IMG/VR virus record: IMGVR_UViG_3300032296_003307
Coordinates: 1 to 64,000 of that record
Reading direction: 5' to 3' (one strand)
Length of the DNA: 64,000 bases
In this document: positions 1 through 64,000 of the stretch, piece after piece
How positions within the stretch are numbered: position 1 is the stretch's first letter
Layout of the letters: each line of letters opens with the position of its first letter
The notes under the pieces: model-generated
The model's database searches: none
What the model saw: only the letters and a program-made list of their open reading frames with translations
What the model was told of the DNA's origin: nothing
Translations under genes and position numbers: made by a program

Positions 1-363
1 TCTTCTATTAGTTTAAAACAAGGTGCTTCATTATCAATTCGTCCTCAAACATTAAATTATTTAGTAAGTAATACATTTGAAACATCAGGATACACAGCAA
101 CAATTTCTGATGTTAGATTGATGAAAACTTTTGAAGGTGTAGGTATTACTGATCCAACAGTAACTGCTTTAAATTTAGCAAACCAAACTACTACTTTAGG
201 TACCTCAGTATCTAAAACTGTAGTTGGTACTGTAATTAATTTAACAGCTACTACTGTAAATACATTATTTGGTACAAATAATTTCCTACAAGCCACTCTA
301 CAAATTACTGGTAGAGATAGTGGTGCTCGTTTAACTATTCCTGTAACTGTAACTAAAGCTTAA
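1..363 (+). CDS. Virion structural (baseplate-region) protein, 5'-truncated by window edge
   Basis: Frame is open from base 1 to TAA at 363. Thr/Ser/Val-rich beta-type sequence, adjacent to baseplate-like genes. Confidence 0.6.
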   Translation, partial: SSISLKQGASLSIRPQTLNYLVSNTFETSGYTATISDVRLMKTFEGVGITDPTVTALNLANQTTTLGTSVSKTVVGTVINLTATTVNTLFGTNNFLQATLQITGRDSGARLTIPVTVTKA

Positions 364-379
364 TAAAAATATATAAAAC

Positions 380-1429
380 ATGTCTTTTGTAAGATTACAA
401 CCCGATGATTTTGTAGTAAGCTCTGATGCTATTTCTTCCATTTGTTGGACAACTGGAAGCCCGGCATTAACTTCTTTCTATACTTCCTCAACCCAAGTCA
501 ATGGTAGTTCAGGAAACTATTATATAAATGTATTTGATACCCCAACCACTTCCTCAGTTCAGTTTGCTATTGCTTACGGTAATGCAAATGGTAGTGGTAG
601 TGCTAATTATAATAATTTAGTAAATGGTAAATCACCAACAGCAACAATTTATGGTCAATGGCAAGATTTAGTAATTGGAGACGAAAATACTAATTTTGTA
701 TTTGGTAACATTACTTCATCAGAATTTTTTGCTTTACCAATTGAAAGAGCTTGTTATAAAGAATCTATTTTCTTAGGATCTTTAACTTTAACTCTTAAAA
801 ATCCTTTAAATGCTTCTTCAGGTTCTATTTCATTAACAGACAATAGCAGTTTATATACTACAGGAAATGGTTTAGCAGTTCAATTTACTGAAGCAGGTAG
901 AGTATTTCAATTAGTATCAGGTTCAGCAGGAACAATCAATACAAGCCGGGACTCAAACGGATATACATTAACATCAGGATCTTATGGTTGGTTATTACCT
1001 GATATTGGAGCCATTATTTTAAATCCTTTAGCTTTATCAGCTCCTACAGCAAGTGGAGGTCTTGGTTTTGCATATAGTGGATCAGCTTCAGCAACAGGAT
1101 CTATAGTTACAAGTCCTAATCTGTCACTATTTTCAGCAATTTCAGCATCAGGTTATTTCCAGTTAAATTCCCAAGAAACTATCACTTCAGATTTCGTATT
1201 TGTAAGACCAAGAAGCTCAGAATTTAATTACTCAGAAAATCCAAGCTTTATTTCAGGTTCAACAGGTGAAGTATTGTATTCTAACTTCATTAATAATCCT
1301 CAAACATATATTACCACAATTGGTTTATATAATGATGCAAATGAATTATTAGCTGTAGCTAAATTATCGAGACCTTTATCTAAAAACTTCACAAAAGAAG
1401 CTTTAGTAAGAGTTAAGTTAGATTTCTAA
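380..1429 (+). CDS. Baseplate/tail-fibre attachment structural protein
   Basis: C-terminal YITTIGLYNDANELLAVAKLSRPL resembles the tail-collar/fibre-attachment motif (xEIGLxDxxGxLxAVA). SGS/TGS-rich. Confidence 0.6.
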   Translation: MSFVRLQPDDFVVSSDAISSICWTTGSPALTSFYTSSTQVNGSSGNYYINVFDTPTTSSVQFAIAYGNANGSGSANYNNLVNGKSPTATIYGQWQDLVIGDENTNFVFGNITSSEFFALPIERACYKESIFLGSLTLTLKNPLNASSGSISLTDNSSLYTTGNGLAVQFTEAGRVFQLVSGSAGTINTSRDSNGYTLTSGSYGWLLPDIGAIILNPLALSAPTASGGLGFAYSGSASATGSIVTSPNLSLFSAISASGYFQLNSQETITSDFVFVRPRSSEFNYSENPSFISGSTGEVLYSNFINNPQTYITTIGLYNDANELLAVAKLSRPLSKNFTKEALVRVKLDF

Positions 1430-1432
1430 TGA

Positions 1433-2416
1433 ATGGGTGCTTACAAACAATTTTTAGCATCGGATATAATCATTACTCCGTTTGAAGTAAATAAATCATT
1501 TACTTTTAAGGGAAATGCCTTAACTGGTTCTGATGTTGGAATTGATAGATTTGTAGGAAGTAACATAACAGGTTCCTTATTCAATCCCCTTTCAGATCCA
1601 ACTACAGGATTTATAACTACTCAATATCAAAGATTAGTTTATAATTCTATTGAGGAATTATATTATTCAAATTATTCAAACAATACCTCAAGCTTTGGTT
1701 CACCTGCAGCAACAGCTAGTTTAATACCTGGTTCAGATCCTTCAGGAGATGTTTTTGTAGGACCAGCCTCTTCGGCAGGTAGATATTGGAATTATCCTCA
1801 AACAACTTTAACTTTTGAACATTATTTTCCTGTTTTACAATCAGATATAATAGGAGTTTTATCCGTACCTGTAAGATTATTTGGTAACTATATTCAACCA
1901 AATTCTTTTATTTGGACAGCAGATAGTGGTTCAATTTATGATGATGGACAGGGTAATTTAATATTCTCTGCCTCAGGAGAAATTTGTGGTAATATATTTT
2001 ATCCTCACGGAATAGCAGTATTAACAGGAACCACTTATACTAGTGGAGGAACCTATGGTTCAGGAACTTATGGAACATCCTCTTATGGTGATGTTAATCC
2101 TGTTTCAGTTTTAAATTTTGTTACCTCTTCTAATGTAACTTGTTCATTTTCCTCTTCATTAACTTTATTTGAAACACAATACAAGTGTACCTCAAGACAA
2201 AATGAATTTAATTTTAGTTTAAATCCAACTATACTTTCAGGTTCAACAGATGATGTTCCTTATAGTTTTGCAACAGGTTCTTATTTTACCCCTTATGTAA
2301 CAACAGTAGGACTTTATGATGAGGCACAAAATTTAGTTGCAATAGGAAAACTATCTCAACCCTTACCTCTATCCCCAGTAACAGACACAACAATTTTAGT
2401 AAATATAGATTTTTAA
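1433..2416 (+). CDS. Baseplate/tail structural protein, paralog of 380..1429
   Basis: Shares C-terminal EFNxSxNPxxxSGS...YxTTxGLYxxxxxLxAxxKLSxPL with the upstream gene. Confidence 0.6.
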   Translation: MGAYKQFLASDIIITPFEVNKSFTFKGNALTGSDVGIDRFVGSNITGSLFNPLSDPTTGFITTQYQRLVYNSIEELYYSNYSNNTSSFGSPAATASLIPGSDPSGDVFVGPASSAGRYWNYPQTTLTFEHYFPVLQSDIIGVLSVPVRLFGNYIQPNSFIWTADSGSIYDDGQGNLIFSASGEICGNIFYPHGIAVLTGTTYTSGGTYGSGTYGTSSYGDVNPVSVLNFVTSSNVTCSFSSSLTLFETQYKCTSRQNEFNFSLNPTILSGSTDDVPYSFATGSYFTPYVTTVGLYDEAQNLVAIGKLSQPLPLSPVTDTTILVNIDF

Positions 2417-2417
2417 T

Positions 2418-2858
2418 ATGTGGTTATACAACGAAAAAGTTATAGAAAATATTGAGGATTTTCCTCAAGATACCTTTGGTTTTATTTACATAGTAACACA
2501 TAAACCAAGTGGTATTTCTTACATTGGTAAAAAGGTATTATATTACAATGTAAAGAAAAAATTAACAAAAAAGGAACTAGCAGAACAAACAGGTCCAGGC
2601 AGGAAGTCAACCACAAAGGTGGTAGCAAAAGAATCGGACTGGAAAACCTATTATGGCTCTGCTAAACCAATTTTAGAACTCATTAAGGATGGTAAACAAG
2701 AGGAATTTACCCGTGAAATTTTACAATTGGTTCCTAATAAAAAACTTCTGACTTACTATGAATGTAAGTTTTTATTTAAATATGGTGTATTAGAACATCC
2801 TTTAGAATATTTTAACGATAATATTTTAGGTAAGTTCTTCACTAAAGACTTTAATTAA
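2418..2858 (+). CDS. GIY-YIG family (Seg-like) endonuclease
   Basis: GFIYIVTHKPSGISYIGKK (GIY..YIG), later YYGS, conserved E (YYEC) and N (YFNDNI). Confidence 0.8.
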   Translation: MWLYNEKVIENIEDFPQDTFGFIYIVTHKPSGISYIGKKVLYYNVKKKLTKKELAEQTGPGRKSTTKVVAKESDWKTYYGSAKPILELIKDGKQEEFTREILQLVPNKKLLTYYECKFLFKYGVLEHPLEYFNDNILGKFFTKDFN

Positions 2859-2884
2859 GCTTGGGTAACCAAGCTTTCTTTTTT
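2857..2884 (+). terminator. Intrinsic terminator
   Basis: Perfect stem AAGCTTGG-gtaa-CCAAGCTT followed by TCTTTTTTT. Confidence 0.75.
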
Positions 2885-2890
2885 ATATTG
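2860..2890 (+). promoter_or_regulatory. Bacteroidota-type sigma70 promoter (cTTG-N20-TATATTG)
   Basis: CTTG 2860-63, 20-nt spacer, TATATTG 2884-90, upstream of primase. Same spacing as at 23216 and 62574. Confidence 0.55.
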
Positions 2891-2895
2891 TGGTT

Positions 2896-3825
2896 ATGCT
2901 CAATCAACCTTTGATAGCATTAGCAAATTCGGTTTTAGGAACCGGAAAACAAACAGCAAGAGGTAATTTTGCTTATCATTGCCCGTTTTGTAACCACCAT
3001 AAACCTAAATTAGAAATTAATTTTACTGAAAATAAAAAAGGAGAAAATCCTTGGCATTGTTGGGTTTGTGATAAACGTGGTAAAAGATTATCTCAAATAT
3101 TTAAACAAGTTAGTGCCTCTCCTAAAGCAATGGAGGAACTAAGAGCACTTGTTAAAACTGAAACAGCAGAACGAGAAGCAGTTGTAGCTGAGGCTGTAAA
3201 TTTACCTAAAGAATTTAAAACATTTAAAAGTATTACTTCCTCAAATATTATAGGAAGACATGCTTTAGCATATCTAAAATCTAGAAATATTACAGAAGAA
3301 GATATCTTAAAATACAATATTGGTTATTGCAAATCAGGACCATACAAAAACATGGTTATTATTCCATCATATGATGGTGAAGGTAGATTAAATTATTTTA
3401 CAGGTCGTTCGTTTGAAAAAGATGTTAAAATAAAATATAAAAACCCATCTGTATCTCGCGACATCATACCATTTGAGTTGTTTATAAACTGGGATATACC
3501 GTTTATATTATGCGAAGGACCATTTGACGCAATAGCCATTAAAAGGAATGTAATTCCGTTATTAGGCAAAAATATACAATCAAAACTAATGAAGAAGATA
3601 GTAATGTCTTCTGTTGATAAAATATATATAGCACTTGATAAAGATGCTCAAAAACAAGCTTTATCATTTTGTGAACAACTAATGAATGAAGGTAAGGAAG
3701 TGTATTTAGTAGATATGAAAGATAAAGACCCAAGCGAAATGGGTTTTGAAAATTTTATTAATCTAATTACAGAAACTTATCCCCTAACACTCTCAGGTTT
3801 ACTTGAGAAAAAATTATTTTTATGA
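2896..3825 (+). CDS. dnaG: DNA primase (Zn finger + TOPRIM, DnaG-like)
   Basis: CPFC..WHCWVC zinc finger; TOPRIM ILCEGPFDA and ALDKDA. ATG 2896 preferred over GTG 2890, which overlaps the promoter. Confidence 0.9.
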   Translation: MLNQPLIALANSVLGTGKQTARGNFAYHCPFCNHHKPKLEINFTENKKGENPWHCWVCDKRGKRLSQIFKQVSASPKAMEELRALVKTETAEREAVVAEAVNLPKEFKTFKSITSSNIIGRHALAYLKSRNITEEDILKYNIGYCKSGPYKNMVIIPSYDGEGRLNYFTGRSFEKDVKIKYKNPSVSRDIIPFELFINWDIPFILCEGPFDAIAIKRNVIPLLGKNIQSKLMKKIVMSSVDKIYIALDKDAQKQALSFCEQLMNEGKEVYLVDMKDKDPSEMGFENFINLITETYPLTLSGLLEKKLFL

Positions 3826-4595
3826 CAAAAATCAAACACACCTACAACCGAATTTTAGAAATTTCGGACGATCACAAACAAGTAACACTCCCTGACGCTA
3901 GATATTATAGACGAAATGGCCAGTATTATCCCTCAGTAACCTATGTTTTAGGTTATTATCCAAAAGGAAAACAATTTGAAGAATGGCTTAAAAACATGGG
4001 TCGTTCTGCTGACTACATTGTTAAAAAAGCAGCCGAAGATGGAACTAAAGTTCATGAAATGGTTGAAAAATATTTGAATGGAGAAGAATTAAATTTTCTA
4101 AACAAATGGGGTGATCCTCAATACGACACAGATATTTGGCAAATGTTTTTACGTTTTGTTGAATTTTGGGAAACATATAAACCTAAATTAATTGAAACCG
4201 AAGTTCATTTATTTTCTGATGAATTAAAAGTAGCTGGTACCTGTGATTTGATTTGTGAAATTGATGGTAAAATTTGGTTATTAGATGTTAAAACCTCTAA
4301 TATGATGCACAACACATATCCACTTCAAACAGCAGTTTATGGATATTGTTATAAAGAATGTTATGGAGTTGATGTAGACAACTATGGTATCCTTTGGTTA
4401 AAATCCTCTAAACGTAGACTTAATAAAGAAAAAATGACTGGCAAGGGATGGGAAGTAGTTATGCCTGAACGTTCACAAGAGGAAAATCTAGAAATATTTA
4501 AAATGGTTAGGCGTTTGTTTGATATTGAAAATCCTCAGGACGCTCCTACATTCACAGAATTCAAAACTACAGTAAAGAGAGATTTGGAATCCTAA
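3822..4595 (+). CDS. PD-(D/E)XK exonuclease (RecB/Cas4-like phage exonuclease)
   Basis: GTKVHEMVE, ETEV, AGTCDLI, LDVKTS, QTAVY motifs. Confidence 0.85.
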   Translation: MTKIKHTYNRILEISDDHKQVTLPDARYYRRNGQYYPSVTYVLGYYPKGKQFEEWLKNMGRSADYIVKKAAEDGTKVHEMVEKYLNGEELNFLNKWGDPQYDTDIWQMFLRFVEFWETYKPKLIETEVHLFSDELKVAGTCDLICEIDGKIWLLDVKTSNMMHNTYPLQTAVYGYCYKECYGVDVDNYGILWLKSSKRRLNKEKMTGKGWEVVMPERSQEENLEIFKMVRRLFDIENPQDAPTFTEFKTTVKRDLES

Positions 4596-4629
4596 CCTGT
4601 TTTCCATATATTTATGGCAAACTATATCC

Positions 4630-5391
4630 ATGATTGGACTGATCTCTTTATTAAAAGAAATAGAAGGAACCCCAAAAGCTATTTTTATGGCTGGCCCAGC
4701 AGGATCAGGAAAATCTTATATATCTTCTAAATTAGTCCCCTCAGATTTTACAACAATAAATGTAGATGATACTTATGAGGAATTACTTAAATCCTCAGGT
4801 ATTGGAATGAAATTAGCTCAAATGTCACCTGATGAATTAAAAAAAGCAGGTGAGTTAATGGGTCAAGCAAGAAAAGCTACTGATGTAAAATATCAAGATG
4901 CTCTCAAAGATGCTAAAAATCTTATAATTGATAGTGTAGGAGGTTCTCCTAAAACATTACTTAAGAAAAAACAACAATTAGAGGATTTAGGTTACACTAC
5001 GTTTATGATAATGACTTATGTTTCGCCTATTACCTCACTAGAGCGTAATATGAAGCGAGATAGATCATTGTTACCAAGTATCGTGCTTCGTTCTTGGCGC
5101 GATGTAAATAAAAATATAGACACATATAAGCAAGCTTTTGGAGCCGACTTTGTATTATTGAATTTAGATCCTGATGATGCTAATAAAAACTTTGATGAAG
5201 AATACATTTATCAAACATTTATTAAACCTTTAGGACAAATAGGTAAAGAAAAATCACCTGAGGAAATAGCAAAATCCAAAGCAGAAACCCAACAAATCTA
5301 TTCAGATATAAAACAAACTCTTAATACACAACCTGAGTTTGATACTTTAGAATCAGCCCAACAAAAAATTACTAATTTTATAAACAAATGA
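4630..5391 (+). CDS. P-loop kinase (zeta-toxin/AAA_33/PNK-kinase-like) with leader peptide
   Basis: Walker A GPAGSGKS, INVDD, Walker B LIID, SLERNxxR lid. Leader MIGLISLLKE. Confidence 0.8.
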   Translation: MIGLISLLKEIEGTPKAIFMAGPAGSGKSYISSKLVPSDFTTINVDDTYEELLKSSGIGMKLAQMSPDELKKAGELMGQARKATDVKYQDALKDAKNLIIDSVGGSPKTLLKKKQQLEDLGYTTFMIMTYVSPITSLERNMKRDRSLLPSIVLRSWRDVNKNIDTYKQAFGADFVLLNLDPDDANKNFDEEYIYQTFIKPLGQIGKEKSPEEIAKSKAETQQIYSDIKQTLNTQPEFDTLESAQQKITNFINK

Positions 5392-6065
5392 AGTTATTAA
5401 ATCTTTTATTAAAAATTTATAAAGAAGAATATGATTTGAATCTTAAAGAGGGTTTAATCAAAACTACTAATATTGGTAAAACTATAAACTTACTCAGAGC
5501 ATCTTTTGATTTTGGGTTTGAATATCAAAGAGATGATAATACATTTGAAGTAACCTTTCATCAAATTAATAAAAATATTTTAGATAATTTTTTAAAATAT
5601 GTTAATAATTTAGGTTGGTTTCCTTCTTATATTTCTACTCCAGCATATAAAGGAAAATGGAGAGAAAATACATATGATGATTATTTGTCTAAAATTAGGT
5701 TTGAAGCAAAATTTGATGAAGAAATAGTTGAAAAAATACCCCAAATTCTTTATCATATCACTCCAACTCAAAATGTTAATAAAATTTTAAAAATAGGATT
5801 AGTACCTAAATCAAGATCAAAAGTATCTTATCATCCTGAAAGAATTTATTTAGGAAAATCTATCGGTGGTATAGAAAAATTAGCTCCTCAAATGAATTTA
5901 AGAACTGGAGATAAAAATTTTACAATATTAAAAATCAACACTGATCTAATTCCTGGAGAATATTTAAGATTATATACTGATCCTAATTATAATAAAGAAG
6001 CATTTTACACTTTAAATAACATTCCTCCACAAGCAATAGAAAAAATTAAAGACATACAATTATGA
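5388..6065 (+). CDS. ADP-ribosyltransferase-fold protein (Tpt1/KptA-like)
   Basis: LYHITPTQNVNKILKIGLVPK, RIYL, ILKIN and C-terminal NIPPQAI pattern. Confidence 0.65.
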   Translation: MKLLNLLLKIYKEEYDLNLKEGLIKTTNIGKTINLLRASFDFGFEYQRDDNTFEVTFHQINKNILDNFLKYVNNLGWFPSYISTPAYKGKWRENTYDDYLSKIRFEAKFDEEIVEKIPQILYHITPTQNVNKILKIGLVPKSRSKVSYHPERIYLGKSIGGIEKLAPQMNLRTGDKNFTILKINTDLIPGEYLRLYTDPNYNKEAFYTLNNIPPQAIEKIKDIQL

Positions 6066-6424
6066 AAAAATTAATAGATTTACTTAACGAAATCGAAGAA
6101 AAAGACAACAAAAAAGTTGTTAAAGAAGAACCATCTGTAGTAGATGAGGTAGGAAAATTCTTTGTAGTTAAAAAACCTAAAAAAGGTATGACCAAAGAAG
6201 ATATGGTATATGAAGCTACTGTATTCGATGAAGTAAAAATGGAAGAGGTAAAAGGTGTTTACAAAAACAAATCAGAAGCCAATCGCCACGCCACTGCATC
6301 TTTAATGGAATATGAAAAACAACTTCAGGAAATGGAAGCCGCTGTAGAAGAGTTCCGTGCCATGAAGAAAGATATTGAAGCAAAAAGAAAAGAAGCAGCC
6401 GAAAAAGTTAAAAGTCTTAAATGA
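6062..6424 (+). CDS. Hypothetical protein with leader peptide and C-terminal coiled coil
   Basis: MKKLIDLLNE leader; ATGA overlaps with both neighbours. Confidence 0.7.
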   Translation: MKKLIDLLNEIEEKDNKKVVKEEPSVVDEVGKFFVVKKPKKGMTKEDMVYEATVFDEVKMEEVKGVYKNKSEANRHATASLMEYEKQLQEMEAAVEEFRAMKKDIEAKRKEAAEKVKSLK

Positions 6425-9400
6425 TAGATTCTATCCTAGAGATATTATTTGAGGAAGACTACACAAAAACAGTAGCCATTTATGGTGGTGGTTTTAAACC
6501 ACCTACCAAAGGTCATTTTAATGTTGTTGAAAAAACATTACAAGAATTACCTGATATAGATGAAGCAATTGTTTTTGTTGGTGGAGGAGTTAGAGATGGT
6601 ATTACCCAAGAAGAATCCTTAACCATTTGGAATATCTACAAAAAATATCTTTCAGATAAAGTTACTATAGAACCATCTGTAGCTCCTGTTAAATCAATTT
6701 TAAATTACGCTAAAGAACATCCTGAAGAAAAAGTTTATTGGATTTTAGGTGCTCGTGAAGGTAATGAAGAAGATTTGACAGATATTGCCAACAGAACTAA
6801 ATCAATTGAAAAATATCCTAACATTGAGGTTAAAGTGATTACCTCCTCAGGTGGTGTTAGTGGTACTAAAACAAGAAAAACCTTATTAGACAATAATAAA
6901 GAACAATTTTTCCATCTCATTCCAGATATAGAGGAAAAAGAGGAAATATGGAACATACTTTCTCCAAAGGTTCAAGAATCATTAGAGGAAGGTTTTATAG
7001 AAAATGCACAAGAAAATATGAAAAAGTTGCTTTTAGCCATTAAACAAGAAGGCAGAGAAACAAGAGATGCCTTTAAGTTAGTTTTAAAAGCAGCCAAAGG
7101 TGAAATCCAACTGACAGACGAACAAAAGAAACAAATTGGAGATCAACTAAAAGATGTTTTGAAAATGGTTGGTTTAGTTAGTATTGCTGTTCTTCCTGGT
7201 AGTTTTATTGTTGGAGCTTTAATTAAAATTTTTAAAGCAGAACGTTTAGTATTTCCTTCATCATTGATGAATGAAGACAAACCCTCAGGTGATTCTAATC
7301 CTTTAGGATTAAAATATATTGATATTTGGCATGAGGGTCAATACAAAGCTGAAGAAAATAAAACAGAAGAAGCTATAAAATTAATGATTCAAGCTGCTAA
7401 AGAAGCTGAAGAATTAGAAAGTATTGGAGAAGCAAATTATTATAAAGGAACTATAGCTTGGTTAAAAAAAGATTATAATACTGTTAACAAATACATTAAT
7501 GATAAATTTGTTAAATCAACAGGTAATGATGAAGTATTAAAACGACTTTTAAATAATAAAGATAAATCTTATAAAGAGGCATATAATACTTCTATAAATG
7601 AAGTTGGAGAAGCAAGTGCTAAAGTTTATCCTTTTTCTTCTGATAAAGATCCTAGTGAAATAATAAATTTAGCTAAAAACTTTTTTAGTAAAGGAACCTC
7701 ATCTAAAGTTTATCAACGAGTTTTAACATATACTTTTTCTACAGATAAAGCCGATTACGTTGTTAAATTTAACATAGAGGTAGAACGTCAAACATATGTA
7801 AACTTCTCTAAAAACCCTGATTGGAAACCAGGTCCTCCATATAAAACATATGCTTCTGTTGGTTTCAATATTGAGGGAGAGGAAGAAGATAAAGATACTA
7901 ATTTAAATGAACAGTTTTCTGTTTTATCTACAGTAACAAAAATTATTTTTGATTTTATTGACAAAATAAATGAAGCTGAAGGTAATTTAGTGTCATTAGT
8001 AATTGCTCCTAAAAGTGATACTGGTGAAGAATCATCATTGAATTCTAAACGAGGTAGATTCTACACAGCATACATTCAAAAGAATTTATCCAAATACCCA
8101 GAATATAAAACCAGAGATGGTAAAAATAATTCAGGGGGTGAATATGTAGAAATTTATAAAACAAACAGTGTAAATGAATTAGAAGAAGGTAGAAAAAAGA
8201 AACCTGATCCTAAAAAAGGAACAGGCAAAAAACCTGAAGGATCAGGTCGTAGATTATACACAGATGAAGATCCTAAAGATACTGTTAGTATTAAATTTAA
8301 AACCAAAGAAGATATAGTTGATACTTTAAATAAAAAACAATTTAAAGCTAAATCACATGCTCGTCAATCTCAAATTATTAATTTAATTCATCAACGAGTA
8401 AGAGCCGCTTATGGTAAAGCAAAAGATCCTGAGGTAAAAGCAAGATTAAAACGTGCTTTAGATTATATTGAGTCTCGTAAAGAGGCATCAAAAGAAAAAA
8501 CAGAACGTTTACGTAAAATGAAAGAAGCATCCGACCCACAAGCAGGAACAGCTTTACCTTATGGTTCAGGATTTGCTCCTGTAAAAGAAAGTTACCAATT
8601 TAAAGTTTCCGATAAAAACTATGATGAAGAAGATAATTCTTTAATTTCAGTTGATTATAAATTTTCTACCCCAGATAATGATTATAGAGTTGAATTTTAT
8701 TCAGGTGAATACAATCCTGAAGCTAAAATATTTGATGTTTCTTTTGGAATAGACAAATATGGTTCTAAAATTGATACTTTCCAAATGACAGGTGAAGGTA
8801 ATGCTTTAAGTATTCTTAAAACTATTGTTGATATTATTAAAGATTTTACAAAACGTTTTGAAGTAAATAAGTTAGTTATTGATCCAACAAGCGAAAAACG
8901 TGGAAAAATTTATTCAATGATATTAAAATCATTACCCCCAGACATCTTAAATAAAGTAGAACTTATAAATGAAAATGATTTATTTGGTTTAAATAAATTG
9001 GATAAAGATTTTGTAAAAGAATCCAAAGAATTAAACGTTCAAGATTTAGCTTATAAACAAATACCAGGACTATTAGAAAAAGGAATTAATTATGGATTAG
9101 CCCATTTTAGAGGATTCATGAAATCTTCTTACAAATGGAGTGGTCCAAAGGATAGAAATGATTTTTTTGATTTTATAGAAAATATAAAAGGAGAAATAAA
9201 ACGAGTTCCTTTATCATCTATAAAACCTTCTCAATCAGGTAATGATTACAAAAATTCCTCTTCAGAATATGAAGCAGAAGAATTTCAAAAAATATTAGAT
9301 GGAGAAAAAAATATAGAGGATCATAGGAAAGAAGATTTTTATCCTATATTAGTTAATAAAAGAGATAATAAAATATTAGATGGAAATCATAGACATTATG

Positions 9401-10434
9401 CTTTATCAGCAATAAATTCACCCTATGCTGTAGTATTATATGTAGATGTTCCTAAACAATATATAAATGAAAAATCAGATCCTTTTGGTTTAAATAAATT
9501 TGCAAAAGACTTTGTAAAAGAAGTTTTTGAAGAAACTTGGAATCCCAAAGACTCGTTCGTATCTTTATCCGTATTTATGAAAGACAATGGAATGAACATA
9601 ACCCCATTGCCTAAAATTAAGGTTATATCAGACGACAAAGAAAATGCGTCGCATCTTTTGGGTAAGACTGCTTACTACAATCCAGCAGATAAGTCAATTA
9701 CTCTTTATACCTTTGGAAGGCACCCAAAAGATGTTTTACGCTCTTTTGCTCATGAAATGGTTCACCACGAACAAAATCTTAATGGTACTTTAGGAAATGT
9801 TAGTACTACTAACACAAATGAAGATGGTCATTTAGATAAACTTGAGAGAGAAGCATATGAAAAAGGTAATATCATGTTTAGAAATTGGGAAGATAGTATT
9901 AAGAGTTCAGTAAATGAAATATATTTTTTAGATATTCCTAAATTCAATTATCCTAAAACATTTGTGGATAAATTACGTAAATCCTTAAATGAAATTACTT
10001 TATCAAAAGATAATGCTGTGGAAATAAATGGAGATTTAACTAATGGAAAATTTCAAGTAGGAGATATAATATATGTGTATTCTATAAAAAATATACCAAA
10101 TCCATATAAAGATGAAGGGGAATTTTATAATGTTTCTTTTTATCCTGAAGATAATATAATTTCTGAACCTTTAGAAGGAAAAGAAAATTATGTTAAAATT
10201 TTATCAACAATGTTCAAAATAATATCTGATTTTTCCGAAAAAGAAAAACCAAAATATATAGGAATATCATCTATGGATAACGACAACAATAAAAATTACC
10301 ATAGAGTATATGCCAATTTAACAGATAATAAATTTAACAGAATACCAGGATACTTTAGAAAAGATGTTAGTCTAGGATTTGATACTCCTCAAGGAAAAGG
10401 TAGATTTGTAGTATTAAAAAGAAAAGATGTATAA
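6421..10434 (+). CDS. 1337-aa modular polyprotein: HxGH-type nucleotidyltransferase, several unknown modules, ParB/Srx-like domain, HExxH metallopeptidase
   Basis: GGFKPPTKGHF (6421-6990), ILDGNHR (ParB module 9022-9471), AHEMVHHEQ...EREAY (9535-9918). Modules are separated by LEE/LMNE/SINE/SVNE/MKE/VKE/LINE/YINE/SLNE. Confidence 0.8.
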   Translation: MIDSILEILFEEDYTKTVAIYGGGFKPPTKGHFNVVEKTLQELPDIDEAIVFVGGGVRDGITQEESLTIWNIYKKYLSDKVTIEPSVAPVKSILNYAKEHPEEKVYWILGAREGNEEDLTDIANRTKSIEKYPNIEVKVITSSGGVSGTKTRKTLLDNNKEQFFHLIPDIEEKEEIWNILSPKVQESLEEGFIENAQENMKKLLLAIKQEGRETRDAFKLVLKAAKGEIQLTDEQKKQIGDQLKDVLKMVGLVSIAVLPGSFIVGALIKIFKAERLVFPSSLMNEDKPSGDSNPLGLKYIDIWHEGQYKAEENKTEEAIKLMIQAAKEAEELESIGEANYYKGTIAWLKKDYNTVNKYINDKFVKSTGNDEVLKRLLNNKDKSYKEAYNTSINEVGEASAKVYPFSSDKDPSEIINLAKNFFSKGTSSKVYQRVLTYTFSTDKADYVVKFNIEVERQTYVNFSKNPDWKPGPPYKTYASVGFNIEGEEEDKDTNLNEQFSVLSTVTKIIFDFIDKINEAEGNLVSLVIAPKSDTGEESSLNSKRGRFYTAYIQKNLSKYPEYKTRDGKNNSGGEYVEIYKTNSVNELEEGRKKKPDPKKGTGKKPEGSGRRLYTDEDPKDTVSIKFKTKEDIVDTLNKKQFKAKSHARQSQIINLIHQRVRAAYGKAKDPEVKARLKRALDYIESRKEASKEKTERLRKMKEASDPQAGTALPYGSGFAPVKESYQFKVSDKNYDEEDNSLISVDYKFSTPDNDYRVEFYSGEYNPEAKIFDVSFGIDKYGSKIDTFQMTGEGNALSILKTIVDIIKDFTKRFEVNKLVIDPTSEKRGKIYSMILKSLPPDILNKVELINENDLFGLNKLDKDFVKESKELNVQDLAYKQIPGLLEKGINYGLAHFRGFMKSSYKWSGPKDRNDFFDFIENIKGEIKRVPLSSIKPSQSGNDYKNSSSEYEAEEFQKILDGEKNIEDHRKEDFYPILVNKRDNKILDGNHRHYALSAINSPYAVVLYVDVPKQYINEKSDPFGLNKFAKDFVKEVFEETWNPKDSFVSLSVFMKDNGMNITPLPKIKVISDDKENASHLLGKTAYYNPADKSITLYTFGRHPKDVLRSFAHEMVHHEQNLNGTLGNVSTTNTNEDGHLDKLEREAYEKGNIMFRNWEDSIKSSVNEIYFLDIPKFNYPKTFVDKLRKSLNEITLSKDNAVEINGDLTNGKFQVGDIIYVYSIKNIPNPYKDEGEFYNVSFYPEDNIISEPLEGKENYVKILSTMFKIISDFSEKEKPKYIGISSMDNDNNKNYHRVYANLTDNKFNRIPGYFRKDVSLGFDTPQGKGRFVVLKRKDV

Positions 10435-10975
10435 ACTTAAATTAACAGACATATACAAACAAATTAAAGAAGAGGAAACACAACCTCAATCAGCTCAACA
10501 ATATACAATTTATTGTGATATGGATGGAGTTATTGCTGACTTTGATAAACGATTTAAAGATTTAAATCCTGAACATTTATCTGCTGCCCAATACCAAACA
10601 AAATATGGTATAGAAAAGTTTTGGGATTTTATAGATGAAGAAAATAAAGTAAAATTCTGGGTTGGTATTCCTTGGATGCCTGATGGAAAAGAACTTTGGG
10701 ATTATATTAAAAAATACAAACCAACCTTGTTATCAGCCCCTTCTAAAAAACCACAATCTCGTTTAGGAAAAAGATTATGGGTTAAAAACAATATTCCAGG
10801 AACTCCTTTGATTTTAGCAGCAGCTGATAAAAAACAGAATTATTCTGGAGGAAATAAAATACTTATCGACGACAGAAAAGATAATGTTGACCAATGGCGC
10901 TCACAAGGTGGTATTGGGATAGCACATACCTCTGCTCAAGATACAATTAAACAATTACAAAATTTAGGATTATAA
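10427..10975 (+). CDS. HAD-family 5'(3')-deoxyribonucleotidase-like phosphatase
   Basis: IYCDMDGVIADF (DxD), LLSAP, K..W, ILIDDR motifs. Confidence 0.88.
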   Translation: MYKLKLTDIYKQIKEEETQPQSAQQYTIYCDMDGVIADFDKRFKDLNPEHLSAAQYQTKYGIEKFWDFIDEENKVKFWVGIPWMPDGKELWDYIKKYKPTLLSAPSKKPQSRLGKRLWVKNNIPGTPLILAAADKKQNYSGGNKILIDDRKDNVDQWRSQGGIGIAHTSAQDTIKQLQNLGL

Positions 10976-10980
10976 TTATT

Positions 10981-11607
10981 ATGTATAGATTAAGAGAAAA
11001 TGAAGAAGATGCTCAATCAAGACTTGCCCTTGATTTTGACATTATTTTAACACCAAAAACCAGTGTTGAAGATGCTGTAAAAGCTTTAGAAAACATTGAT
11101 AACTATGGTGCTTATGTTTCTAATATGAGAAATAAAGCATCAATTGAAAAAGCAATAGAAATGCATTTTGGAAACATGGATGATGAAGGTAAAAAAATAT
11201 CACCTGCCAAAAAAGCATCTATTGAAAAACAAAGAGGTGAAAAATTTCCTGTTAAAACAAAACAAGCAATTGATGATTTAGTTAAATCATTAACCAGCAA
11301 ACCAAATCTTTTAAACTATACAGTTAAAGGTAATACTCTTGTTTTCCCTAAAGGAAAAAATCCTTCAAAAGATGTAACCAAAAAAATAATCAAAACTGTA
11401 ATGGACAATGCTGATATTACTTTTTCAGTAAAAGAAAAAGAATCAGTAAGTGAAGATGCAATTACAGATAAAATTAAATCATCTTTTATGTACCAAGTTA
11501 CTGGTGGTAAAAAAGGTGAGCCAATGTCTGCTGGTAAAAAATTACCTGCTAACACTAAAATTAAAAAATCTGAACTAAAAGAAATTATTAAAAATTTCAA
11601 CAAATAA
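10981..11607 (+). CDS. Hypothetical Lys-rich protein
   Basis: 208-aa ORF abutting neighbours in the same operon. Confidence 0.65.
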   Translation: MYRLRENEEDAQSRLALDFDIILTPKTSVEDAVKALENIDNYGAYVSNMRNKASIEKAIEMHFGNMDDEGKKISPAKKASIEKQRGEKFPVKTKQAIDDLVKSLTSKPNLLNYTVKGNTLVFPKGKNPSKDVTKKIIKTVMDNADITFSVKEKESVSEDAITDKIKSSFMYQVTGGKKGEPMSAGKKLPANTKIKKSELKEIIKNFNK

Positions 11608-12179
11608 TGAAAAACCAATCAGTTTTAAAAAAAGAGTTTAAACAGAGAGATGTTCAACGTCTCCGTAACCTTGTTCAAGGCAAGTACGGAGAAAAATCTA
11701 CTGTTGGAACTGGTTATCAAAAAGCAAAAGAATTTCATTCCGAAGGTGATGTTTGGGAAGAGGATGGAAGAACTTGGACTATTAAAAATGGTTTAAAACA
11801 AAACATTACTAAATTAGATAAAGCAAAAGAAGGCATTGTATTGCCTTTGTTTTGTCCTACTTGTTCTCGTACAATGAAACCACATTTGGACAAAAAATGG
11901 TTTGTAATGTATGGACACTGTTTTGATTGTCAAGTGGATTTTGAAGCAAAACTTAAAAAAGAAGGAAAATTAGAGGAATTTGAAAAACAAGTAATAAATG
12001 ACCATTTGGAAGGTACTATCAATGATTTTGAAGCATGGTTTGATGAATTAATTAATTCAAAAGACCAATTCATTACAGAGACAGGCGATATTGAAAAATG
12101 GGATGGTTCCGGTAAAGAGCAGTTGTTAAAATATAAACAAGAAGCATTAGAATATTTAAACAAACAACGAAAAGAATAA
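11607..12179 (+). CDS. Hypothetical protein with CxxC...CxxC zinc-binding motif
   Basis: LFCPTC...HCFDC. Confidence 0.7.
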   Translation: MKNQSVLKKEFKQRDVQRLRNLVQGKYGEKSTVGTGYQKAKEFHSEGDVWEEDGRTWTIKNGLKQNITKLDKAKEGIVLPLFCPTCSRTMKPHLDKKWFVMYGHCFDCQVDFEAKLKKEGKLEEFEKQVINDHLEGTINDFEAWFDELINSKDQFITETGDIEKWDGSGKEQLLKYKQEALEYLNKQRKE

Positions 12180-12796
12180 TGGAAATTACAATGATTACAA
12201 CCATTCTTGTTGCTTTAATTACAGCCGTAATTGGTCCCGCTGTTTTAGAATGGGTTAAAGCAAAATTGAGAAAAAATGAAGACAAAGACTCTTCAGTAAA
12301 AGAAGCAATTGATGTCAATGAATTAGTTGACCATCAATTAGATCAATTGTTAGAGGAATTAGGTTGTGATCGAATTTGGGTTGGACAATTTCATAATGGT
12401 GGTCATTTTTATCCTACAGGAAAATCAATCCAGAAATTTTCTATTTTCTACGAAAAATTAACCCCAAGTACCTCAGCAATCCAACATATATTTCAACAAA
12501 TACCTGTTTCATTATTTCCAAAAGCTTTATCTAAGCTTTACAAAGATGGAGAATTGGCTGTTGTAAATTACAATACTGATGAAACTTATGATTTAAGTAT
12601 GTTTTCTAAAGACTATGGAACCAAATCTTTTTATATGTTAGCCATAGATGATTTGGACGAACATTTCATAGGAGTAATGGGAATTGCATTCAATGATAAA
12701 GAACATAAATTATCCAAAGAAGAATGGATATTTATACGACAGAAAGTAGGGGCGATTGGTTCCCTTTTAACAGACTATTTATACAAGAAAAAATGA
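12179..12796 (+). CDS. Putative holin (T4 gpT-like: N-terminal TM + GAF-like domain)
   Basis: Hydrophobic ITMITTILVALITAVIGPAVL, then a GAF-like region (CDRIWVGQFHNGG...FIGVMGIAF). Confidence 0.6.
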   Translation: MEITMITTILVALITAVIGPAVLEWVKAKLRKNEDKDSSVKEAIDVNELVDHQLDQLLEELGCDRIWVGQFHNGGHFYPTGKSIQKFSIFYEKLTPSTSAIQHIFQQIPVSLFPKALSKLYKDGELAVVNYNTDETYDLSMFSKDYGTKSFYMLAIDDLDEHFIGVMGIAFNDKEHKLSKEEWIFIRQKVGAIGSLLTDYLYKKK

Positions 12797-13548
12797 AAGA
12801 CATAAACAAAATTAAAGAATTTTTCTCTAAACCTTTAGAAGAAGCAAAAAGAGATATTGACAAGATTAAAAAACAATTAGATGCTTTAGGTGTTAAATAT
12901 GAAATGTCAACCACTGATAAAGTTAGACCATTTAAAGTGATTTACAAACCAGTTAATAAATCAGATGAATTTTATGATAAATTTGAAGACATTGTTGATT
13001 TATTTAACTTAAAAAGTTTTGTAAAATCATCAATGAATGAAGCTAAAAAAGAAGATGCCGTTGATACAATTACAATGGATATTCCTTTATTCCTTCGTAT
13101 GTTAGAATATTCAAGAGAAGATGCCTCTCAAGACATGGATTTACATGATGTTACCGAAAAAGCAAATAAATTAGGTAAAGAAAGAGGTATTTTATCCATG
13201 GAAGACTATGAAGAAATTGTAGGTGCTGCCGAAGATATTAACGAACTTTCAGATTATTTTAAACGTAGAAAAGCCCAAGACGATTACGCTGTTAATAAAA
13301 AAGACAAACCAGCAAAACCTTATAATCCCAACTCTTCAGGCAAAACAGACTACATGAAGCGTAGAGAAAAAGAATTAAATGAAAGAATTTCCGAAGCATT
13401 AAATAAAATCAACGAAGAACTTTGCCCTGCTGGTAAAGCATACATTAAAAAAAGAAAAGCAGCTGGTGAAAAATCATCTGCTTACCTTTCAGGTCGTGCT
13501 GTAAAAGTATGTAAAGGCCAAATGTCAGGTAAAGCTAAGAAAAAATAA
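12793..13548 (+). CDS. Modular hypothetical protein (putative head-internal protein)
   Basis: ATG 12793 overlaps the upstream stop. Short modules separated by PLEE/SMNE/DINE/ELNE/KINEE. Confidence 0.7.
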   Translation: MKDINKIKEFFSKPLEEAKRDIDKIKKQLDALGVKYEMSTTDKVRPFKVIYKPVNKSDEFYDKFEDIVDLFNLKSFVKSSMNEAKKEDAVDTITMDIPLFLRMLEYSREDASQDMDLHDVTEKANKLGKERGILSMEDYEEIVGAAEDINELSDYFKRRKAQDDYAVNKKDKPAKPYNPNSSGKTDYMKRREKELNERISEALNKINEELCPAGKAYIKKRKAAGEKSSAYLSGRAVKVCKGQMSGKAKKK

Positions 13549-13838
13549 TGGACTTAATTAGATTACAAGAATTAGTATCTGAATCATTACGCGACTGGTT
13601 TAAAAAAGAAGACTGGGTGCGTATTGATACTCAAGGTAACATTACTGGTCCTTGTGGTACTATGAAAAAGGGTCAAGCAACAACTCGTTGCCTACCTCGT
13701 AAAAAAGCTCAATCATTATCTAAAAAAGAAAGAGCGGCAACTGCCCGCAAAAAAGTAGCTGGTTCTAAAAAAGGAGAACAGTTTGTAAAAAACACAGAAA
13801 AAGCAGAATACAAAAAAGGTACATATCATAAAAAATAA
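13548..13838 (+). CDS. Small basic hypothetical protein
   Basis: LRDWFKKEDWVRI...CG...RCLP basic module after a MDLIRLQELVSE leader. Confidence 0.7.
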   Translation: MDLIRLQELVSESLRDWFKKEDWVRIDTQGNITGPCGTMKKGQATTRCLPRKKAQSLSKKERAATARKKVAGSKKGEQFVKNTEKAEYKKGTYHKK

Positions 13839-13858
13839 CATATTTATACACATATATT

Positions 13859-14827
13859 ATGAAAAAATTTGACTTAAAAAAGATGATAGCTGAAAACAAG
13901 GCTACATTCTTTTCTTCCTTGAACGAAGGATACGATGAATTCAAAAGAGCAGAAAAAGGCTCTAAAGATGTAACCGCTAAAGACAAAGGCGAAGAAGAAG
14001 TTTACGGAGCCGGAGTTAAAAAAGGTGAAGAAATCGAAAAGAAAAAAATGAAAGAAAATTTAGATTCAAGTTATGACGATTTATATGATTTTGTAGACCA
14101 AAAAATGGTTGAAGGTGATGAAGAAGCCGAAATGCTATTAAACTCAAACCCAAGTTATGATGATTTATATGATTTTGTAGACCAAAAAATGGTTGAAGGT
14201 GATGATGAAGCAGAAGCATTATTAAATAAAATAAATAATATTAATGAAAATAAATCTTCAAAAATGAAAATGTCTGAATTAAAAGCCAAAATCAAAGAAA
14301 TGGTTTTAGCTGAAATGACTTTAGATGTTGATAATATGGAAGATGCCCCAGAATCAGAAGTTGATTTCTTGACTGAATTAGAAGCAATGTTAGATGAGGC
14401 TGATAAAGACACAGAAAAAGATACAGCCGAAACCGATGCTGATGTAACAATAGACGATACAGAAACTATTGATACTGAAACAACAACCGAAGTAGATCCT
14501 AATGTAAAAGCAGTACAAGATGCTTTAACACAAGCTCAAGCAGCTGCTCAAAAATTAGGTGATAAAAAATTAACAGATCAAATTGGTAACACAATTACCT
14601 TCTTCACTCGTACTCACGTTGTTGAAAAACCAGGTGGAGCAGTAGCAGAAAACTTAAATGAAGGTAGAGCAACTTTACCAAAGTTTAAACAATATTTCAA
14701 AATCATGATTGAAAACCAACCAAATGATGTTTTAGATTTAATTATGGATCTTCTTGAACATGATGGTAAAAATTTTGATGAATGGACAAGTAATATTGCT
14801 GATGATATAATAGATACTTTAGGTTAA
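13859..14827 (+). CDS. Acidic modular protein (putative prohead core/internal protein)
   Basis: Preceded by ATATTTATA; linkers SLNE/MKE/NINE/NLNE; internal 28-aa duplication. Confidence 0.7.
   Translation: MKKFDLKKMIAENKATFFSSLNEGYDEFKRAEKGSKDVTAKDKGEEEVYGAGVKKGEEIEKKKMKENLDSSYDDLYDFVDQKMVEGDEEAEMLLNSNPSYDDLYDFVDQKMVEGDDEAEALLNKINNINENKSSKMKMSELKAKIKEMVLAEMTLDVDNMEDAPESEVDFLTELEAMLDEADKDTEKDTAETDADVTIDDTETIDTETTTEVDPNVKAVQDALTQAQAAAQKLGDKKLTDQIGNTITFFTRTHVVEKPGGAVAENLNEGRATLPKFKQYFKIMIENQPNDVLDLIMDLLEHDGKNFDEWTSNIADDIIDTLG
14067..14226. repeat. 84-bp tandem duplication (SYDDLYDFVDQKMVEGDxEAExLLN x2)
   Basis: Near-identical copies start at 14067 and 14151. Confidence 0.95.
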
Positions 14828-14904
14828 AATAAAAAGATAATAATAAACCTTTAGTTAATGAATCAGTATTCCCAATGTTAAAGAAAATTTTAAAATAAAA
14901 GTAT

Positions 14905-15075
14905 ATGAACACACAAGAAATCTTTGAAAAAATTGAAGCTCTTTATGAGACATTCAAAGCAGAACATGCTGGAAAATCTAAAGCAGCTCACGGTCGTGCT
15001 AGAAAAGTCCTAGGTGAAATCAAGAAATTGGTAGCCGAATACCGTAAAGCCTCTATTGACGAGGACAAAAAGTAA
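14905..15075 (+). CDS. Histone H1-like Hc1-family small protein (Bacteroidota type), missing from the ORF track
   Basis: MNTQEIFEKIEALYETFKAEHAGKSKAAHGRARKVLGEIKKLVAEYRKASIDEDKK (56 aa). KAAxxRARK...xRKxS signature. Confidence 0.75.
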   Translation: MNTQEIFEKIEALYETFKAEHAGKSKAAHGRARKVLGEIKKLVAEYRKASIDEDKK

Positions 15076-15080
15076 TTAAA

Positions 15081-16109
15081 ATGGCCAAACGCGATTTAAC
15101 CCCAGAGGAATTAGCTAAAGTTGAAGCAAAAATGAAAACTTTTATGGCTAATAAAGACTCTTGGGTTAAACGCTATGGTAAAGACGCAGAAAAAGTAATG
15201 CGAGGTCGTGCCATCACAAGCGTAAAAAAAGAAACCGAAACAATGAATAAACAAAAATTAAAAGAATTAGTTAGAAAATCTTTAATGAACGAAGCCGATA
15301 TTGAAGTTGGTGCCGAAGAATATTTTGGAGAAAAAGACTTATCCAAAGCATCAATGATGTTGGACGATCTCGAAACAAAATTAAAAAATCATGATTGGTT
15401 TTATATGATGTCTGATGATAACAGAGCTTATACTAAAGGCTCTTTAGAACAACAATCCATCAGAAACATTATGAAATCTCTTGAAGACATGGGATATGGT
15501 GAGGATGCAAAATCACTCTTCAACCAATATGCTCCTAATGGTCCAGGAGGAAGTACCTTAAAAATGAAAGAAGCTAAAGGTAAAGACATGGATAAAGATG
15601 GAGACATCGATTCAGATGATTACTTGGCTGCTCGTGATGCTGCTATTAAAAAAGCAATGCAAAAAGAAGACATTGATTTAGGTCACGAAGACAACGAACC
15701 ACATATGATTAAAGGCGAATTATACCAAATTGGTAAATACGCTATGGAATTATATGCTGCTTTAGAAGAATTAGAAGAAATGGGTGGTGAATATGATTTT
15801 CCTGCTTGGTGGCAATCAAAAATTACTACAGCCAAAAACATGATATCAGGTGCTAAACATTATTTAGAATTTGAAATGAATGAACCAAAAATTGATGCTG
15901 CTGTAGATGCTTTAACAGGTGAAGAATACCATGAAGGTGAGCCAATGATGGAAAAAAAGTTAACCAAAGCAGAAAAAGCCAAAAAAGAAGATATAGTTAA
16001 AGGAATGAAAAAAAGCTTTAAAGGTGATGAATCAGCAATGTATGCTATTGCCACTGCCAAAGCTAAAAAAGTAGCTGAAACTTTAGCTAAAAAACTAAAA
16101 AATGACTAA
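15081..16109 (+). CDS. Modular hypothetical protein with EF-hand-like loop
   Basis: Modules separated by LMNE/KMKE/MQKE/PMME; DMDKDGDIDSDDY calcium-loop pattern. Confidence 0.7.
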   Translation: MAKRDLTPEELAKVEAKMKTFMANKDSWVKRYGKDAEKVMRGRAITSVKKETETMNKQKLKELVRKSLMNEADIEVGAEEYFGEKDLSKASMMLDDLETKLKNHDWFYMMSDDNRAYTKGSLEQQSIRNIMKSLEDMGYGEDAKSLFNQYAPNGPGGSTLKMKEAKGKDMDKDGDIDSDDYLAARDAAIKKAMQKEDIDLGHEDNEPHMIKGELYQIGKYAMELYAALEELEEMGGEYDFPAWWQSKITTAKNMISGAKHYLEFEMNEPKIDAAVDALTGEEYHEGEPMMEKKLTKAEKAKKEDIVKGMKKSFKGDESAMYAIATAKAKKVAETLAKKLKND

Positions 16110-16587
16110 AGACGAGTTAAAAGAAAAAATCAAAGTACTTGTTCAACAAGTATATAAACCTGATACTCTACAGGTACAGGATAAAATTTCTTTAGATGCT
16201 CCCAAATTTCCAGTTTTAGAAAAATTCCCTACCTTAAAACAAGTTATTGTTAATTTATTAACAAACCAATACGAAATATTTGTAAAAGACATTCAATGGG
16301 TTGCTCCAAAGCCAACTACTTTCCGAGTTATACTTGCCAATGGAGAACCTTTTACGTTAATTTATACTCCAAGAAGCTGGGTGGCTCAAGTAGAAGGTAA
16401 AAAATACTACTTGTTAAACTTAAGCGAAGAAGAATCAGCAACCGAAGCCATTTCAAGAATATTAGCCTATGGGACGCAAGAAGAAACCACACCAGAAGAA
16501 GGATCAGCAGGAGGAACCGAAACAGGCGGTGAAACAGGCGGAGGTGAAGAAGAAACTCCTGCACCTGAAGAAACACCATCAGCTTAA
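16102..16587 (+). CDS. Hypothetical protein with acidic Gly/Glu/Thr tail
   Basis: 161-aa ORF in operon. Confidence 0.65.
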   Translation: MTKDELKEKIKVLVQQVYKPDTLQVQDKISLDAPKFPVLEKFPTLKQVIVNLLTNQYEIFVKDIQWVAPKPTTFRVILANGEPFTLIYTPRSWVAQVEGKKYYLLNLSEEESATEAISRILAYGTQEETTPEEGSAGGTETGGETGGGEEETPAPEETPSA

Positions 16588-16589
16588 TT

Positions 16590-17702
16590 ATGGACGCCTT
16601 AGATATATTTTTCAAAAAGTTCTCTTATAAATTCCCTAAAGGATACCCTGACATGAATAATGAACAGGATAGAGTATTATTGGTAAATTTATTAGAGCAA
16701 ATAGGATTCCCTACTTACAATACTATTATAGTGAAAGAATCAGCCCAAGACATTAAAAATGTTCTTATTGATGCCGGTTACAGTCCTGAAGATATCGTAA
16801 TCAAGAGCAGTAAACAAATACGTTTATTAACAAAAGGTAATGAACGTAAATCCACTATGGATAAACTTGTTCAAGATTTAGGTTATATTTATGACCCTAA
16901 TTTTAAAGGTTCTTCTTTAGGAGCTATTATAGCAGATGACGGAACAGCCATTATTGTTAAGCCAAAAGAAAAACAAGGTACTGGTTCTGCTGGTTTAGAT
17001 AATGAGCAAATGTTGGTTGATTCTATTAATCAATATACCGAAGAAGGTCCTATTAAAGTAGTATTTAAAGGAAGTAATAAAACTATTTCTTTTGATAATG
17101 TAACCAAAGCAAAATCAGTAGGAACAGCAACAGCAGGAAATAAAAAATCAGATGTAGCTCTATATTCTGGTGATAAAATAATTGGTAATCTTTCTCTTAA
17201 AAAGGCAAATGCCTCTATGTGGGAAAGTGCTGATAAAAGATACAAAGAATTAGTTAACAAACTTTCCGAAAAATTAATAAACAATCCCTTTCCTACTATT
17301 GGATTAAGAGAAACAGATAAAAAAGATATTTATCGTTTATATAATCCTAAAACAGGAACAGATTTAAGTGGAATTATTATTACAGATCTTCCGGACAATG
17401 AAAATGAATCAATTGTTTTTGGAACCGATGATCCTAAAGTTCAAGTAATTAAACATACATTCCAACCAAATGATTTTTCTTTCAATAATGGAGTTCTAAC
17501 AATTAATTCAGGCACTACATTTACTGATTTATCTGATATTGAAGGTACAGAATATGAACCTATTTTAGTTTTAAGACATGATGTTACTCGTACAGCAAGT
17601 AAAGGTTTAAGACCAATTGTTTACAATAAAAGCCATGGATACAGAGATGGTGAAATAAAAGGATCTCAAGCCGAGTTAACTTATGATCAAGCTATCTCTT
17701 AA
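16590..17702 (+). CDS. Putative restriction-endonuclease-fold (PD-(D/E)XK) nuclease
   Basis: E(QML)...KKSDVAL...NLSLKK pattern typical of the REase-fold catalytic core. Confidence 0.5.
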   Translation: MDALDIFFKKFSYKFPKGYPDMNNEQDRVLLVNLLEQIGFPTYNTIIVKESAQDIKNVLIDAGYSPEDIVIKSSKQIRLLTKGNERKSTMDKLVQDLGYIYDPNFKGSSLGAIIADDGTAIIVKPKEKQGTGSAGLDNEQMLVDSINQYTEEGPIKVVFKGSNKTISFDNVTKAKSVGTATAGNKKSDVALYSGDKIIGNLSLKKANASMWESADKRYKELVNKLSEKLINNPFPTIGLRETDKKDIYRLYNPKTGTDLSGIIITDLPDNENESIVFGTDDPKVQVIKHTFQPNDFSFNNGVLTINSGTTFTDLSDIEGTEYEPILVLRHDVTRTASKGLRPIVYNKSHGYRDGEIKGSQAELTYDQAIS

Positions 17703-17713
17703 TATTTATAACT

Positions 17714-18520
17714 ATGGATTTAAAAAAATTAATTAAAGAAGTATTAGAGGATAAAGATTGCTGCAAAGCAAAAAAACCTACTAAAGCGCCTATATTAAAC
17801 GAAAGCTTAGCTCCGCATGAGATATTGTCTGAGGGATTAAAATATCATATAGACAATAAAAAACCGCTTACCGAGCATGTTTACCGTGCTGGTTCAACTA
17901 ATTATTTCCATTTATGGGCTGAAGCCAGAGCACTATATTCTCGTGGTATTCTAGATTTTTCAGGTGATGATTTAGCAATTTTAACTGAAACCCATTTAGG
18001 TGAATTTGGTTACATAACTGAAATAGAAATAGGAGACAAAGTTAAAGCATCTAAAGAATATGGTGGATTATCAGGTGAGGTAGTAGATATTAGAGGTTCT
18101 TTTATTGTTGTTAAAACAAAAGAAGGAAATCAATCATATCATGAATCTGATTTAAAAGTATTAAACAAAGAAGCTAAAAAAGTTCCATTAGATTTTATAA
18201 TGGAAGAACTAGAAGAAGAATTAGACGAAGCTAAATCTAAACCAAAAAAGAAAAATCCCCCAATTGGAAAACCAATGCGTGGTGGTTCTAAAAAGTTTTA
18301 TGTTTATGTAAAAGCACCTGGTGGTAAAATTAAAAAAGTATCATTTGGTCAAGCAGGTATGTCTGCTAAAATTAATAACCCTGAAGCACGTAGAGCATTT
18401 GCTGCTAGACACGATTGTAAAAATAAAAAAGATAGAACAAAAGCATCTTATTGGTCTTGTCGTTTACCTCGTTATGCTAAATTATTAGGATTAAAGTCTA
18501 ATTTTTCAGGATTTTGGTAA
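17714..18520 (+). CDS. Modular hypothetical protein (SH3/KOW-like insert, basic C-terminal module)
   Basis: Leader MDLKKLIKEVLE; IGDKVK...GEVVDIRG; KKVSFG...RRAFAARHDC...YWSC. Confidence 0.7.
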   Translation: MDLKKLIKEVLEDKDCCKAKKPTKAPILNESLAPHEILSEGLKYHIDNKKPLTEHVYRAGSTNYFHLWAEARALYSRGILDFSGDDLAILTETHLGEFGYITEIEIGDKVKASKEYGGLSGEVVDIRGSFIVVKTKEGNQSYHESDLKVLNKEAKKVPLDFIMEELEEELDEAKSKPKKKNPPIGKPMRGGSKKFYVYVKAPGGKIKKVSFGQAGMSAKINNPEARRAFAARHDCKNKKDRTKASYWSCRLPRYAKLLGLKSNFSGFW

Positions 18521-18849
18521 TGATTAAATTTTCAAATATATTAAATGAGGTAAAAAAAGTTAAAGAAACTTTTGAAGAATTTGCTGGAATTAGAGGTAAA
18601 GGTGCTGCTAAAATAGCCGAAAATGCAGAAAAAAAAGGTGGTTTAGCACTTTTAACTTGGCACCATTTTAAGGTGAAAGCTCCCTACTACAAAAAAGCAA
18701 ATGAAGGTAAACTTGATTTAAAAGAAGCCGAAAAAGAATTTAAAGAAACATATAAAAAAATATCCTTAAACATGAGTCAAATCGAATTTCAAAGAGAGGT
18801 TGGTCGTTTAGAGGTTTTAGGTGAGCTTTTAATTAGAAATAAAAAGTGA
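18520..18849 (+). CDS. Hypothetical protein with leader peptide
   Basis: ATG 18520 overlaps the upstream TAA; leader MIKFSNILNE. Confidence 0.7.
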   Translation: MIKFSNILNEVKKVKETFEEFAGIRGKGAAKIAENAEKKGGLALLTWHHFKVKAPYYKKANEGKLDLKEAEKEFKETYKKISLNMSQIEFQREVGRLEVLGELLIRNKK

Positions 18850-19367
18850 TTAAATTATTAGATATATTAAGAGAAGCTAAACAAGCAGGTACTTTATATC
18901 ATTATACAACAATATTATCTTTACTTAAAATACTTGATAGTAATGTTCTAGGTGATGAAAGTCTTGGAAAATACGCTACAGTTTCTCTCACCAGAGATAA
19001 AAATTTTCATAAGAGAACTAGTATAATACCTACTGAATGTTGTATTGTTATAGATGGAGATAAACTTTCAAATAATTATAAGATTGTTCCTTACCAATGG
19101 AATGCAGCACATTTTAGTGGAAAAAAATCCACAGATACTGGAAAAATTGAGGACCAGATGGAAGAAGAAGTACAAGGTTCAATCAAAGGAGTTAGTAAAT
19201 ATATTAAAGAAATTATTATATATGAACTAGAACTTGATCCTTTACCATTTGATGATGATTTTACTTATGAGGCATCTAAAATAATTGATAAACCTAGTGA
19301 TGAAATAACAGCAAATGATATTATTGAATGGATTGAAAAAAAGGGATATAAAGTATCATTAGCATAA
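18846..19367 (+). CDS. Putative ADP-ribosyltransferase-fold protein
   Basis: GTLYHYT...KIL, VSLTR, QMEEEV (H-S-E/ExE pattern). GTG start; leader MIKLLDILRE. Confidence 0.55.
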   Translation: MIKLLDILREAKQAGTLYHYTTILSLLKILDSNVLGDESLGKYATVSLTRDKNFHKRTSIIPTECCIVIDGDKLSNNYKIVPYQWNAAHFSGKKSTDTGKIEDQMEEEVQGSIKGVSKYIKEIIIYELELDPLPFDDDFTYEASKIIDKPSDEITANDIIEWIEKKGYKVSLA

Positions 19368-19378
19368 AATATATTAAC

Positions 19379-19648
19379 ATGATTAAATTATTAGAAGTAT
19401 TAAACGAATCTCCTCAAAGCAGCTATCCTCCCTACATGTATTCTCCTATTGGGTTTGGATGTCATGTATGTAAATATCATTACATAGAAGAAGGAAAACA
19501 TATGTGTTCCAACAAATACTATCAAGAATACATTTCAGAACAGTTTCCTGATTTAGAGGATCCTGCTGAATTAGTAGATAATGAAGGTAATCCGATTAAA
19601 GATCCTTCAAAATGGTGTTCAAATTGGTTTATGCCTAAAGGTAAATGA
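19379..19648 (+). CDS. Small Cys-rich (Zn-binding) protein with leader peptide
   Basis: CHVC...C...WC; leader MIKLLEVLNE. Confidence 0.7.
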   Translation: MIKLLEVLNESPQSSYPPYMYSPIGFGCHVCKYHYIEEGKHMCSNKYYQEYISEQFPDLEDPAELVDNEGNPIKDPSKWCSNWFMPKGK

Positions 19649-19905
19649 GACCTTACATAGACTTAGAGGTTACAGATTCTTATATTATTCGTGAATTTAG
19701 CGAAAATATAGACCCTATAGAATTACTATGGCATCGTGATGATGAAAACAGAACAGTTGAAATAATTGGTGAAACAGATTGGAAATTACAATTAGATAAT
19801 CAATTACCAACCTCTATAAATCAACCCATATTTATACCAAAACACGAATGGCATCGTGTTATTAAAGGAACAGGAACACTAAAATTAAAAATATACAAAT
19901 CATGA
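19645..19905 (+). CDS. Small cupin-like protein
   Basis: LLWHRD...W..QLDNQLP...IFIPKHEWHRVIK cupin-type pattern. Confidence 0.6.
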   Translation: MRPYIDLEVTDSYIIREFSENIDPIELLWHRDDENRTVEIIGETDWKLQLDNQLPTSINQPIFIPKHEWHRVIKGTGTLKLKIYKS

Positions 19906-20507
19906 TTTTAACAGAAGAGATATTATTACTTCAAAAAAGAGCAGGCATCATTACTGAGGCCGAATACAAACAAAAACTTTCAGAAGTTGATGTTGAAGAT
20001 GAAATGTTTGCTGCAATGAAATCTGTAGCCAATATGATAGATACAGGTGCAGATAAGGTAAAACCTTCAACAAAAGATGGTCAACTACAAGAGGTTGGTG
20101 CTTTAACTTTAGGTGCTTTAGTAACTGGTGCTCCTGGATTACTTTCTGTTTTGGGTAAAGGTGCTAATTTAATAGGAAAAGTATTTGGAAAAAATAAAAA
20201 CAAAGTTGGTGAATTTTTAAAGAAAAAAGGACATCAATTAGAAGAATATTATCTTGAATCAATTGGAGGTTGGCTAAAATCAGCTTATCCTTCAAAATAC
20301 AATGATCAAGATCCTTTAGACAAAACAACTCCTTTATATGATGCTGCCCATAAAATTTATGGATCTCTTTTAATAGGAGCAGCCCTAGTATCAGGATACG
20401 AAGCAGGACAAGCATCAGGAATAGTACAAAAAGGAGTTGAAGGAGGTTTAGCTCTTCTTAAAGGTAAAGAAGTAATTGATATTGCTCAAAAGATAGCTGC
20501 TGCTTAA
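19902..20507 (+). CDS. Hypothetical protein with hydrophobic Gly/Ala helices
   Basis: N-terminal LLQKRAGIITE motif; two hydrophobic segments. Confidence 0.65.
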   Translation: MILTEEILLLQKRAGIITEAEYKQKLSEVDVEDEMFAAMKSVANMIDTGADKVKPSTKDGQLQEVGALTLGALVTGAPGLLSVLGKGANLIGKVFGKNKNKVGEFLKKKGHQLEEYYLESIGGWLKSAYPSKYNDQDPLDKTTPLYDAAHKIYGSLLIGAALVSGYEAGQASGIVQKGVEGGLALLKGKEVIDIAQKIAAA

Positions 20508-20562
20508 CTTATAGACCGATTCATAGCTTCTTATATATTTTATATATTTATAATAAAATACA

Positions 20563-20661
20563 ATGATAGGAATCTATAAAATTACAAATCCTGAAGGTAA
20601 AATTTATATTGGTTTATCTAAAAATATTGAAAAACGTTTTAAAAATCATAAAAATTTATAA
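20563..20661 (+). pseudogene. Truncated GIY-YIG homing endonuclease (32-aa remnant)
   Basis: MIGIYKITNPEGKIYIGLSKNIEKRFKNHKNL*: perfect GIY-YIG-R N-terminus then a stop. Preceded by ATATTTATA. Confidence 0.85.
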
Positions 20662-20668
20662 TTTAATA

Positions 20669-20809
20669 AAAATAACTATTTTAGAAGGAGATGGATGGTA
20701 TTTTCAAAGAGACAATGAATTACCTTTTGAACTTAAAGAAGGAGTTGACATATTTATACCAAGATTAGAATGGCACCGTGTTATTAAAATAAAAAGAAAA
20801 CTAAAATAA
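20669..20809 (+). pseudogene. 3' fragment of a cupin-like gene paralogous to 19645..19905
   Basis: GWYFQRDNELP...IFIPRLEWHRVIK aligns to the 19645 protein; no proper N-terminus. Confidence 0.75.
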
Positions 20810-20819
20810 AAATAGAAAA

Positions 20820-21059
20820 ATGAAATACTCAGAATTAAAACAAATTATTAAAGAAGAAATCCAAAAAGTTTTAAAAGAAAATTCTATAAAAAAGGATATT
20901 AATTATGATGAAGAATATCAAAAAATTCGACAAGAAATAATGGATGATTGGGGTTTAGTAGATGATGATATGGATGATGAAGAAAATGAGAATGATGTTA
21001 ACAGGGAGGCTGATGAAATTTTTTATGAAAAATTTGGAATAAACTTTTCAGATTTATAA
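20820..21059 (+). CDS. Small acidic protein with leader peptide
   Basis: MKYSELKQIIKEEIQKVLKE leader. Confidence 0.7.
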   Translation: MKYSELKQIIKEEIQKVLKENSIKKDINYDEEYQKIRQEIMDDWGLVDDDMDDEENENDVNREADEIFYEKFGINFSDL

Positions 21060-21071
21060 ATAATATTTACA

Positions 21072-21153
21072 GGCCGATTCATAGCCGGTCGCCCTTAATG
21101 GGATAAAATTATGATAGCTGTGGCATCTCCAAAAAAGATGCCACTTTTAATTT
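21072..21153 (+). ncRNA. Candidate structured RNA (pseudoknot + competing terminator)
   Basis: P1 GGCCG/CGGTC; its loop TCATAGC pairs with GCTGTGG (21117-23); P2 CCC/GGG. The pseudoknot strand overlaps the terminator stem. Confidence 0.55.
21120..21153 (+). terminator. Intrinsic terminator
   Basis: GTGGCATCT-ccaaaaa-AGATGCCAC followed by TTTTAATTT. Confidence 0.8.
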
Positions 21154-21204
21154 AAAAACAGGTGGTGGTCTGATGGGGTTTTCATATATTTATAATAGAA
21201 TAAT

Positions 21205-21846
21205 ATGATTAGTATATATATTTTAGAAAAAAATAATATTCCTTTTTATGTAGGAAAATCAAAAGATCCTATAAGAAGAAAACATAGACATAGACAAATA
21301 TATGGAGATGATATTGTTTTTTATGTAATAGATAAAGTAGAAGAAAATAATTGGAAATTCTGGGAATGTTATTGGATAGAACAATTTAGGCAATGGGGAT
21401 TTAATTTAACTAATAAAAACAAGGGTGGAGGAGGGCCTACAAAATGGACAGATATTCAAAAAGAAAATATTAATCCCTCTCGAATTAATGAAATAAAAAA
21501 TAATAAAGATAGAGGAATAAAAATTAGTAAAACTTTAAAAGAAAGAAACCATTCTCAATATTATACACAAGAGGTTAAAAATAAAATTAGCATAAAAAAT
21601 CAAAAACCAAGACCATTTACTAAAAAACACATTGAAAATATGGGTATAGCTAAACGAAAACAAGCCACTCCTGTACTACAGTACGATTTAGAAGGTAATT
21701 TTATTAAAGAATGGGAAAGTAAAGGACAAGCCGCCCTTTGGATAAAAGAACAAACAGGTAAAACAAGTAATTTGGTTTCTCAAATAAAAGATTGTATATT
21801 AGGGAGACAAAAAACCGCTTTTGGATATAAATGGAAATATAAATAA
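21205..21846 (+). CDS. GIY-YIG homing endonuclease with NUMOD-type DNA-binding domains
   Basis: SIYIL...FYVGKS...RR, ECYWI, LTNK..GGGG; C-terminal VLQYDLEGNFIKEWES...AFGYKWKY (NUMOD1-like). Confidence 0.85.
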   Translation: MISIYILEKNNIPFYVGKSKDPIRRKHRHRQIYGDDIVFYVIDKVEENNWKFWECYWIEQFRQWGFNLTNKNKGGGGPTKWTDIQKENINPSRINEIKNNKDRGIKISKTLKERNHSQYYTQEVKNKISIKNQKPRPFTKKHIENMGIAKRKQATPVLQYDLEGNFIKEWESKGQAALWIKEQTGKTSNLVSQIKDCILGRQKTAFGYKWKYK

Positions 21847-21854
21847 TAAATAAT

Positions 21855-23213
21855 ATGGATAAATATAATAAAAAAATTGTAATTGTTGGAAGTGGAGTAG
21901 CGGGAGCTAACGCTGCCACTAAATTAGTAGACAATGGATACCCCGGTCATCTGATAACAATGATTGATATGGGTAATGATCCTTATGAGCGTAAACCTGA
22001 AGAAGTAATGACAGGTTGGCTAGGTAGTGGAGGGTGGAGCGACGGCAAATTAACTTACCATACAGCAATTGGAGGTCAATTATCTAAATATGTTGGTGAA
22101 AAAAAAGCAATGGAATTAATGGATGAAGTCATTAATAACTTCAAACGTTTTCACCCTAAACCAGAGGAAGTACAATGTTCAAATCCAGAGGAAGAACCAG
22201 AATTTATTAAACCATATTTCGGATTAAGACTGTTTCCTGTTTGGCACGTAGGAACTGATTACCTACATGAAATTGGAAAAAATTGGTATGATTATTTAGT
22301 TTCTAAAGGTGTAGAATTTATTTGGAATGAAAGAGTATTTAAAGTTGATTTTGAGTCTCATTTAGTATATCGTACTGTTGATGGAAAAGAAGGTCATTAT
22401 GCTTTAGAATACGACCAACTTATTTTTGGAGTAGGTAAATCAGGTATTGACTTTGCTCAATCAATCCAAGATGAATATCAATTAGAAACAGAACCAAAAT
22501 CAGTTCAAATTGGAGTTAGATTTGAAGCACCACAACACCATTTTCAAAAATTAATTGACATTTCTTATGATTTTAAATTGTATCGTAAATTTGAAGATAA
22601 AGGTGTTTCATTACGTTCGTTCTGTACTAACAACAATGCTGCTTATGTTGCTGTAGAGGAAACTTATGGTGATTTGTCTTATAATGGCCATGCTAAAAAA
22701 GATCCAAAATATAGAAACGATATGACTAATTTTGGTATTTTGATGGAAATCAATGGAATTAATAATCCTTTTGAATGGTCACGTAATGTTGTAAATAAAC
22801 TACAATTTGGAGGTAGAGGTTTGTATTATTCTCCCTCTCGTACTCCTTCTAAAACATCTGAAGGTGAAGAAGTTAATGCTTTCCAAATTGATTTTTTACA
22901 TGGTGTAAAAGAAGTTATGGGTGAATATTGGAATTATATAGAGGATTTTATTGAGGATATGAAAAAAGTATTCCCAACACTTAAAGATGATTGGGGAGTT
23001 TATATTCCTGAGGTAAAATATCTTTCACCTGAACCCCTAGTTTATCCAAGTGATTTAGCTCTAATTGATTACCCAGATGTTCATTTTGTTGGTGATGCTT
23101 TATCAGCAAGAGGAATTACAGTAGCCGGAAGTCAGGGAATATTATCTGTTTCTAAACTAATTAAAAAAGAGGATGCGTGGGATAATATCCATGGTGATAT
23201 AGTTCATTGGTAA
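21855..23213 (+). CDS. FAD-dependent oxidoreductase (auxiliary metabolic gene)
   Basis: IVIVGSGVAG Rossmann motif, GSGGWSDGKL, C-terminal FVGD..ARGI. Confidence 0.88.
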   Translation: MDKYNKKIVIVGSGVAGANAATKLVDNGYPGHLITMIDMGNDPYERKPEEVMTGWLGSGGWSDGKLTYHTAIGGQLSKYVGEKKAMELMDEVINNFKRFHPKPEEVQCSNPEEEPEFIKPYFGLRLFPVWHVGTDYLHEIGKNWYDYLVSKGVEFIWNERVFKVDFESHLVYRTVDGKEGHYALEYDQLIFGVGKSGIDFAQSIQDEYQLETEPKSVQIGVRFEAPQHHFQKLIDISYDFKLYRKFEDKGVSLRSFCTNNNAAYVAVEETYGDLSYNGHAKKDPKYRNDMTNFGILMEINGINNPFEWSRNVVNKLQFGGRGLYYSPSRTPSKTSEGEEVNAFQIDFLHGVKEVMGEYWNYIEDFIEDMKKVFPTLKDDWGVYIPEVKYLSPEPLVYPSDLALIDYPDVHFVGDALSARGITVAGSQGILSVSKLIKKEDAWDNIHGDIVHW

Positions 23214-23215
23214 AA

Positions 23216-23247
23216 TTTGGCTTTTTAAAATAAATTTATTATATTAC
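23216..23247 (+). promoter_or_regulatory. Bacteroidota-type sigma70 promoter (TTTG-N20-TATATTAC)
   Basis: TTTG 23216-19, 20-nt spacer, TATATT 23240-45. Confidence 0.55.
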
Positions 23248-23251
23248 AGTT

Positions 23252-23500
23252 ATGAATACGAAATACGAACCAAGTAAACGACTGAAAAAAGCAGATGGTA
23301 CTATTGCTTATGTTTGGGATGGTAAACTACATAATTGGGAAGGTCCTGCTTTAATTCCTGAAGGCAACGAACGTAAAAGAGAATATTATATTCATGGTAT
23401 TCAATATACTGAAGATGGTTGGAAAGAAGCAAGACGTAATCGTGAGGGATTACCATGGTTTAAAAATCCATCAATTACAAATTCAAGAACAGCTGGTTAA
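23252..23500 (+). CDS. Small protein with LHxxxGPA motif
   Basis: GKLHNWEGPALI...EYYIHG single repeat unit. Confidence 0.7.
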   Translation: MNTKYEPSKRLKKADGTIAYVWDGKLHNWEGPALIPEGNERKREYYIHGIQYTEDGWKEARRNREGLPWFKNPSITNSRTAG

Positions 23501-23502
23501 TT

Positions 23503-24033
23503 ATGAAAATAGGATTATGTGGAACAATGAGTGTAGGTAAAACTACATTAGTAAATGCTTTAAAGCAATTACCTGAATTTGCAGATTATAATTTTGCAAC
23601 TGAACGTTCAAAGTATTTACGTGATTTAGGTATTCCATTGAATACTGATTCGACATTAAAAGGTCAAGTTATATTTTTGGCAGAAAGAGCTGCTGAATTA
23701 ATGAATGAAAATATCATTACTGATAGAACAGTTATTGATGTTATGGCTTTTACTAAAGTAGCTCAATCAATTAATTACTATGAGGCAGAAACTTTTTGTG
23801 ATTTAGCTAAAAATCTACTTCATGAATATGATTATATATTTTATGTATCTCCTGATGGTGTTGAAATGGAAGATAATGGAGTAAGAGAAATTGACTTGAA
23901 ATACAGAGAGCTTATTGATAATATTATTCAATTAAATTTAGAAAAATATAAACTTCGTATTAAAAACCTTGCTGAAATATCAGGAACAACTGAAGAACGG
24001 ATTGAAAAAATTAAAGAGACAATTTTTGGTTGA
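23503..24033 (+). CDS. NadR/AAA_28-type P-loop nucleoside(tide) kinase
   Basis: KIGLCGTMSVGKTTL, TERS, TDRTVID, YDYIFY, EDNGVRE. Confidence 0.8.
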   Translation: MKIGLCGTMSVGKTTLVNALKQLPEFADYNFATERSKYLRDLGIPLNTDSTLKGQVIFLAERAAELMNENIITDRTVIDVMAFTKVAQSINYYEAETFCDLAKNLLHEYDYIFYVSPDGVEMEDNGVREIDLKYRELIDNIIQLNLEKYKLRIKNLAEISGTTEERIEKIKETIFG

Positions 24034-24044
24034 TATTTATAATC

Positions 24045-24506
24045 ATGAGAAAATCTGATTTAAAAAACGAAATCAAAGAATATATCTACGAAATATTATC
24101 TGAAGTAACAATGGTTGGTCCTGATACAGAACTTTCTGATATCCCTTCTATAGCCAAATCAGAAAAAACAAATCCAACAACAGTTAAAGCAGCAATTGAT
24201 CAAGCTAAAAAAACAAAACAAGCAGTTGCTGTAGCTGAATCTGATGATGAAGATAGAGAACCTACCAAAGCAGAATTAGCAAAAGAAAAAGTAAAAACTG
24301 TTTCTAAATTCAAAATCCCAAACTCTGAATTTGAAGATTTTAAAACTAAACTTAAAACTTTAGTTAAGAAAATCAAAGCAATGGAATCAGGTGAAGAAAA
24401 AACCAAAAAGATGGCCGCTTTAAAACAATTCATTAAAAAACCAGAACTGGTTAAAGCATTCAAAGAAAGAGACGTTCAAATTGATACTGACGGATTAGTC
24501 GGTTAA
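24045..24506 (+). CDS. Hypothetical protein with leader peptide
   Basis: ATG 24045 directly after ATATTTATA; MRKSDLKNEIKEYIYEILSE. Confidence 0.7.
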   Translation: MRKSDLKNEIKEYIYEILSEVTMVGPDTELSDIPSIAKSEKTNPTTVKAAIDQAKKTKQAVAVAESDDEDREPTKAELAKEKVKTVSKFKIPNSEFEDFKTKLKTLVKKIKAMESGEEKTKKMAALKQFIKKPELVKAFKERDVQIDTDGLVG

Positions 24507-24512
24507 TATTAT

Positions 24513-25076
24513 ATGAAAAAAGGGTTTCCTTATTTAGTAATAGCAATATTAATTGCTGTAATCATTTGGCTTACTAAATGTAACGGTGATACTATTGTTA
24601 CTAAAATAGATACCCAAACCACAATAAAATATAAGTGGGATACTTTTACTAAAAAGGAAACTGTTTATAAACCCAAATGGGAAAAAATTTATTTAACAGA
24701 TACTATTCATGATTCAATTCCTGTATATCAAGTTTTACCTTTTGTATTAACAAAAGATTCAATGATTATAAAAAATGATTCTACAGAAATTAAAGTAAAA
24801 TATGAAATAGTTAGTGAAAATCCTTTATATAAAATAGATAAAAGTATAAATTACAAAATTAGATACAAAGAAATTGAAAAAATAATAACAAAAGAGGTTG
24901 TTAGAAAACATGCCCTTTTTGCTGGTCCTTCAGTAGGTGTAGGTAAAACAAGTTATATTTCCTTAGATGGTTTATATGAAAGAAAAGGTAAAATCATCTA
25001 TAGAGCAGGAGTAGGAGTCAATACTCGTTTTGAACCTATGCTTAAGGCAGGGGTGTATTGGCAAATCTCCAAATAA
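24513..25076 (+). CDS. Membrane-anchored protein, possible spanin
   Basis: N-terminal TM (FPYLVIAILIAVIIWLTKC), extended middle region, C-terminal amphipathic beta strands ending GVYWQISK. Confidence 0.45.
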   Translation: MKKGFPYLVIAILIAVIIWLTKCNGDTIVTKIDTQTTIKYKWDTFTKKETVYKPKWEKIYLTDTIHDSIPVYQVLPFVLTKDSMIIKNDSTEIKVKYEIVSENPLYKIDKSINYKIRYKEIEKIITKEVVRKHALFAGPSVGVGKTSYISLDGLYERKGKIIYRAGVGVNTRFEPMLKAGVYWQISK

Positions 25077-25077
25077 T

Positions 25078-26646
25078 ATGAGTCAAGATCTAAGACAAAT
25101 AATCAGAGAAGAATATCTAAAGTGCGCTCAAGATCCAGCCCACTTTATGAAAAAATATTGCCACATACAACACCCTCAACGTGGCAGAGTAATATTCAAT
25201 TTATACCCCTTTCAGGAAAAAACATTACGTTTATTTAGAGATAATCCATATTCAATTGTATTAAAATCTCGTCAGTTAGGTATTTCAACATTAGCCGCAG
25301 GTTATTCTTTATGGTTAATGTTATTCCATAAAGACAAAAACGTACTTTGTATTGCAACTAAACAAGAAACAGCTCGTAACATGGTTACGAAGGTTAAGTT
25401 TATGTTTGATAATTTACCTTCTTGGTTAAAAATAAATGCTGAGGAAAACAATAAATTATCATTACGATTAAGTAATGGTTCACAAATTAAAGCCACCTCA
25501 GCAAGTTCAGATGCTGGTCGTTCAGAAGCAGTATCTTTGTTGATAGTCGATGAGGCAGCATTTATTGAACAAATTGGTGAAATTTGGGCTTCTGCTCAAC
25601 AAACATTAGCAACTGGTGGTGGTGCAATTGTATTATCAACTCCTTATGGTACCGGTAACTGGTTCCACAAAACTTGGGTTTCAGCAGAAAATGCTGAAAA
25701 TGATTTTTTACCAATTAAATTACCTTGGTATGTTCACCCTGAACGAGATGAAAATTGGAGAAAACGTCAAGATGAATTATTAGGAGATCCTAGATTAGCA
25801 GCACAAGAATGTGATTGCGATTTTAGTACTTCAGGTGATGTTGTATTTTATCCTGAATGGGTAGATTTTATAAAACAAACAACTATTAAAGATCCATTAG
25901 AGCGAAGAGGTGCTGACCAAAATTTATGGGTTTGGGAACCAGCAGATTACACTAGAGAATATATGATAGTAGCTGACGTAGCTAGAGGTGATGGTAAAGA
26001 CTCCTCAGCATGTCATGTTATTGATATAGCAACTAATACACAAGTTGCCGAATATAGAGGACAATTACCTCCTAAAGAATTTGGTTTCTTTTTAGTTGGG
26101 TTAGCCTCCGAATACAACAATGCAATGTTAGTAGTTGAAAATGCCTCTGTTGGTTGGGCTACTTTAGATGCTATTATTGAAAGAGGTTATCGTAACTTAT
26201 ATCATTCACCAAAATCAGACCAATTAACTGCCGAATCATACCTAAGAGTATTTGAAGGCAGTTCAGATATGACTCCTGGTTTTACAATGTCTTTAAGAAC
26301 AAGACCATTAGTAGTAAATAAATTTAGAGAATATGTTGGTGATCGTTCTGTAACAATTCGTTCAAAACGATTGTTAGAGGAAATGAAAGTATTTGTTTGG
26401 AAAAATGGTAGACCAGAAGCTCAAACAGGATACAACGATGATTTGGTAATGAGTTTTGGTATAGGAATGTATTTGAGAGATACTTCTTTAAAATTCCAAC
26501 AACTTTCTCATGATATGACTCGCGCTACACTTGGAAGTATGAAAAAAGTCACGTATACTGGTGCATACGGTACCAACCAAAATAAAAATCCTTTTCAAGT
26601 AGAAAATCCATATGGTGGATTTGAGGACATTAGTTGGATATTGTAA
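25078..26646 (+). CDS. terL: Terminase large subunit (T4 gp17-like)
   Basis: KSRQLGIS Walker A region, LLIVDEAAF Walker B, LSTPYG, nuclease ADVARGDGKD and YNDDLVMS. Confidence 0.95.
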   Translation: MSQDLRQIIREEYLKCAQDPAHFMKKYCHIQHPQRGRVIFNLYPFQEKTLRLFRDNPYSIVLKSRQLGISTLAAGYSLWLMLFHKDKNVLCIATKQETARNMVTKVKFMFDNLPSWLKINAEENNKLSLRLSNGSQIKATSASSDAGRSEAVSLLIVDEAAFIEQIGEIWASAQQTLATGGGAIVLSTPYGTGNWFHKTWVSAENAENDFLPIKLPWYVHPERDENWRKRQDELLGDPRLAAQECDCDFSTSGDVVFYPEWVDFIKQTTIKDPLERRGADQNLWVWEPADYTREYMIVADVARGDGKDSSACHVIDIATNTQVAEYRGQLPPKEFGFFLVGLASEYNNAMLVVENASVGWATLDAIIERGYRNLYHSPKSDQLTAESYLRVFEGSSDMTPGFTMSLRTRPLVVNKFREYVGDRSVTIRSKRLLEEMKVFVWKNGRPEAQTGYNDDLVMSFGIGMYLRDTSLKFQQLSHDMTRATLGSMKKVTYTGAYGTNQNKNPFQVENPYGGFEDISWIL

Positions 26647-26654
26647 TATTTATA
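26646..26654 (+). promoter_or_regulatory. ATATTTATA putative late promoter (portal)
   Basis: One of 17 copies seen just upstream of start codons. Confidence 0.65.
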
Positions 26655-26673
26655 ATATATAATTTATTCTAAA

Positions 26674-28587
26674 ATGGCAGACAAAAATCTATTCTCCCGA
26701 TTACAACGACTGTTTTCAACAGACGTCATTATAAGAAATCAGGGAGGAAATGAATTAAAAGTTATGGACGTGGATTCAATCCAACGTTCAGGAGACATAG
26801 CAACAAACTCTTTAATGGATAGATACAATCGTTTGTATTCTCCAGCATCAACCTCTTTATTAGGAGCCCAATTAAATGTAAACTGGCAGTATCTAAGAAC
26901 CATGGTTTATTCAGATTATGATAACATGGATTATGATGCTATTGTTGCCTCCGCTCTTGATATTATTGCCGATGAATCTACTTTAAAAAATGATTTAGGT
27001 GAAGTATTACATATTAAATCTAGTGATGATGATATTCAACAAATACTTTATAACTTATTTTATGATGTATTAAATATTGAATTTAATTTATGGAGTTGGA
27101 TTCGCCAAATGTGTAAATATGGTGACTTTTTCTTAAAACTAGAAATTGCTGAAAAATATGGTGTTTATAATGTAATTCCTTACACTGCTTTCCATATTGA
27201 AAGACAAGAAAATTACGATAAAGAACATCCAAATGCTGTAAGATTTAAATATTCACCAGAAGGTATTTATGCTGGTGGTTCAGGATATTATGGAACTCCT
27301 GTATTAGGAACTTTTAATAATAACGAAAACCAACCAGGTATTTTCTTTGACAACTATGAAATGGCTCACTTTAGATTGTTAACAGATGTTAACTATCTTC
27401 CTTATGGTCGTTCATATTTGGAACCAGCTCGTCGTATTTTTAAACAATATGTGTTAATGGAAGATGCTATGTTGATTCATAGAATTTCTCGTAGCCCAGA
27501 TCGTCGTATTTTCTATATTAACGTTGGTTCTATTCCTCCTAATGAGGTAGAAAATTTCATGCAGAAAACTATTTCTACAATGAAACGTACTCCTTTAATG
27601 GATAACCAAACAGGTGATTATAATTTAAAGTATAATATGCAAAACTTATTGGAAGACTTTTATATTCCAATTCGTGGTAATGATGTATCAACTAAAATTG
27701 AAACTACACCTGGTTTACAATATGATGGTATTCAAGATGTTACTTACTTAAGAGATAAATTATTTGCTGCCCTTAAAGTTCCTAAAGCATTTATGGGTTA
27801 TGAAAAAGATTTAACTGGTAAAGCAACATTAGCAGCCGAAGATATTCGTTTTGCTCGTACAATCAACAGAATACAAAGAATAACTCTATCAGAATTATAC
27901 AAAATTGCCTTAGTACATTTATATTCTCAGGGTTATACAGGTGAGCAATTAACTAATTTTGAATTAGAATTAACTACCCCATCAATTATCTATGACCAAG
28001 AAAAAATTGCCTTATTAACTCAAAAGGTAGACTTAGCTCAAAAGATTATGGATCTTAAAATATTACCTTCTGATTGGATTTATGATAATATATTCCACTT
28101 TAGTGAAGATCAATATGATGAGTATAGAGATCTAATTGTTGAAGACCAAAAACGTGCCTTTAGACAAAAACAAATTTCCGAAGAAGGAAATGATCCTAAA
28201 GTAACAGGTAAATCTTATGGTACACCACACGATTTAGCATCATTATATGGTAAAGGAAGAATGTATTCTGAACCTGAAAATGTACCTGTTGGTTATGGTG
28301 ATGATTTAAAATTAGGTCGTCCTGAAGAAAAATCAACTAATCGAAATACACAAGATGATAATTTTGGTAAAGATAGATTAGGTGCTAAGGGTATGAATGA
28401 TAAAGATAACGAAAATGAACAAGGAGGAATTAAACCAAACTATAAAGGAGGTTCACCCTTAGCTCTAGAGGCAAATCAAGTTTACCTTAAAAATAAAACT
28501 TTAATTGAGGGATTATTTAAAAATTCCACTCCTGAAAAAACAAACGAAGGAGAATCATTGTTAGATGAAAGTAAATTGAAGGAGTAA
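26674..28587 (+). CDS. gp20: Portal protein (T4 gp20-like)
   Basis: MEDAMLIHRISRSPDRRIFYINVG, EDFYIPIRG, YLRDKLFAALKVPK, EDIRFARTI. Confidence 0.95.
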   Translation: MADKNLFSRLQRLFSTDVIIRNQGGNELKVMDVDSIQRSGDIATNSLMDRYNRLYSPASTSLLGAQLNVNWQYLRTMVYSDYDNMDYDAIVASALDIIADESTLKNDLGEVLHIKSSDDDIQQILYNLFYDVLNIEFNLWSWIRQMCKYGDFFLKLEIAEKYGVYNVIPYTAFHIERQENYDKEHPNAVRFKYSPEGIYAGGSGYYGTPVLGTFNNNENQPGIFFDNYEMAHFRLLTDVNYLPYGRSYLEPARRIFKQYVLMEDAMLIHRISRSPDRRIFYINVGSIPPNEVENFMQKTISTMKRTPLMDNQTGDYNLKYNMQNLLEDFYIPIRGNDVSTKIETTPGLQYDGIQDVTYLRDKLFAALKVPKAFMGYEKDLTGKATLAAEDIRFARTINRIQRITLSELYKIALVHLYSQGYTGEQLTNFELELTTPSIIYDQEKIALLTQKVDLAQKIMDLKILPSDWIYDNIFHFSEDQYDEYRDLIVEDQKRAFRQKQISEEGNDPKVTGKSYGTPHDLASLYGKGRMYSEPENVPVGYGDDLKLGRPEEKSTNRNTQDDNFGKDRLGAKGMNDKDNENEQGGIKPNYKGGSPLALEANQVYLKNKTLIEGLFKNSTPEKTNEGESLLDESKLKE

Positions 28588-28621
28588 GGATCTTTATATA
28601 TTTATAACAAAATCTTTAGGG

Positions 28622-29479
28622 ATGAATATTAAACACTCTAAGTATAAAAATACGGGAATCTTGTTTGAGCTTTTAGTAAGACAAATTACCTCTGATACTT
28701 TATCAGGTAAAGATTCAAAAGCATCAAGTATCCTTAAAAAATACTTTGTAAAAACCGAGTTAGGTAGAGAATACAAATTGTATGAAACTCTTACCAAACA
28801 CAAAAACTTAACAGAAGGTAAAGCCGAGGTTGTAATTAATTCAGTTATTGAGTCCTCTAAACATTTGAATAGAGGAGCTTTAAAAAGACAAAAATACAAT
28901 CTGATTAAAGAAATTCAAAACCATTATAACTTGGAAGAGTTCTTTAAAACTAAATTACCTAACTACAAAACTCACGCTGCATTATATACGTTGATAGAGA
29001 TATATAACAGCGAAAACTTATCCAACCCCGACCAACTAATTTCAAACAAAATTGCTATTTTAGAAAGTTTAACAACCAAACAGGTTAATAAACAAAAGGT
29101 TGAGGATGATTTAATAACTGAGTTCCAATCTTACGATAAAGACTTACGTATTTTAACTTACAAAGTAATGTTGGAAAAATTCAATGGTAAATATTCTACA
29201 TTGAATGATAATCAAAAAATAGTATTAAAAGAATTCATTAATTCAGTAGATTCTACTCCAAAATTAAGAGACTTTTATAATACTAAAGTTACAGAAATTA
29301 AAGAAGAATTAAATAAGTTATATAAAAAAGTTACTGAAAAAGTAATTCAGATTAAATTAAATGAGGTTACTAATTTATTGACTCCATTAGGAAAAACATC
29401 TAATGTGGGTAATGATGATTTAGTAAATTTATTACAATATTACGAACTTTTAGAAGAACTTACAAAAGCAAATGGGTAA
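28622..29479 (+). CDS. Conserved head-module hypothetical protein
   Basis: Located between portal and protease; preceded by ATATTTATA. Confidence 0.7.
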   Translation: MNIKHSKYKNTGILFELLVRQITSDTLSGKDSKASSILKKYFVKTELGREYKLYETLTKHKNLTEGKAEVVINSVIESSKHLNRGALKRQKYNLIKEIQNHYNLEEFFKTKLPNYKTHAALYTLIEIYNSENLSNPDQLISNKIAILESLTTKQVNKQKVEDDLITEFQSYDKDLRILTYKVMLEKFNGKYSTLNDNQKIVLKEFINSVDSTPKLRDFYNTKVTEIKEELNKLYKKVTEKVIQIKLNEVTNLLTPLGKTSNVGNDDLVNLLQYYELLEELTKANG

Positions 29480-30410
29480 ATATAAATTCAAATTAAGCGA
29501 AGTTGATAGAAAAGTCCTTAAACCAAAGGATGTTGACCCTGCCTTAATTAAAAGAATAGAAGCCCAATACGGTCCTGTTGATATGGTAAATGACTTCTTC
29601 TCCAGTGACCTAAAAACTTATTTTAAAACAGACAGTATTAACCCAGAAACAGGCTCAATTAGTCATGAATTGATTCAATTGGCTTCTTTTACTGAAAGTT
29701 TTTCTAAATTATATTCTACTATACAAGCATTTAAAAACTTATTAACTTCCCCTGAAGGTAAAAACGATAAGGTAGTAAATGATACTTTAGTTAAATTAAA
29801 AGATCTTTTTAATGCTTATAGAACCTACCTTCGTAAATACTATCCTGACCAATATGAGGCTGTTAAATCACAATTGGATGAAATATCTTCAATAGCTTCA
29901 AATTCCTTTTTTACTTCCGGAGGTGAAGGTGAAAACCATACAGGTCCTTCTCCACGTAAATCTACTTACGGAGCTTATACACAAGCCGGATTCAAACCAG
30001 TAAAAGAAGGTCCTGGAGCAACATTAGGTCCTGGTCCTAAAGCTGGTCCTGAAGGTGTTAAAGACAATATGTATGTGAAGAAGTTCAAATACAAATTAGT
30101 TGACCAACCTGCCTTAAATAAAGCAGCCAAAGGAATTGAGGTTAAAAAATTATGGGAGGCAGAAGATATTGAACAGTTTTTAAATGACATGCAGATAAAT
30201 GATCCTAAAAAAAGAAAATTTGTTGCATCTCGTTTACTGGCTTTTGATTCATTAGAGGATAAATTAAATCAATTAGTTCCTATGATGCAACAAGCCAAAC
30301 ATAAAACTGTTGATTATTACAGAGAAAATCCTGAATCATATGAAATTGTTTATGGAACAGATTTAGCTCAAGAATACTTAAACGACTTATTACAATTATT
30401 TAAAGATTAA
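29472..30410 (+). CDS. Head-module hypothetical protein (putative prohead core)
   Basis: Linkers KLSE/QLDE/PVKE/LWE; overlaps the upstream stop. Confidence 0.65.
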   Translation: MGKYKFKLSEVDRKVLKPKDVDPALIKRIEAQYGPVDMVNDFFSSDLKTYFKTDSINPETGSISHELIQLASFTESFSKLYSTIQAFKNLLTSPEGKNDKVVNDTLVKLKDLFNAYRTYLRKYYPDQYEAVKSQLDEISSIASNSFFTSGGEGENHTGPSPRKSTYGAYTQAGFKPVKEGPGATLGPGPKAGPEGVKDNMYVKKFKYKLVDQPALNKAAKGIEVKKLWEAEDIEQFLNDMQINDPKKRKFVASRLLAFDSLEDKLNQLVPMMQQAKHKTVDYYRENPESYEIVYGTDLAQEYLNDLLQLFKD

Positions 30411-30413
30411 CAT

Positions 30414-30641
30414 ATGGCAAATATACCAGTAAACCCACTAGGAGTAGTAACAACAACATCAATAACAGGTAGTTTCGCAGGCTTTACAGTAGTGTCAGGT
30501 TCTGCCACTATTACAGGCTTAAAAGATGCTAACGGAGGAGAATTAACAACTACTGACTGGGTTATTCCAGCAGGATTCACTATTCCTATTTACGTAACAA
30601 GTGCTTCTCTTTCATCAGGAGCAATATTACTTTATCCTTAA
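30414..30641 (+). CDS. Small beta-rich structural protein
   Basis: 75-aa Thr/Ser/Gly-rich ORF in the head operon. Confidence 0.6.
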   Translation: MANIPVNPLGVVTTTSITGSFAGFTVVSGSATITGLKDANGGELTTTDWVIPAGFTIPIYVTSASLSSGAILLYP

Positions 30642-30653
30642 TATTTATAACAA

Positions 30654-31268
30654 ATGGAAAAAACATTGCAACAACAATACATCCTTATTAAAGAAGGAAA
30701 AGGAAACAAAGATGACTTTTTAAAAAGTGCTCGTCGTGTATTTCCTGAATACATTTCTCCTTTAACTGACTACAAAACAGCAGTTCATATTCTAAAAGGT
30801 AAAAGTGTTTTATCTGAGGGTGTAGGAGGAATAGCTACCCAAAACCCAAACAAACCAGATTGGTTTAAAATTTTTAACGAAAACTTGAAAGAAGCCGTTG
30901 GTGTTAAAGATAAAAAAGAATACGGTGACCAAAACACATTTGAAAAAATTGATAAAGATGTAGCTAAAGCCTTAGAAAGCAACTTTGATAATAAAGATCC
31001 TAAAAACATAGATAATGTTTATGGTCAATCATTTTTGTTAGGTTACTACACCGAAATGAAAGATCCTAAAAATGCTGATAAAACAGTTGATGAATTAAAA
31101 GCCATTGTTTTAAAAAACATGGATAAAGACATTAACTACTATCACACAGAAGCATCTTTTGGTGTTAAAGGAATCGGATACACTAAAGAAGCACCAGGAT
31201 TAGGTGAGCCAAAAGCACCAAAAGGCAAATACAAATCCTCAGGATACGGTGATTTAGATAAAAAATAA
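30654..31268 (+). CDS. Head-module hypothetical protein
   Basis: Preceded by ATATTTATA; LIKE/VLSE/NLKE linkers. Confidence 0.65.
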   Translation: MEKTLQQQYILIKEGKGNKDDFLKSARRVFPEYISPLTDYKTAVHILKGKSVLSEGVGGIATQNPNKPDWFKIFNENLKEAVGVKDKKEYGDQNTFEKIDKDVAKALESNFDNKDPKNIDNVYGQSFLLGYYTEMKDPKNADKTVDELKAIVLKNMDKDINYYHTEASFGVKGIGYTKEAPGLGEPKAPKGKYKSSGYGDLDKK

Positions 31269-31269
31269 A

Positions 31270-31872
31270 ATGAAACAAGTATTAATTGAAACCATACCAT
31301 TTACAGTCTCACGTGAACAATTACACGAGGGTCTTAAAGCATCTTCAGGCAATCCTTTGGTTGAAGGAATACTTGCTACAGCCGAGGTAAAAAATGGTAA
31401 TGGTCGTTATTATCCAAAAGAGTTATGGGAAAGAGAAATTGACAAGTATCAACAAATGATTGATAGTAATACTTCAACAGGTGAGCTAGATCACCCTGAT
31501 TCCTCAATTATCTCTTTAAAAAATGTTTCTCACATCATCAGAAAATGCTGGTGGGATGGTGATAAAGTAATGGGTAAAATAGAAATTTTACCTACAGTGT
31601 CAGGCAACATATTAAAAGCCCTTATTGATAATGGAGTTACAGTAGGTGTATCCTCTAGAGGAATGGGTTCTCTAAAACAAATTGGAGAAACATTAGAGGT
31701 ACAAGATGATTTTGAATTATTGTGTTGGGACTTTGTATCAACACCTTCAAATCCAGGTTCATATATGACATTGGTTAAAGAAGGTAAAGAAGTTCAAGCA
31801 TACAAATATGGTAAAGTAAATTCTTTACTAACTGAGATCCTTTGTGCAAACGGATCTTGCCCAATATTTTAA
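31270..31872 (+). CDS. gp21: Prohead core protease (T4 gp21-like)
   Basis: KNGNGRYYP, GELDHP, VSHII, GVSSRGMGS, WDFVSTPS. Confidence 0.95.
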   Translation: MKQVLIETIPFTVSREQLHEGLKASSGNPLVEGILATAEVKNGNGRYYPKELWEREIDKYQQMIDSNTSTGELDHPDSSIISLKNVSHIIRKCWWDGDKVMGKIEILPTVSGNILKALIDNGVTVGVSSRGMGSLKQIGETLEVQDDFELLCWDFVSTPSNPGSYMTLVKEGKEVQAYKYGKVNSLLTEILCANGSCPIF

Positions 31873-31900
31873 CCCCCTCCTTGGATAGTATCCCTGGACC

Positions 31901-31931
31901 GACCCTCCCCTAAAAAGGAGGGTTTCATTTT
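31901..31931 (+). terminator. Intrinsic terminator
   Basis: GACCCTCC-cctaaaaa-GGAGGGTT followed by TCATTTT. Confidence 0.65.
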
Positions 31932-32080
31932 GCGACCTTTAGAAATTCCCATATATGTATATTTGAATATGCGATCTCTATATCGCATTTATTGAAAATA
32001 TTCTATTACGCTTCGACCTTCGTCAGTCATCAATAAGCGTACTTCCAACAAAAATTATTTGAGGACAAAAACCAAACAAA

Positions 32081-33172
32081 ATGGCAAACAGAGACTTACT
32101 TAAAGAAGCCATTGCCGATGCTAAAGCTGTTAAGGAAACAGCCATCGCCAATGCAAAGGCCGCTCTTGAAGAAGCTTTCGCTCCACGCATGAAAGAAATG
32201 CTATCTGCAAAGTTAGCAGAAATGGATGCAATGGATGAAGCTGAAGAGATGGACGAAATGAAAAAGAAGGAAGTTGAGGAAACTTACAGCATGGACGAAG
32301 CTGATTACATGGACGAAGCTGATACAATGGATGAAGCTGAAGAAATGAAAGAAGCTGAAAAAATGGATGAAGTTGATCTTGACGAACTTTTAAGAGAGCT
32401 TGAATCTATGGAAGAAGAAACCATGGAAGAAGCTAAAAAAGAAGACAAGAAGAAAAAATCATTAGAAGAAGAAGTTGAAGAAGCTTTAGGAACAATTAAT
32501 GACCCTGACACCCCTACAGCCCACGGTAACGTAGCTGAAGAAGAGGATGTAACTGTTTCCGATGATGAAGAAATCGATCTTGAAAACATGTCAGAAGATG
32601 ATCTTAAATCTTTCATCGAAGACGTAATCGCCGACATGGTATCCGCTGGTGAATTAGAAGCCGGTGAAGGTGCTGAAGAAAAAGGCGAAGAAAAAGGTGA
32701 AGAAGAAATTAAAGTTAGTGATGAAGAAGATGTTAATCTTGATGAATTAATGTATGAAATCAAGAAAGACAAAGCAAACAAGGAAAAAGAAACAAAGAAG
32801 AAAATGGAAGAAATGAAGAAAGAGTTAGACGAGGCTTATTCTGCATTAGCAACCATCAAATCTGAATTGAATGAAGTTAACTTGTTTAACGCTAAACTTC
32901 TTTATACCAACAAAATCTTCAGAACCAAAAACTTGACTGAAAGTCAAAAAGTAAAAGTATTGGCTAGCTTTGATAAAGCCACTAGTGTTAAAGAAGCAAA
33001 ACTTGTTTATGAAACCCTTTCAGAAGGATTTAATGAAAAGAAAGCTCCTGTCAATGAATCATTGTTAAGAGGATCTGCTTCTAAACCTGCTGGTGTCGTT
33101 AAAGAAAGAAAACCAATCATGGAAGTAAACGACCAATTTGCCCGTTGGCAGAAATTGGCTGGAATTAAGTAA
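32081..33172 (+). CDS. gp22: Prohead scaffold protein (T4 gp22-like)
   Basis: Highly acidic coiled coil between protease and capsid genes; NEVNLFNAKLLY; ends RWQKLAGIK. Confidence 0.85.
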   Translation: MANRDLLKEAIADAKAVKETAIANAKAALEEAFAPRMKEMLSAKLAEMDAMDEAEEMDEMKKKEVEETYSMDEADYMDEADTMDEAEEMKEAEKMDEVDLDELLRELESMEEETMEEAKKEDKKKKSLEEEVEEALGTINDPDTPTAHGNVAEEEDVTVSDDEEIDLENMSEDDLKSFIEDVIADMVSAGELEAGEGAEEKGEEKGEEEIKVSDEEDVNLDELMYEIKKDKANKEKETKKKMEEMKKELDEAYSALATIKSELNEVNLFNAKLLYTNKIFRTKNLTESQKVKVLASFDKATSVKEAKLVYETLSEGFNEKKAPVNESLLRGSASKPAGVVKERKPIMEVNDQFARWQKLAGIK

Positions 33173-33212
33173 AAACAAAACAAAAAACAAACAATTAAAA
33201 AAACTAAACAAA

Positions 33213-34976
33213 ATGTCACAAGTACAACAATTACTCGAAAGCGCAGCTGGCTCATGGAAGTCACTCCAGAGCGATGCTGCTAAATTGGCCGGTAAATGGT
33301 CAAGAACTGGATTGTTAGAAGGTTTAGATGAAGTTAACAAAAATAACATGTCTATCTTGTTAGAAAACCAAGCTAAACAGTTAGTAACTGAAACTAACAC
33401 TATCTCTTCTAACTCATTTTATCAATCAGGTGGTCAAGGTGAAAACTGGGCTGGTATTGCTTTGCCTTTAGTTCGTAAGGTATTCGGAACTATCGTAGCT
33501 AAAGAATTCGTTTCAGTTCAGCCTATGAACATGCCTTCAGGTCTCGTGTTCTTCTTAGATTTCCAATACGGAAATAACAAGACTCCTTACACTGCAGGTT
33601 CTTCAATCTATGGTAACAGAAACACTGCTTCTCAGTTCCCATTCTCTACTCCTGCTGCCGAAGGTGGTCTTTATGGTGGTCCTGAAGGTCGTTTCACCTA
33701 CTCTACTAACCAATTCTCTGCTTCATTCACAGCAACTGGTTCAGTAGGTGGTGGTACTTTACCTACAGTTACTGCTGGTAACGCTACTGTAGTTACAGCT
33801 TCTTGGGCTGAATTAAATTTTGATTCTGATTACTCATCTTCAGTTATTGCTAACCAAATCTACAAAATAACTATCACTGCTTCAAACGCTACTTTACCTA
33901 GCTTTGATCAAGATGCAGTTCGTGGTTTCGTAGGTTCAGGTAGCACAGCTGGTTTCGGTACTGCTTTTGCTCCTGCTAACTTATTACCTCAGTTCACTAC
34001 CTACAACTACAGCGCTAACAGCATTAGCTTGTTCTATACTGCTTCTGCTACCGCTACTTGTTCTGGTTCTTTCACAGTATTCTATGAAAAATCAACTTCA
34101 AGAGATGGTCTTAATGTAACCTCAGGTGACAACGTAACCTCAGGTAATTACTCAGGTCGTGGTGATTTCGAAGCTGATGGCGCTTTCTCAATCCCTAACG
34201 CTGCTTCTGCTACTCAAATCGTTATCCCTGAAATCAACGTTAGAATGCAGTCACAGCCTATCACAGCTAAAACCAAGAAATTGAAAGCTGTATGGACTCC
34301 TGAATTTGCTCAAGACTTAGCTGCTTACCAAAACATCGATGCTGAAGCTGAATTAACCAACATCATGAGCGAGTACATTTCTATGGAAATTGACCTCGAA
34401 ATTCTTGACATGTTGATTGAAGATGCTGCCGCTGGTACTGAATACTGGTCAGCTGTTAACAACCAGATCTACAACGGAACTACTTTAGTAACTAATGCTT
34501 CTGGTTTCTACAACACTCAAGGTCAGTGGTTCCAAACTTTAGGAACTAAGATCCAGAAGTTAAGCAACAAAATCCACCAGTTAACTCTTCGTGGAGGCGC
34601 TAACTTCTTAGTAACTTCTCCAACTATCGCTACTATTCTTGAATCTATCCCTGGATTCGCTTCTACTAACAACGGTGAAGCTGATCAAATGGAATATGCT
34701 TTCGGAGTACAGAAAGTTGGTTCAGTTAACGGTCGTTACAAGGTTTATAAAAACCCATACATGACTGAAAACTTGATCTTGTTAGGTTACAGAGGTAGCC
34801 AGTTCCTTGAAACAGGTGCTGTGTTTGCTCCTTACATTCCTTTGATCATGACTCCTCTAGTGTACGATCCTGATACCTTCACTCCACGTAAAGGTCTCTT
34901 GACTCGCTACGCTAAGAAGATGTTACGTCCTGAATTCTACGCTAAGATCTATGTTAGTGGATTAAACACTATCTAA
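33213..34976 (+). CDS. gp23: Major capsid protein (T4 gp23-like)
   Basis: LLENQ, SVQPMNMPSGLVFFL, KLKAVWTPEFAQDL, FAPYIPL, FTPRKGLLTRY. ATG 33213 follows an A-rich leader. Confidence 0.97.
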   Translation: MSQVQQLLESAAGSWKSLQSDAAKLAGKWSRTGLLEGLDEVNKNNMSILLENQAKQLVTETNTISSNSFYQSGGQGENWAGIALPLVRKVFGTIVAKEFVSVQPMNMPSGLVFFLDFQYGNNKTPYTAGSSIYGNRNTASQFPFSTPAAEGGLYGGPEGRFTYSTNQFSASFTATGSVGGGTLPTVTAGNATVVTASWAELNFDSDYSSSVIANQIYKITITASNATLPSFDQDAVRGFVGSGSTAGFGTAFAPANLLPQFTTYNYSANSISLFYTASATATCSGSFTVFYEKSTSRDGLNVTSGDNVTSGNYSGRGDFEADGAFSIPNAASATQIVIPEINVRMQSQPITAKTKKLKAVWTPEFAQDLAAYQNIDAEAELTNIMSEYISMEIDLEILDMLIEDAAAGTEYWSAVNNQIYNGTTLVTNASGFYNTQGQWFQTLGTKIQKLSNKIHQLTLRGGANFLVTSPTIATILESIPGFASTNNGEADQMEYAFGVQKVGSVNGRYKVYKNPYMTENLILLGYRGSQFLETGAVFAPYIPLIMTPLVYDPDTFTPRKGLLTRYAKKMLRPEFYAKIYVSGLNTI

Positions 34977-35006
34977 TCTTAGAGAAAGGATAAACAACTC
35001 ACAAAA

Positions 35007-35039
35007 GGGCCTAGATTTTTCTAGGCCCTCTTTGTTTTT
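35007..35039 (+). terminator. Intrinsic terminator after the major capsid gene
   Basis: GGGCCTAGA-tttt-TCTAGGCCC followed by TCTTTGTTTTT. Confidence 0.85.
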
Positions 35040-35088
35040 AGGTATTCCTACTATATTTATAGGAAACACAGTTATAAAAATAAATTTT

Positions 35089-36003
35089 ATGAAACAAACA
35101 CCAAGTCAGTTACCTATTCAAAGTTATGTAATGAACTTTCCTTTCACCTTATCAACCTCAGATCCAAACAATATTTGGATGCAGGAATTAACAGATGAGG
35201 AATTATCAATTAATAAACCTAAAGCCTATAAACAATTTATGGACCTGTACAATTTTATGGCAGGAGGTTCTTTAGTTTATTTATTGCCTTCAGAAGGTAA
35301 TTTTCAAGACCAGGTTTATGTAGCTAATTTAGGTATTCAATTACCCCATATTAAAAACGAAAACCACATTATTTTATCAAACTTTTCTTCTGACCCTCGT
35401 AAAGGTGAAGAATTGGTTGGTGAAAAATTCTTTCAACAAATGGGTTACAAAACAGCAATTTGTCCTTACAAATGGGAAGGTGAAGCCGATTTAAAATATC
35501 TTTATGGCAACAAATACATTGGTGGTTATGGTATCCGTTCTAACATCAAATCTTATGAATGGATGGAAGAACAATACAATATGGACATCATTAAGGTGGC
35601 TATGGTTGATGAATATCTTTACCATTTAGACTGTTCTATATTTGCTCTAAACGCAGACCAAACATTGGTATGTACAGAATTATTTGACCCTGAAGAACTC
35701 GCGTTAATAGAAAAAGAAACAGAAATTATTGATATTGATGTTGATGATGCTTTGTGTGGATTAACCAATTCAGTCAAATATGGAAACATGATTTTATGTG
35801 CCTCCAACATTTCAGAATTGAAAAAATCACATGAATATTATGAAGGTGAAAAACACAAATTAGAAACATTAGAAAAGATTTGTGGTGATGCTGGTATGGA
35901 ACCTGTTATCTTCAACCTATCAGAATATATGAAATCAGGTGCTATGTTGTCTTGTATGGTAATGCATTTGAATAGAGTAGACCATAACAAAGTATTACTA
36001 TAA
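35089..36003 (+). CDS. Amidinotransferase/arginine-deiminase (pentein) superfamily enzyme
   Basis: DQVYVANLG, WEGEADL, YHLDC, C-terminal GAMLSCMVMH catalytic Cys. ATG 35089 follows ATATTTATA. Confidence 0.85.
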   Translation: MKQTPSQLPIQSYVMNFPFTLSTSDPNNIWMQELTDEELSINKPKAYKQFMDLYNFMAGGSLVYLLPSEGNFQDQVYVANLGIQLPHIKNENHIILSNFSSDPRKGEELVGEKFFQQMGYKTAICPYKWEGEADLKYLYGNKYIGGYGIRSNIKSYEWMEEQYNMDIIKVAMVDEYLYHLDCSIFALNADQTLVCTELFDPEELALIEKETEIIDIDVDDALCGLTNSVKYGNMILCASNISELKKSHEYYEGEKHKLETLEKICGDAGMEPVIFNLSEYMKSGAMLSCMVMHLNRVDHNKVLL

Positions 36004-36743
36004 TGGCACAGACTTTACAAGAATGGTTAAGCACTGAAGTTAAACAACTTCAAAAGATGCCGGTAGGTGATCTATCTAATACTTTCTTTTTTAGAGATCC
36101 TATCCGCCCAAATTTTATAGACCATGAGCACTTTTATAGTCCTGCTGATGGTACTATATTATATCAGAAATTTATCAAAGATCCTACTGAACCAGTAGTT
36201 GAAATTAAGGGAATAAATTATACATTACAAGATGTCGTAGGCGATGATGAATACAATACCCCCTCATTAGTCATCGGTATATTCATGTCGTTCTACGATG
36301 TTCATATAAATCGTATACCTTATGGAGGTATTTTAAAATATAAACCACTAGACGCGATACAATCAACTAACAAACCTATGTTGGCTGTAGAAAAGGATAT
36401 CTTAAATAAAAAGATTAATCCTGCCAATATGGAGTACTTAAAATACAATGAAAGAATGTGGAACCAAATCTATGTTCCTTCATTGGATTACAAATATTAT
36501 TTAATCCAAATTGCAGATGAGGATGTAAACGTGATTGCTCCTTTTACTATGGATCAAAATGATATTTTTGCACAAAATGAAAGATTTTCTTTAATTAGAT
36601 GGGGTTCACAAGTTGATCTTGTATTACCTTTAGATAATAGATTTGACTTCGAGTTATGTTTAGAGGATGCTATGCATGTGAATGCTGGCCTAGACAAGTT
36701 AGTAAAAATCAATTTTAAAGATTATGACAACCATAAGTCATGA
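36003..36743 (+). CDS. psd: Phosphatidylserine decarboxylase-like pyruvoyl enzyme
   Basis: FFRDP.R, YSPADG, IFMSFYDVHINRIP, WGSQVDL self-cleavage (GS) motif. Confidence 0.85.
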   Translation: MAQTLQEWLSTEVKQLQKMPVGDLSNTFFFRDPIRPNFIDHEHFYSPADGTILYQKFIKDPTEPVVEIKGINYTLQDVVGDDEYNTPSLVIGIFMSFYDVHINRIPYGGILKYKPLDAIQSTNKPMLAVEKDILNKKINPANMEYLKYNERMWNQIYVPSLDYKYYLIQIADEDVNVIAPFTMDQNDIFAQNERFSLIRWGSQVDLVLPLDNRFDFELCLEDAMHVNAGLDKLVKINFKDYDNHKS

Positions 36744-37449
36744 AGATGAAATCTTCAAAGAAAAAAGAAAACCAAAAAATCCTATTAAGTTTAAAATCCA
36801 ATTAAACGAGGAACAAAAAGAAGCCAAAGCTAAAATCCTAGAAAACACTATAACATTGTTAGCTGGAGCAGCAGGTTCAGGAAAAACAATGTTAGCTTGT
36901 CAAATTGCTTTAGAAAAACTCTTTATGAGAGATGTTGATAAAGTAATTATTACTCGACCAACAGTATCAAAAGAAGATATTGGATTTCTACCAGGTGATT
37001 TAAGAGAAAAAATGGATCCTTGGGTACAACCTATTTATCAAAACATGTTTTTACTTTATGATAAAGATAAAATAGAAAAGTGTATAAATGAGGGTCAAAT
37101 TGAAATTGTACCTGTTTCATTTATGAGAGGTAGAACATTTGTAAATTCTGTAGTAATTGTGGATGAGGCACAAAACGTTACACATGAACAAATGGAAATG
37201 ATTGTTACTCGTATTGGTAAAGGATCTAAAATGGTTATTTGTGGTGATGATGCTCAAGTAGATTTAAAACAAAAGAGAGATTCAGGATTTAAATTTTTAT
37301 ATGCGGCAGCCAAAAAAATTAAAAACTTGTGTGCTATATCTTTAAAACAAAACCACCGAGATCCTATTGTAGAAGACTTGATTAATTTGTACAATGATGC
37401 CTACGAACAAGGCTTTAGTTTAAACACAAACGGAACTTCTAAAAAATAG
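36724..37449 (+). CDS. phoH: PhoH-family ATPase
   Basis: GAAGSGKT, ITRP, GFLPGD, FMRGRT, VDEAQN, CGDDAQVD. Confidence 0.95.
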   Translation: MTTISHEDEIFKEKRKPKNPIKFKIQLNEEQKEAKAKILENTITLLAGAAGSGKTMLACQIALEKLFMRDVDKVIITRPTVSKEDIGFLPGDLREKMDPWVQPIYQNMFLLYDKDKIEKCINEGQIEIVPVSFMRGRTFVNSVVIVDEAQNVTHEQMEMIVTRIGKGSKMVICGDDAQVDLKQKRDSGFKFLYAAAKKIKNLCAISLKQNHRDPIVEDLINLYNDAYEQGFSLNTNGTSKK

Positions 37450-37488
37450 GACGAAGCCATAGCTTTTTAATATTTATACCCAAAAAGC

Positions 37489-37911
37489 ATGGCAACTTTT
37501 ACTTCACAAATAATTGAATCCTTAACTTTAAATGGAGACAAAATAAATGCCTCTGTTGTTAATATAATTAATAATATAAATTATGTTGACAATAGAGTTT
37601 TAAACGCTCCTTCAGGATCAGTAACAACATTATTTTCATTTGATTCTTTACCTGGTGCTGGTACTTTTGTAACAAGCAGTGTTCAATACATTAGAGTAAC
37701 AAATAATTCAACTGCTGTTCCTGTTAAATTGATTGTTTCCTCTTCAGTAGAGGCAATGAGTTATTTAATTGCTACTGGTAGTTCTTATATGTTATCTACT
37801 ACTAAAGTAACAGGAAGTACTTCAGGATTTAATTTTAATGACATCAAATCAGTTAAAGTAGAACCATCAGGAAGTTCTGCTTCAATTGAATATTACATAG
37901 CAACAAATTAA
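37489..37911 (+). CDS. Virion structural protein (hypothetical)
   Basis: Beta-rich; preceded by ATATTTATA. Confidence 0.6.
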   Translation: MATFTSQIIESLTLNGDKINASVVNIINNINYVDNRVLNAPSGSVTTLFSFDSLPGAGTFVTSSVQYIRVTNNSTAVPVKLIVSSSVEAMSYLIATGSSYMLSTTKVTGSTSGFNFNDIKSVKVEPSGSSASIEYYIATN

Positions 37912-37917
37912 TAAATT

Positions 37918-39150
37918 ATGGCATCAACAGTAATTCCAATTTGGCCTGGCTCCTCATCATTTGCTCAAGTATATAATAATTATTACTTGACAGGGAGTTG
38001 GCCTCCTCCTACTCCATTTGGGTTTTATGATAATGACCCCCAATTCCAATCTGATGCTAATAAAGTAGCTAACTTTTGTGCTTTACGTTTAGGTTATCCT
38101 ATTGAAAACGTAGAATTACAAGATATTAACTTTTGGGCTGGATTTGAAGAAGCAGTAACAGTTTATGGAAATGAGGTTTATGCCTATCAATTAAGAGATA
38201 ATTACTTATCTTTAGAAGGTGCTTCATCTTTTATTGATGTAAATGATTCAATATTTACTCCCTCAATGGATGGTATTGTCAGATTATCTCAACAATATGG
38301 AGAGGAAGCAGGAGCAGGGGGTAATGTAACTTGGTATAAAGGAAGACTTGATTTAACACCAGGTCAACAAAGATATGATTTGTCTGCTTGGGCTTTAGAA
38401 CAAGGTATTTCCGGTGGAATTGAAATTAAAAATGTTTGGTATCAACCACCACCTGCAATCAATCAATTATATTCTCCATTTTTAGGAACTGGTCCTGGTG
38501 GTTTAGGAGGTGTTCCTGCCGCTGGTATATATGGTTTAGGATATGGTTATACAAACTATCTTATGATGCCTACCAGCTTTACTATGCAAAACATTCAAGC
38601 AATTGAAATGCAAAACACAGTAACTCTTTCAAATTATACCTTCAATGTTATAAACAATGTTTTAACAGTATTTCCTATTCCAGGTACTGGATTAGCAGGA
38701 GGAGAATTTGATGGGGGTGATGCTTTATATTACGGCGAGTATCTAATTTTTGATTTCATAAAAATACAAGATAGAATTGATGCATCTTTTTCAGATGGAA
38801 CAAATAAAATAACAAATACTTTTGATGTTCCTTATATAAATCCAATTTATTCTAAAATAAATTCTGTAGGTAGAAGCTGGATTTTTGAATATGCTTTAGC
38901 AAAAGCAAAAGAGGTACTAGGTTTAGTAAGAAATAAATACTCACAAATCCCAGTACCAGGAGCCGAAGTTACCTTAAATGGTGATAGTTTAATCACTCAA
39001 GCTACTGCTGAAAAAGAAGCATTAATTGTAAGATTAAGAGAATATTTAGATTCAACATCACGTCAAGCATTGCTTGAAAGAAGAGCCGCAGAAAGTACAG
39101 CTCGACAAACCGAACTTTTACAAGTACCAATGACAATTTTTATAGGATAA
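37918..39150 (+). CDS. Neck/head-completion protein (gp13-like)
   Basis: LRLGYPIENVEL, WIFEYALAKAKEVLGLVRNKY, VPGAEVTLNG; position after the capsid gene. Confidence 0.75.
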   Translation: MASTVIPIWPGSSSFAQVYNNYYLTGSWPPPTPFGFYDNDPQFQSDANKVANFCALRLGYPIENVELQDINFWAGFEEAVTVYGNEVYAYQLRDNYLSLEGASSFIDVNDSIFTPSMDGIVRLSQQYGEEAGAGGNVTWYKGRLDLTPGQQRYDLSAWALEQGISGGIEIKNVWYQPPPAINQLYSPFLGTGPGGLGGVPAAGIYGLGYGYTNYLMMPTSFTMQNIQAIEMQNTVTLSNYTFNVINNVLTVFPIPGTGLAGGEFDGGDALYYGEYLIFDFIKIQDRIDASFSDGTNKITNTFDVPYINPIYSKINSVGRSWIFEYALAKAKEVLGLVRNKYSQIPVPGAEVTLNGDSLITQATAEKEALIVRLREYLDSTSRQALLERRAAESTARQTELLQVPMTIFIG

Positions 39151-39151
39151 T

Positions 39152-39673
39152 ATGGCACTATACGGACAAATGAGAGATATTAGTATGTTTCGATTCATTA
39201 ATCGTGAATTGATACAGAAAATTATTTCTCAACAAGTAGCCTTTTACAAATATAATACCACATCCACCAAAGTAAACATGTATGGAGAAGCATCCGAAGG
39301 TAGAAACTTTGCTGATCCTGTTTTACTATTTGGATTAATTGAAACAAGTCAATTTGAATATCCTGTAAGTGATTTTGGTCCTGATTTTAGATGGCAAGTA
39401 ACTTACAAATTTTTAAAAGATGATTTAGTTGATGCTAATGTTTATCCTGATGTAGGAGATGTAATTTATTTCCAAAATGGTTATTGGGAAATAGATAATG
39501 TAAGTACTGCTCAATTCTTTATGGGTAAAGATCCTGAATATCCTTATTTGGATGCTGCTGGAAACAATCCTTATGAAGAAGACTTAGGACAATTTGGTTA
39601 CAGTGTTTCAGTAATTTGTAATGCCCATTACGTCCCTTCAGACAGATTAAATATTCAATTATCAAGATTATAA
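39152..39673 (+). CDS. Neck/head-closure protein (gp14-like)
   Basis: N.YGEA, PDVGDVIYF..YWEI; follows the gp13-like gene. Confidence 0.65.
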   Translation: MALYGQMRDISMFRFINRELIQKIISQQVAFYKYNTTSTKVNMYGEASEGRNFADPVLLFGLIETSQFEYPVSDFGPDFRWQVTYKFLKDDLVDANVYPDVGDVIYFQNGYWEIDNVSTAQFFMGKDPEYPYLDAAGNNPYEEDLGQFGYSVSVICNAHYVPSDRLNIQLSRL

Positions 39674-40665
39674 TGCCTAATAATAGAAAACCAATACCAA
39701 AAACCCAACAACAGCTGTCTAAAGAACAGCATACACCTTATTATCCACAGGCAGGTAATCCTAATGATTTTATAGAAACTCCTCAAACCAATAGAGCATT
39801 AAATACCTCTTTTAAAGGAGATACTACAAAACCATTTTCGATTGGTATTCAAGATATTGATGAATCGGTTTTTTATTATTTTCAAAATGTAATTAAACCA
39901 ACTGTAATACAAAATGGCTCTCGTTTGCCTGTTCCTGTAATCTATGGTTCTCCTGAAAAATGGAAATCATTTCAAAAGGATGGTTATTACAGAGACCAAA
40001 AAGGTAAAATCATGGCTCCTTTAATTATGTTTAAAAGAACAGACATAACCAAAAACAGAGCCATTGCAAATAAATTAGATGCAAATTACCCTAATCTATT
40101 CCAGGTTTTTACTAAAAATTATAGTCCTAAAAATGCTTATGATAATTTTAAGGTATTAAACAATAGAGTTCCTCAAAAAGAATATTATGCTGTTGTTATG
40201 CCTGATTATTTGACTGTAACTTATGAGGTAGCAGTATTTACTTATTACGTAGAACAGTTAAATAAAATAGTTGAAGCAATGGAATATGCTTCAGATGCTT
40301 ATTGGGGTGATCCTCAACGTTATCAATTTAAAGCAATGATTGATTCATTTGGATTCCAAACCGAATTAGCACAAGATGATGAGAGAATTGTAAGAAGTAC
40401 ATTCAGTGTTAAATTAAATGGTTACATTATTCCTGATACAATACAGAAAGATGTTACTGCTCTGAAGAAATTCTCTAATAAAACTAAAACAGTATTTAGT
40501 CTTGAGGCCTCTAGTATAGATAATATTACTTTAGATTCAAGATTCATAGATACTAACAATAGAAATAGTACCACTTTTATTGATCCTTCACCCCCAGTAA
40601 CACCCCCTCCAGCAACAACTGATTCGGCTTTTTCTTCTGCCTTTAGTAGTGCTTTTAATGTTTAA
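39673..40665 (+). CDS. Tail terminator/sheath stabiliser (gp15-like)
   Basis: RLPVPVIYGSPEKW, PDYLTVTYE, QLNKIVE. Confidence 0.7.
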   Translation: MPNNRKPIPKTQQQLSKEQHTPYYPQAGNPNDFIETPQTNRALNTSFKGDTTKPFSIGIQDIDESVFYYFQNVIKPTVIQNGSRLPVPVIYGSPEKWKSFQKDGYYRDQKGKIMAPLIMFKRTDITKNRAIANKLDANYPNLFQVFTKNYSPKNAYDNFKVLNNRVPQKEYYAVVMPDYLTVTYEVAVFTYYVEQLNKIVEAMEYASDAYWGDPQRYQFKAMIDSFGFQTELAQDDERIVRSTFSVKLNGYIIPDTIQKDVTALKKFSNKTKTVFSLEASSIDNITLDSRFIDTNNRNSTTFIDPSPPVTPPPATTDSAFSSAFSSAFNV

Positions 40666-40680
40666 AAATATTAGTTTTTA

Positions 40681-41016
40681 ATGGCTATATTAAATAATTC
40701 AAATGGTTTAACCTTTTTAAAAGTTTATAGTGGAAGTGTTCTACTAACCACTTACCTAAATGAATTAGTTATAACAGGTTCTGGAGCTGGAGTTTCAATA
40801 GGAAATTTTAACAACCTAACATTAGATATTTCAGGAGGAGGTGGAGGAGGATCAGTTAATACAGGTTCATTATTAACTACTGCCTCTTTTTCAAATCCTA
40901 ATCTAATATTCACTAAAGGAAACGGAAGTACTTTTCCAGTAAATTTATCTACTTTAACAGTTACAAGTGCTTCTTATGCTTTGACTGCTTCATACATTGA
41001 TGGAGGTACATTCTAA
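40681..41016 (+). CDS. Short fibre/decoration-like protein
   Basis: Ends ASYALTASYIDGGTF like 42034..43584. Confidence 0.6.
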   Translation: MAILNNSNGLTFLKVYSGSVLLTTYLNELVITGSGAGVSIGNFNNLTLDISGGGGGGSVNTGSLLTTASFSNPNLIFTKGNGSTFPVNLSTLTVTSASYALTASYIDGGTF

Positions 41017-41040
41017 ACGGTTTATTACCTTATATAATAA

Positions 41041-41472
41041 ATGGGAGAAATTACCCCGGTAAATATCAACATAAACAATCCTCTTGGTGTTATAACGCAA
41101 GTAGAACTAGTTAACTGGAATGAAGCTGATGTTACCTGGGACCAATATTTTGGAGACAATGCTTATGCTTCTTATCTTTATGAGGCATTTGATTTAGAAA
41201 TTCCTCCTCCATTTGCGGTACTTTGGAATCATGCCGTAATACTTACTGTTGCTTTTCCTTCCGGTTACGATTATCAAGATCAACAAACAGGTCGTAAAAA
41301 GCGAAAGAAAAAGATAAAGATAATATTTATGATAGATGATTTGACTAAGGTCATTGAAAAGGATAAAAACCTTGAGGTTAAAGCCGAATTCAAAGACAAA
41401 GTTGAAAACATCCTAACAGAAAAAATAGGACAAAAAGTAGTATTAGAAAATGTTCAAATTATACACAGATAA
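41041..41472 (+). CDS. Hypothetical protein
   Basis: 143-aa ORF in the structural operon. Confidence 0.55.
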   Translation: MGEITPVNININNPLGVITQVELVNWNEADVTWDQYFGDNAYASYLYEAFDLEIPPPFAVLWNHAVILTVAFPSGYDYQDQQTGRKKRKKKIKIIFMIDDLTKVIEKDKNLEVKAEFKDKVENILTEKIGQKVVLENVQIIHR

Positions 41473-42022
41473 AATCAACACCTTCAAATGCAAAGTAGTT
41501 TTAGAAGGTGCTTCAGAATCCTCGGCTTTAGCTCGTTTAGTAGTTGAAGGAGAAAACCACAATTTAATGTTTGATGGTAAAATCAAGGATGGAATTTGTG
41601 AGGTAAACATTGGTAAATTTAAAAACTTTGATAATTTCAAAGGCAAAGGTATCATGAAATTAGAGGTTGTGGCAGATGATGTTTATTTTACTCCCTGGAG
41701 ATCAGATTACATGATAGAACAATCCAAAAATGTGTTTGTTGAAATGATAGATGAAAAAACCTCTTCAAAACCACTTGTAGAAGTAACAGAGGTTTCTTAT
41801 ATTGATTACGATACTAAAAAAGTTAATTCTGATACCAACGGAGAAAAGATATATAAAAAGCTAGTTAAAGAAAACATTGATTTTACAAAATATCCCTCAT
41901 TGGATGTTATGTTAAAAACAAATAAAACAGCAAAAAATATCGTTAAAAACCACATTTTAGAAAACCAAATCTCAGGAAAAGTATTAGAATCAACTTTAGA
42001 ATATCTTGTAGATAAATTTTAA
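41450..42022 (+). CDS. Hypothetical protein
   Basis: 190-aa ORF overlapping the upstream gene end. Confidence 0.6.
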   Translation: MFKLYTDKINTFKCKVVLEGASESSALARLVVEGENHNLMFDGKIKDGICEVNIGKFKNFDNFKGKGIMKLEVVADDVYFTPWRSDYMIEQSKNVFVEMIDEKTSSKPLVEVTEVSYIDYDTKKVNSDTNGEKIYKKLVKENIDFTKYPSLDVMLKTNKTAKNIVKNHILENQISGKVLESTLEYLVDKF

Positions 42023-42033
42023 GTTGAAAACTA

Positions 42034-43584
42034 ATGCCATTCAATTCAGGGTCAATAACTGATTTTACTAATACAGCCATAAGTAATACCTACCAAAGGG
42101 TAGTTCAAACTGATGGTACATTATTGGCCGATGGTACAGGCAGTATTTTAGATAATTTAAATCTTCCTAATTTAAGCATCAGTGGTAACTTGTATGTAAG
42201 TGGTACTTTATATGCAGAAAACACAGTAACAGTTACCCAATCTTATTATTCAGGTTCTCAAATATTTGGTGACCAATTAACAGATACTCATAGATTTACA
42301 GGTTCTATTTTATCAACAGGATCAAATGTTTTTAATGGAGTAAACACCTTTACAGGGTCAGTAAATATAACAGGATCCCTAAACATAAATGGAGTTGATT
42401 ATAATCAAACTAGTGCCTCTTTTGATACTAGAATCCTAAATAACAGCTCTAGTATAGCTTTATTAAGTGGAAGCTTCGAATCATTTAGTGGTTCATACCT
42501 AATAGATAGTGCTTCTTTTAGTTCTAGTATTGCTTTCTTAAGTAGTAGTTATTTGTTTTCTAGTGCATCTTTTGACACAAGAATTTTAAACAACAGTTCT
42601 AGCATTGCTTTATTAAGTGGAAGCTTCGAATCATTTAGTGGTTCTTATTTATTAGATAGTGCCTCATTTGACACAAGAATTTTAAACAACAGTTCTAGCA
42701 TTGCTTTCCTAAGTGGTAGTTACCTATTCTCAAGTGCCTCTTTTGATACTAGAATCTTAAATAACAGCTCGAGCATAGCTTATTTATCATCTTCGTTTTT
42801 AACTTTTAGTGGTTCATACAATACAGGATCTTTTACAGGTAGTTTTACAGGTTCTTTATTTGGGACTTCTTCTTATGCACTGAATGCTTTAACAGCTTCA
42901 CATGCTCTAACAGCATCCTCTGCTGACTCATTTGTTGTAAGAAATTCATTTACAGCAAGTGGATTAAGATATCCAATAGCAGATAATGGTGAATTTTCTT
43001 TTATACAAACTGATGGTCTTGGTAATTTAAGTTTACAATATGTAAATACATTGTATGAGGTTATTGTTAATGGTGAAACAACAACCATTACAAAAGGAAC
43101 ACCAGTTTATGTATCAGGATCACAAGGTGCTAATTCAATAGTTTATAGAGCAGATGCAGGAAACCCTGCTAAAATGCCTGTAATCTATATTTCAGCCGAT
43201 AATATAGCAGCAGGAGATACAGGCAGAGGTGTTGTTTTAGGTTTAATCACCGGAGTTAATACAACAGGATATCCAGCAGGAACAGAAATATTTGTAGCCG
43301 TAGGAGGAGGTTATACAGCAACAAGACCAACAGGATCAGCAATAGTTCAGGTACTAGGAATTGTAACCAAAGAAGGAAATGGAGGACAAGGAGTAGTATT
43401 AAACCCCGGTCCTGCAAACTTACCAAATTTACCTTCAGGATCGGTTTGGGTTGGAAATAGTGGAAGTTTTCCTACAGCAGTATTAACTTCTTCTTTAAGT
43501 GTCGCTAGTGCTTCTTTTGCAATAAGTGCATCTTATGCTTTAACTGCATCTTATGTTCCAATAATAGATGGAGGAACTTTTTAA
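42034..43584 (+). CDS. Tail fibre/virion fibre protein with internal repeats
   Basis: TGS/SGS-rich, coiled-coil repeats, C-terminal GTPVY...GVVLG...GTEIFV capsid-fibre-like domain. Confidence 0.7.
   Translation: MPFNSGSITDFTNTAISNTYQRVVQTDGTLLADGTGSILDNLNLPNLSISGNLYVSGTLYAENTVTVTQSYYSGSQIFGDQLTDTHRFTGSILSTGSNVFNGVNTFTGSVNITGSLNINGVDYNQTSASFDTRILNNSSSIALLSGSFESFSGSYLIDSASFSSSIAFLSSSYLFSSASFDTRILNNSSSIALLSGSFESFSGSYLLDSASFDTRILNNSSSIAFLSGSYLFSSASFDTRILNNSSSIAYLSSSFLTFSGSYNTGSFTGSFTGSLFGTSSYALNALTASHALTASSADSFVVRNSFTASGLRYPIADNGEFSFIQTDGLGNLSLQYVNTLYEVIVNGETTTITKGTPVYVSGSQGANSIVYRADAGNPAKMPVIYISADNIAAGDTGRGVVLGLITGVNTTGYPAGTEIFVAVGGGYTATRPTGSAIVQVLGIVTKEGNGGQGVVLNPGPANLPNLPSGSVWVGNSGSFPTAVLTSSLSVASASFAISASYALTASYVPIIDGGTF
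42412..42780. repeat. Four SASFDTRILNNSSSIA coding repeats
   Basis: Near-identical DNA copies AGTGCxTCxTTTGAxACxAGAATxxTAAAxAACAG. Confidence 0.9.
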
Positions 43585-43592
43585 TATTTATA
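43584..43592 (+). promoter_or_regulatory. ATATTTATA putative late promoter (tail fibre)
   Basis: Same motif, 4 nt before the ATG. Confidence 0.65.
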
Positions 43593-43596
43593 AACA

Positions 43597-46371
43597 ATGA
43601 GCAGTACCATAATAATAAAAAATAGTGCAACTTCGGGAAGTGTTCCACCATCTTTGGTACAAGGTGAATTTGGTATTAATGTTTACGATGGTAAATTATA
43701 TTACGGAAGTGGTTCAGGAAATGTTGTAAAAGAATTTAATTCTTCCTCTTATGCAAGTTTTGCTGTAAGTGCCTCTTATGCTGCAACCTCTTCCTATGCA
43801 AACAATTTTAATGTAGCAGGAACTTTAACAGCTTTAAGTGCCTCTATAACTTATTTAGTAAATGTTTTTGAAACATCATCAACAATTTATTCTTCCGGTT
43901 CAAACCAATTTGGTGATGATGCAAGTGATTTACAAACCTTATACGGTACAGTAGATATAAAAACAGGTCCTGTTTTAATATCAGGCTCTTTAATTACAAC
44001 TGGTTCAAATACTTTAATAGGAAACACTTTCTTAACAGGTAGCTTAAATGTAACAGGTTCCACTACTCAAGTAGGAAACAATACTTTATTAGGAAACACT
44101 TCTTTATCAGGTAGTATTATAATATCAGGATCACTTGGAACAAATAATCCAACAGTTAAAATATACGGTGATACAACACATGATGGATATATCCGTTTTG
44201 ACCCAGTATCAACAAATATTGATAATACAATATCTGCCTCTTATATTTATGTTTCTGGCTCTACAAACGATTTATACTTTTCTCAAAATGGTAATGGATA
44301 TAATAATACAACTCGTTTAAGATGGTTAGAAGGTAATTTATATACAGGTTTATTAAATGGAGGTGTAATTACAACCCAATCAGCTACTGTTTATCAAATA
44401 TCAAGTGGTAGTGGTATTATTGTTGATTTAAATGCAAGTTTAAGTGATAACCCATACCCAACAATACAATATTTAAATTGGGGAAATTTATCAGCAAGTA
44501 TTGCTGCTTTTACAGCATCTTATCAACAAGCCTTTGTTGGTATTGATTCAACAAATAATATTTTTGCACAAGGAGAACCGTTTACAAATGGTCAATTTGA
44601 TAGTATAATCAATATTGGTAATGTATTATTTCAAAATGGATCTACAATTAACGGTGTTAAAACACAGCCTTCAGTAGCATACGGCTTTGAACAACAACAA
44701 AACATATTTAATAGAGCATTTGGACCTTTAAAACTTTCAGGCTATACTTTAGCACCAAGTGCTTCCTCAACAGGCAGTCTTATAGTTGGAAGTGGTACCG
44801 CTTATGCTCCTGGTTCCAATTATATAAATGACCCAAATGAATCCTTCTATACCGTTGATAGTGGAACTAATATATCTAAAATATTTAGATACTATCAATC
44901 AGGATCTACTTGGGTTTATTTAACAAATGCTGGTGCTGGATATCCAACAATAGATCCAACTCAATATTCTAACAACGGTACTTTAACTGGAGTAGGTGCT
45001 GGTAATTGGTCTATACAAAGGTGTTTTTGGTATCCTAATTCAGTAACAAAAGCAATTGTTGTTTATTATGGTAATGCTATTTATCCAACAGAGGCAGAAG
45101 CTTTAGCAAATATTAGTTTTGAATCATTTACTGAAGCACCAAACACAGCAGCCAATGCCATTTATCTTGGTGCCATTATTATAAATCAAAATGGTGTATT
45201 TACAAATACTAATACTTTTACAATTTATCCTAGTGGTTTATTTAGACAAGTAGGAGGATCTGGTGGGGGAGGTTCAATAATAACAACCACTTTATCAGGT
45301 TTATCTGATGTAAATATTTCTGGACCAACCGATGGTCAGGCTTTAGTTTATAATGCTACTGCTTTAAAGTGGGAAAACGAATCCTATTTTTCAGGCTCTA
45401 TTTCAGGAAATGCTGCAACAGCAACAAGTGCCTCTTATGCAACAACAGCCTCTTATGTTTTAAATGCTGTAAGTGCCTCATTTGCTACTACTGCTTCTTT
45501 TTCCACAACTTCTCTAACAGCTTCTTTAGCTTTAAGAGCATCAGGATCATTAACAGGTAGTTTATTAGGAACAGCCTCTTATGCCTCTCAGGCCTTAAGT
45601 TCATCTTTTGCAACAACAGCCTCTTATGTTGCAAATGCCTCATCTTTCCCTTTTACAGGTTCAGCCATCATAACAGGAAGTCTAAGTGTTATAGGACCTT
45701 CCACAGTAACTGGTTCTTTTACAGTAATAACTGGCTCCTCTATTGAATTACAAGTTACAAACACAGGAGTAAAAATAGGAAATGCCTCAACCGATACTCA
45801 TACAGTAACAGGTTCTCTACAGGTTGCAGGACAAACCCGTATTTCAGGTTCCTTCAACACAGCAATTTCAGGAACCATTTTAACAGTAGTAGGATCAGGC
45901 TCTACACAACCAATCTTTACTGTTCAAGGTTCTCAAGGTGAATTATTCTCAGTAACAGATTCACTTTCAGGATCTTTATTCAGTGTAAACGATATTTCAG
46001 GTTTACCAATCTTGGAAGTATTTTCAAATAGTACCACAAACATGGGTAACTATTTGGCTCCAGCCCTTTACACAACAAACAAAATAACACAAACCAATTC
46101 AGGTTCGTTTGTTGTTTATAGTTTACCAACAGCCTCTTACGATGGAGCATTTTATGATTACACAGTAAGATCAGGCTCTAATGCAAGAGCAGGTCAAATT
46201 ATGGCAATTTGGAGTGGCTCTTCTGTAAACTTTACAGAAACAACTACAACATCTTTTGGAGATACTTCAGCAATAAACTTTATAGTTATAGTAACAGGTT
46301 CAAATATGGCTTTAACAGGTTCTTCAGCAACAGGTTCTTGGACAATTAAAACAATAATAAGGAGTATATAA
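43597..46371 (+). CDS. Long tail fibre protein
   Basis: N-terminal LVQGEFGINVYDGKLYYG fibre-anchor motif; TASYA and ITGS repeats. Confidence 0.75.
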   Translation: MSSTIIIKNSATSGSVPPSLVQGEFGINVYDGKLYYGSGSGNVVKEFNSSSYASFAVSASYAATSSYANNFNVAGTLTALSASITYLVNVFETSSTIYSSGSNQFGDDASDLQTLYGTVDIKTGPVLISGSLITTGSNTLIGNTFLTGSLNVTGSTTQVGNNTLLGNTSLSGSIIISGSLGTNNPTVKIYGDTTHDGYIRFDPVSTNIDNTISASYIYVSGSTNDLYFSQNGNGYNNTTRLRWLEGNLYTGLLNGGVITTQSATVYQISSGSGIIVDLNASLSDNPYPTIQYLNWGNLSASIAAFTASYQQAFVGIDSTNNIFAQGEPFTNGQFDSIINIGNVLFQNGSTINGVKTQPSVAYGFEQQQNIFNRAFGPLKLSGYTLAPSASSTGSLIVGSGTAYAPGSNYINDPNESFYTVDSGTNISKIFRYYQSGSTWVYLTNAGAGYPTIDPTQYSNNGTLTGVGAGNWSIQRCFWYPNSVTKAIVVYYGNAIYPTEAEALANISFESFTEAPNTAANAIYLGAIIINQNGVFTNTNTFTIYPSGLFRQVGGSGGGGSIITTTLSGLSDVNISGPTDGQALVYNATALKWENESYFSGSISGNAATATSASYATTASYVLNAVSASFATTASFSTTSLTASLALRASGSLTGSLLGTASYASQALSSSFATTASYVANASSFPFTGSAIITGSLSVIGPSTVTGSFTVITGSSIELQVTNTGVKIGNASTDTHTVTGSLQVAGQTRISGSFNTAISGTILTVVGSGSTQPIFTVQGSQGELFSVTDSLSGSLFSVNDISGLPILEVFSNSTTNMGNYLAPALYTTNKITQTNSGSFVVYSLPTASYDGAFYDYTVRSGSNARAGQIMAIWSGSSVNFTETTTTSFGDTSAINFIVIVTGSNMALTGSSATGSWTIKTIIRSI

Positions 46372-47171
46372 TGGCTTTTAACTATAGTCCTAAGGTAATT
46401 ACAGATGGATTGGTTTTGTATTTAGATGCTGCCAATACAAGATCTTATCCTGGTTCAGGAACAGCTTGGAATGATTTAAGTAGAAGTGGAAACAATGGTA
46501 CTTTAGTAAATGGACCTACTTTTAATTCGGCTAACTTAGGTTCGATTGTTTTTGATGGTACAAATGATTATTCAGAAGTAACAAGCAGAAATACAAACTT
46601 AGAATTTCAACCAACAAGTGGTTATTCCTGTATGGTTTTTTATAAAAGTACTGCAACCTCTACTACTAATGGAGCTTTAATTTCAAATATGGTTTCAAGC
46701 CCACCATATCAAGGATGGGATCTTTGGTTTAATACATCTATCAGTAATACTATAGCTATGCATCTTATTTCATCATGGGGTGGTAATGCTATTAAGGTAG
46801 CTGTTGACTATAATTATTCAACTTATACTAATCAATGGTTATGTTTTGGTTATACTTATGATGGTTCTTGTCCTACTACAACACAAGGTACTTTAAATAG
46901 TGTAGATTTTTATTTAAATGGACAATTATATACTTCCGGAAAACAATTAGGTGAATCTACAGCAGGTTTTGGAGACGGATTTAATACCTCCTCAGAAACT
47001 ATAACTTATAATACTTCTCAAAGATTTAGAGTAGCAAGTAGATGGCTTTCAGGAACATATTCAGCGGGATGTCCTGCTACAATAGGAACAATACTAGTAT
47101 ATAATAGAAAACTACCATCATCTGGAATGTTACAAAATTATAACGCCTTAAAAGGCAGATTCGGACTATAA
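46371..47171 (+). CDS. LamG/concanavalin-A-like lectin protein 1
   Basis: GLVLYLDAA...NNGTLVNGPTF...IVFDG; ends NYNALKGRFGL. Confidence 0.85.
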   Translation: MAFNYSPKVITDGLVLYLDAANTRSYPGSGTAWNDLSRSGNNGTLVNGPTFNSANLGSIVFDGTNDYSEVTSRNTNLEFQPTSGYSCMVFYKSTATSTTNGALISNMVSSPPYQGWDLWFNTSISNTIAMHLISSWGGNAIKVAVDYNYSTYTNQWLCFGYTYDGSCPTTTQGTLNSVDFYLNGQLYTSGKQLGESTAGFGDGFNTSSETITYNTSQRFRVASRWLSGTYSAGCPATIGTILVYNRKLPSSGMLQNYNALKGRFGL

Positions 47172-47174
47172 ACA

Positions 47175-47903
47175 ATGGCAGGCAGAATAGCATATTACGG
47201 TGGAATAGTAACAAATGGTTTAGTCCTAGATTTGGATGCAGCCAAAAAAGATTCTTATCCCGGTACAGGAACAGCTTGGAATGATATTAGTGGAAATAGA
47301 AACAATGGTACGTTAATTAATGGTCCTACGTTTAATTCAAGTAATGGAGGTTCAATTGTGTTTGATGGGACAAATGATTATGTGAACTGTGGAAATAATA
47401 GTTCAATAAACATAACAGGAATTGAATTAACATTATCTGCTTGGATCTATAGAACAGCAACAAATCCTAATAGTTACTATAGAAGAATTATAGAAAAAGC
47501 AGCCGCTTATCCTGCTTTACAATATTCATTAGTTACAACCCCTCCCGAAGCTTCATCCGGTGAAGGTAGAGTATTATTTGATTTATATATTAATAATTCA
47601 TTACCTACTTCTGTAATAGGTTCAACACAACTTCAATTAAATACTTGGTATAATGTTATTGCAACTTATGATGGTAGTTTTAGAAGAATATATTTGAATA
47701 GTGTTATTGATGGACAATTAGCAACAACAGGAAATATATCATCTACAGTTTCAAGTTTAGTACTAGGAGACTACCTTTCAGGAGCAGGAACATCATATGT
47801 TTGGAATGGAAGAATAGCTAATACTCAAATCTACAACCGTGCTTTAAGTGCAACAGAAATAACTCAAAACTACAACGCCTTAAAAGGCAGATACGGACTT
47901 TAA
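47175..47903 (+). CDS. LamG-like lectin protein 2
   Basis: Same termini; WYNVIATYDG, IYLNSVID, QIYNRALSATEI. Confidence 0.88.
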   Translation: MAGRIAYYGGIVTNGLVLDLDAAKKDSYPGTGTAWNDISGNRNNGTLINGPTFNSSNGGSIVFDGTNDYVNCGNNSSINITGIELTLSAWIYRTATNPNSYYRRIIEKAAAYPALQYSLVTTPPEASSGEGRVLFDLYINNSLPTSVIGSTQLQLNTWYNVIATYDGSFRRIYLNSVIDGQLATTGNISSTVSSLVLGDYLSGAGTSYVWNGRIANTQIYNRALSATEITQNYNALKGRYGL

Positions 47904-47921
47904 AATATTTATAATAAACCA

Positions 47922-48212
47922 ATGGAAGAAACAACATTAGAATTACAAGAGTATGACAACAGAGAATTTATGATTTTCTCCGTTACCGAATTAGATCAAA
48001 TAGACTTTACTCAAGTTTTAGAAACATCAATCGATACAGTAAGAAAATCTGTTGACGGATTAAAAACATTTGTAAAATGGGATGGACCTATTATTCCTTC
48101 ATCAGTGGAGGCTTTAACTACAAAGGAAGGTCCTTACACCTATGAAGAAATTTTACAAATTTTATCTACCCCTGAGTGGACAGATCCAAACCCATTTCCT
48201 TTAGGAGTTTAA
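47922..48212 (+). CDS. Small conserved fibre-associated protein
   Basis: Own ATATTTATA; lies between LamG genes. Confidence 0.65.
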   Translation: MEETTLELQEYDNREFMIFSVTELDQIDFTQVLETSIDTVRKSVDGLKTFVKWDGPIIPSSVEALTTKEGPYTYEEILQILSTPEWTDPNPFPLGV

Positions 48213-48213
48213 T

Positions 48214-48951
48214 ATGAGTACCGTACAAGGAGGTCAAGGAAATATTGTAACAAGTGGATTGGTTCTAAATCTAGATGCAGCCAATCCAAGAAGTTACTTA
48301 CCTCCTTATAATGGAACTACTTGGAGAGATCTATCAGGAAATGGCAACAATGGTACTTTAACCAACGGACCTACTTTCAATAGTGGGAATGGAGGGAGTA
48401 TTGTGTTTGATGGAGTGGATGATCGTGTAACTGATACAGATACAAATTTTCCAAGCGGAGGAAACAGTAGAACATTTTCAGTCTGGTTTAAAACACCTTC
48501 CTCGCTTCCTGGAGCAAGTGATATTCCTATGTTTTTAACATATGGTACTTATGATTTCAACAAGAGTATGTTTTTTGGATGGGAAGGAAGAAACTTCCCC
48601 GGTATTACTTTTCCTTATAGACTTATGGTTTCAAATTACGGAAATCAAGTTTATAGCAATACAGCTCTTTCTACTAATACAATTTATAATGCCACCGTTA
48701 CAAAAACCTCAGGAAGCGAATTTTATACTTTCTATTTAAACGGAGTTGCTGATGGAACTAATACTTGGACGGGAGGATCTTATACTACCACTAACACTGT
48801 ATTAAATGGATCTTCTAACATTGGAGGAAATACTTTTAGCGGACAATATTTAAAAGGTAATTTATACAATATGCTAATCTACAACCGTGCCCTCTCAGCC
48901 TCAGAAGTCAACCAAAACTTCCAAGCCACTCGAGCACGTTTTGGAATTTAA
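48214..48951 (+). CDS. LamG-like lectin protein 3
   Basis: Same conserved termini; IYNRALSASEV. Confidence 0.88.
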   Translation: MSTVQGGQGNIVTSGLVLNLDAANPRSYLPPYNGTTWRDLSGNGNNGTLTNGPTFNSGNGGSIVFDGVDDRVTDTDTNFPSGGNSRTFSVWFKTPSSLPGASDIPMFLTYGTYDFNKSMFFGWEGRNFPGITFPYRLMVSNYGNQVYSNTALSTNTIYNATVTKTSGSEFYTFYLNGVADGTNTWTGGSYTTTNTVLNGSSNIGGNTFSGQYLKGNLYNMLIYNRALSASEVNQNFQATRARFGI

Positions 48952-48989
48952 TAATATTTATAACAAACCTGGAAAGTGAAAGGTAACTT

Positions 48990-49388
48990 ATGCCAAACGA
49001 ATTTATAATAAGAAATGGACTTGTTGTCCAAAGTGGTACAACCACAATAACCGGTTCGGTAACAGCAACTGGAGACGTTGTAACACGAACCCAACTAAAA
49101 TCAATGTATCAAGCCGGAGATGAAGGTGGAGAAATTTTTCTTAGTACTCCTGCTACTAATACAACTATACCTAATGGTGTAACTATAGATGTTTACCAAA
49201 ATAGGTTTAGAATATTTGAACAAGGTGGATCAGCTAATGGATATTACCTTGAGATGCCATCAGGAAGTGCAGGTGTAGGAACAAATTTAAGCCCAATAGG
49301 ATTTACAGGTAATGTTCCTATTGCTGGAAATCCTCCTGGATTTCAAACCTTAACTTTTAGTAACGGTATTTTAATTAGTGTATCTTAA
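48990..49388 (+). CDS. Short fibre-like protein
   Basis: MPNEFIIRNGL start; Gly/Thr-rich. Confidence 0.6.
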   Translation: MPNEFIIRNGLVVQSGTTTITGSVTATGDVVTRTQLKSMYQAGDEGGEIFLSTPATNTTIPNGVTIDVYQNRFRIFEQGGSANGYYLEMPSGSAGVGTNLSPIGFTGNVPIAGNPPGFQTLTFSNGILISVS

Positions 49389-49415
49389 TTGATTTAATAA
49401 TATTTATAACAAAAC

Positions 49416-50117
49416 ATGGCTTTAAATCTCTCAAAAACAGGTATATCAACCTCACAAACTATTGAGGCATGGCACGTTACCCAAAGTATTGATGCTTTAA
49501 CTGGAGTAGAAGCATACAATATTACGATTTCTGGTTCTTTTACTTTGAATGGAGGAACCACAGGAAGTGGATGGTTTACTAATGCAGTATCATCTTCAAG
49601 AGCAATAGATGCTACTTTTGCTGATAGTGCCTATATTACTTCTTCTGTAGCAACTTCCCCATTAGCTATAGCATTATTTAATAGTACTTCTTCAAACAAT
49701 GCTACTTTTAGGTTTGATAACGATGATTTAAAATATCAACCTTCAAACAATACATTGTATGTTACAAATTTAGTAGGAACAGCTTCATTGGCAACAACAG
49801 CAAGCTATACTTCAACTGTAGGATCAGCCAATACTGTAGCAGGAACTATAGTTCCAAGTGGTAGTAGTCCTATTACAGCTAATTTAAATTTTATAGCTGG
49901 AGCAACACAAACAGATGCTTCAATAACACCAACAGCAACAGTAGTATTACCTGCTTTAATTGGAAAAACTTTAGGACAAAATTGTTTTGTAACTATTGGA
50001 GTTACAGGAAGTGCAGCCACTGATTTAGTTGTTGTGAGAAATTTATTAGGAGCCAATTTAACATTTGATTCAGCGAACGCAAATACAGATTTTTATTATC
50101 ATATAATTTACACATAA
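49416..50117 (+). CDS. Fibre-like structural protein
   Basis: Thr/Ser/Ala-rich; LKYQPSNNTL fibre motif. Confidence 0.6.
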   Translation: MALNLSKTGISTSQTIEAWHVTQSIDALTGVEAYNITISGSFTLNGGTTGSGWFTNAVSSSRAIDATFADSAYITSSVATSPLAIALFNSTSSNNATFRFDNDDLKYQPSNNTLYVTNLVGTASLATTASYTSTVGSANTVAGTIVPSGSSPITANLNFIAGATQTDASITPTATVVLPALIGKTLGQNCFVTIGVTGSAATDLVVVRNLLGANLTFDSANANTDFYYHIIYT

Positions 50118-50119
50118 AC

Positions 50120-50371
50120 ATGGAAAAACAAGTTTTAACACAAGAAGAGTTACAAGAACTAACAAACTTACGTACAAAAAGAGATCAAATTATGGCCGAT
50201 TTTGGATACATTGAACTCCAAATTCAAGAGCTAGAATTGGTAAAAGAAACCTTAGTTGAAAATCTTTCGGCTTTAAAAGCAGAAGAAGCACAATTAGGTA
50301 CAATGATACAAAACAAATATGGAAAAATCTCAGTAAATATGGAAACAGGAGAAATTACTTCTGTAGACTAA
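50120..50371 (+). CDS. Small coiled-coil protein (possible chaperone)
   Basis: Heptad-rich; ends KYGKISVNMETGEIT. Confidence 0.65.
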   Translation: MEKQVLTQEELQELTNLRTKRDQIMADFGYIELQIQELELVKETLVENLSALKAEEAQLGTMIQNKYGKISVNMETGEITSVD

Positions 50372-50429
50372 TTTTTGAGGTTCCCTGCCATATTTATCAT
50401 AGAATAAAACAAATTATAATTTAAAGAAC

Positions 50430-52178
50430 ATGGCAGAAACATTAATATCACCTGGCGTACTAGCATTAGAAAACGACCAGTCATTTGTATCCCAACAACC
50501 TGTTACCGTTGGTGCCGCTATCATTGGTCCTACAGTTAAAGGCCCTGTAGAAGTTCCTACAATTGTTACCTCTTACAGTGATTATCAGAATAAATTTGGT
50601 ACTACTTTCTTAAGTAGCAGCCAAGTTTATACTTATTTCACTTCTATCGCCGCTTACAATTATTTTGCAAACGGTGGTCAAACATTATTGGTAGCAAGAG
50701 TAGTAAGTGGTTCATTCACTTCAGCTACTACAGCAACCGCTTCTGTAACTGGTCCTTCTGGTGGTGGAGTATCTATTCTTAACTTTAATACTTCTCAATC
50801 TTTAGTATTAAACACTATTTCTCAAGGAACTGTTATGAATAGTTCAAGCTCCTTAGATTCAGCAGGTGCTTTGGCTTCAGGTTCATCTGATAACATTAGA
50901 TGGCAAATTGCTAACGCTGATACATCATCAGGTACTTTCTCATTACTAATTAGACAAGGTGATGATACTACTCTTACTCCTACAGTATTAGAAACATGGA
51001 CTAACTTATCAATGGATCCTACAGCTCCTAACTATGTAGCAAGAGTAATTGGTGACCAATATAGACAATACAATGTAGCCGATAACCAAATTGAAGTTTT
51101 AGGTACTTATCCTAATGCTTCAAGATATGTTTATGTATCTAGTGTTCCAACAGCAACTCCTTTCTATTTTGATAACAACGGTATAGCTAAATCTAGCTTT
51201 ACTGGTTCTATTCCTAGAAATGCAAGTGGTTCTTTTACAGGTGCTACTGGTAATTTATTTGGAAACAATGCTAAATTCTATAGTAATATAGTTTCTGGTG
51301 TAACAAATATTCAAGGTGTTTTAAGTTCAAGCTATGATAACATGATTGCTTTATTAGCAAACCAAGATGATTATGTATTCAATGTATTAATGACTCCTGG
51401 TTTGTTTGCTTCTGAAGCCCCACTTGGTTCTTCTCAAGTAACTTCAATCATTTCAAACACTGAAAACAGAGGTGATAATATCTATGTAAGTGATTTAGTA
51501 CCTTTTAGCTCAAGCATTACATCAGTAACTAGTCAAGCAAATTCTAAAAACACTTCATACGCTGCTACTTACTGGCCTTGGGTTCAAGTAATTGATCCTG
51601 ATTCTGCTCAATTAGTATGGGTACCTGCCTCAACAATGATTGGTGGTGTGTATGCATTTAACGATTCAGTTTCAGAACCTTGGTTTGCTCCTGCTGGTAT
51701 TAACAGAGGTGGATTAAGCACAGTAGTAAGAGCTGAAAAGAAATTATCTCAAGCTAACCGCGATACTTTATACCAAAATAAAGTTAACCCAATTGCAACA
51801 TTCCCTGGAAACGGAGTTGTAGTATATGGTCAGAAAACATTACAAACTAAAGCATCTGCACTTGATCGTGTGAATGTAAGAAGATTGTTAATTGCTCTTA
51901 AATCTTATATCTCTCAAGTTGCTCAAAACTTGGTGTTTGAACAAAACACAATAGCTACTCGTACTAGCTTCTTAAACCAAGTTAATCCATATTTGGAATC
52001 AGTTCAACAGAGACAAGGTTTATATGCCTTCAGAGTAGTAATGGATGATTCAAATAATACTCCTGATGTAATTGATAGAAATCAGTTAGTTGGTGCTATT
52101 TACTTACAACCAACCAAAACAGCTGAATTCATTTACTTAAACTTCAATATTTTACCAACTGGAGTTTCTTTTGAATAA
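50430..52178 (+). CDS. gp18: Tail sheath protein (T4 gp18-like)
   Basis: SPGV, GPTVKGP, YWPWV, PWFAPAGINRG, LYQNKVNPI, DRVNVRRLL, FEQN. Confidence 0.97.
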   Translation: MAETLISPGVLALENDQSFVSQQPVTVGAAIIGPTVKGPVEVPTIVTSYSDYQNKFGTTFLSSSQVYTYFTSIAAYNYFANGGQTLLVARVVSGSFTSATTATASVTGPSGGGVSILNFNTSQSLVLNTISQGTVMNSSSSLDSAGALASGSSDNIRWQIANADTSSGTFSLLIRQGDDTTLTPTVLETWTNLSMDPTAPNYVARVIGDQYRQYNVADNQIEVLGTYPNASRYVYVSSVPTATPFYFDNNGIAKSSFTGSIPRNASGSFTGATGNLFGNNAKFYSNIVSGVTNIQGVLSSSYDNMIALLANQDDYVFNVLMTPGLFASEAPLGSSQVTSIISNTENRGDNIYVSDLVPFSSSITSVTSQANSKNTSYAATYWPWVQVIDPDSAQLVWVPASTMIGGVYAFNDSVSEPWFAPAGINRGGLSTVVRAEKKLSQANRDTLYQNKVNPIATFPGNGVVVYGQKTLQTKASALDRVNVRRLLIALKSYISQVAQNLVFEQNTIATRTSFLNQVNPYLESVQQRQGLYAFRVVMDDSNNTPDVIDRNQLVGAIYLQPTKTAEFIYLNFNILPTGVSFE

Positions 52179-52193
52179 TTTTTTAAAGATAGA

Positions 52194-52202
52194 ATATTTA
52201 TA
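52194..52202 (+). promoter_or_regulatory. ATATTTATA putative late promoter (tail tube)
   Basis: Same motif, 23 nt before the ATG. Confidence 0.65.
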
Positions 52203-52225
52203 ACAAAATAAAATAGATAAATAAA

Positions 52226-52714
52226 ATGGCAGTATTAAATCCAAACGAAATATTTTTCACAGCCTTTGAACCAAAACAGGCAAACCGTTTCATCATGTAT
52301 ATAGACGGTATACCAGCGTATGAAATCAAAGGTGTTGGTGCAGTCACATTAACCCAAGGTACTGTTCCTTTAAACCATATAAACGTACAACGCTTTGTTA
52401 AAGGTAAAACAACATGGGGTACTATCCAATTCACATTGTTTGACCCTATCACTCCTTCAGGTGCTCAAGCAGTAATGGAATGGGTACGTTTACATCACGA
52501 ATCAGTAACTGGTAGAGATGGTTACTCAGACTTCTACAAGAAAGATTTAACTTTTGATGTATTAGGTCCTGTGGGTGATATCGTATCAGAATGGATTATC
52601 AAAGGTGCTTTAATTACAGAAGCCAACTTTGGTGATTACAACTGGGATACTGTTGATACTGCTGTAAACATTACTATGACCGTTCAACCAGATTACTGTG
52701 TATTGAACTTCTAA
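52226..52714 (+). CDS. gp19: Tail tube protein (gp19-like)
   Basis: Follows sheath; NRFIMYI, TWGTIQFTLFD, EWIIKGA, FGDYNW. Confidence 0.9.
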   Translation: MAVLNPNEIFFTAFEPKQANRFIMYIDGIPAYEIKGVGAVTLTQGTVPLNHINVQRFVKGKTTWGTIQFTLFDPITPSGAQAVMEWVRLHHESVTGRDGYSDFYKKDLTFDVLGPVGDIVSEWIIKGALITEANFGDYNWDTVDTAVNITMTVQPDYCVLNF

Positions 52715-52736
52715 TCTAAAAAAGAAAATCATAAAA

Positions 52737-52767
52737 GAGCTCGCATTTTTTGCGAGCTTCTTTTTTT
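52737..52767 (+). terminator. Intrinsic terminator after the tail tube gene
   Basis: AGCTCGCA-ttttt-TGCGAGCT followed by TCTTTTTTT. Confidence 0.85.
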
Positions 52768-52794
52768 CTATAATATTTATAACAAAATAAGTTT

Positions 52795-53535
52795 ATGAGC
52801 GAATTTAAGTTTCCAACAGAAGTTGTGGAGTTGCCTTCAAAAGGTTTATTATATCCTGAAGGCTCACCTTTAGCAGAAGGTAAAATTGAAATGAAATACA
52901 TGACTGCTAAAGAAGAAGACATTTTAACTAACCAAAATTACATTAGACAAGGTATTGTAATTGACAAATTGCTTCAATCCATGATTGTAAGTGAAATCGA
53001 TTATAATGATCTTTTAGTGGCAGATAAAGATGCTATTATGGTTGCAGCCCGTATTTTAGGTTATGGTAAAGATTATTCTTTTAATTACGGAGGTAAAGAA
53101 GTAACAGTTGATTTAACCTTAATGAAAGAAAAATTATTAGATGAATCTTTAATCAAAAACAAACGAACCAATGAATTCCATTTCACATTACCCCACTCAG
53201 GAAATGAAATTTCTTTCAAATTATTTACTCATGGTGATGAAAAGAAAATAGAAAAAGAATTAGAAGGTTTAAAAAAGATTGACCCTAAAGGAAGTTTTGA
53301 ATTATCTACAAGATTAAAACACATGGTTTTATCCGTTAATGGAAACAGAGATACCAAATCAATCAGGGAATTTGTAGATAATGTATTTCTAGCCAGAGAT
53401 TCAAAAGCATTTAGAGATTATGTATCCAAAATATCTCCAGGAATTGATTTAAAATTTGATTTTGAAGATGATGGTTACGTTGAGGAGGGCGTAAATCTTC
53501 CTATTACTGTTAACTTTTTTTGGCCTGACGCCTGA
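52795..53535 (+). CDS. Tail assembly chaperone / baseplate hub assembly protein
   Basis: ELPSKG..Y, KYMTAKEEDIL, L...DKDAIMVAARILGYG; lies between tube and tape measure. Confidence 0.8.
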   Translation: MSEFKFPTEVVELPSKGLLYPEGSPLAEGKIEMKYMTAKEEDILTNQNYIRQGIVIDKLLQSMIVSEIDYNDLLVADKDAIMVAARILGYGKDYSFNYGGKEVTVDLTLMKEKLLDESLIKNKRTNEFHFTLPHSGNEISFKLFTHGDEKKIEKELEGLKKIDPKGSFELSTRLKHMVLSVNGNRDTKSIREFVDNVFLARDSKAFRDYVSKISPGIDLKFDFEDDGYVEEGVNLPITVNFFWPDA

Positions 53536-53797
53536 TTATAGATGGACTCTTTTTACTCAAATACATGAAATATGTTTTTGGGGTCAAGGAGGTTATGATT
53601 ATGAAACTGTTTATAACATGCCTATTTGGTTAAGAAAGTATACTTTTAATAAAATTTTAGATTTTCATAAACAAAAGAATAATTCTCAACAAAATGATGT
53701 AGTTGAACAATCTATAAAAAATATGAAATCAGCAGGATCGGTTAATAATAAAAAAATACAAGTTCCTGATTATGTAACGAAGGCATCTAAAAAATGA
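53522..53797 (+). CDS. Frameshift extension of the tail chaperone (G-T/E-E' type), missing from the ORF track
   Basis: Open +1 frame GLTPDYRWTLFTQIHEICFWGQGGYDYETVYNMPIWLRKYTF...KASKK* with no 5' ATG, entered at the T7 run 53515-21. Confidence 0.75.
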   Translation, partial: GLTPDYRWTLFTQIHEICFWGQGGYDYETVYNMPIWLRKYTFNKILDFHKQKNNSQQNDVVEQSIKNMKSAGSVNNKKIQVPDYVTKASKK

Positions 53798-53829
53798 TGC
53801 CTTCAAATATTTATCATAAATAGTTTCTA

Positions 53830-56427
53830 ATGGCTAAAAAAATAGATAATGAACAAGATTTAAGAAAATTAACTAAAGAAACTTCTGTAGTTGTTGAAGA
53901 TGCACTTAGAAGTATAGCTAGTAATGTTGGTAGTATTTTTAAACAAGCCTTAGAAGAAACTCAAGATGTTTCAAAATCTTTAGTTAGAGATACTACTTCC
54001 TCTTTAAATAGTTTAGCTAAAGTTTCCAATGTTTTAGCAACAAACATGGAAAAAGCAGCTAATGGTACTTTAAAACAAAGTGATGTCCTAAAAACAATCC
54101 AGGACAGACAAGCTAAAATAAAAGCTCTTGAAGCTCAAATAGCTATTGCTAGTAATAATAATACAAAAGCTAAAGAAAAATTAGAAAAACAACTTCAACA
54201 AATTAAAGAATATGAAGAAGAAGTAAATATTCAATTAAAACAACAATTAGAACTTTCTAAAAAAGTTAATAAAAATATGGGGGTTACTGGAGATATTCTT
54301 AAAGGAATATCTAAGATCCCAATTTTAGGAAATTTTATAGATGCTGAAGAAGCTTTGATGGCTGCTCAAGTAGAAGCTTCTAAACAAGGTGCTACTAGAG
54401 CTAAAGCTATGAATGCTGCTTTTTCTCAAATGGGTAAAACCATGAAAGAAAAATTAACAGATCCTTTAGTTTTATTTGGAGTTGGTTTATCTATTTTTAA
54501 ATCTTTAATTAATTTAGGATTAAGATATGATCAAGTTACAACTGATATAGCCCGAAACCAAGGAATAAGTACCTCAGAGGCTGAAAAAACTCATCTTTAT
54601 TTAAAAGAAGCAGCAACTACTTCACGAGATTTATTAGCTACTACTCACAATTTTGCTATGGCTCAAGCATCCTTAAATGATGCTTTTGGAACATCAGCAG
54701 ATTTTTCTGCAAAAACATTAGAAGATTTTACTAATTTAACCAAAAAACTTGGTTTAACTAATGAAGAAGCAGCTGTTTTTGCAGGCTTTAGTGCAACTAC
54801 TGGTAAAACTTCTGAACAAATTGTTAACAGTATAGGTAAACAAAACAAAGGAGTTATAAATAATAAAAAAGTAATTTCTGAAGTTGCCAAAATTAATGGA
54901 CAATTATATGCCCAATATAAAGGTAGTCCTATAGAATTAGCTAAAGCAGTAATTCAAACACAAAAATTAGGAATGAGCTTACAACAAGCTTCATCCGCTT
55001 CAAAAAATCTTTTAAATTTTGAAGAATCAATTTCAGCAGAATTAGAAGCAGAATTATTAACAGGTAGAGATTTAAATCTAGAAAAAGCCAGATATTTGGC
55101 TTTACAAGGAGATTCAGCGGGAGCTGCTGCTGAATTAATGAAAAATGTAGGTAGTTTAAAAGATTTTACTAGATTAAATGTTATTCAACAAGAAGCATTA
55201 GCAAGAGCAGTAGGAATGACTGCAGATGAGTTAACTGATTCTTTAAGAAAACAAGAACAAATAAAAGAACTTGATAAAGGCCAAGTAAAACTTTATCAAA
55301 AACAAATTCAAGATTTAAGAGATAAAGGAAAGATAGAGGAAGCAAATGCTTTGGAAAAACAAATGATCCAAGGAAAAGACTTTGAACTATCCAAACTCCA
55401 GTTATCTGCCCAAGAAAAATTATCAGCTGCTGCTGATAAACTTAAAGACACTTTTGCAGCTATTGTATCTGGTCCTATTGGAGGTTTTGTTTCTAAATTT
55501 GTTGATATAATAGCTAAAATAGCTTCTACAGGTATAGGTAAATTAGCATTAGGAGGAGTAGCAATAGTTGCTTTAGGAACAGCTATTTTAGCAATGACCA
55601 AAGTATTTGGTAAAATGGCTATATTAGGAGCAATGCCTGTTATTCCTGTTGGTGGTGGAGGAATAGGTGGAGGTGGTGGAGTAACAGACATGTTAGGAAA
55701 AGGATTAGGTGGAGGAAGATCAGCAGGTTTAGGTAAACAATTAATGACCGCTGCTACAAAACCTAAAGTTTTAGGAAAAGCTCTTAGTCGTGCTGGTGGT
55801 GGAAGTATGCTTAGAGGACTAGGTAGAAGTGCTTTAGGTGGAGTAGCCGGTAAAGTAATAGCTCCTGCTACTTCTGTTGCTATGACCTTGGGAGGTCTTT
55901 ATGATTTCTTTTCAGAAGATAAACTAAGAGATACAGGTGTAGGAGGATTTTTTGAAAGTTTAGGAGGTACAGGAATGCATCTTCTTGATACCTTAACTTT
56001 CGGAGGTACTAAACTAATCACTAATGCCACAGGAATATCCATTCCAGGAATGGATACAGATGATGTAGCGAGTGCTAGAGCAATTTTCCATGATTCAGGT
56101 AGAGACCCAGATGATAGTAGATTCCCTATTTCTACCGATAACAAACAATTAATTGAAGATATTCTAAAAAACCCATCTGCCTATCCTGAAGGTATTGTTC
56201 AACAAGCCCAAGGAGTTAATATAACTGAATTGGCTGTAGGAGGTATGGTTACTAGACCTACAAGAGCTTTAATAGGTGAAGCAGGTCCTGAAGCTGTTGT
56301 TCCTCTTGATAAATTTTATGCCAAATTAGATGAATTAATAATGGCTGTTAAATCAGGAGGAAATGTATATTTAGATGGAACTAGAGTAGGTACAGCAATG
56401 AATGTTAGTACGTATAAAGTTCAATAA
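53830..56427 (+). CDS. Tape measure protein
   Basis: Long helical Ala/Leu/Lys-rich ORF; LNLEKARYLAL; C-terminal LAVGGMVTRPTRALIGEAGPEAVVPL. Confidence 0.9.
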   Translation: MAKKIDNEQDLRKLTKETSVVVEDALRSIASNVGSIFKQALEETQDVSKSLVRDTTSSLNSLAKVSNVLATNMEKAANGTLKQSDVLKTIQDRQAKIKALEAQIAIASNNNTKAKEKLEKQLQQIKEYEEEVNIQLKQQLELSKKVNKNMGVTGDILKGISKIPILGNFIDAEEALMAAQVEASKQGATRAKAMNAAFSQMGKTMKEKLTDPLVLFGVGLSIFKSLINLGLRYDQVTTDIARNQGISTSEAEKTHLYLKEAATTSRDLLATTHNFAMAQASLNDAFGTSADFSAKTLEDFTNLTKKLGLTNEEAAVFAGFSATTGKTSEQIVNSIGKQNKGVINNKKVISEVAKINGQLYAQYKGSPIELAKAVIQTQKLGMSLQQASSASKNLLNFEESISAELEAELLTGRDLNLEKARYLALQGDSAGAAAELMKNVGSLKDFTRLNVIQQEALARAVGMTADELTDSLRKQEQIKELDKGQVKLYQKQIQDLRDKGKIEEANALEKQMIQGKDFELSKLQLSAQEKLSAAADKLKDTFAAIVSGPIGGFVSKFVDIIAKIASTGIGKLALGGVAIVALGTAILAMTKVFGKMAILGAMPVIPVGGGGIGGGGGVTDMLGKGLGGGRSAGLGKQLMTAATKPKVLGKALSRAGGGSMLRGLGRSALGGVAGKVIAPATSVAMTLGGLYDFFSEDKLRDTGVGGFFESLGGTGMHLLDTLTFGGTKLITNATGISIPGMDTDDVASARAIFHDSGRDPDDSRFPISTDNKQLIEDILKNPSAYPEGIVQQAQGVNITELAVGGMVTRPTRALIGEAGPEAVVPLDKFYAKLDELIMAVKSGGNVYLDGTRVGTAMNVSTYKVQ

Positions 56428-56455
56428 TTTTTAATATTTATAACAAAATAAAACT

Positions 56456-56779
56456 ATGAGCTCACTATTAGATAAATTACAAAAAGGCGGTTCTAATTTA
56501 ACCGCTTTTGATGGAACAACCCCAAGAGTTAATCCCGGAGCAACTAAACAATCTAAATTACATGCTTCAAACCAACAACCAGGATATTCTTTAGATGGTG
56601 CTTTTAAAGGAGAAGTTACTACTGCTTACAATTCTTATTTAGATGGTGTTACTACTAACAAATTACCCCAACCATCTCAATTGGATTTAAATGGTAAAAT
56701 CCCTGCAAACAATTACCTAAGTAATCCCCCAGAACAAGGAATTTCTCAAAGATTAGTTGATTTGACACCTCCTCGTTAA
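56456..56779 (+). CDS. Hypothetical tail/baseplate protein
   Basis: Own ATATTTATA; follows tape measure. Confidence 0.6.
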   Translation: MSSLLDKLQKGGSNLTAFDGTTPRVNPGATKQSKLHASNQQPGYSLDGAFKGEVTTAYNSYLDGVTTNKLPQPSQLDLNGKIPANNYLSNPPEQGISQRLVDLTPPR

Positions 56780-58683
56780 TGCCTTTAATTAACCTACAAA
56801 CTAATCTTAAGTCCCTTAAATATGGGAGAGACAGGTTTAATGGTGGAGATAGTGGACAACCCTATATCCAAACCAATATCCCTGATGAGATATCTCCTTA
56901 TATTGGTACTACAGATTTTTTATTAAGAGGAGGACTTAGAGCAGTTCAAGATTCAGTTGTAGATGTTGAACGTTTAGGTAAAATGTTTGATAGTACTAAG
57001 TCTCCTAACGGAATACTTTTTACTGCCAAACAACAATTATTATCTCGTACCGCTGTCCGTACTCAAACCAGTGGTATACTGAATGAAGGCGTCTATACAC
57101 CATTATCTACTTTGGCTCAAGCCGGGCTAGTGGCTTTTGGAAACCATTTAAATAAACAAGGTATAGACCCGTTTGCAAATACAGGAGCTTTTTCTACAAA
57201 TACAAATCTTTATCAAAATAAAGTAACCCCTTCCCAATTACCTAAAGATAATAGATTAGTAAGATTAGCCGGAGGAGTTATTTCTAAGGAACCTACAAAA
57301 ATAAATAATATAACCTTAACATCCAATAGTCCTGTTGACATAATGACTTATGGAGGAGGACCAGGTTCTGATTTAGGTATTGGTAAAACAGCAATAAGAT
57401 ATTCTCCAACATCTAAAACATTTTTAACCCAAAATCCAGGAGATTCTATTTATGGAGGTATAATTAAAAGTCCTTTTTATTTTGGGGCCAATTATTGTTA
57501 TGTTTACAGTTCTCAACAAGTCTTTAATCCATATACAACTATAGGAAATAGAAATGGAATTTCTTCATCCCCAGAAGCTCAGGTTAATGGACAAAATCAA
57601 ATCCAAAATCATTCAAACCCCAAAATCCAAGATTTTAGAAGAATAATAAGAAATAATTTAAAAGATATAAATATTACTAAAATAGCAGCCGACAGTGGAG
57701 TTCTTCCGGATAATTCATTTTCAGAAACTGATGTTACCTATGGTATATCCTATACCACTGATCCTGGTCAAAGAGCAGGAAAAAGTTACGCAAATTATGT
57801 TAAGGGAGTAACTAATTCTTTAACAGGAAAATCTGTATATAATCCCTATAATACAGGGTTTGGAGAAGGTTCAGGAACAGGTACTTTTTATCCTGGTTTA
57901 GATGCAATCAATTCCGTCCCAGTATATAGAAGTGAACAAGCAACCCCTAATTTACCAGATTATGTTCAATTTAGAATAGCTATTATAGATAATGATGCTC
58001 CATCATTTAAAACTTTTATACATTTTAGAGCATTTATAGACTCAATGAGTGATTCCTATACAGCTGATTGGACACCATTTAAATACTTAGGAAGAGGAGA
58101 AAACTTCTATAACTACCAGGGATTTTCTAGACAGATTTCATTATCTTGGACAGTTGCTGCTCAATCAAAAGAAGAACTAATTATAATGTATAAAAAATTA
58201 AATTACTTAGCTTCATCTTTAACCCCAGACTATAGTCCTAAAGGTTATATGAGAGGTAATTTAGCTCAATTAACAGTAGGAGGTTATCTTTATGAACAAC
58301 CAGGAATTATAACTAGTTTAACTTATGATATTCCTGAAGAAAGTCCTTGGGAAATAGCTAGTGATATAAATGGACTTATAGGAGGAGATGGAACGGTAAA
58401 ACAGTTACCTCATATTATTAAAGTAACAGGATTTAATTTTATTCCTATTCAAAGATTTAGACCTTCTATTCAAGATCTTACTTTTAAAAATACTAATAAT
58501 ACAGACAATACATTAGATGATAGAGGATTTATTAATACTTATGGTCCTCAACATTATATATCTTTAGCCAATTCTTTTGGAAATAATTATGATAATTATA
58601 ATACAAACCCTATAGTGAACACAATTGTATCTCAAAATAATGAATATTCTTTCCTTCCAGGTGAAGGACCTTTTATTCCTTAA
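56779..58683 (+). CDS. Baseplate tube-initiator-like protein (gp48/gp54-like C-terminal domain)
   Basis: FRAFIDSMSDSYTADW...YLGRGE.FYNYQGFSRQISLSW...PGIITSL. Confidence 0.65.
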   Translation: MPLINLQTNLKSLKYGRDRFNGGDSGQPYIQTNIPDEISPYIGTTDFLLRGGLRAVQDSVVDVERLGKMFDSTKSPNGILFTAKQQLLSRTAVRTQTSGILNEGVYTPLSTLAQAGLVAFGNHLNKQGIDPFANTGAFSTNTNLYQNKVTPSQLPKDNRLVRLAGGVISKEPTKINNITLTSNSPVDIMTYGGGPGSDLGIGKTAIRYSPTSKTFLTQNPGDSIYGGIIKSPFYFGANYCYVYSSQQVFNPYTTIGNRNGISSSPEAQVNGQNQIQNHSNPKIQDFRRIIRNNLKDINITKIAADSGVLPDNSFSETDVTYGISYTTDPGQRAGKSYANYVKGVTNSLTGKSVYNPYNTGFGEGSGTGTFYPGLDAINSVPVYRSEQATPNLPDYVQFRIAIIDNDAPSFKTFIHFRAFIDSMSDSYTADWTPFKYLGRGENFYNYQGFSRQISLSWTVAAQSKEELIIMYKKLNYLASSLTPDYSPKGYMRGNLAQLTVGGYLYEQPGIITSLTYDIPEESPWEIASDINGLIGGDGTVKQLPHIIKVTGFNFIPIQRFRPSIQDLTFKNTNNTDNTLDDRGFINTYGPQHYISLANSFGNNYDNYNTNPIVNTIVSQNNEYSFLPGEGPFIP

Positions 58684-58693
58684 TTTAAATTAA

Positions 58694-59017
58694 ATGAACA
58701 GATATCAAAATATACCAAAAACCAAAATAGATGGAAAAGAAGTTTATGTAACTTCTCGCTATCCTGAGGTTCCATTATCAACAAATGATATTTATGTTTA
58801 TACTACTCAAGGAGATAGATTTGATATTTTAGCCCAACAATATTATGGAAATAGTTCTTTATGGTGGGTTATTTCAATTGCCAATACCGGTAATGCTGGT
58901 GCTAATACATTAGTAAGTTTACCTCAAAATACTTTAGTTATACCTGAAGGTATTCAGATAAGAATACCTGCTAACTATTCAAATGTTGTAAGAAATTTTA
59001 ACACAATAAACGCTTAA
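58694..59017 (+). CDS. LysM/tail-X-like baseplate protein
   Basis: TTQGDRFDILAQQYYGNSSLWWVISIAN...IRIP. Confidence 0.85.
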   Translation: MNRYQNIPKTKIDGKEVYVTSRYPEVPLSTNDIYVYTTQGDRFDILAQQYYGNSSLWWVISIANTGNAGANTLVSLPQNTLVIPEGIQIRIPANYSNVVRNFNTINA

Positions 59018-59018
59018 T

Positions 59019-61916
59019 ATGGGAAATATTATAGGTGAAGGTTTTGCTCCTGAAATTATTAAACAGATTAATGTAAGACAAACAATATATGGTTCTGTAA
59101 ATAGAGATAATGAACAATTATCATATCTAGAAGCAAGAACAGGATGGTGTACTTTAGTTTCTTCAGTTGATGTTAAATCTGTTTTTAGAAACCTCCCATC
59201 TTATGGAGATTCTTTAGCTACAGAATTTGTTTTATGGGGAGGTGTAACAAATGAAAGAAATCGTTATGGACAATCTAGTTTTCAACGTTTTGGAGTTTGG
59301 GATGGACAAGATTATATTGATGTAGGAGACAACCGTACTTCCCTTGACCAGGCTTATAATTATTATGCTTATGGTGTTGGAGGAACAGAATTTGGTTTAA
59401 AACCAATGCCAGGAATAAAATCAGCCTCTATTAAAACAGAAACAAGAGGATCATTAAAAACAGCAACTATTCAAATCCAAGCCAACAATAGAGCTCAATT
59501 TGATATTATTGATGCTTTATATTTACGTTTAGGATATACTATGTTATTAGAATGGGGACATTCCTCTTATTATGATAATGATGGTAATTACATACAAGAT
59601 AATCCTTATTCTTTTTCAGATATTTTTCTAACAAGAAAAAATGGTAATCAAATTTTATCATTAAGTGAGCTTCAAACAGATATAAATTATATTCGCGAAG
59701 CCTCAGCTGGTAATTATGATGCTGTAATAGGAAAAGTAGTAAATTTTAATTGGACTTACACTAAAGAAGGTACTTATGATATAACATTAACTTTAAGAAG
59801 TGTAGGAGATGTTATTGAATCTCTAAAAGCAAATTTACTTCTACCGGGTGGATCTTTAAATACCCCAGAAGACAAAGTAACTCCTGAAGATCCTGAAAAC
59901 CCAACATCAAACGATCTTATTGAAGCTTTTGCTAATACAAATGAAATAACAAAATTCTTTTTTACAATCCAACAAACTTTAAAAAATGAACCAGTAGCCA
60001 CAAACGGAATGGCTGTTGCAAAAACAGATGATATAGTAGATGCTGTTAAACAAAATTATAATGGTCATGGGTATGAATATTATATAAGATTTGGTTATTT
60101 TTTAGATTTTCTAGCAACCAAAATTATTCCCTATATAGACAATAATACAGCAGACAGATTAATTTATATAGATACTGATGTTGAATCTAATATTATCTAT
60201 ATGGTAAATAGACAAATAAGCGCTGATCCTAGAATATGCTTATTTAATACAGGATTTAGAGGTACACAAGGTTCAACTTTGTCTTTTCTTCCGGATGCTG
60301 AACCTTTTGAAATAGAAAAAAATGGTAACACTTATGGAAAAATAATGAATGCTTATTTTAACATGACGTGGATTATTACTAGTATGGAAGAACTAAAAGA
60401 TGATAAAGGAAAAGTTAGTTTATATGATTTAATAGATGCTTTATGTAAAGGATGGAATCAGTCAACAGGTAACTATAATTCACTAGAACCAATAATAGAT
60501 TCTGAAACTAATACTATTAAAATTATAGACGAAAGTCCTTTACCTGATAAAGATACTTTTTTAACAGAAAATAAATTACCAACCCAACTAGCTTCTTTTG
60601 ATGTTTATGGTTATTATTTAGGTAATGGTAAAGATGGTTATGAGAATAACCAATATCATGCTGGTTTTATTAAAGATTTAAGTTTTAACACTACTGTTCC
60701 TCCTAACTTAGCAACAATGATTACTGTTGGAGCAACATCTCAAGGTTATATTGTAGGACAAGATGCTACTGCTTTATCCCAAATGAATGCTGGATTAATA
60801 GATAGATGGAAACCAACAATAAATCAACCAGCTCCTTCAGGATCAGCTTCTACTTCTTCTTTACAACAAGATTATGCTGGTCCATTGGAAGCCTTTAATA
60901 AATATCTTGCTAATATATCCTCAGTTAATGGGGGGTTACCGGGATGGGATGAAGAAATTATTGATACTTTTGTTTCCAATCAGACTCAATTTCTTGAATA
61001 TGATCAAGCAAAACAAACTCAAGCACGAACAGGTTCAGCTTCCCCATCAAACGGATTTTTACCTTTTGATTTATCCTTAACTATGGATGGACTTTCAGGA
61101 ATGAAAATATATCAACAGTTTACCATTGATTCTGATTTTTTACCTTTAAATTATCCTAGATCCTTAAACTTTTTAATAAAAGGTATAACTCATGATATTA
61201 CCTCAAACCAATGGAATACAACCATAGAATCTATAGCTGTATCTAAAAATCCTAGTGGTACTGTAAAAAGTAGAAATATACAAATAAGTTCTACAACAGC
61301 TAATATTCCTGTTGCTACTCCTCCTAATTTCTCTGCTGTTGATACTGCAACGGATTTAAGAACAGCAATAGTAGAAACAGCTTTAGCATATGCTAGAGTT
61401 CAACCTGGTTTATATCCAATTGGAGGAGGTCGATTTAATGAAGCTTCATTTACAAGTGATATGCAGTCTGTAGGATATTCTGGTCAAGCTTGGTGTAATT
61501 TATTTACTAAATTAGTGTGGAAAAAAGCATATGAAGCTGTTGGAAAAAATAATGCCAACATAAAAAATATAGCATCTTCCCAATTTGGTAACTTTAGTGT
61601 AGTTTCAGGACCTATAACTTCTTATGTTCCTACTACTTTCGCTAATATGTTTGCAAAAGGAAAAGCAGCAAACTGGCAAGGAAAAAATGGTTTAATTAAA
61701 TTAGTACCTGGAGATATGGTAATATATGATGTAATAGGAACAACAGGACACCAAGAAAGAGATCACATAGGAATAGTAGTAGCTGTAAATTATACTAATG
61801 GAACCTTTACTTCAGTAGATGGAAATTTCTCAAATAAAGTAACCCAATATACTCAACCTATGGATGGAGTAGCTAATGGACAAAGATTATATGCTGTTGT
61901 TAAACCTATAGAATAA
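59019..61916 (+). CDS. Baseplate hub protein fused to C-terminal CHAP amidase (tail-associated lysin)
   Basis: N-terminal hub (LRLGYTMLLEWG, VVNFNW); C-terminal AWCNLF...PGDMVIYD...HIGIVV...VDGN. Confidence 0.8.
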   Translation: MGNIIGEGFAPEIIKQINVRQTIYGSVNRDNEQLSYLEARTGWCTLVSSVDVKSVFRNLPSYGDSLATEFVLWGGVTNERNRYGQSSFQRFGVWDGQDYIDVGDNRTSLDQAYNYYAYGVGGTEFGLKPMPGIKSASIKTETRGSLKTATIQIQANNRAQFDIIDALYLRLGYTMLLEWGHSSYYDNDGNYIQDNPYSFSDIFLTRKNGNQILSLSELQTDINYIREASAGNYDAVIGKVVNFNWTYTKEGTYDITLTLRSVGDVIESLKANLLLPGGSLNTPEDKVTPEDPENPTSNDLIEAFANTNEITKFFFTIQQTLKNEPVATNGMAVAKTDDIVDAVKQNYNGHGYEYYIRFGYFLDFLATKIIPYIDNNTADRLIYIDTDVESNIIYMVNRQISADPRICLFNTGFRGTQGSTLSFLPDAEPFEIEKNGNTYGKIMNAYFNMTWIITSMEELKDDKGKVSLYDLIDALCKGWNQSTGNYNSLEPIIDSETNTIKIIDESPLPDKDTFLTENKLPTQLASFDVYGYYLGNGKDGYENNQYHAGFIKDLSFNTTVPPNLATMITVGATSQGYIVGQDATALSQMNAGLIDRWKPTINQPAPSGSASTSSLQQDYAGPLEAFNKYLANISSVNGGLPGWDEEIIDTFVSNQTQFLEYDQAKQTQARTGSASPSNGFLPFDLSLTMDGLSGMKIYQQFTIDSDFLPLNYPRSLNFLIKGITHDITSNQWNTTIESIAVSKNPSGTVKSRNIQISSTTANIPVATPPNFSAVDTATDLRTAIVETALAYARVQPGLYPIGGGRFNEASFTSDMQSVGYSGQAWCNLFTKLVWKKAYEAVGKNNANIKNIASSQFGNFSVVSGPITSYVPTTFANMFAKGKAANWQGKNGLIKLVPGDMVIYDVIGTTGHQERDHIGIVVAVNYTNGTFTSVDGNFSNKVTQYTQPMDGVANGQRLYAVVKPIE

Positions 61917-61928
61917 TTATTATAGATA

Positions 61929-62573
61929 ATGCCTTACTATCCTAAATCTCAAGTAAAAACTAATTTATATACTAATGGGACAAGTCCTACTTTATATAAA
62001 ATAGAAGACCAAACAATTTATTCAGGTTATTATCATCAATTAAGCAATGGTAAATATTTCTCAGGTAAAACACCACAAGATACTCCTAGTTTTGAATTAA
62101 CTACATTTACAAGAACTTCTTTTCCTTCTCCTATTACTCTAAATTCAGTACCTGTATATCCTGTTTTAACACCTGAGGGAACAGAAATATATGTTTCTTA
62201 TCCTAATGATTTTAGTAGTCAAGAATACCCTAAATTTGAAGAGGTAACTCTTAATTCTCCCTCTTATAACCCAAATTATCCATCCCCTCAAGATTACCAA
62301 ATAGGGGAATTTAGAAGATATTTCTGTAAAAAAACCAATGAAATAAAATATATAGAAATAGATAAAAATTATTTTGATTCATTAGTAGCCAAATCCACAA
62401 ATGTGCTTTGGTCATTATATTTACCTTTTTATTTAGATTGGCAATTAACAGGAAACGAAGAACAAGTAGCTAGAGTCAATAAAAACAATGCTGAATTAAC
62501 AGCCCAAAGATTAAAATTACCTGGTTTACTAGAATATCTAAGATTCGATTTTACAAAATATTATAAACCTTAA
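61929..62573 (+). CDS. Hypothetical baseplate-region protein
   Basis: 214-aa Tyr/Pro-rich ORF at the end of the structural operon. Confidence 0.6.
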   Translation: MPYYPKSQVKTNLYTNGTSPTLYKIEDQTIYSGYYHQLSNGKYFSGKTPQDTPSFELTTFTRTSFPSPITLNSVPVYPVLTPEGTEIYVSYPNDFSSQEYPKFEEVTLNSPSYNPNYPSPQDYQIGEFRRYFCKKTNEIKYIEIDKNYFDSLVAKSTNVLWSLYLPFYLDWQLTGNEEQVARVNKNNAELTAQRLKLPGLLEYLRFDFTKYYKP

Positions 62574-62604
62574 TTTGGCAACTTAAAACCTTGATGGTAC
62601 ATTC
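62574..62604 (+). promoter_or_regulatory. Bacteroidota-type sigma70 promoter (TTTG-N20-TACATTC)
   Basis: TTTG 62574-77, 20-nt spacer, TACATT 62598-603. Confidence 0.5.
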
Positions 62605-62619
62605 ATCTCAATCAAGGTT

Positions 62620-63930
62620 ATGTTTTGGTTAATTGAAAAAGAAGAGCATTTAGATTATTTAAGGCAAAGGCCAATCCAAGAAGCATTTGTTGAAATAATC
62701 CCATATCACGACAACATACACCCTGCTTTAAACGATGTGTCTCTAGTGTATATTAGACCGTTTAATGACACGAAAGGTTATATGCTATGCGTTGACCATA
62801 GTGAAACTGACTCGCTTAATAAAACGGTTATAAACGGTATACTACAAAATATAGATAAGGTGTGGGTACAAGATAAAAAACAAGCATTATATTATTTTCC
62901 AATAAAATGTTTGCATGACCTATCCCAATTCTCTCCTCCGTATATACAAAACACTAAAGCACACGAACACTTTTATTTCAAAAATACGGATTATCCAAAA
63001 GTAAATAAACTTGTGCCCGTAAGCAAACACTATGAAAAATGCCAACATATTTATAATCACGTTCGTAGTGTTATACCTCAAGAGCTACCTTCATGGTTTG
63101 ATTTTTACAACAACAAGGTAGTATTGGCGTTTTTCGGAATAGAAAAGAACGGAATTAAAATAGATAAATATGAATTTGATAAACACTATGAGCTTAATCA
63201 CGAATTTTATTCAATCCAAGGCGATAGAACAATCCATCAGGATTGTTTCAGGATTTACACATGCTACAATTTGGCTACAACAACACGTAGACCAAGTAAC
63301 TCTTTTAATGGCATTAATTTTGCCGCAATAAATAAAGATAATGGCGCAAGGAGGAGCTTTAGATCGAGTCATGGTTTCATTGAGTTCGATATTAGCGCAT
63401 ACCATCCTCATCTTGTTTCTCGTATGGTTGCCTTTGATTTCCTCGATGGTGATGTCCACCAAACGTTCGCGAACCTCTATGGCACCTCGTATCAAGAGGC
63501 AAAAGAAATCACCTTCAAACAACTCTATGGTGGTGTATTTAAAGAGTACGCGCATTTGGAATTTTTTCAAAAAGTAAGTAAATTTGTAGACGATAACTGG
63601 AAAGAGTTCAATAACTCAGGCCAAGTTATTGTACCAATTTCAGGTTATTGTTTTGAAAAAGACAAGCTGGAGAATATGAATCCACAGAAACTGTTTAATT
63701 ATATGTTACAGAATGTGGAATCGGCTGTCAACACTTATATTTTAATGGATATACATAAGTTGTTGAGAGGCAAAAAAACAAAAATTGTATTATATACTTA
63801 CGATAGTTTCTTATTTGAAATGGGAGAGGGTGAGGAAGACATTGAAACAGATATACAAAACATTTTTAAAAAATATAAATTAACAACAAAAACAAAACGA
63901 GGTTACGATTATGACTTTACAGGAAAATAA
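62620..63930 (+). CDS. polA: Compact family A DNA polymerase-like protein
   Basis: TTRRPSN, motif A FDISAYHP, motif B AKEITFKQLYGG, motif C YTYDSFLF. Confidence 0.8.
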   Translation: MFWLIEKEEHLDYLRQRPIQEAFVEIIPYHDNIHPALNDVSLVYIRPFNDTKGYMLCVDHSETDSLNKTVINGILQNIDKVWVQDKKQALYYFPIKCLHDLSQFSPPYIQNTKAHEHFYFKNTDYPKVNKLVPVSKHYEKCQHIYNHVRSVIPQELPSWFDFYNNKVVLAFFGIEKNGIKIDKYEFDKHYELNHEFYSIQGDRTIHQDCFRIYTCYNLATTTRRPSNSFNGINFAAINKDNGARRSFRSSHGFIEFDISAYHPHLVSRMVAFDFLDGDVHQTFANLYGTSYQEAKEITFKQLYGGVFKEYAHLEFFQKVSKFVDDNWKEFNNSGQVIVPISGYCFEKDKLENMNPQKLFNYMLQNVESAVNTYILMDIHKLLRGKKTKIVLYTYDSFLFEMGEGEEDIETDIQNIFKKYKLTTKTKRGYDYDFTGK

Positions 63931-63940
63931 ACATATGTAT

Positions 63941-64000
63941 ATGGGATACGATTTTGAACCCATAACTACGAGAGACGTGAATAATAAACTGTTTTGTACA
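63941..64000 (+). CDS. 5' end of a gene truncated by the window edge
   Basis: ATG 63941 (or GTG 63977) open to the edge; preceded by ATATGTATA. Confidence 0.45.
   Translation, partial: MGYDFEPITTRDVNNKLFCT

What the first reader, a model, noticed from the sequence alone, without database searches (positions are those of the whole stretch)
13840..56442. ATATTTATA motif precedes late genes and is the reverse complement of the T4 late promoter
Seen: exact copies at 13840, 17702, 20544, 21186, 24033, 26646, 28598, 30641, 35053, 37470, 43584, 47905, 48954, 49400, 52194, 52773 and 56434, each 3-30 nt before an ATG. Variants occur at 4608, 21063, 31953, 50390, 53807 and 63933, and coding-embedded copies at 12728, 19828 and 20750 lie about 60 nt before the next gene. 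Only a handful would be expected by chance in 64 kb, and few of those intergenic. Known: the T4 gp55 promoter is TATAAATA, while here the sense strand carries TATTTATA. Inference: a distinct phage sigma specificity, or a translational enhancer in a host without Shine-Dalgarno signals.
Basis: partly seen in the sequence, partly recalled or inferred. Interest (0 to 1): 0.65.

Follow-up and report, generated by a model that had tools for sequence, protein, structure and literature searches.

The report
Phage promoter box TATTTATA, sigma-linked
The repeated ATATTTATA is real and is most likely the core (-10-like) promoter box of a large freshwater phage of Bacteroidota, probably read by a sigma factor the phage encodes, often so close to the ATG that the mRNA would have no leader; no transcript data exist yet.

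Summary
Observation confirmed. ATATTTATA occurs 22 times in the window against 4.3 expected, and 21 copies are on the gene strand. Twenty copies or one-base variants lie 3-31 nt before an ATG of head, tail and other genes.

The window is the first 64 kb of a 268.7-kb myophage with T4-like head genes and no Shine-Dalgarno signals. Genome-wide the invariant core is TATTTAT(A/T), found before about 110 of about 389 ORFs.

I read it as a -10/-7-type promoter box, not a translation signal, for four reasons:
- It has the same geometry as the host-type Bacteroidota box TAnnTTTG in the same genome: 8-mer, 4 nt, then ATG.
- Outward-facing copies fill 18-52-nt gaps between divergent genes.
- The core stays invariant in 80 related metagenomic loci and in Flavobacterium phage immuto.
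- In the Shine-Dalgarno-using relative Mel-JY01 it sits 16-41 nt upstream, ahead of the Shine-Dalgarno sequence.

All three phages encode a divergent sigma-70-family protein whose region 2 resembles T4 gp55. That protein is the likely reader; the link is inferred.

Being the reverse complement of T4's TATAAATA is a by-product of near-palindromy. The motif differs from T4's at two central bases. No transcription-start data were available. Verdict: new variant of a known kind.

The parts
4608..4616 (+). variant box ATATTTATG, 13 nt before ATG 4630 (ATPase/kinase-like ORF)
13840..13848 (+). box ATATTTATA, 10 nt before ATG 13859
17702..17710 (+). box, 3 nt before ATG 17714; its first A is the last base of the upstream TAA stop
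20544..20552 (+). box, 10 nt before ATG 20563 (32-codon GIY-YIG remnant)
21186..21194 (+). box, 10 nt before ATG 21205
24033..24041 (+). box with TG two bases upstream, 3 nt before ATG 24045
26646..26654 (+). box, 19 nt before ATG 26674 (portal protein); directly follows the terminase large-subunit gene
28598..28606 (+). box, 15 nt before ATG 28622
30641..30649 (+). box, 4 nt (ACAA) before ATG 30654: leaderless geometry
35053..35061 (+). box, 27 nt before ATG 35089; follows a hairpin plus T-run after the major capsid gene
37470..37478 (+). box, 10 nt before ATG 37489
43584..43592 (+). box, 4 nt (AACA) before ATG 43597 (924-aa ORF): leaderless geometry
47905..47913 (+). box, 8 nt before ATG 47922
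48954..48962 (+). box, 27 nt before ATG 48990
49400..49408 (+). box, 7 nt before ATG 49416. In related lake strains this point is joined directly to the sheath start (49417 to 50430).
50390..50398 (+). variant box ATATTTATC, 31 nt before ATG 50430 (tail sheath)
52194..52202 (+). box, 23 nt before ATG 52226 (tail tube)
52773..52781 (+). box, 13 nt before ATG 52795 (baseplate hub); follows a perfect 8-bp hairpin plus T-run
53807..53815 (+). variant box ATATTTATC, 14 nt before ATG 53830 (865-aa ORF, at the position of the tape measure in phage immuto)
56434..56442 (+). box, 13 nt before ATG 56456
31958..31965 (+). host-type Bacteroidota -7 box TATATTTG in the 208-nt gap before the scaffold-like and major-capsid gene pair.
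19828..19836 (+). coding copy (encodes I-F-I within ...PIFIPKHEWHRVIK); paralogue of 20750; probably incidental
20750..20758 (+). coding copy (encodes I-F-I within ...DIFIPRLEWHRVIK); probably incidental
12728..12736 (+). coding copy (W-I-F-I near the end of ORF 12179-12796); function open
57666..57674 (-). the only minus-strand copy, inside ORF 56779-58683; chance-level

Best explanation
TATTTAT(A/T), usually preceded by A or G and in the structural module extended to TAATATTTATAACAA, is the -10/-7-type core element of a phage-specific promoter class. It uses host core RNA polymerase with a phage-encoded sigma-70-family protein.

The best candidate for that sigma is the 247-aa protein at G000:C1:245426-246169 (minus strand, outside the window), whose region 2 resembles T4 gp55. 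By position the box corresponds to T-12 A-11 T-10 T-9 T-8 A-7 T-6 W-5, the place of the host box TAnnTTTG. Transcription would then start 4-5 nt downstream.

In the window this gives leaders of about 0-26 nt, A-rich and without a Shine-Dalgarno sequence. At about 50 other genes the ATG sits exactly at the predicted start, so the mRNAs would be leaderless.

Shown: the motif, its strand, position and spacing statistics, its conservation, and the existence and fold of the sigma-like protein.

Inferred: that the motif is a promoter, where transcription starts, and which factor reads it.
For: (1) Enrichment and placement.
- 22 copies against 4.3 expected, 21 on the sense strand.
- ATATTTAT is the top 8-mer upstream of ORFs genome-wide: 76 ORFs, 16-fold.
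- 92 of 128 degenerate sites lie in the 7.2% of the genome that is intergenic.

(2) Geometry matches the host promoter box.
- Independent of gene calls, an ATG follows the 8-mer after exactly 4 nt at 31-35 of 178 sites by two counts; controls give 1-4.
- 53 of 59 ATGs at 3-5 nt open ORFs of 45 or more codons, against 28% for random ATGs.
- Host-type TAnnTTTG boxes in the same genome show the same 8-mer + 4 nt + ATG arrangement at 10 of 53 intergenic sites. Some have TTG about 19 nt upstream, and some precede tRNA genes.
- In Flavobacterium johnsoniae that box spans -12 to -5 with 4-5 nt to the start site (PMC6847099).

(3) Divergent genes. Six divergent gene pairs separated by only 18-52 nt carry an outward-facing box on each strand, 1-11 nt (mostly 3-5) from each ATG. 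Transcription must start inside those gaps.

(4) Terminators. Several boxes directly follow a hairpin plus T-run: 8 of 110 with perfect stems, against 23 of 2000 random positions (examples).

(5) Conservation.
- The core is invariant while flanks diverge at the orthologous site next to the sigma gene in 80 IMG/VR loci. ATATTTAT is again the top upstream 8-mer there, 20-fold.
- Flavobacterium phage immuto carries it before portal, sheath, tube and other structural genes.
- Immuto's array of small early genes instead uses TTG-N19/20-TATATTTAG.

(6) Not a translation signal. In Mel-JY01, where 26 of 39 genes have Shine-Dalgarno-like sequences, the same box lies 16-41 nt upstream of the ATG, with an SD-like sequence between at 8 of its 10 sites.

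(7) The sigma candidate.
- Profile of 62 homologues against PDB: the top five hits are SigA (three times), an ECF sigma and T4 gp55.
- hhalign against gp55: E 1.4e-4 over 113 columns.
- AlphaFold model pLDDT 91.
- Structure alignment: gp55 Z 10.9, other sigma region-2 domains Z 8.7-9.6 at rmsd 2.3-3.0.
- Homologues exist in immuto (E 9e-36) and Mel-JY01 (E 1e-29), the two other genomes shown to carry the box.
- No RNA polymerase beta homologue in the genome.

(8) Not a known host motif. Known Flavobacterium sigma motifs (sigma-A, sigma-54, TAnnTTGY, ECF-CGT) do not include TATTTAT (PMC9723704).
Against: - No transcript 5' ends could be examined. The only RNA run is assembled contigs from a wastewater metatranscriptome.
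- The sigma-motif pairing rests on co-occurrence in three genomes plus 80 close loci. No covariation was seen, because the motif is the same in all of them.
- The block that contains the sigma gene itself begins with a TATTTAT box (264371, minus strand). An early route to the sigma is therefore not identified in this genome.
- A second, ECF-type sigma is encoded at 158640-159206 and could be involved.
- No upstream (-35-like) element is conserved, although the candidate has a C-terminal domain that superposes on the sigma 3/4 region.
- The major-capsid operon lacks the box.
- Single-sequence matches of the candidate to sigma families are weak (E 0.002-0.09).
Confidence: 0.6

Rival explanations
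1. The box is simply a phage-flavoured version of the host sigma-A -7 element and is read by the unmodified host holoenzyme. No phage sigma is needed.
For: - Same position relative to the ATG as the host-type TAnnTTTG boxes.
- It shares T-12, A-11, T-8 and T-6 with the host consensus.
- The gene block holding the sigma candidate starts with the box.
Against: - T-7 and G-5 are nearly invariant in Flavobacterium promoters. The phage box has an invariant A at -7 and G at -5 in only 3% of sites.
- Canonical TAnnTTTG boxes coexist in the same genome as a separate class, including before tRNA genes.
- In immuto the two classes partition by module: early array against structural genes.
- The same box is kept in Mel-JY01, whose genes use Shine-Dalgarno sequences and whose reported host is a cyanobacterium.
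Confidence: 0.14
2. The box is a promoter, but it is read by another phage factor: the ECF-type sigma at 158640-159206, or an unrecognised activator or appropriator of host sigma.
For: A bona fide ECF sigma is encoded (Pfam region 2 E 5.7e-11, region 4_2 E 4.2e-11; PDB ECF sigmas E 4e-11). The two spacing and consensus classes (structural module against small-gene cassettes) could reflect two readers.
Against: - No homologue of the ECF sigma was found in immuto or Mel-JY01, which both have the box. This was a single-sequence search, so sensitivity is limited.
- From general knowledge, ECF sigmas normally need a -35 element and a CGT-type -10. No upstream conservation is seen.
- The ECF gene is itself downstream of a box.
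Confidence: 0.14
3. The motif acts on RNA as an AU-rich endonuclease processing site that cuts polycistronic transcripts just before each gene.
For: It is AU-only, lies at gene junctions (often overlapping the upstream stop codon) and is strand-specific.
Against: - Divergent gene pairs with 18-52-nt gaps have no upstream transcript to process.
- Boxes sit directly after hairpin-plus-T-run terminators.
- The geometry is identical to the host DNA promoter box.
Confidence: 0.05
4. The motif is a translational enhancer or ribosome-binding substitute for a host without Shine-Dalgarno pairing.
For: Only 24 of 389 ORFs have a Shine-Dalgarno-like core. Many boxes are at a fixed short distance from the ATG.
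Against: - The distance varies from 3 to 31 nt in the window and from 11 to 30 nt at most structural-gene sites in immuto.
- In Mel-JY01 it lies upstream of a normal Shine-Dalgarno sequence, 16-41 nt from the ATG.
- At the 4-nt sites the element would lie outside the mRNA if the promoter reading is right.
- The translation signals described for F. johnsoniae are mRNA secondary structure and individual upstream nucleotides ('Kozak-like'), not a UAUUUAU block (abstract of PMC6847099).
Confidence: 0.03

Closest known systems
T4 late promoters (TATAAATA at -13 to -6) read by gp55 with gp33 and the gp45 sliding clamp
   Same: - An 8-bp A/T-only box without a -35 partner, placed just before virion genes of a phage with T4-like head genes.
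- The phage encodes a small sigma whose region-2 domain superposes on gp55 (Z 10.9).
- The two adenines that gp55 buries in deep pockets (-12 and -8 in T4 numbering) are kept.
   Different: - The sequence differs at the two central positions (AA to TT).
- The candidate sigma is 247 aa with an extra C-terminal domain.
- No gp45-type clamp was found. The relative immuto is annotated with a family A polymerase and DnaB-type helicase, both with homologues in this genome, rather than T4-type replication proteins.
- The host is a Bacteroidota-type organism.
- Many sites are placed for leaderless mRNA.
Bacteroidota sigma-A promoters (-33 TTG / -7 TAnnTTTG)
   Same: Same length and same place relative to the predicted start: 8-mer, 4-5 nt, then +1. 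Shares T-12, A-11, T-8 and T-6.
   Different: A instead of T at -7, and A/T instead of the near-invariant G at -5. Positions -10 and -9 are fixed as TT. No -33 element.
Phage sigma cascades (Bacillus phage SPO1 gp28 and gp33/34) - from general knowledge
   Same: Host-type early promoters followed by phage-sigma-dependent promoter classes. In immuto the sigma gene sits at the end of the early gene array.
   Different: Unrelated sequences. The temporal order here is inferred from genome layout only.
Leaderless mRNA promoters (common in Deinococcus and mycobacteria; 5.5% of mRNAs in F. psychrophilum, few in F. johnsoniae)
   Same: The -10-type box ends 4-5 nt before an AUG. ATG is the only start codon seen at that spacing.
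   Different: The hosts of this phage group mostly use leadered mRNAs, so the phage would depart from host practice. Start sites are not mapped.
Promoter-stem-loop cassettes (PeSLs) that mediate modular shuffling in T4-type phages - from general knowledge
   Same: Small ORFs each bounded by a hairpin and a promoter box. Related lake strains join box-adjacent points and drop the genes between them.
   Different: PeSLs carry host-type early promoters. Here the box is the phage-specific one.

Membership tests
T4-type gp55-dependent late promoter system | 8-bp TATAAATA on the non-template strand at -13 to -6 | tested here: not met
   The sense strand carries TATTTAT(A/T). On the + strand TATAAATA occurs 26 times against 71 for TATTTATA. 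T4 positions are from PMC2988020.
T4-type gp55-dependent late promoter system | No -35 element | tested here: met
   Information content is about 0 upstream of the box in all site classes.
T4-type gp55-dependent late promoter system | Phage-encoded gp55 homologue | tested here: inconclusive
   Similarity is limited to the region-2 domain: gp55 E 0.007, phrog_234 E 0.0016, hhalign probability 53% and E 1.4e-4, structure Z 10.9. The protein is 247 aa with an added C-terminal domain, and cellular sigmas score equally well.
T4-type gp55-dependent late promoter system | gp45 sliding clamp as activator, gp33 as co-activator | tested here: not met
   phrog_223 (gp45) has no match in the 268.7-kb genome. 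gp33 was not searched.
T4-type gp55-dependent late promoter system | Sites precede virion (late) genes | tested here: met
   Portal, tube and baseplate hub, and via variants the sheath and the 865-aa gene. The box also precedes non-structural genes.
Bacteroidota sigma-A promoter (-7 box TAnnTTTG) | T-12 A-11 H H T-8 T-7 T-6 G-5 | tested here: not met
   A is invariant at -7. Position -5 is A 54%, T 33%, G 3%. Consensus from PMC6847099.
Bacteroidota sigma-A promoter (-7 box TAnnTTTG) | 4-5 nt between the box and the transcription start | not testable with these tools
   No start-site data. The peak of ATG at 4 nt fits.
Sigma-70 family (the 247-aa candidate) | Region-2 fold with the conserved aromatic residue used for -10 recognition | tested here: met
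   Profile hits to SigA region 2 at E 0.0016. Region-2 domains superpose at rmsd 2.3-3.0 over 82-97 residues. Y107 is near-invariant in the family and pairs with gp55 Y97 in the hhalign alignment.
Sigma-70 family (the 247-aa candidate) | Region-4 helix-turn-helix | tested here: inconclusive
   Full-length sigma chains align across model residues 25-247. The C-terminal domain was not searched alone, and there is no Pfam region-4 hit.
Shine-Dalgarno-like translation signal | Fixed short distance to the start codon inside the mRNA | tested here: not met
   3-31 nt in the window. 16-41 nt and upstream of the Shine-Dalgarno sequence in Mel-JY01.
Leaderless mRNA gene | Transcript 5' end at the A of the AUG | not testable with these tools
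   Only the geometry is available: 8-mer + 4 nt + ATG at 31-35 sites, and divergent pairs with gaps as short as 18 nt.

The most novel reading that the evidence does not exclude
A very abundant lineage of freshwater and marine myophages shares a previously undescribed sigma family with its own G/C-free promoter box TATTTATW. The family has 1122 representative clusters at 50% identity. The box is kept across phages whose hosts use different translation signals.

The jumbo member studied here would express about 50 genes as leaderless mRNAs, in a host phylum where such mRNAs are rare. It also carries its own ribosomal protein bS21 and a 7-deazaguanine DNA-modification pathway. A promoter without G or C would be indifferent to that modification.
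Probability: 0.45. Interest if true: 0.68.

Novelty: new variant of a known kind. Interest (0 to 1): 0.55.

Why it matters
Transcription signals of phages that infect Bacteroidota are almost unknown, although these phages are abundant in lakes and seas.

A defined box plus a candidate sigma gives several practical gains:
- It predicts transcription units in hundreds of uncultured genomes.
- It separates host-dependent genes from phage-sigma-dependent genes by sequence alone.
- It offers a testable orthogonal promoter and sigma pair for Flavobacteria, where standard genetic tools work poorly.

The predicted leaderless cassettes would be a natural system for studying Shine-Dalgarno-independent and leaderless initiation on Bacteroidota ribosomes. 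A cultured relative, phage immuto on Flavobacterium sp. LMO8, carries both parts, so the prediction can be tested directly.

Tried and rejected
- **Public reads.** Twenty runs hold the stretch, almost all lake-water DNA. The single RNA run is kept as contigs and has an 8% word share. It shows presence only: no starts, no strand.
- **Phage RNA polymerase.** No match to Rpb2 domain 6. The T7-type family search rang nowhere, including in the controls, so it says nothing.
- **Host-consensus promoters as the main signal.** TTG-N17-21-TAnnTTTG occurs 68 times against about 38 expected, equally on both strands. This is a minority class, not the dominant one.
- **phrog_12791, another late-sigma family.** No match.
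- **Foldseek on the sigma model.** Nothing at E <= 0.001, because the two domains are oriented differently, although nearly every row was a sigma factor. The VIA-align second look resolved this.
- **The search for related loci with the 62-sequence alignment.** An 8-sequence alignment worked.
- **Literature.** No paper in the held library reports TATTTATA or ATATTTAT as a phage promoter, or treats transcription of immuto or Mel-JY01.
- **tRNA genes as a translation-free test.** None of the 30 tRNA genes is preceded by the box. Some are preceded by host-type boxes. This is uninformative for the translation hypothesis.
Rejected because they break the invariant core.

Full report
**What the window is.** The window is the first 64 kb of a single 268,739-bp viral contig with 32% G+C. 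All long ORFs of the window are on the + strand. It encodes:
- terminase large subunit (25030-26646);
- a gp20-like portal (26674-28587);
- a gp23-like major capsid protein (to 34976);
- a head-tail adaptor, tail sheath (50430-52178), tail tube (52226-52714) and baseplate hub (52795-53535).

From about 62.6 kb onward come replication and nucleotide-metabolism genes, including homologues of family A polymerase, DnaB, DpdA and QueC/D/E.

The nearest cultured relatives are Flavobacterium phage vB_FspM_immuto and, further away, Microcystis phage Mel-JY01. The DNA is found almost only in lake-water metagenomes.

Three things point to a Bacteroidota-type host:
- Only 24 of 389 crude ORFs have a Shine-Dalgarno-like core.
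- The genome carries typical TAnnTTTG boxes.
- The closest isolate infects Flavobacterium.

**The observation.** ATATTTATA occurs 22 times, against 4.34 +/- 2.11 expected, and 0 of 100 shuffles reached 22. Twenty-one copies are on the + strand. It missed 63047 (+) and 57666 (-).
- Seventeen exact copies end 3-27 nt before an ATG that opens a long ORF.
- Three variants that keep the core (4608, 50390, 53807) also precede ORFs, including the sheath gene.
- Three proposed variants break the core and are not counted: 21063, 31953 and 63933.
- The coding copies at 19828 and 20750 encode I-F-I-P in homologous C-termini of two paralogous proteins. 12728 encodes W-I-F-I. These are most simply coding coincidences.

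**The motif genome-wide.** The most enriched 8-mer within 60 nt upstream of ORFs is ATATTTAT: 76 ORFs, 16-fold.
- The invariant core is TATTTAT. It is preceded by A (71%) or G (17%) and followed by A (54%) or T (33%).
- 110 of 233 core copies lie within 60 nt upstream of a same-strand ORF.
- 92 of 128 [AG]TATTTAT[AT] copies lie in the 7.2% of the genome that is intergenic.
- No position further upstream is conserved.

Two usage classes appear:
- **Structural and replication modules (1-115 kb).** The consensus is long, TAATATTTATAACAA, and the distance to the ATG varies.
- **128-235 kb.** About 50 mostly small ORFs carry [A/G]TATTTAT[A/T] with the ATG after exactly 4 nt (sometimes 3 or 5), often just after a hairpin and T-run.

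The spacing peak does not depend on my ORF calls. ATG follows the 8-mer at 4 nt in 31-35 of 178 copies by two counts, while control 8-mers give 1-4. ATG is the commonest triplet there, with no GTG or TTG among the top triplets. Of 59 such ATGs at 3-5 nt, 53 open ORFs of 45 or more codons, against 28% for random ATGs.

**Why it is a promoter box.**

First, the same genome holds a second class of intergenic boxes that match the Bacteroidota sigma-A -7 element TAnnTTTG. There are 53 intergenic copies, mainly between 114 and 222 kb.
- Ten of them have the ATG after exactly 4 nt, for example TATCTTTG-tatt-ATG.
- Some have TTG about 19 nt upstream.
- Some precede tRNA genes.

In Flavobacterium johnsoniae this element occupies -12 to -5, with 4 or 5 nt to the mapped start (PMC6847099). 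F. psychrophilum gives the same placement (PMC9723704). The phage box therefore sits exactly where a -7 box sits, and the A of the ATG falls at +1.

Second, six divergent gene pairs are separated by only 18-52 nt. Each carries an outward-facing box on each strand, 1-11 nt (mostly 3-5) from each ATG: 131240/131287, 156682/156723, 160276/160329, 162186/162205, 184359/184387 and 264359/264403. Nothing upstream can supply those transcripts.

Third, boxes directly follow terminator-like hairpins. Examples are those after the capsid gene at 35053 and before the baseplate hub at 52773. With perfect stems the count is 8 of 110 sites, against 23 of 2000 random positions.

Fourth, conservation.
- In 80 IMG/VR loci (1.46 Mb) around homologues of the sigma candidate, ATATTTAT is again the top upstream 8-mer: 198 ORFs, 20-fold.
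- At the orthologous junction after the sigma gene the core never changes, while the flanks and the 3-nt spacer vary freely.
- Phage immuto has the box 11-30 nt before portal, sheath, tube and other structural genes.

**Why it is not a translation signal.** Mel-JY01 has Shine-Dalgarno-like sequences before 26 of 39 genes in its structural region. It carries the same ATATTTAT(A/G) box 16-41 nt (mostly 32-36) upstream of the ATG, with an SD-like sequence in between at 8 of its 10 sites. The element therefore follows the phage lineage, not the host's way of starting translation. Its distance to the ATG adjusts to what the leader must contain.

An RNA-processing role is excluded for the divergent pairs and is unlikely after terminators.

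**Who reads it.** No RNA polymerase beta homologue was found, so host core enzyme is presumably used. Two sigma-like genes exist, both outside the window.

*Candidate 1.* A 247-aa protein at G000:C1:245426-246169 (minus strand).
- Alone it gives only weak hits: T4 gp55 E 0.007, phrog_234 'late sigma transcription factor' E 0.0016, Pfam Sigma70_r2 E 0.087.
- Its family is very large: 1122 clusters at 50% identity.
- A profile of 62 members hits SigA three times (E 0.0016-0.006), an ECF sigma and gp55 as the five best PDB matches.
- hhalign against gp55 gives E 1.4e-4 over 113 columns.
- A confident model (pLDDT 91) superposes on gp55 (Z 10.9, 118 of 137 residues) and on isolated region-2 domains (Z 8.7-9.6, rmsd 2.3-3.0). 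Full-length sigmas span residues 25-247.
- The family's near-invariant Y107 pairs with gp55 Y97, the residue that stacks on the flipped adenine.
- Homologues are present in immuto (E 9e-36, annotated hypothetical gp118) and in Mel-JY01 (E 1e-29).

In immuto this gene closes an array of small genes. Twenty-three of that phage's 27 plus-strand copies of the host-like promoter TTG-N18-22-TAT[AC]TTTAG lie in that stretch. The first gene after the sigma gene carries ATATTTATA. That layout is what a cascade from host sigma to phage sigma would look like.

*Candidate 2.* A regular ECF sigma of 188 aa at 158640-159206 (Pfam region 2 and region 4_2 both about 5e-11).
- It lies behind a box itself.
- No homologue was found in immuto or Mel-JY01.
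- From general knowledge, ECF sigmas use -35/-10 pairs unlike this box.

This is inference from co-occurrence.

**Relation to T4.** T4 late promoters are TATAAATA at -13 to -6. gp55 flips A-12, A-9 and A-8 into pockets, the first and last into deep ones. TATTTATA is indeed the reverse complement, but only because both are near-palindromes. Read in the same direction, it differs at the two central bases and keeps the two deep-pocket adenines.

Three features separate this system from T4's:
- No gp45-type clamp was found.
- The relative immuto is annotated with a family A polymerase and DnaB-type helicase, and homologues of both are present in this genome; this is not the T4 replication set.
- The candidate sigma has an extra domain.

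This is a system that works like the gp55 system, not a member of it.

**Weak points.**
- No start sites are mapped.
- The sigma-box link lacks covariation.
- The sigma gene's own block starts with a box, so how the first sigma is made in this genome is open.
- The capsid operon lacks the box. It has a 208-nt upstream region with a hairpin and a host-type TATATTTG.
- My ORF calls are crude.

**Verdict.** The motif is real and far beyond chance. It is a promoter element with high probability (about 0.85). That a phage-encoded sigma of the gp55-like kind reads it is plausible (about 0.6 for the whole statement). The translational-enhancer idea is rejected. It is a new variant of a known kind.

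The prediction of many leaderless mRNAs is the most interesting part, because hosts of this kind mostly use leadered mRNAs: 87% have leaders over 10 nt in F. johnsoniae and 5.5% are leaderless in F. psychrophilum.

Noticed in passing
G000:C1:158640-159206 (+), outside the window (L098:2640-3206): A second phage sigma factor of ordinary ECF type, 188 aa (Pfam Sigma70_r2 5.7e-11, r4_2 4.2e-11). It sits 5 nt behind GTATTTATA. Its target promoters are unknown.
   Followed up: partly
G000:C1:232583-232771 (-), outside the window (L100): Phage-encoded ribosomal protein bS21 (Pfam PF01165 E 2e-10, above cut-off). Mel-JY01 also annotates an S21 gene inside its head module. This may bear on Shine-Dalgarno-less or leaderless translation.
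   Followed up: no
G000:C1:74352-80935, outside the window: Homologues of DpdA, QueC, QueD, QueE and FolE, a 7-deazaguanine DNA-modification pathway also present in phage immuto. The phage-specific promoter box contains no G or C, unlike the host box TAnnTTTG.
   Followed up: partly
window 20563-20661: A 32-codon remnant of a GIY-YIG homing endonuclease N-terminus starts 10 nt after the box at 20544. An ORF in another frame follows, whose C-terminus duplicates that of the gene at 19645-19905. This looks like the scar of a homing-endonuclease insertion.
   Followed up: partly
window 31872-32080: The scaffold-like and major-capsid gene pair has no TATTTAT box. Its 208-nt upstream gap holds a CCCTCC/GGAGGG hairpin with a T-run, a host-type TATATTTG at 31958 and a second small hairpin. 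This suggests a long structured leader or a different control.
   Followed up: partly
window 49417 to 50430, in lake metagenome contigs: Related strains join the point just after the box at 49400 directly to the sheath start with a different short spacer. This drops the two genes at 49416-50371. Gene cassettes appear to be exchanged at the boxes.
   Followed up: no
G000:C1:182219-212380, outside the window: Thirty tRNA genes. Some clusters are preceded by host-type TAnnTTTG boxes 10-22 nt upstream of the mature 5' end.
   Followed up: partly
L011:10900-26300 (phage immuto 60.9-76.3 kb): About 23 small genes each carry a nearly identical promoter, GTTG-N19/20-TATATTTAGGTAT, with a conserved leader (caataattaaaaca). 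This is a striking early-gene cassette array ending at the sigma homologue gp118.
   Followed up: partly
L012 (Microcystis phage Mel-JY01): The phage is reported on Microcystis and its genes carry Shine-Dalgarno-like sequences. Yet it shares the head and tail module, the sigma family, an S21 gene and the promoter box with Flavobacterium-type phages.
   Followed up: no

Follow-up and report, generated by a model that had tools for sequence, protein, structure and literature searches.

Conditional transcription terminators that share bases with a ligand-binding fold may be exemplified by the fluoride (crcB) pseudoknot riboswitch and the pbuE adenine riboswitch. In these transcriptional ON riboswitches, the 3' strand of a compact aptamer appears to overlap the 5' arm of an intrinsic terminator, no separate antiterminator is needed, and stabilizing the aptamer gives read-through. 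Here, we describe an RNA element of roughly 90 bases in uncultured aquatic phages that shows a comparable arrangement. However, its sequence and loop are different, it has no known ligand, a promoter-like module lies between its terminator and the downstream gene, and it has been found only in phage contigs so far. The preQ1-I and SAM-II riboswitches likewise appear to combine a 5-6-bp hairpin with a loop that pairs with a downstream strand across an A-rich connecting loop. In the present element, the connecting loop is 18-67 nt long and may hold an extra hairpin, the conserved bases differ, and the direction of control is probably the opposite. A third comparison is with the stem-loop-plus-early-promoter cassettes (PeSL) that seem to occur in T4-type phages, wherein a terminator hairpin is immediately followed by a host-type promoter, in a plastic region with endonuclease genes, and partial direct repeats flank a gene in some genomes. 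Those cassettes are probably multi-copy within a genome and devoid of a pseudoknot, whereas this element is present in one or two copies per complete genome and is tied to one gene family. Last, the lambda nut (boxB) and HK022 put sites also appear to place a phage RNA hairpin with a conserved loop upstream of a terminator, where it could recruit a factor that suppresses termination. They probably act processively on distant terminators through the polymerase, while here the hairpin loop can pair directly with the adjacent terminator arm.

A pseudoknot and a terminator that share bases

The window, that is, the whole stretch of DNA analyzed, comprises the first 64,000 nucleotides of the 268,739-bp IMG/VR virus record IMGVR_UViG_3300032296_003307, which has 32% G+C. 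A preliminary description, made from the sequence alone, had proposed a new structured RNA at 21072-21153 (+), in which a pseudoknot and an intrinsic terminator would be mutually exclusive. All the features it listed were found in place. The P1 hairpin pairs GGCCG (21072-76) with CGGTC (21086-90) around the 9-nt loop ATTCATAGC (21077-85). A small P2 hairpin pairs CCC (21092-94) with GGG (21100-02) around the loop TTAAT and is followed by an A-rich linker (21103-21115). The loop stretch TCATAGC (21079-85) is complementary to GCTGTGG (21117-23) through seven pairs, two of which are G-U. The terminator pairs 21120-28 with 21136-44 (9 bp, five of them G-C) around a 7-nt loop (21129-35), is followed by a T tract (21145-53), and is the only terminator-like site in 19.5-22.5 kb. 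Taken alone, this sequence provided only weak evidence. The MFE z-score was -1.43, and a 7-bp match between the loop and the next 70 nt occurred in 420 of 5,000 shuffles (8.4%). A possibility was that P1 was an unrelated conserved hairpin, that the loop match was due to chance, and that the terminator was an ordinary one placed as an insulator in front of a promoter.

We searched for homologs. A 15-base pattern taken from P1 hit 110 IMG/VR contigs, of which about 75 shared the whole architecture. Because this sample forced the loop sequence, we built an unbiased one by aligning 15 copies of the downstream protein and fetching loci by the protein alone. More than 552 relatives exist, and the best 80 were kept. 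Of these 80 loci, 66 carried the element, counting 65 found by a covariance model built from 119 copies plus L410 (L numbers denote fetched IMG/VR loci). Ten of the other 14 are cut at the contig end and have no upstream DNA, and in L353 the element is split by an endonuclease gene. With further scans, a full element was found in 265 fetched loci, as 178 distinct sequences. Complete genomes of 155-170 kb with terminal repeats carry one copy, occasionally two, and the genome of the window has one full copy (66.9 bits, E 1e-11) and one relic. The samples are lake, pond, and plankton metagenomes. The large terminase is 57% identical to that of Flavobacterium phage vB_FspM_immuto, so a Bacteroidota host is likely.

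The element did not correspond to any described family among those searched. Rfam 15, which includes preQ1-I, fluoride, SAM-II, and pistol, gave no hit at gathering score in the window, only noise around the element at E up to 10, and nothing in seven homologous loci at E up to 0.5. The element was absent from the 50,697 GenBank phage records and was not found in the 151 sampled genomes of the class of a Flavobacteriaceae genome. Literature searches for the sequence and the theme returned nothing relevant.

Homologs made the structure significant. P1 was paired in 99% of cells, with double changes at 4 of 6 pairs, and none of 500 shuffles reached these values. The fourth pair is C-G, U-A, G-C, or A-U in 60, 25, 17, and 13 sequences, respectively, the closing pair changes to U-A once, and whole stems are replaced (GGAUAG/CUAUCC, GACUAG/CUAGUC, UAACG/CGUUC). 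A loose pattern, which also caught chance hits, listed 30 stem combinations, of which about 20 are genuine variants, all around the same loop. P2 is optional. It is present in about 40 of 105 unique copies with covarying stems (CUC/GAG, CUCU/AGAG, CCC/GGG, UCC/GGA) and absent in the rest. In L410 (374-487), a structured insertion of ~55 nt takes its place, yet P1 (GGAUAG/CUAUCC), the loop, and the box are kept; the covariance model missed this copy. The linker varies in sequence and length, the distance from the end of P1 to the box, P2 included, being 18-67 nt and A/U-rich.

In contrast, the 9-nt loop and a 9-nt 3' box, AGCUGUGGC, are nearly invariant. In the window, the box is AGCTGTGGC (21116-21124). 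Its positions 21118-23 pair with loop positions 21079-84 to form the pseudoknot, and its positions 21120-24 also open the 5' arm of the terminator. The loop-box helix was paired in 98% of cases. The seventh pair of the preliminary description (C21085-G21117) is often broken (13 of 119) and is probably not formed.

The rare loop variants were most informative. Across the 178 unique sequences, every loop variant occurred with a matching box. Loop AUUCAUAAC goes with box AGUUGUGGC in four distinct sequences with different P1 stems, loops AUCUAUAGC and AUCUAUAAC go with box AGUUGUAGC in about eight contigs, loop AUUUAUAGC goes with AGUUGUAGC in L609, and loop AUUUAUAUC goes with AGAUGUAGC in L439. 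One phage, L367, even carries two full elements with different loop-box pairs, AUCUAUAAC/AGUUGUAGC before a glycosylase gene and AUUCAUAAC/AUCUAUGGU before the flavoprotein gene (1278-1344 and 2377-2443). The C-G pair becomes U-A in the AUCUAUAGC, AUUUAUAGC, and AUUUAUAUC loop classes, apparently three times. The G-C pair becomes A-U in the AUUCAUAAC/AGUUGUGGC copies and in L367, and U-A in L439, that is, in three to five lineages. One-sided changes also occur (U-G to U-A, U-G to C-G, G-C to G-U). Cognate loop-box duplexes scored -7.8 and -4.1 kcal/mol, against -0.3 and -0.4 for swapped pairs.

A hairpin with a T-rich tail was found in 99 of 120 unique copies, with a mean dG of -16.8 kcal/mol, although about 17% of copies have a weak T tract. 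Stem sequences differ widely between copies, yet the 5' arm starts inside the box in all 99 called terminators, at the G of GUGGC in 64 copies and at the first A in 20. Moreover, the terminator 3' arm tracks the same box positions: loop/box/terminator triples were C/G/C in 57 cases, C/G/U in 6, and U/A/U in 5, and never a mismatch. The box is thus selected to pair with two different partners and cannot pair with both at once. Because two of the pseudoknot pairs are G-U, this holds only for the + strand RNA. The core of the preliminary reading was therefore supported. An insulator terminator with a fortuitous loop match became very unlikely, since the box is far more conserved than a terminator stem needs to be, loop and box covary in at least four lineages, and the element is not a repeated cassette. 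It remains that flavoprotein-gene loci lacking the element (L440, L441, L470) have a plain hairpin followed by the same promoter-like module.

Other pairings and readings of the conserved motifs were not supported. An alternative pseudoknot between loop CAUAG and (C/U)UAUG in the linker looked good in the first, biased sample, but the AUG is not conserved in loci chosen by the protein alone. A leader peptide was likewise disfavored, as the AUG-to-box spacing varies by one base and the AUG is often absent. A closing helix between UAYAG of the 5' flank and CUGUG of the box was 95% paired, but this was no better than in shuffles, and one pair had 17 mismatches. We also considered that the loop might mimic a tRNA-Met/Ile anticodon loop (UU-CAU-AG) and the box a T-box-like UGGN, but both motifs change in the variant classes: UGGC becomes UAGC in three loop classes and CAU changes too. 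In addition, there is no Stem I.

Linkage to a flavoprotein gene and inserted endonuclease genes

The preliminary description had placed the element upstream of a homing endonuclease and an FAD oxidoreductase. Comparison of 76 copies showed that the linked gene is the FAD protein and that the endonuclease is a secondary insertion. The same FAD protein of ~430-470 aa lies downstream of 67 of 76 copies, with its start 20-40 nt after the T tract, whereas the upstream genes belong to many families. In the window, this gene (c0, 21855-23213, +) encodes a 452-aa protein of the uncharacterized COG2509/VP0956 family. Its structural model (pLDDT 84.5) best matches VP0956 (PDB 3NLC) and Cbei_0202 (Swiss-Prot Q05627), both uncharacterized, and the protein atlas places it near PF21688. 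Its function could not be resolved by Pfam, NCBIfam, PHROGs, PDB sequence search, fold search, or the protein atlas, and the context therefore gives no ligand.

Where the gene is not adjacent, something has been inserted between it and the element. In the window, this is a GIY-YIG homing-endonuclease cassette (21154-21846, +), for which Pfam finds GIY-YIG and NUMOD1, both just below its cutoffs. It consists of a conserved leader (21159-21204; GGTGGTGGTCTGATGG..TATATTTATAATA) and the ORF 21205-21846. The G+C-rich leader (GGTGGTGGTCYGATGG) is followed by TATATTTATAATA, and a short ORF starting in it (21173-21208) stops after 11 codons. A cassette of this kind sits between the terminator and the flavoprotein gene in L025, L032, L073, L077, and L483, and the same leader is found in L025, L032, L073, and L483. 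In other loci, the insert is another endonuclease or a DenV-like pyrimidine-dimer glycosylase gene (Pfam PF03013, Pyr_excise), for example, at L365:1708-2178 and in L367, L477, L484, L499, L095-L097, and L105. The latter case is typical of the AUCUAUAGC class and hints that the flavoprotein might belong to a DNA-damage or UV-related module.

A different GIY-YIG family (N-terminus MxGIYKITN) inserts inside the element, exactly after CATAGC of the loop. This bears on the partial copy at 20514, whose GACCG had been taken as evidence that pairing is preserved. This copy exists, but positions 20505-20527 (+) hold only the 5' flank, the 5' strand of P1, and the loop, before the sequence switches to the leader and first 32 codons of a truncated GIY-YIG ORF (20563-20661; whole relic, 20505-20661). 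It lacks the 3' strand, and its G-to-A difference says nothing about pairing. L091 (200-354) and L353 (around 390) have an intact gene of that type at the same junction, and in L353 the box has decayed to TGCTATAGC.

These repeated insertions, inside the element (window 20527, L091, L353) or right after it (window, L025, L032, L073, L077, L415, L483), raised the possibility that conservation acts on DNA, as an endonuclease target, a recombination site, or a hairpin promoter. Partial duplicates pointed in the same direction: in four loci (L051:258, L067:3138, L408:643, on the same contig as L563, and L417:1583), copies with P1 (plus P2) but no box or terminator sit directly upstream of the gene that normally precedes the full element, which is therefore flanked by direct repeats of the 5' module. 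In L408, the two copies diverge exactly at the first bases of the box. Either P1 has a function of its own or these copies are relics of recombination. Nevertheless, we consider a DNA-level element very unlikely. G-U pairs occur on the + strand only, two in the pseudoknot and 13 in P1, against about 3 A-C pairs, the stems covary while the loop is kept, and the low copy number per genome rules against a general promoter. Endonucleases are expected to target any highly conserved DNA, so that their presence is a consequence of the conservation and shows that they use the DNA of a conserved RNA element as a landing site.

Conditional termination as the favored model

Collectively, these data lead us to favor, with moderate confidence, a cis-acting conditional terminator, that is, a riboswitch-like attenuator. 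In this model, inferred from sequence comparison without transcript data, P1 folds first during transcription. When the box emerges, it can pair with six or seven loop bases, giving an H-type pseudoknot with a stem 1 of 5-6 bp, a 2-nt first loop (A, U), a stem 2 of 6-7 bp, and a long A-rich third loop that may hold P2. This pairing would tie up 4 to 8 bases that the terminator needs for its 5' arm, so that the polymerase reads through; otherwise, the much more stable terminator forms. Entry of transcripts from upstream, the ON direction proposed in the preliminary description, and the existence of an effector are all inferences. Since the pseudoknot helix is weak (about -8 kcal/mol against about -17 for the terminator), some factor would have to stabilize it in the short time window of transcription. 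The invariant loop, box, and flanking bases suggest a specific pocket or binding site. Within this model, a small-molecule ligand is a tentative proposal and a protein or other factor a somewhat more tentative one; the strongly variable length of the third loop is less typical of tight ligand pockets. A possible, though speculative, reading is a new metabolite-sensing riboswitch class confined to large phages of aquatic Bacteroidota, binding a molecule connected with the COG2509 flavoprotein. If so, the ligand would give a direct handle on a family that is widespread in bacteria and phages, and the element would be a compact, portable ON-switch candidate for Bacteroidota, where few genetic tools exist.

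Information content was about 0 upstream of P1 in 122 unique copies, except in the 9 nt just before it (21063-21071, +; ATATTTACA in the window, consensus W-A-A-Y-W-U-A-Y-A), whose role is unknown. There is thus no evidence that ATATTTACA is a promoter variant, as had been suggested. The lack of a conserved upstream promoter is expected for an intergenic attenuator, and the element is most likely transcribed from the upstream gene. Upstream ORFs are co-directional and end 5-15 nt before P1 in nearly all copies, and a conserved TAA lies 9 nt before P1. This might point to a ribosome that, on terminating 0-10 nt before P1, melts P1 and decides whether the loop captures the box, without any ligand. 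We regard such coupling as unlikely, because only about a third of the upstream ORFs use that TAA, which is what a random reading frame would give, and because this mechanism would not require an invariant loop and box.

At odds with the favored model, a conserved promoter-like module lies just after or over the terminator: TTTGG, then about 19 nt, then TATATTwA (TATATTAA or TATATTTA), then 4-20 nt before the start codon. The second box is present in 111 of 115 unique copies, and 99 of them have the first box at the right distance. In one subfamily, TTTGG sits in the terminator loop. The module also precedes flavoprotein genes that lack the element. In the genome of the window, TATATTwA lies 5-25 nt before the start codon of about 10% of genes (33/347, against 2/240 inside genes), often with TTTG(G) about 19 nt upstream. 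This likely represents a Bacteroidota-type promoter and appears to resemble the -33/-7 promoter of that phylum, and it implies very short or absent 5' leaders and no Shine-Dalgarno sequence. The flavoprotein gene therefore probably does not depend on read-through, which is unusual for a riboswitch.

This observation keeps open the main alternative, also raised in the preliminary description, namely a discrete small RNA of about 75-90 nt ending at the terminator. It would be cut out of the upstream transcript or made from an unrecognized promoter, and would act in trans on an mRNA or work with the flavoprotein as a partner or substrate, P1 displaying a conserved loop. The strong terminator followed at once by a promoter-like module makes the element and the gene look like separate transcription units, and the compact, low-copy architecture and the existence of P1-only copies speak for this view. 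Yet, we find it doubtful. No conserved promoter was found upstream, although a promoter at variable distance or processing from a longer transcript is not excluded. In a terminated small RNA, the box is locked in the terminator hairpin, so nothing would select for loop-box complementarity, which is nonetheless kept by several compensatory changes. The loop is no more complementary to the start region of the flavoprotein gene than to other genes (-3.47 against -3.31 kcal/mol), and its sequence differs between classes, which a shared trans target would not allow unless the target covaried.

Incidentally, the relic copy is followed by a fragment (20684-20809) whose 41-codon stretch, without in-frame ATG, is paralogous to the C-terminal half of the 86-aa ORF at 19645-19905 (shared IPxxEWHRVIK). 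It looks like a partial duplication of the block upstream of the element and points to a local duplication that accompanied homing. We also noticed that the gene two positions downstream of the flavoprotein gene (23503-24033) encodes a P-loop kinase-like protein (Pfam AAA_28), which matches the NadR kinase domain weakly and which PHROGs calls thymidylate kinase.

Follow-up and report, generated by a model that had tools for sequence, protein, structure and literature searches.

A Conserved, Probably Programmed +1 Frameshift in a gp26/gp51-Family Candidate Tail Chaperone Gene of a Lake Myovirus and Its Relatives

Results

The window, by which we mean the whole stretch of 64,000 nucleotides analysed here, is part of a 268.7 kb myovirus from a lake metagenome, the tail module of which is closest to that of Flavobacterium phage immuto. 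The original prediction had called this a T4-like phage, which is a loose label for a virus with such a tail module. Between the genes for the tail tube and the tape measure protein, two reading frames overlap (Table 1). The zero frame crosses a T7 run as GTT AAC TTT TTT TGG CCT GAC GCC TGA and stops at 53533-53535, the -1 frame is closed by the TGA at 53526-53528, and the +1 frame is open from 53495 to the TGA at 53795-53797, with 91 codons beyond the T7 run. The positions originally given for the T7 run, the zero-frame stop, the +1 frame up to 53797, and the -1 stop were all correct, as was the observation that the +1 frame has no ATG near its start, its earliest ATG, GTG, or TTG being the ATG at 53618.

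Table 1. Features of the frameshift locus and its neighbours in the window.
Feature	Position	Strand	Details
Tail sheath protein gene	50430-52178	+	Pfam Phage_sheath_1 and Phage_sheath_1C; phrog_23, E 1.5e-75
Tail tube protein gene	52226-52714	+	phrog_4542 "tail tube protein", E 6.7e-23
Zero-frame ORF, short product	52795-53535	+	246 aa, ends ...VNFFWPDA-stop
Predicted long product (P0002)	52795-53797	+	333 aa, junction ...PITVNFF/GLTPDYR..., translated with one base skipped
T7 run, putative slip site UUU_UUU_U	53515-53521	+	
14-nt core TTT TTT TGG CCT GA	53515-53528	+	Read in both frames: F-F-W-P-D/E and F-F-G-L-T
+1-frame extension	53522-53797	+	91 codons and TGA
ATG of the +1 frame	53618-53620	+	First ATG of this frame; an internal, conserved Met of YNMPIWLR and no start codon
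Tape measure protein gene	53830-56427	+	865 aa, immediately downstream of the extension

The window has a G+C content of 32%, and the median stop-to-stop stretch on its + strand is 6 codons. Among the + strand stretches of 95-139 codons in the window, 53495-53797 is the only one with a deep first start (codon 41), barring one stretch cut by the window's 5' edge, and runs of at least T7 occur only three times on this strand in the 64 kb. Given the low G+C content, the short median stretch, the uniqueness of 53495-53797, and the rarity of T7 runs, the open +1 frame is not due to chance.

The product of the downstream gene shares 29% identity over 532 aa with the annotated tape measure protein of immuto (E 1e-36), which bears out the predicted position of the two-frame gene directly before the tape measure gene. 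The order sheath-tube-chaperone-tape measure, which is canonical, is common to the window, immuto, SP-15, LIS04, and HSE3; RM378 and XacN1 have other neighbours around the homologous gene.

Both frames are conserved in relatives, with a homologue of the extension in the +1 frame at 82/82 related loci (60-77% identity); it also lies in the +1 frame in immuto, Mel-JY01, and LR756508. Its core consists of 45 conserved residues (GLTxEYRxxLFxQIHEIVFHGxGGYDWxTVYNMPIWLRxFTF), beyond which a variable linker leads to a conserved tail, PxYxTKAxKK, and the extension alignment (A2) holds 10 invariant residues. A profile of the extension matched 895 clusters at the 50% identity level, the best matches among them being small ORFs of 37-134 aa, and such small ORFs are annotated at the extension in isolate genomes (e.g., immuto_232, Rm378p030, and HSE3_gp075). 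An HMM built from the window's clade alone had no significant match to the extensions of LIS04, GXN1, XacN1, LR756511, or RM378. The distant extensions were linked via LR756508, Mel-JY01, and a Firmicute-phage HMM, and that of RM378 remains only positionally equivalent. Three natural in-frame fusions (P0016, P0024, and P0080) read ...DFFGLTPEYR... across the junction, with T6 instead of T7 in the DNA, and thus match the junction FFGLTP predicted for the +1 product.

The U-rich site is likewise kept in relatives, and both tests named with the original prediction, conservation of this run and independent initiation (see Discussion), spoke for it. The first codon of the site is TTT in 65/65 unique relatives, and the second is TTT in 57, so that these carry the T7 run, CTT in 6, CTA in 2, and TTC in none of the 65, whereas TTC occurs at other conserved Phe columns in 4-13 of them. 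The 14-base core TTT-YTT-TGG-CCT-GA is almost invariant among related loci, with an entropy of 0-0.54 bits per position vs 1.0-2.0 (mostly 1.5-2.0) at adjacent wobble positions (65 unique loci), although double coding can account for how little TGG CCT GA varies, which is therefore not independent evidence of a signal. Summed contig depth in lake metagenomes peaks at 53510-53530. Third-position variability passes from the zero to the +1 frame exactly at the run, and at many loci the shift must fall within 8 codons, since a stop in the +1 frame precedes that of the zero frame by only 26 nt. The 82/82 loci and this switch in periodicity thereby support, by comparison, the originally predicted programmed +1 shift at AAC-UUU-UUU-UGG.

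Site variants in the window's clade were TTT TTT TGG, TTT CTT TGG, TTT CTT TAC, TTT CTA TGG, and TTT CTA TTC. Farther away, the site reads TCC TTT TTT TGG in RM378, TTT TTT A in LIS04, TTT TTT C in SP-15, and TTC TTT CGT in HSE3 and GXN1, TTC-TTT-C being given among the variants from Bacillus, Listeria, and Streptococcus phages. Every +1 lineage examined has kept a UUU codon with a pyrimidine after it, and UUU_U occurs twice in the window's site; UUU_Ynn has been described as especially prone to +1 shifts in bacteria (PMC5009743, PMC3789692). In the jumbo phages LR756511 and XacN1, the extension (homology at E 1.4e-6 and 0.017, respectively) follows the same Phe-Phe motif in the -1 frame via U_UUU_UUC and U_UUU_UUU. 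Taken together, the comparison of sequences shows a two-frame arrangement with an exact switch point, a conserved UUU_Y, and no independent start. We found no conserved stimulatory RNA structure downstream of the site (the RNAalifold consensus was empty), and the window's own downstream hairpin (z -1.97) is not conserved. A search of the locus against Rfam had no match, no tRNA genes were found in the window, and neither a stop codon nor an upstream Shine-Dalgarno-like stimulator as in RF2 was seen at the site.

The short product matches Pfam PF12322 T4_baseplate across residues 26-122 only (E 5.9e-6, 26.6 bits vs a cut-off of 24.5) and phrog_150 "baseplate hub", and is 60% identical to the immuto "baseplate hub subunit". 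PF12322 scores of relatives were 85.6 (LIS04), 100.4 (SP-15), 81.0 (HSE3), and 37.6 bits (RM378), and the family holds both T4 gp26 (E 8.8e-64) and T4 gp51 (E 3.9e-52). A structural model of the natural fusion P0016, which is 57% identical (pLDDT 89.8), matched the SP-15 baseplate hub subunit in BFVD (E 4e-17, TM 0.82) along with many "baseplate hub" proteins, and a PF12322 cluster in the ESM Atlas (TM 0.92, residues 1-250), the shape search matching the N-domain only. The short product is a member of the T4 gp26/gp51 family, with the same fold across the domain. The protein is no sequence homologue of lambda G or P2 E; with its place in PF12322, it has relatives in T4, there as two unshifted genes, which refines the "G/GT-type pair" of the original prediction. 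A six-frame search with profile A1, used because PF12322 itself missed even the known gene, found one copy only of a PF12322-type gene in the window genome.

T4 gp26 ends at the same Phe-Phe motif (...KEFFELL-stop), and T4 gp51 runs on in frame; its tail can be aligned with the +1 extension. In hhalign, the fused family and the gp51 family aligned across the junction (E 9.1e-4), and the tails alone scored 18.4 vs a maximum of 18.3 in 200 column shuffles. An HMM search with the extension had a best E of 0.005, its top five non-self matches all being gp51, and Gp51_C (PF28602) was found in 69 of the 100 nearest named clusters of the ESM Atlas (best score 0.87, rated as a lead only). The apparent resemblance between the extension and the C-terminal tail of T4 gp51 is weak but consistent. 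This comparison needed family-vs-family hhalign: alignment A1 against single T4 gp51 or gp26 had no match, with even the Pfam-detected N-domain missed, and single-sequence runs were uninformative.

According to a review of the T4 tail (PMC3004832), gp26 and gp51 are hub assembly chaperones. When residues 1-100 of the model were compared with 48,161 PDB chains by VIA-align, the best three were 3fgx, YqbN (3klu), and the HK97 tail assembly chaperone (2ob9), with Z scores of only 5.4-6.6. The short product had no match to a tail-chaperone family in Pfam, PHROG, or NCBIfam, and Foldseek of the fused model against PDB and the Swiss-Prot AlphaFold set yielded nothing below E 0.1. Complex prediction of the tube protein with the extension scored 0.00, which is evidence neither for nor against binding. 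The chaperone-like protein originally placed before the tape measure agrees with the order sheath-tube-X-tape measure and with membership in the gp26/gp51 family, and a chaperone function is suggested by this synteny, T4 genetics from the literature, and the weak fold matches.

Discussion

Our comparison of related loci leads us to consider the conserved programmed +1 frameshift in this gp26/gp51-family candidate chaperone gene real, and the gene very probably makes two products, a short one and a long one reached via a +1 slip on the U-run. It is likely that this PF12322 gene is decoded in two ways, by termination and, for a minority of ribosomes, by +1 ribosomal frameshifting. Most ribosomes would end at the TGA at 53533 and release the 246-aa short form, and a minority would shift +1 on the U-run, where peptidyl-tRNA-Phe would slip from UUU to the overlapping UUY triplet (UUU to UUU in the window). 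The shifted ribosomes would then read GGC CUG ACG... to the TGA at 53797, giving the 333-aa form, whose junction would be ...VNFF-GLTPDYR...; the tryptic junction peptide of this +1 product (or of a U-loss product) would end ...PITVNFFGLTPDYR. Both forms may act together as non-virion chaperones of tape-measure, hub, and tube assembly, with lambda G or T4 gp26 as the counterpart of the short form, and lambda GT or T4 gp51 as that of the long one. We infer the ribosomal and +1 nature of the shift, its low efficiency, and this joint role.

As for the codon on which the shift would occur, all +1 variants of the window's clade as well as LIS04 and SP-15 are compatible with a slip on the first UUU, and HSE3 and GXN1 (UUC UUU C) must slip on the second Phe codon. 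If the second codon slipped while UGG occupied the A site, most loci would be explained, with the exception of the CUA variants. Whichever of the two codons slips, the protein made from the window's U7 is the same.

On the T7 run alone, a +1 shift, a -2 shift, and the transcriptional loss of one U look identical in sequence and cannot be told apart, and it is the relatives without a homopolymer that favour +1 over the other two as the general mechanism. If RNA polymerase dropped one U of the U7, the U6 transcript would yield a fusion protein identical to the +1 product, and the T7 run of the 57 unique relatives as well as the T6 in-frame fusions, which demonstrate that run length can change, are in keeping with such slippage. 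However, efficient slippage by bacterial RNA polymerases usually takes runs of about 8-9 or more. Moreover, 8/65 unique relatives as well as HSE3 and GXN1 retain the +1 arrangement without a homopolymer of at least 6, and the -1 lineages use classical ribosomal heptamers, all of which makes transcriptional slippage quite unlikely here. A -2 ribosomal shift as in phage Mu, the other half of the "+1/-2" shift originally predicted, leads to the same reading frame, could re-pair perfectly two bases back on U7, and would add one Phe (...NFFFGLTPDYR...). We nevertheless regard it as very unlikely, since no tRNA re-pairs at -2 in the UUU CUU U, UUU CUA U, and UUC UUU C relatives, and since two aromatic residues, not three, precede G/S-L in the natural fusions and in the alignment of distant lineages; the +1 half of that prediction is the one favoured.

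Two independent genes, with the downstream ORF starting at the ATG at 53618 or at a non-canonical codon such as the CTG at 53525, would account for the small ORFs that gene callers routinely place at the extension and for the conservation of the Met at 53618. This explanation appears highly improbable: the first start codon comes after 32 strongly conserved codons that include 6 invariant residues (the first possible start lies 32 codons in at about 20 of the 71 unique loci, the window included), and independent initiation fails to explain these codons. In addition, the run is where the +1 frame takes on coding periodicity, the +1 frame of one locus (L078) has no start codon whatever, the extension always abuts the Phe-Phe motif, be it in the +1 or the -1 frame, and in T4 gp51 the equivalent tail seems to be encoded in frame. 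Finally, the true sequence might have T6 and a single 333-aa ORF, the split being a sequencing or assembly error or a sign of gene decay, and 3 of the best 120 database relatives are indeed T6 in-frame fusions. The other 117, however, are the short form of about 246 aa, and the split arrangement recurs at all 82 related loci and in eight isolate phage genomes from different sequencing groups. Given that the T7 run is covered with 0 indels by contigs of four lake metagenome runs from different studies, three of which are distinct from the probable source, the split frame is not an assembly error, and error or decay is barely conceivable as an explanation.

In long-tailed phages, tail-chaperone pairs made by frameshifting are textbook knowledge, and T4 is quoted as the exception (PMC5009743). 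In T4, gene 26 abuts gene 25, and gene 51 precedes genes 27-28-29. We see an even chance that in the T4 lineage a conserved tail-chaperone frameshift was replaced by gene duplication, the short form becoming gene 26 and the long form gene 51 (PF12322 and Gp51_C). The ancestor would then have been one PF12322 gene with two frames at a Phe-Phe/U-run site, the shift being +1 in most lineages and -1 in some jumbo phages. If so, gp26 and gp51 would correspond to G and GT, with gp29 as their tape measure, and the 895 extension clusters at 50% identity would stand for a class of +1 recoding that is very large and has so far gone unannotated.

In large myoviruses, the gp26/gp51 family seems to have a recoding site of its own that is deeply conserved, in most cases +1 at UUU_Y, a motif with few well-supported natural uses in bacteria. 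The frameshift was unannotated in the eight isolate-phage records examined, and gene callers appear to turn the extension into hundreds of spurious small-ORF clusters. In a literature search that covered only a minor part of the subscription journals, we found no earlier description linking gp26 or gp51 with a frameshift or a tail assembly chaperone, and the locus offers a testable hypothesis for the long-unclear roles of these two T4 proteins. With one protein junction apparently reached via +1, -1, or, in T4, an in-frame fusion, it may also serve as a natural system for the evolution of recoding sites, for which SP-15 (Bacillus subtilis), LIS04 (Listeria innocua), immuto (Flavobacterium), and T4 are cultivable test beds.

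Among known systems, lambda G/GT, P2 E/E+E', and Mu gp41/42 are tail assembly chaperone frameshift pairs (Xu, Hendrix and Duda 2004; PMC5009743). The window shares with the lambda G/GT type two overlapping frames between the major tail or tube gene and the tape measure gene, a putative slippery site at the 3' end of the first frame, a second frame without its own start, a shift direction that varies among relatives, and, at low Z scores, tail assembly chaperone folds as the best PDB matches of the N-terminal about 100 residues. It differs in the predicted +1 shift at UUU_Y, in contrast to the commonest -1 shift at X_XXY_YYZ, although its relatives LR756511 and XacN1 do use -1 heptamers, and in an upstream protein that is about twice the size of lambda G, belongs to PF12322, and has no Pfam tail-chaperone match. 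With T4 gp26 and gp51 the window shares the N-domain family, and the tail of gp51 is weakly similar to the extension (hhalign E 9e-4, the tails alone lying just above all 200 shuffles); however, T4 has two separate unshifted genes, whereas the window genome has one copy.

Precedents for +1 shifts in structural or assembly genes of tailed phages are HSTV-2, a haloarchaeal and hence archaeal myovirus whose tail chaperone has a "very likely +1" shift (PMC5009743), and Listeria phage PSA, where the sites are different (CCC_UGA, and CCC plus a pseudoknot) and belong to capsid and tail genes instead of a chaperone gene. Sites of the UUU_Y type prone to +1 shifts include E. coli argI, synthetic UUU-pyrimidine sites, the UUU-UGG proposed for Yersinia YopN-TyeA, and a minority UUU_U in RF2, and influenza PA-X has the +1 cassette UCC_UUU_CGU (PMC5009743, PMC3789692). 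The window's UUU_UGG is identical to the proposed Yersinia site, which failed a mutational test in Y. pseudotuberculosis (PMC5009743, PMC3789692), and the UUC_UUU_CGU of HSE3 and GXN1 is close to the PA-X cassette. What sets the window's site apart from these known UUU_Y sites is that its type is conserved across hundreds of phage lineages, in a gene of structural assembly.

Locus organization

Judged from sequence comparison, the window gene is probably a programmed frameshift locus, with a 246-aa short form and a predicted long form of 333 aa that would be completed in the +1 frame. The ORF end, the T7 run and the limits of the +1 and -1 frames are as described in the original prediction of a frameshifted tail chaperone. 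Downstream of the locus, an 865-aa ORF shows 29% identity over 532 aa (E 1e-36) to the protein annotated as tape measure in Flavobacterium phage immuto. At a G+C content of 32%, stop-to-stop stretches in the window have a median length of 6 codons and, leaving aside one cut by the 5' edge, 53495-53797 is the sole one among those of 95-139 codons to have its first start codon deep in its interior. The + strand of the window has no more than three T runs of seven or more bases; the other two are in the intergenic leader directly upstream of the chaperone ORF start (52761-52767) and within a 1337-aa ORF (6421-10434) at 9162-9168.

Features of the probable frameshift locus and slip sites in related phages
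Feature	Position	Strand	Details
Tail sheath gene	50430-52178		Upstream of chaperone-like ORF
Tail tube gene	52226-52714		Upstream of chaperone-like ORF
Short-form ORF	52795-53535	+	246 aa; end GTT AAC TTT TTT TGG CCT GAC GCC TGA (V-N-F-F-W-P-D-A-stop)
+1 frame	53495 to TGA 53795-53797	+	Open throughout
T7 run	53515-53521	+	At 3' end of 246-aa ORF
-1 frame stop	53526-53528	+	
First ATG/GTG/TTG in +1 frame	53618	+	ATG
Slip-site variants, window clade and LR756508			TTT CTT TGG, TTT CTT TAC, TTT CTA TGG, TTT CTA TTC
Slip site, Listeria phage LIS04			TTT TTT A
Slip site, Bacillus phage SP-15			TTT TTT C
Slip site, Bacillus phage HSE3 and Streptococcus phage GXN1			TTC TTT CGT
Slip site, Rhodothermus phage RM378			TCC TTT TTT TGG
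-1 shift locus (classical heptamer), LR756511	L097:2197-2426		GG-T TTT TTC (T_TTT_TTC)
-1 shift locus (classical heptamer), Xanthomonas phage XacN1	L098:2735-2986		GC-T TTT TTT (T_TTT_TTT)

The source record is a 268,739-bp IMG/VR virus rated complete by CheckV. Among the genes of this 268.7-kb myovirus that fall in the window are those for the large terminase, portal, major head, sheath and tube; all 58 gene-like ORFs of at least 120 aa lie on the + strand, and the large ORFs 6421-10434, 43597-46371 and 59019-61916 had no PHROG family match. DNA near-identical to the window is present in many lake metagenomes, and contigs covering the T7 run in four metagenome runs from different studies had no indel there. 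Summed contig depth rose about 8- to 90-fold across a 20-nt core (53510-53530) in four lake metagenomes; the slip-site sequence is shared almost exactly by many other phages of those lakes.

Conservation of the extension

A tblastn search of 50,697 phage records found the ORF and an overlapping +1 extension in immuto and Microcystis phage Mel-JY01, an arrangement shared by LR756508, an uncultured huge phage. At least 588 relatives are present in IMG/VR, and 80 of them (60-77% identity) were analysed. Conservation of the U-run and of both frames, proposed earlier as a check, was borne out: with immuto and Mel-JY01 included, the +1 extension is present in 82 of 82 loci and the site is kept. In a site-anchored alignment, third-position variability follows the zero frame before the slip site and the +1 frame after it, changing at the run, and the 14 bases TTT-YTT-TGG-CCT-GA have an entropy of at most 0.54 bits. 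Since a +1-frame stop lies only 26 nt ahead of the zero-frame stop in many loci, the frame switch is confined there to 8 codons. Slip codon 1 is TTT in all 65 sequences and codon 2 is TTT (57), CTT (6) or CTA (2), never TTC, a codon that 4-13 of the 65 use at conserved Phe columns elsewhere in these genes.

Ten residues, six of which precede the first start codon, are invariant within extension positions 1-41, and the C-terminus is a conserved PxYxTKAxKK. In the window this basic motif (53752-53794), a possible docking peptide, comes after a linker of variable, low-complexity sequence. The extension profile matches 895 clusters at 50% identity, and nearly all of the best 150 are ORFs of 37-134 aa, which are fragments that gene callers began at accidental codons. 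Of the 120 sequences that best match the fused translation, the short form of about 246 aa accounts for 117 and in-frame fusions with the junction ...FFGLT... for three; in the two fusions whose DNA was examined, it has T6. These rare metagenome contigs (L087:880-930 and L088:1080-1110), in which T6 replaces T7 and the long form is a single in-frame ORF (P0016 and P0024), may be real long-only variants or homopolymer errors.

Probable mechanism and direction of the shift

An independent start, named in the original prediction as the other possible source of the product, is excluded as the cause of the conserved extension coding: in about 20 of the 71 unique loci, the window included, the first possible start is an internal Met preceded by 32 conserved extension codons, and one locus has no start codon at all in the +1 frame. 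At U7 itself, the product could arise by a +1 ribosomal shift, by a -2 ribosomal shift or by loss of one U in transcription. The slip-site variants discriminate between these. Behind each variant listed, about 70-90 codons of extension lie in the +1 frame, and several of the variants contain no homopolymer and allow no -2 re-pairing. All of them share just one element, a UUU codon with U or C as the next base, so that tRNA-Phe could re-pair one base downstream. Of the +1/-2 shift first proposed, +1 is thus favoured over -2. UUU_Ynn is described as especially +1-prone in bacteria and needs no stop codon for this; the site proposed for YopN-TyeA is UUU-UGG, and some RF2 genes have UUU_U (PMC5009743, PMC3789692).

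If the +1 slip took place on the first UUU, the post-shift residue of the long form would be Phe (Tyr in CUA variants) in the window clade and SP-15 and Leu in LIS04, and the corresponding short-form residue would be Phe or Leu. In HSE3 and GXN1 (UUC UUU C) the slip would be possible on the second Phe codon only, and a second-codon slip with UGG in the A site would fit most loci, not all. Both models would give ...VNFFGLTPDYR... at the window U7.

A conserved stimulatory RNA structure at the slip site was looked for in relatives and not found. The window has a hairpin 12 nt past the run (53533-53601, -20.2 kcal/mol, z -1.97), absent as a conserved feature in relatives. The lambda G:GT ratio is 30:1 (PMC5009743), with which a low, unstimulated shift rate would agree. 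Within 53586-53633, a perfect Shine-Dalgarno-like AAGGAGG codes for the invariant G-x-G-G of the extension and lies 7-8 nt before a third-frame ATG (53601); as this ATG opens an ORF of only 10 codons, the motif is probably a by-product of Gly codons.

In two jumbo phages, LR756511 and XacN1, the extension lies in the -1 frame at the Phe-Phe motif, reached via classical heptamers. An HMM of four Firmicute-phage extensions, run on a database of 1,071 ORFs, detected the LR756511 -1 ORF (E 1.4e-6), the LR756508 +1 ORF (6.2e-6), Mel-JY01 (0.004) and XacN1 (0.017), and a window-clade HMM detected LR756508 (8.8e-14) and HSE3 (0.007). This cross-detection indicates that the extension is one homologous domain whose lineages differ in the shift used; the RM378 extension is equivalent by position only. 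The family therefore appears to employ both directions, +1 and -1, and such a difference between lineages would be the mark of selected recoding rather than of error or decay.

Relation to T4 gp26 and gp51

The window ORF matches Pfam PF12322 (T4_baseplate) just over threshold, as well as phrog_150 'baseplate hub'; the PF12322 match is strong in its relatives, and T4 gp26 and gp51 are both members. The P0016 fusion, 57% identical to the window long form, was modelled at pLDDT 89.8, with a confidently predicted alpha/beta N-domain and an extension that contains three helices. Foldseek found no matching fold in PDB or Swiss-Prot for this model; in BFVD it matches 'baseplate hub' proteins of many phages. 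In an exhaustive VIA-align scan of residues 1-100 against 48,161 chains, the three highest-ranking were 3fgx, YqbN (3klu) and 2ob9, the tail assembly chaperone of HK97, at Z scores of only 5.4-6.6, a likeness no more than suggestive of tail assembly chaperones. Prediction of a complex between extension and tube returned no verdict, indicating neither binding nor non-binding.

The T4 tape measure, gp29, is a hub component, and gp26 and gp51 are hub assembly chaperones in a review of the T4 tail (PMC3004832). T4 genes 26 and 51 (L086:7803-9229) are adjacent and divergently transcribed, and gene 26 abuts gene 25. Both products are strong PF12322 members and so are paralogues. T4 gp26 (208 aa) ends in ...KEFFELL*, where the Phe-Phe motif recurs. 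In gp51 (249 aa), about 48 residues follow in frame after the PF12322 profile; this tail is Pfam PF28602 (Gp51_C). Four comparisons connect it with the window extension. Profile-profile comparison of 73 fused with 92 gp51 sequences aligned 157 columns running through the frameshift junction, with E 9.1e-4 and a probability of 23%, and the tails alone scored higher than 200 of 200 column-shuffled controls. The top five non-self matches of an HMM search were gp51 proteins (best E 0.005); in ESM-Atlas feature space, Gp51_C occurs in 69 of the 100 named clusters nearest the window extension (best 0.87), which is a lead only. T4 has two PF12322 genes and LIS04 and RM378 one each; the complete genome that holds the window has one family gene, whose match to the profile stops at 53520. 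The most economical reading, for which the case is about evenly balanced, is that one frameshifted gene does the work of T4 genes 26 and 51.

Comparison with known recoding systems

None of eight isolate records (immuto, Mel-JY01, LIS04, SP-15, HSE3, RM378, GXN1 and XacN1) annotates a joined CDS, and in the literature, incompletely covered, we found no link of PF12322, gp26 or gp51 to a frameshift chaperone pair. The predicted recoding class is very large, deeply conserved and mostly +1, and its bearing on the 'T4 exception' is testable. Chaperone pairs made by frameshifting ahead of the tape measure gene are a familiar feature, and earlier cases of +1 shifting include a probable one in HSTV-2 and those of Listeria phage PSA. 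In contrast to lambda G/GT-type pairs, the window gene belongs to a different chaperone family, PF12322, in which the predicted shift is mostly +1.
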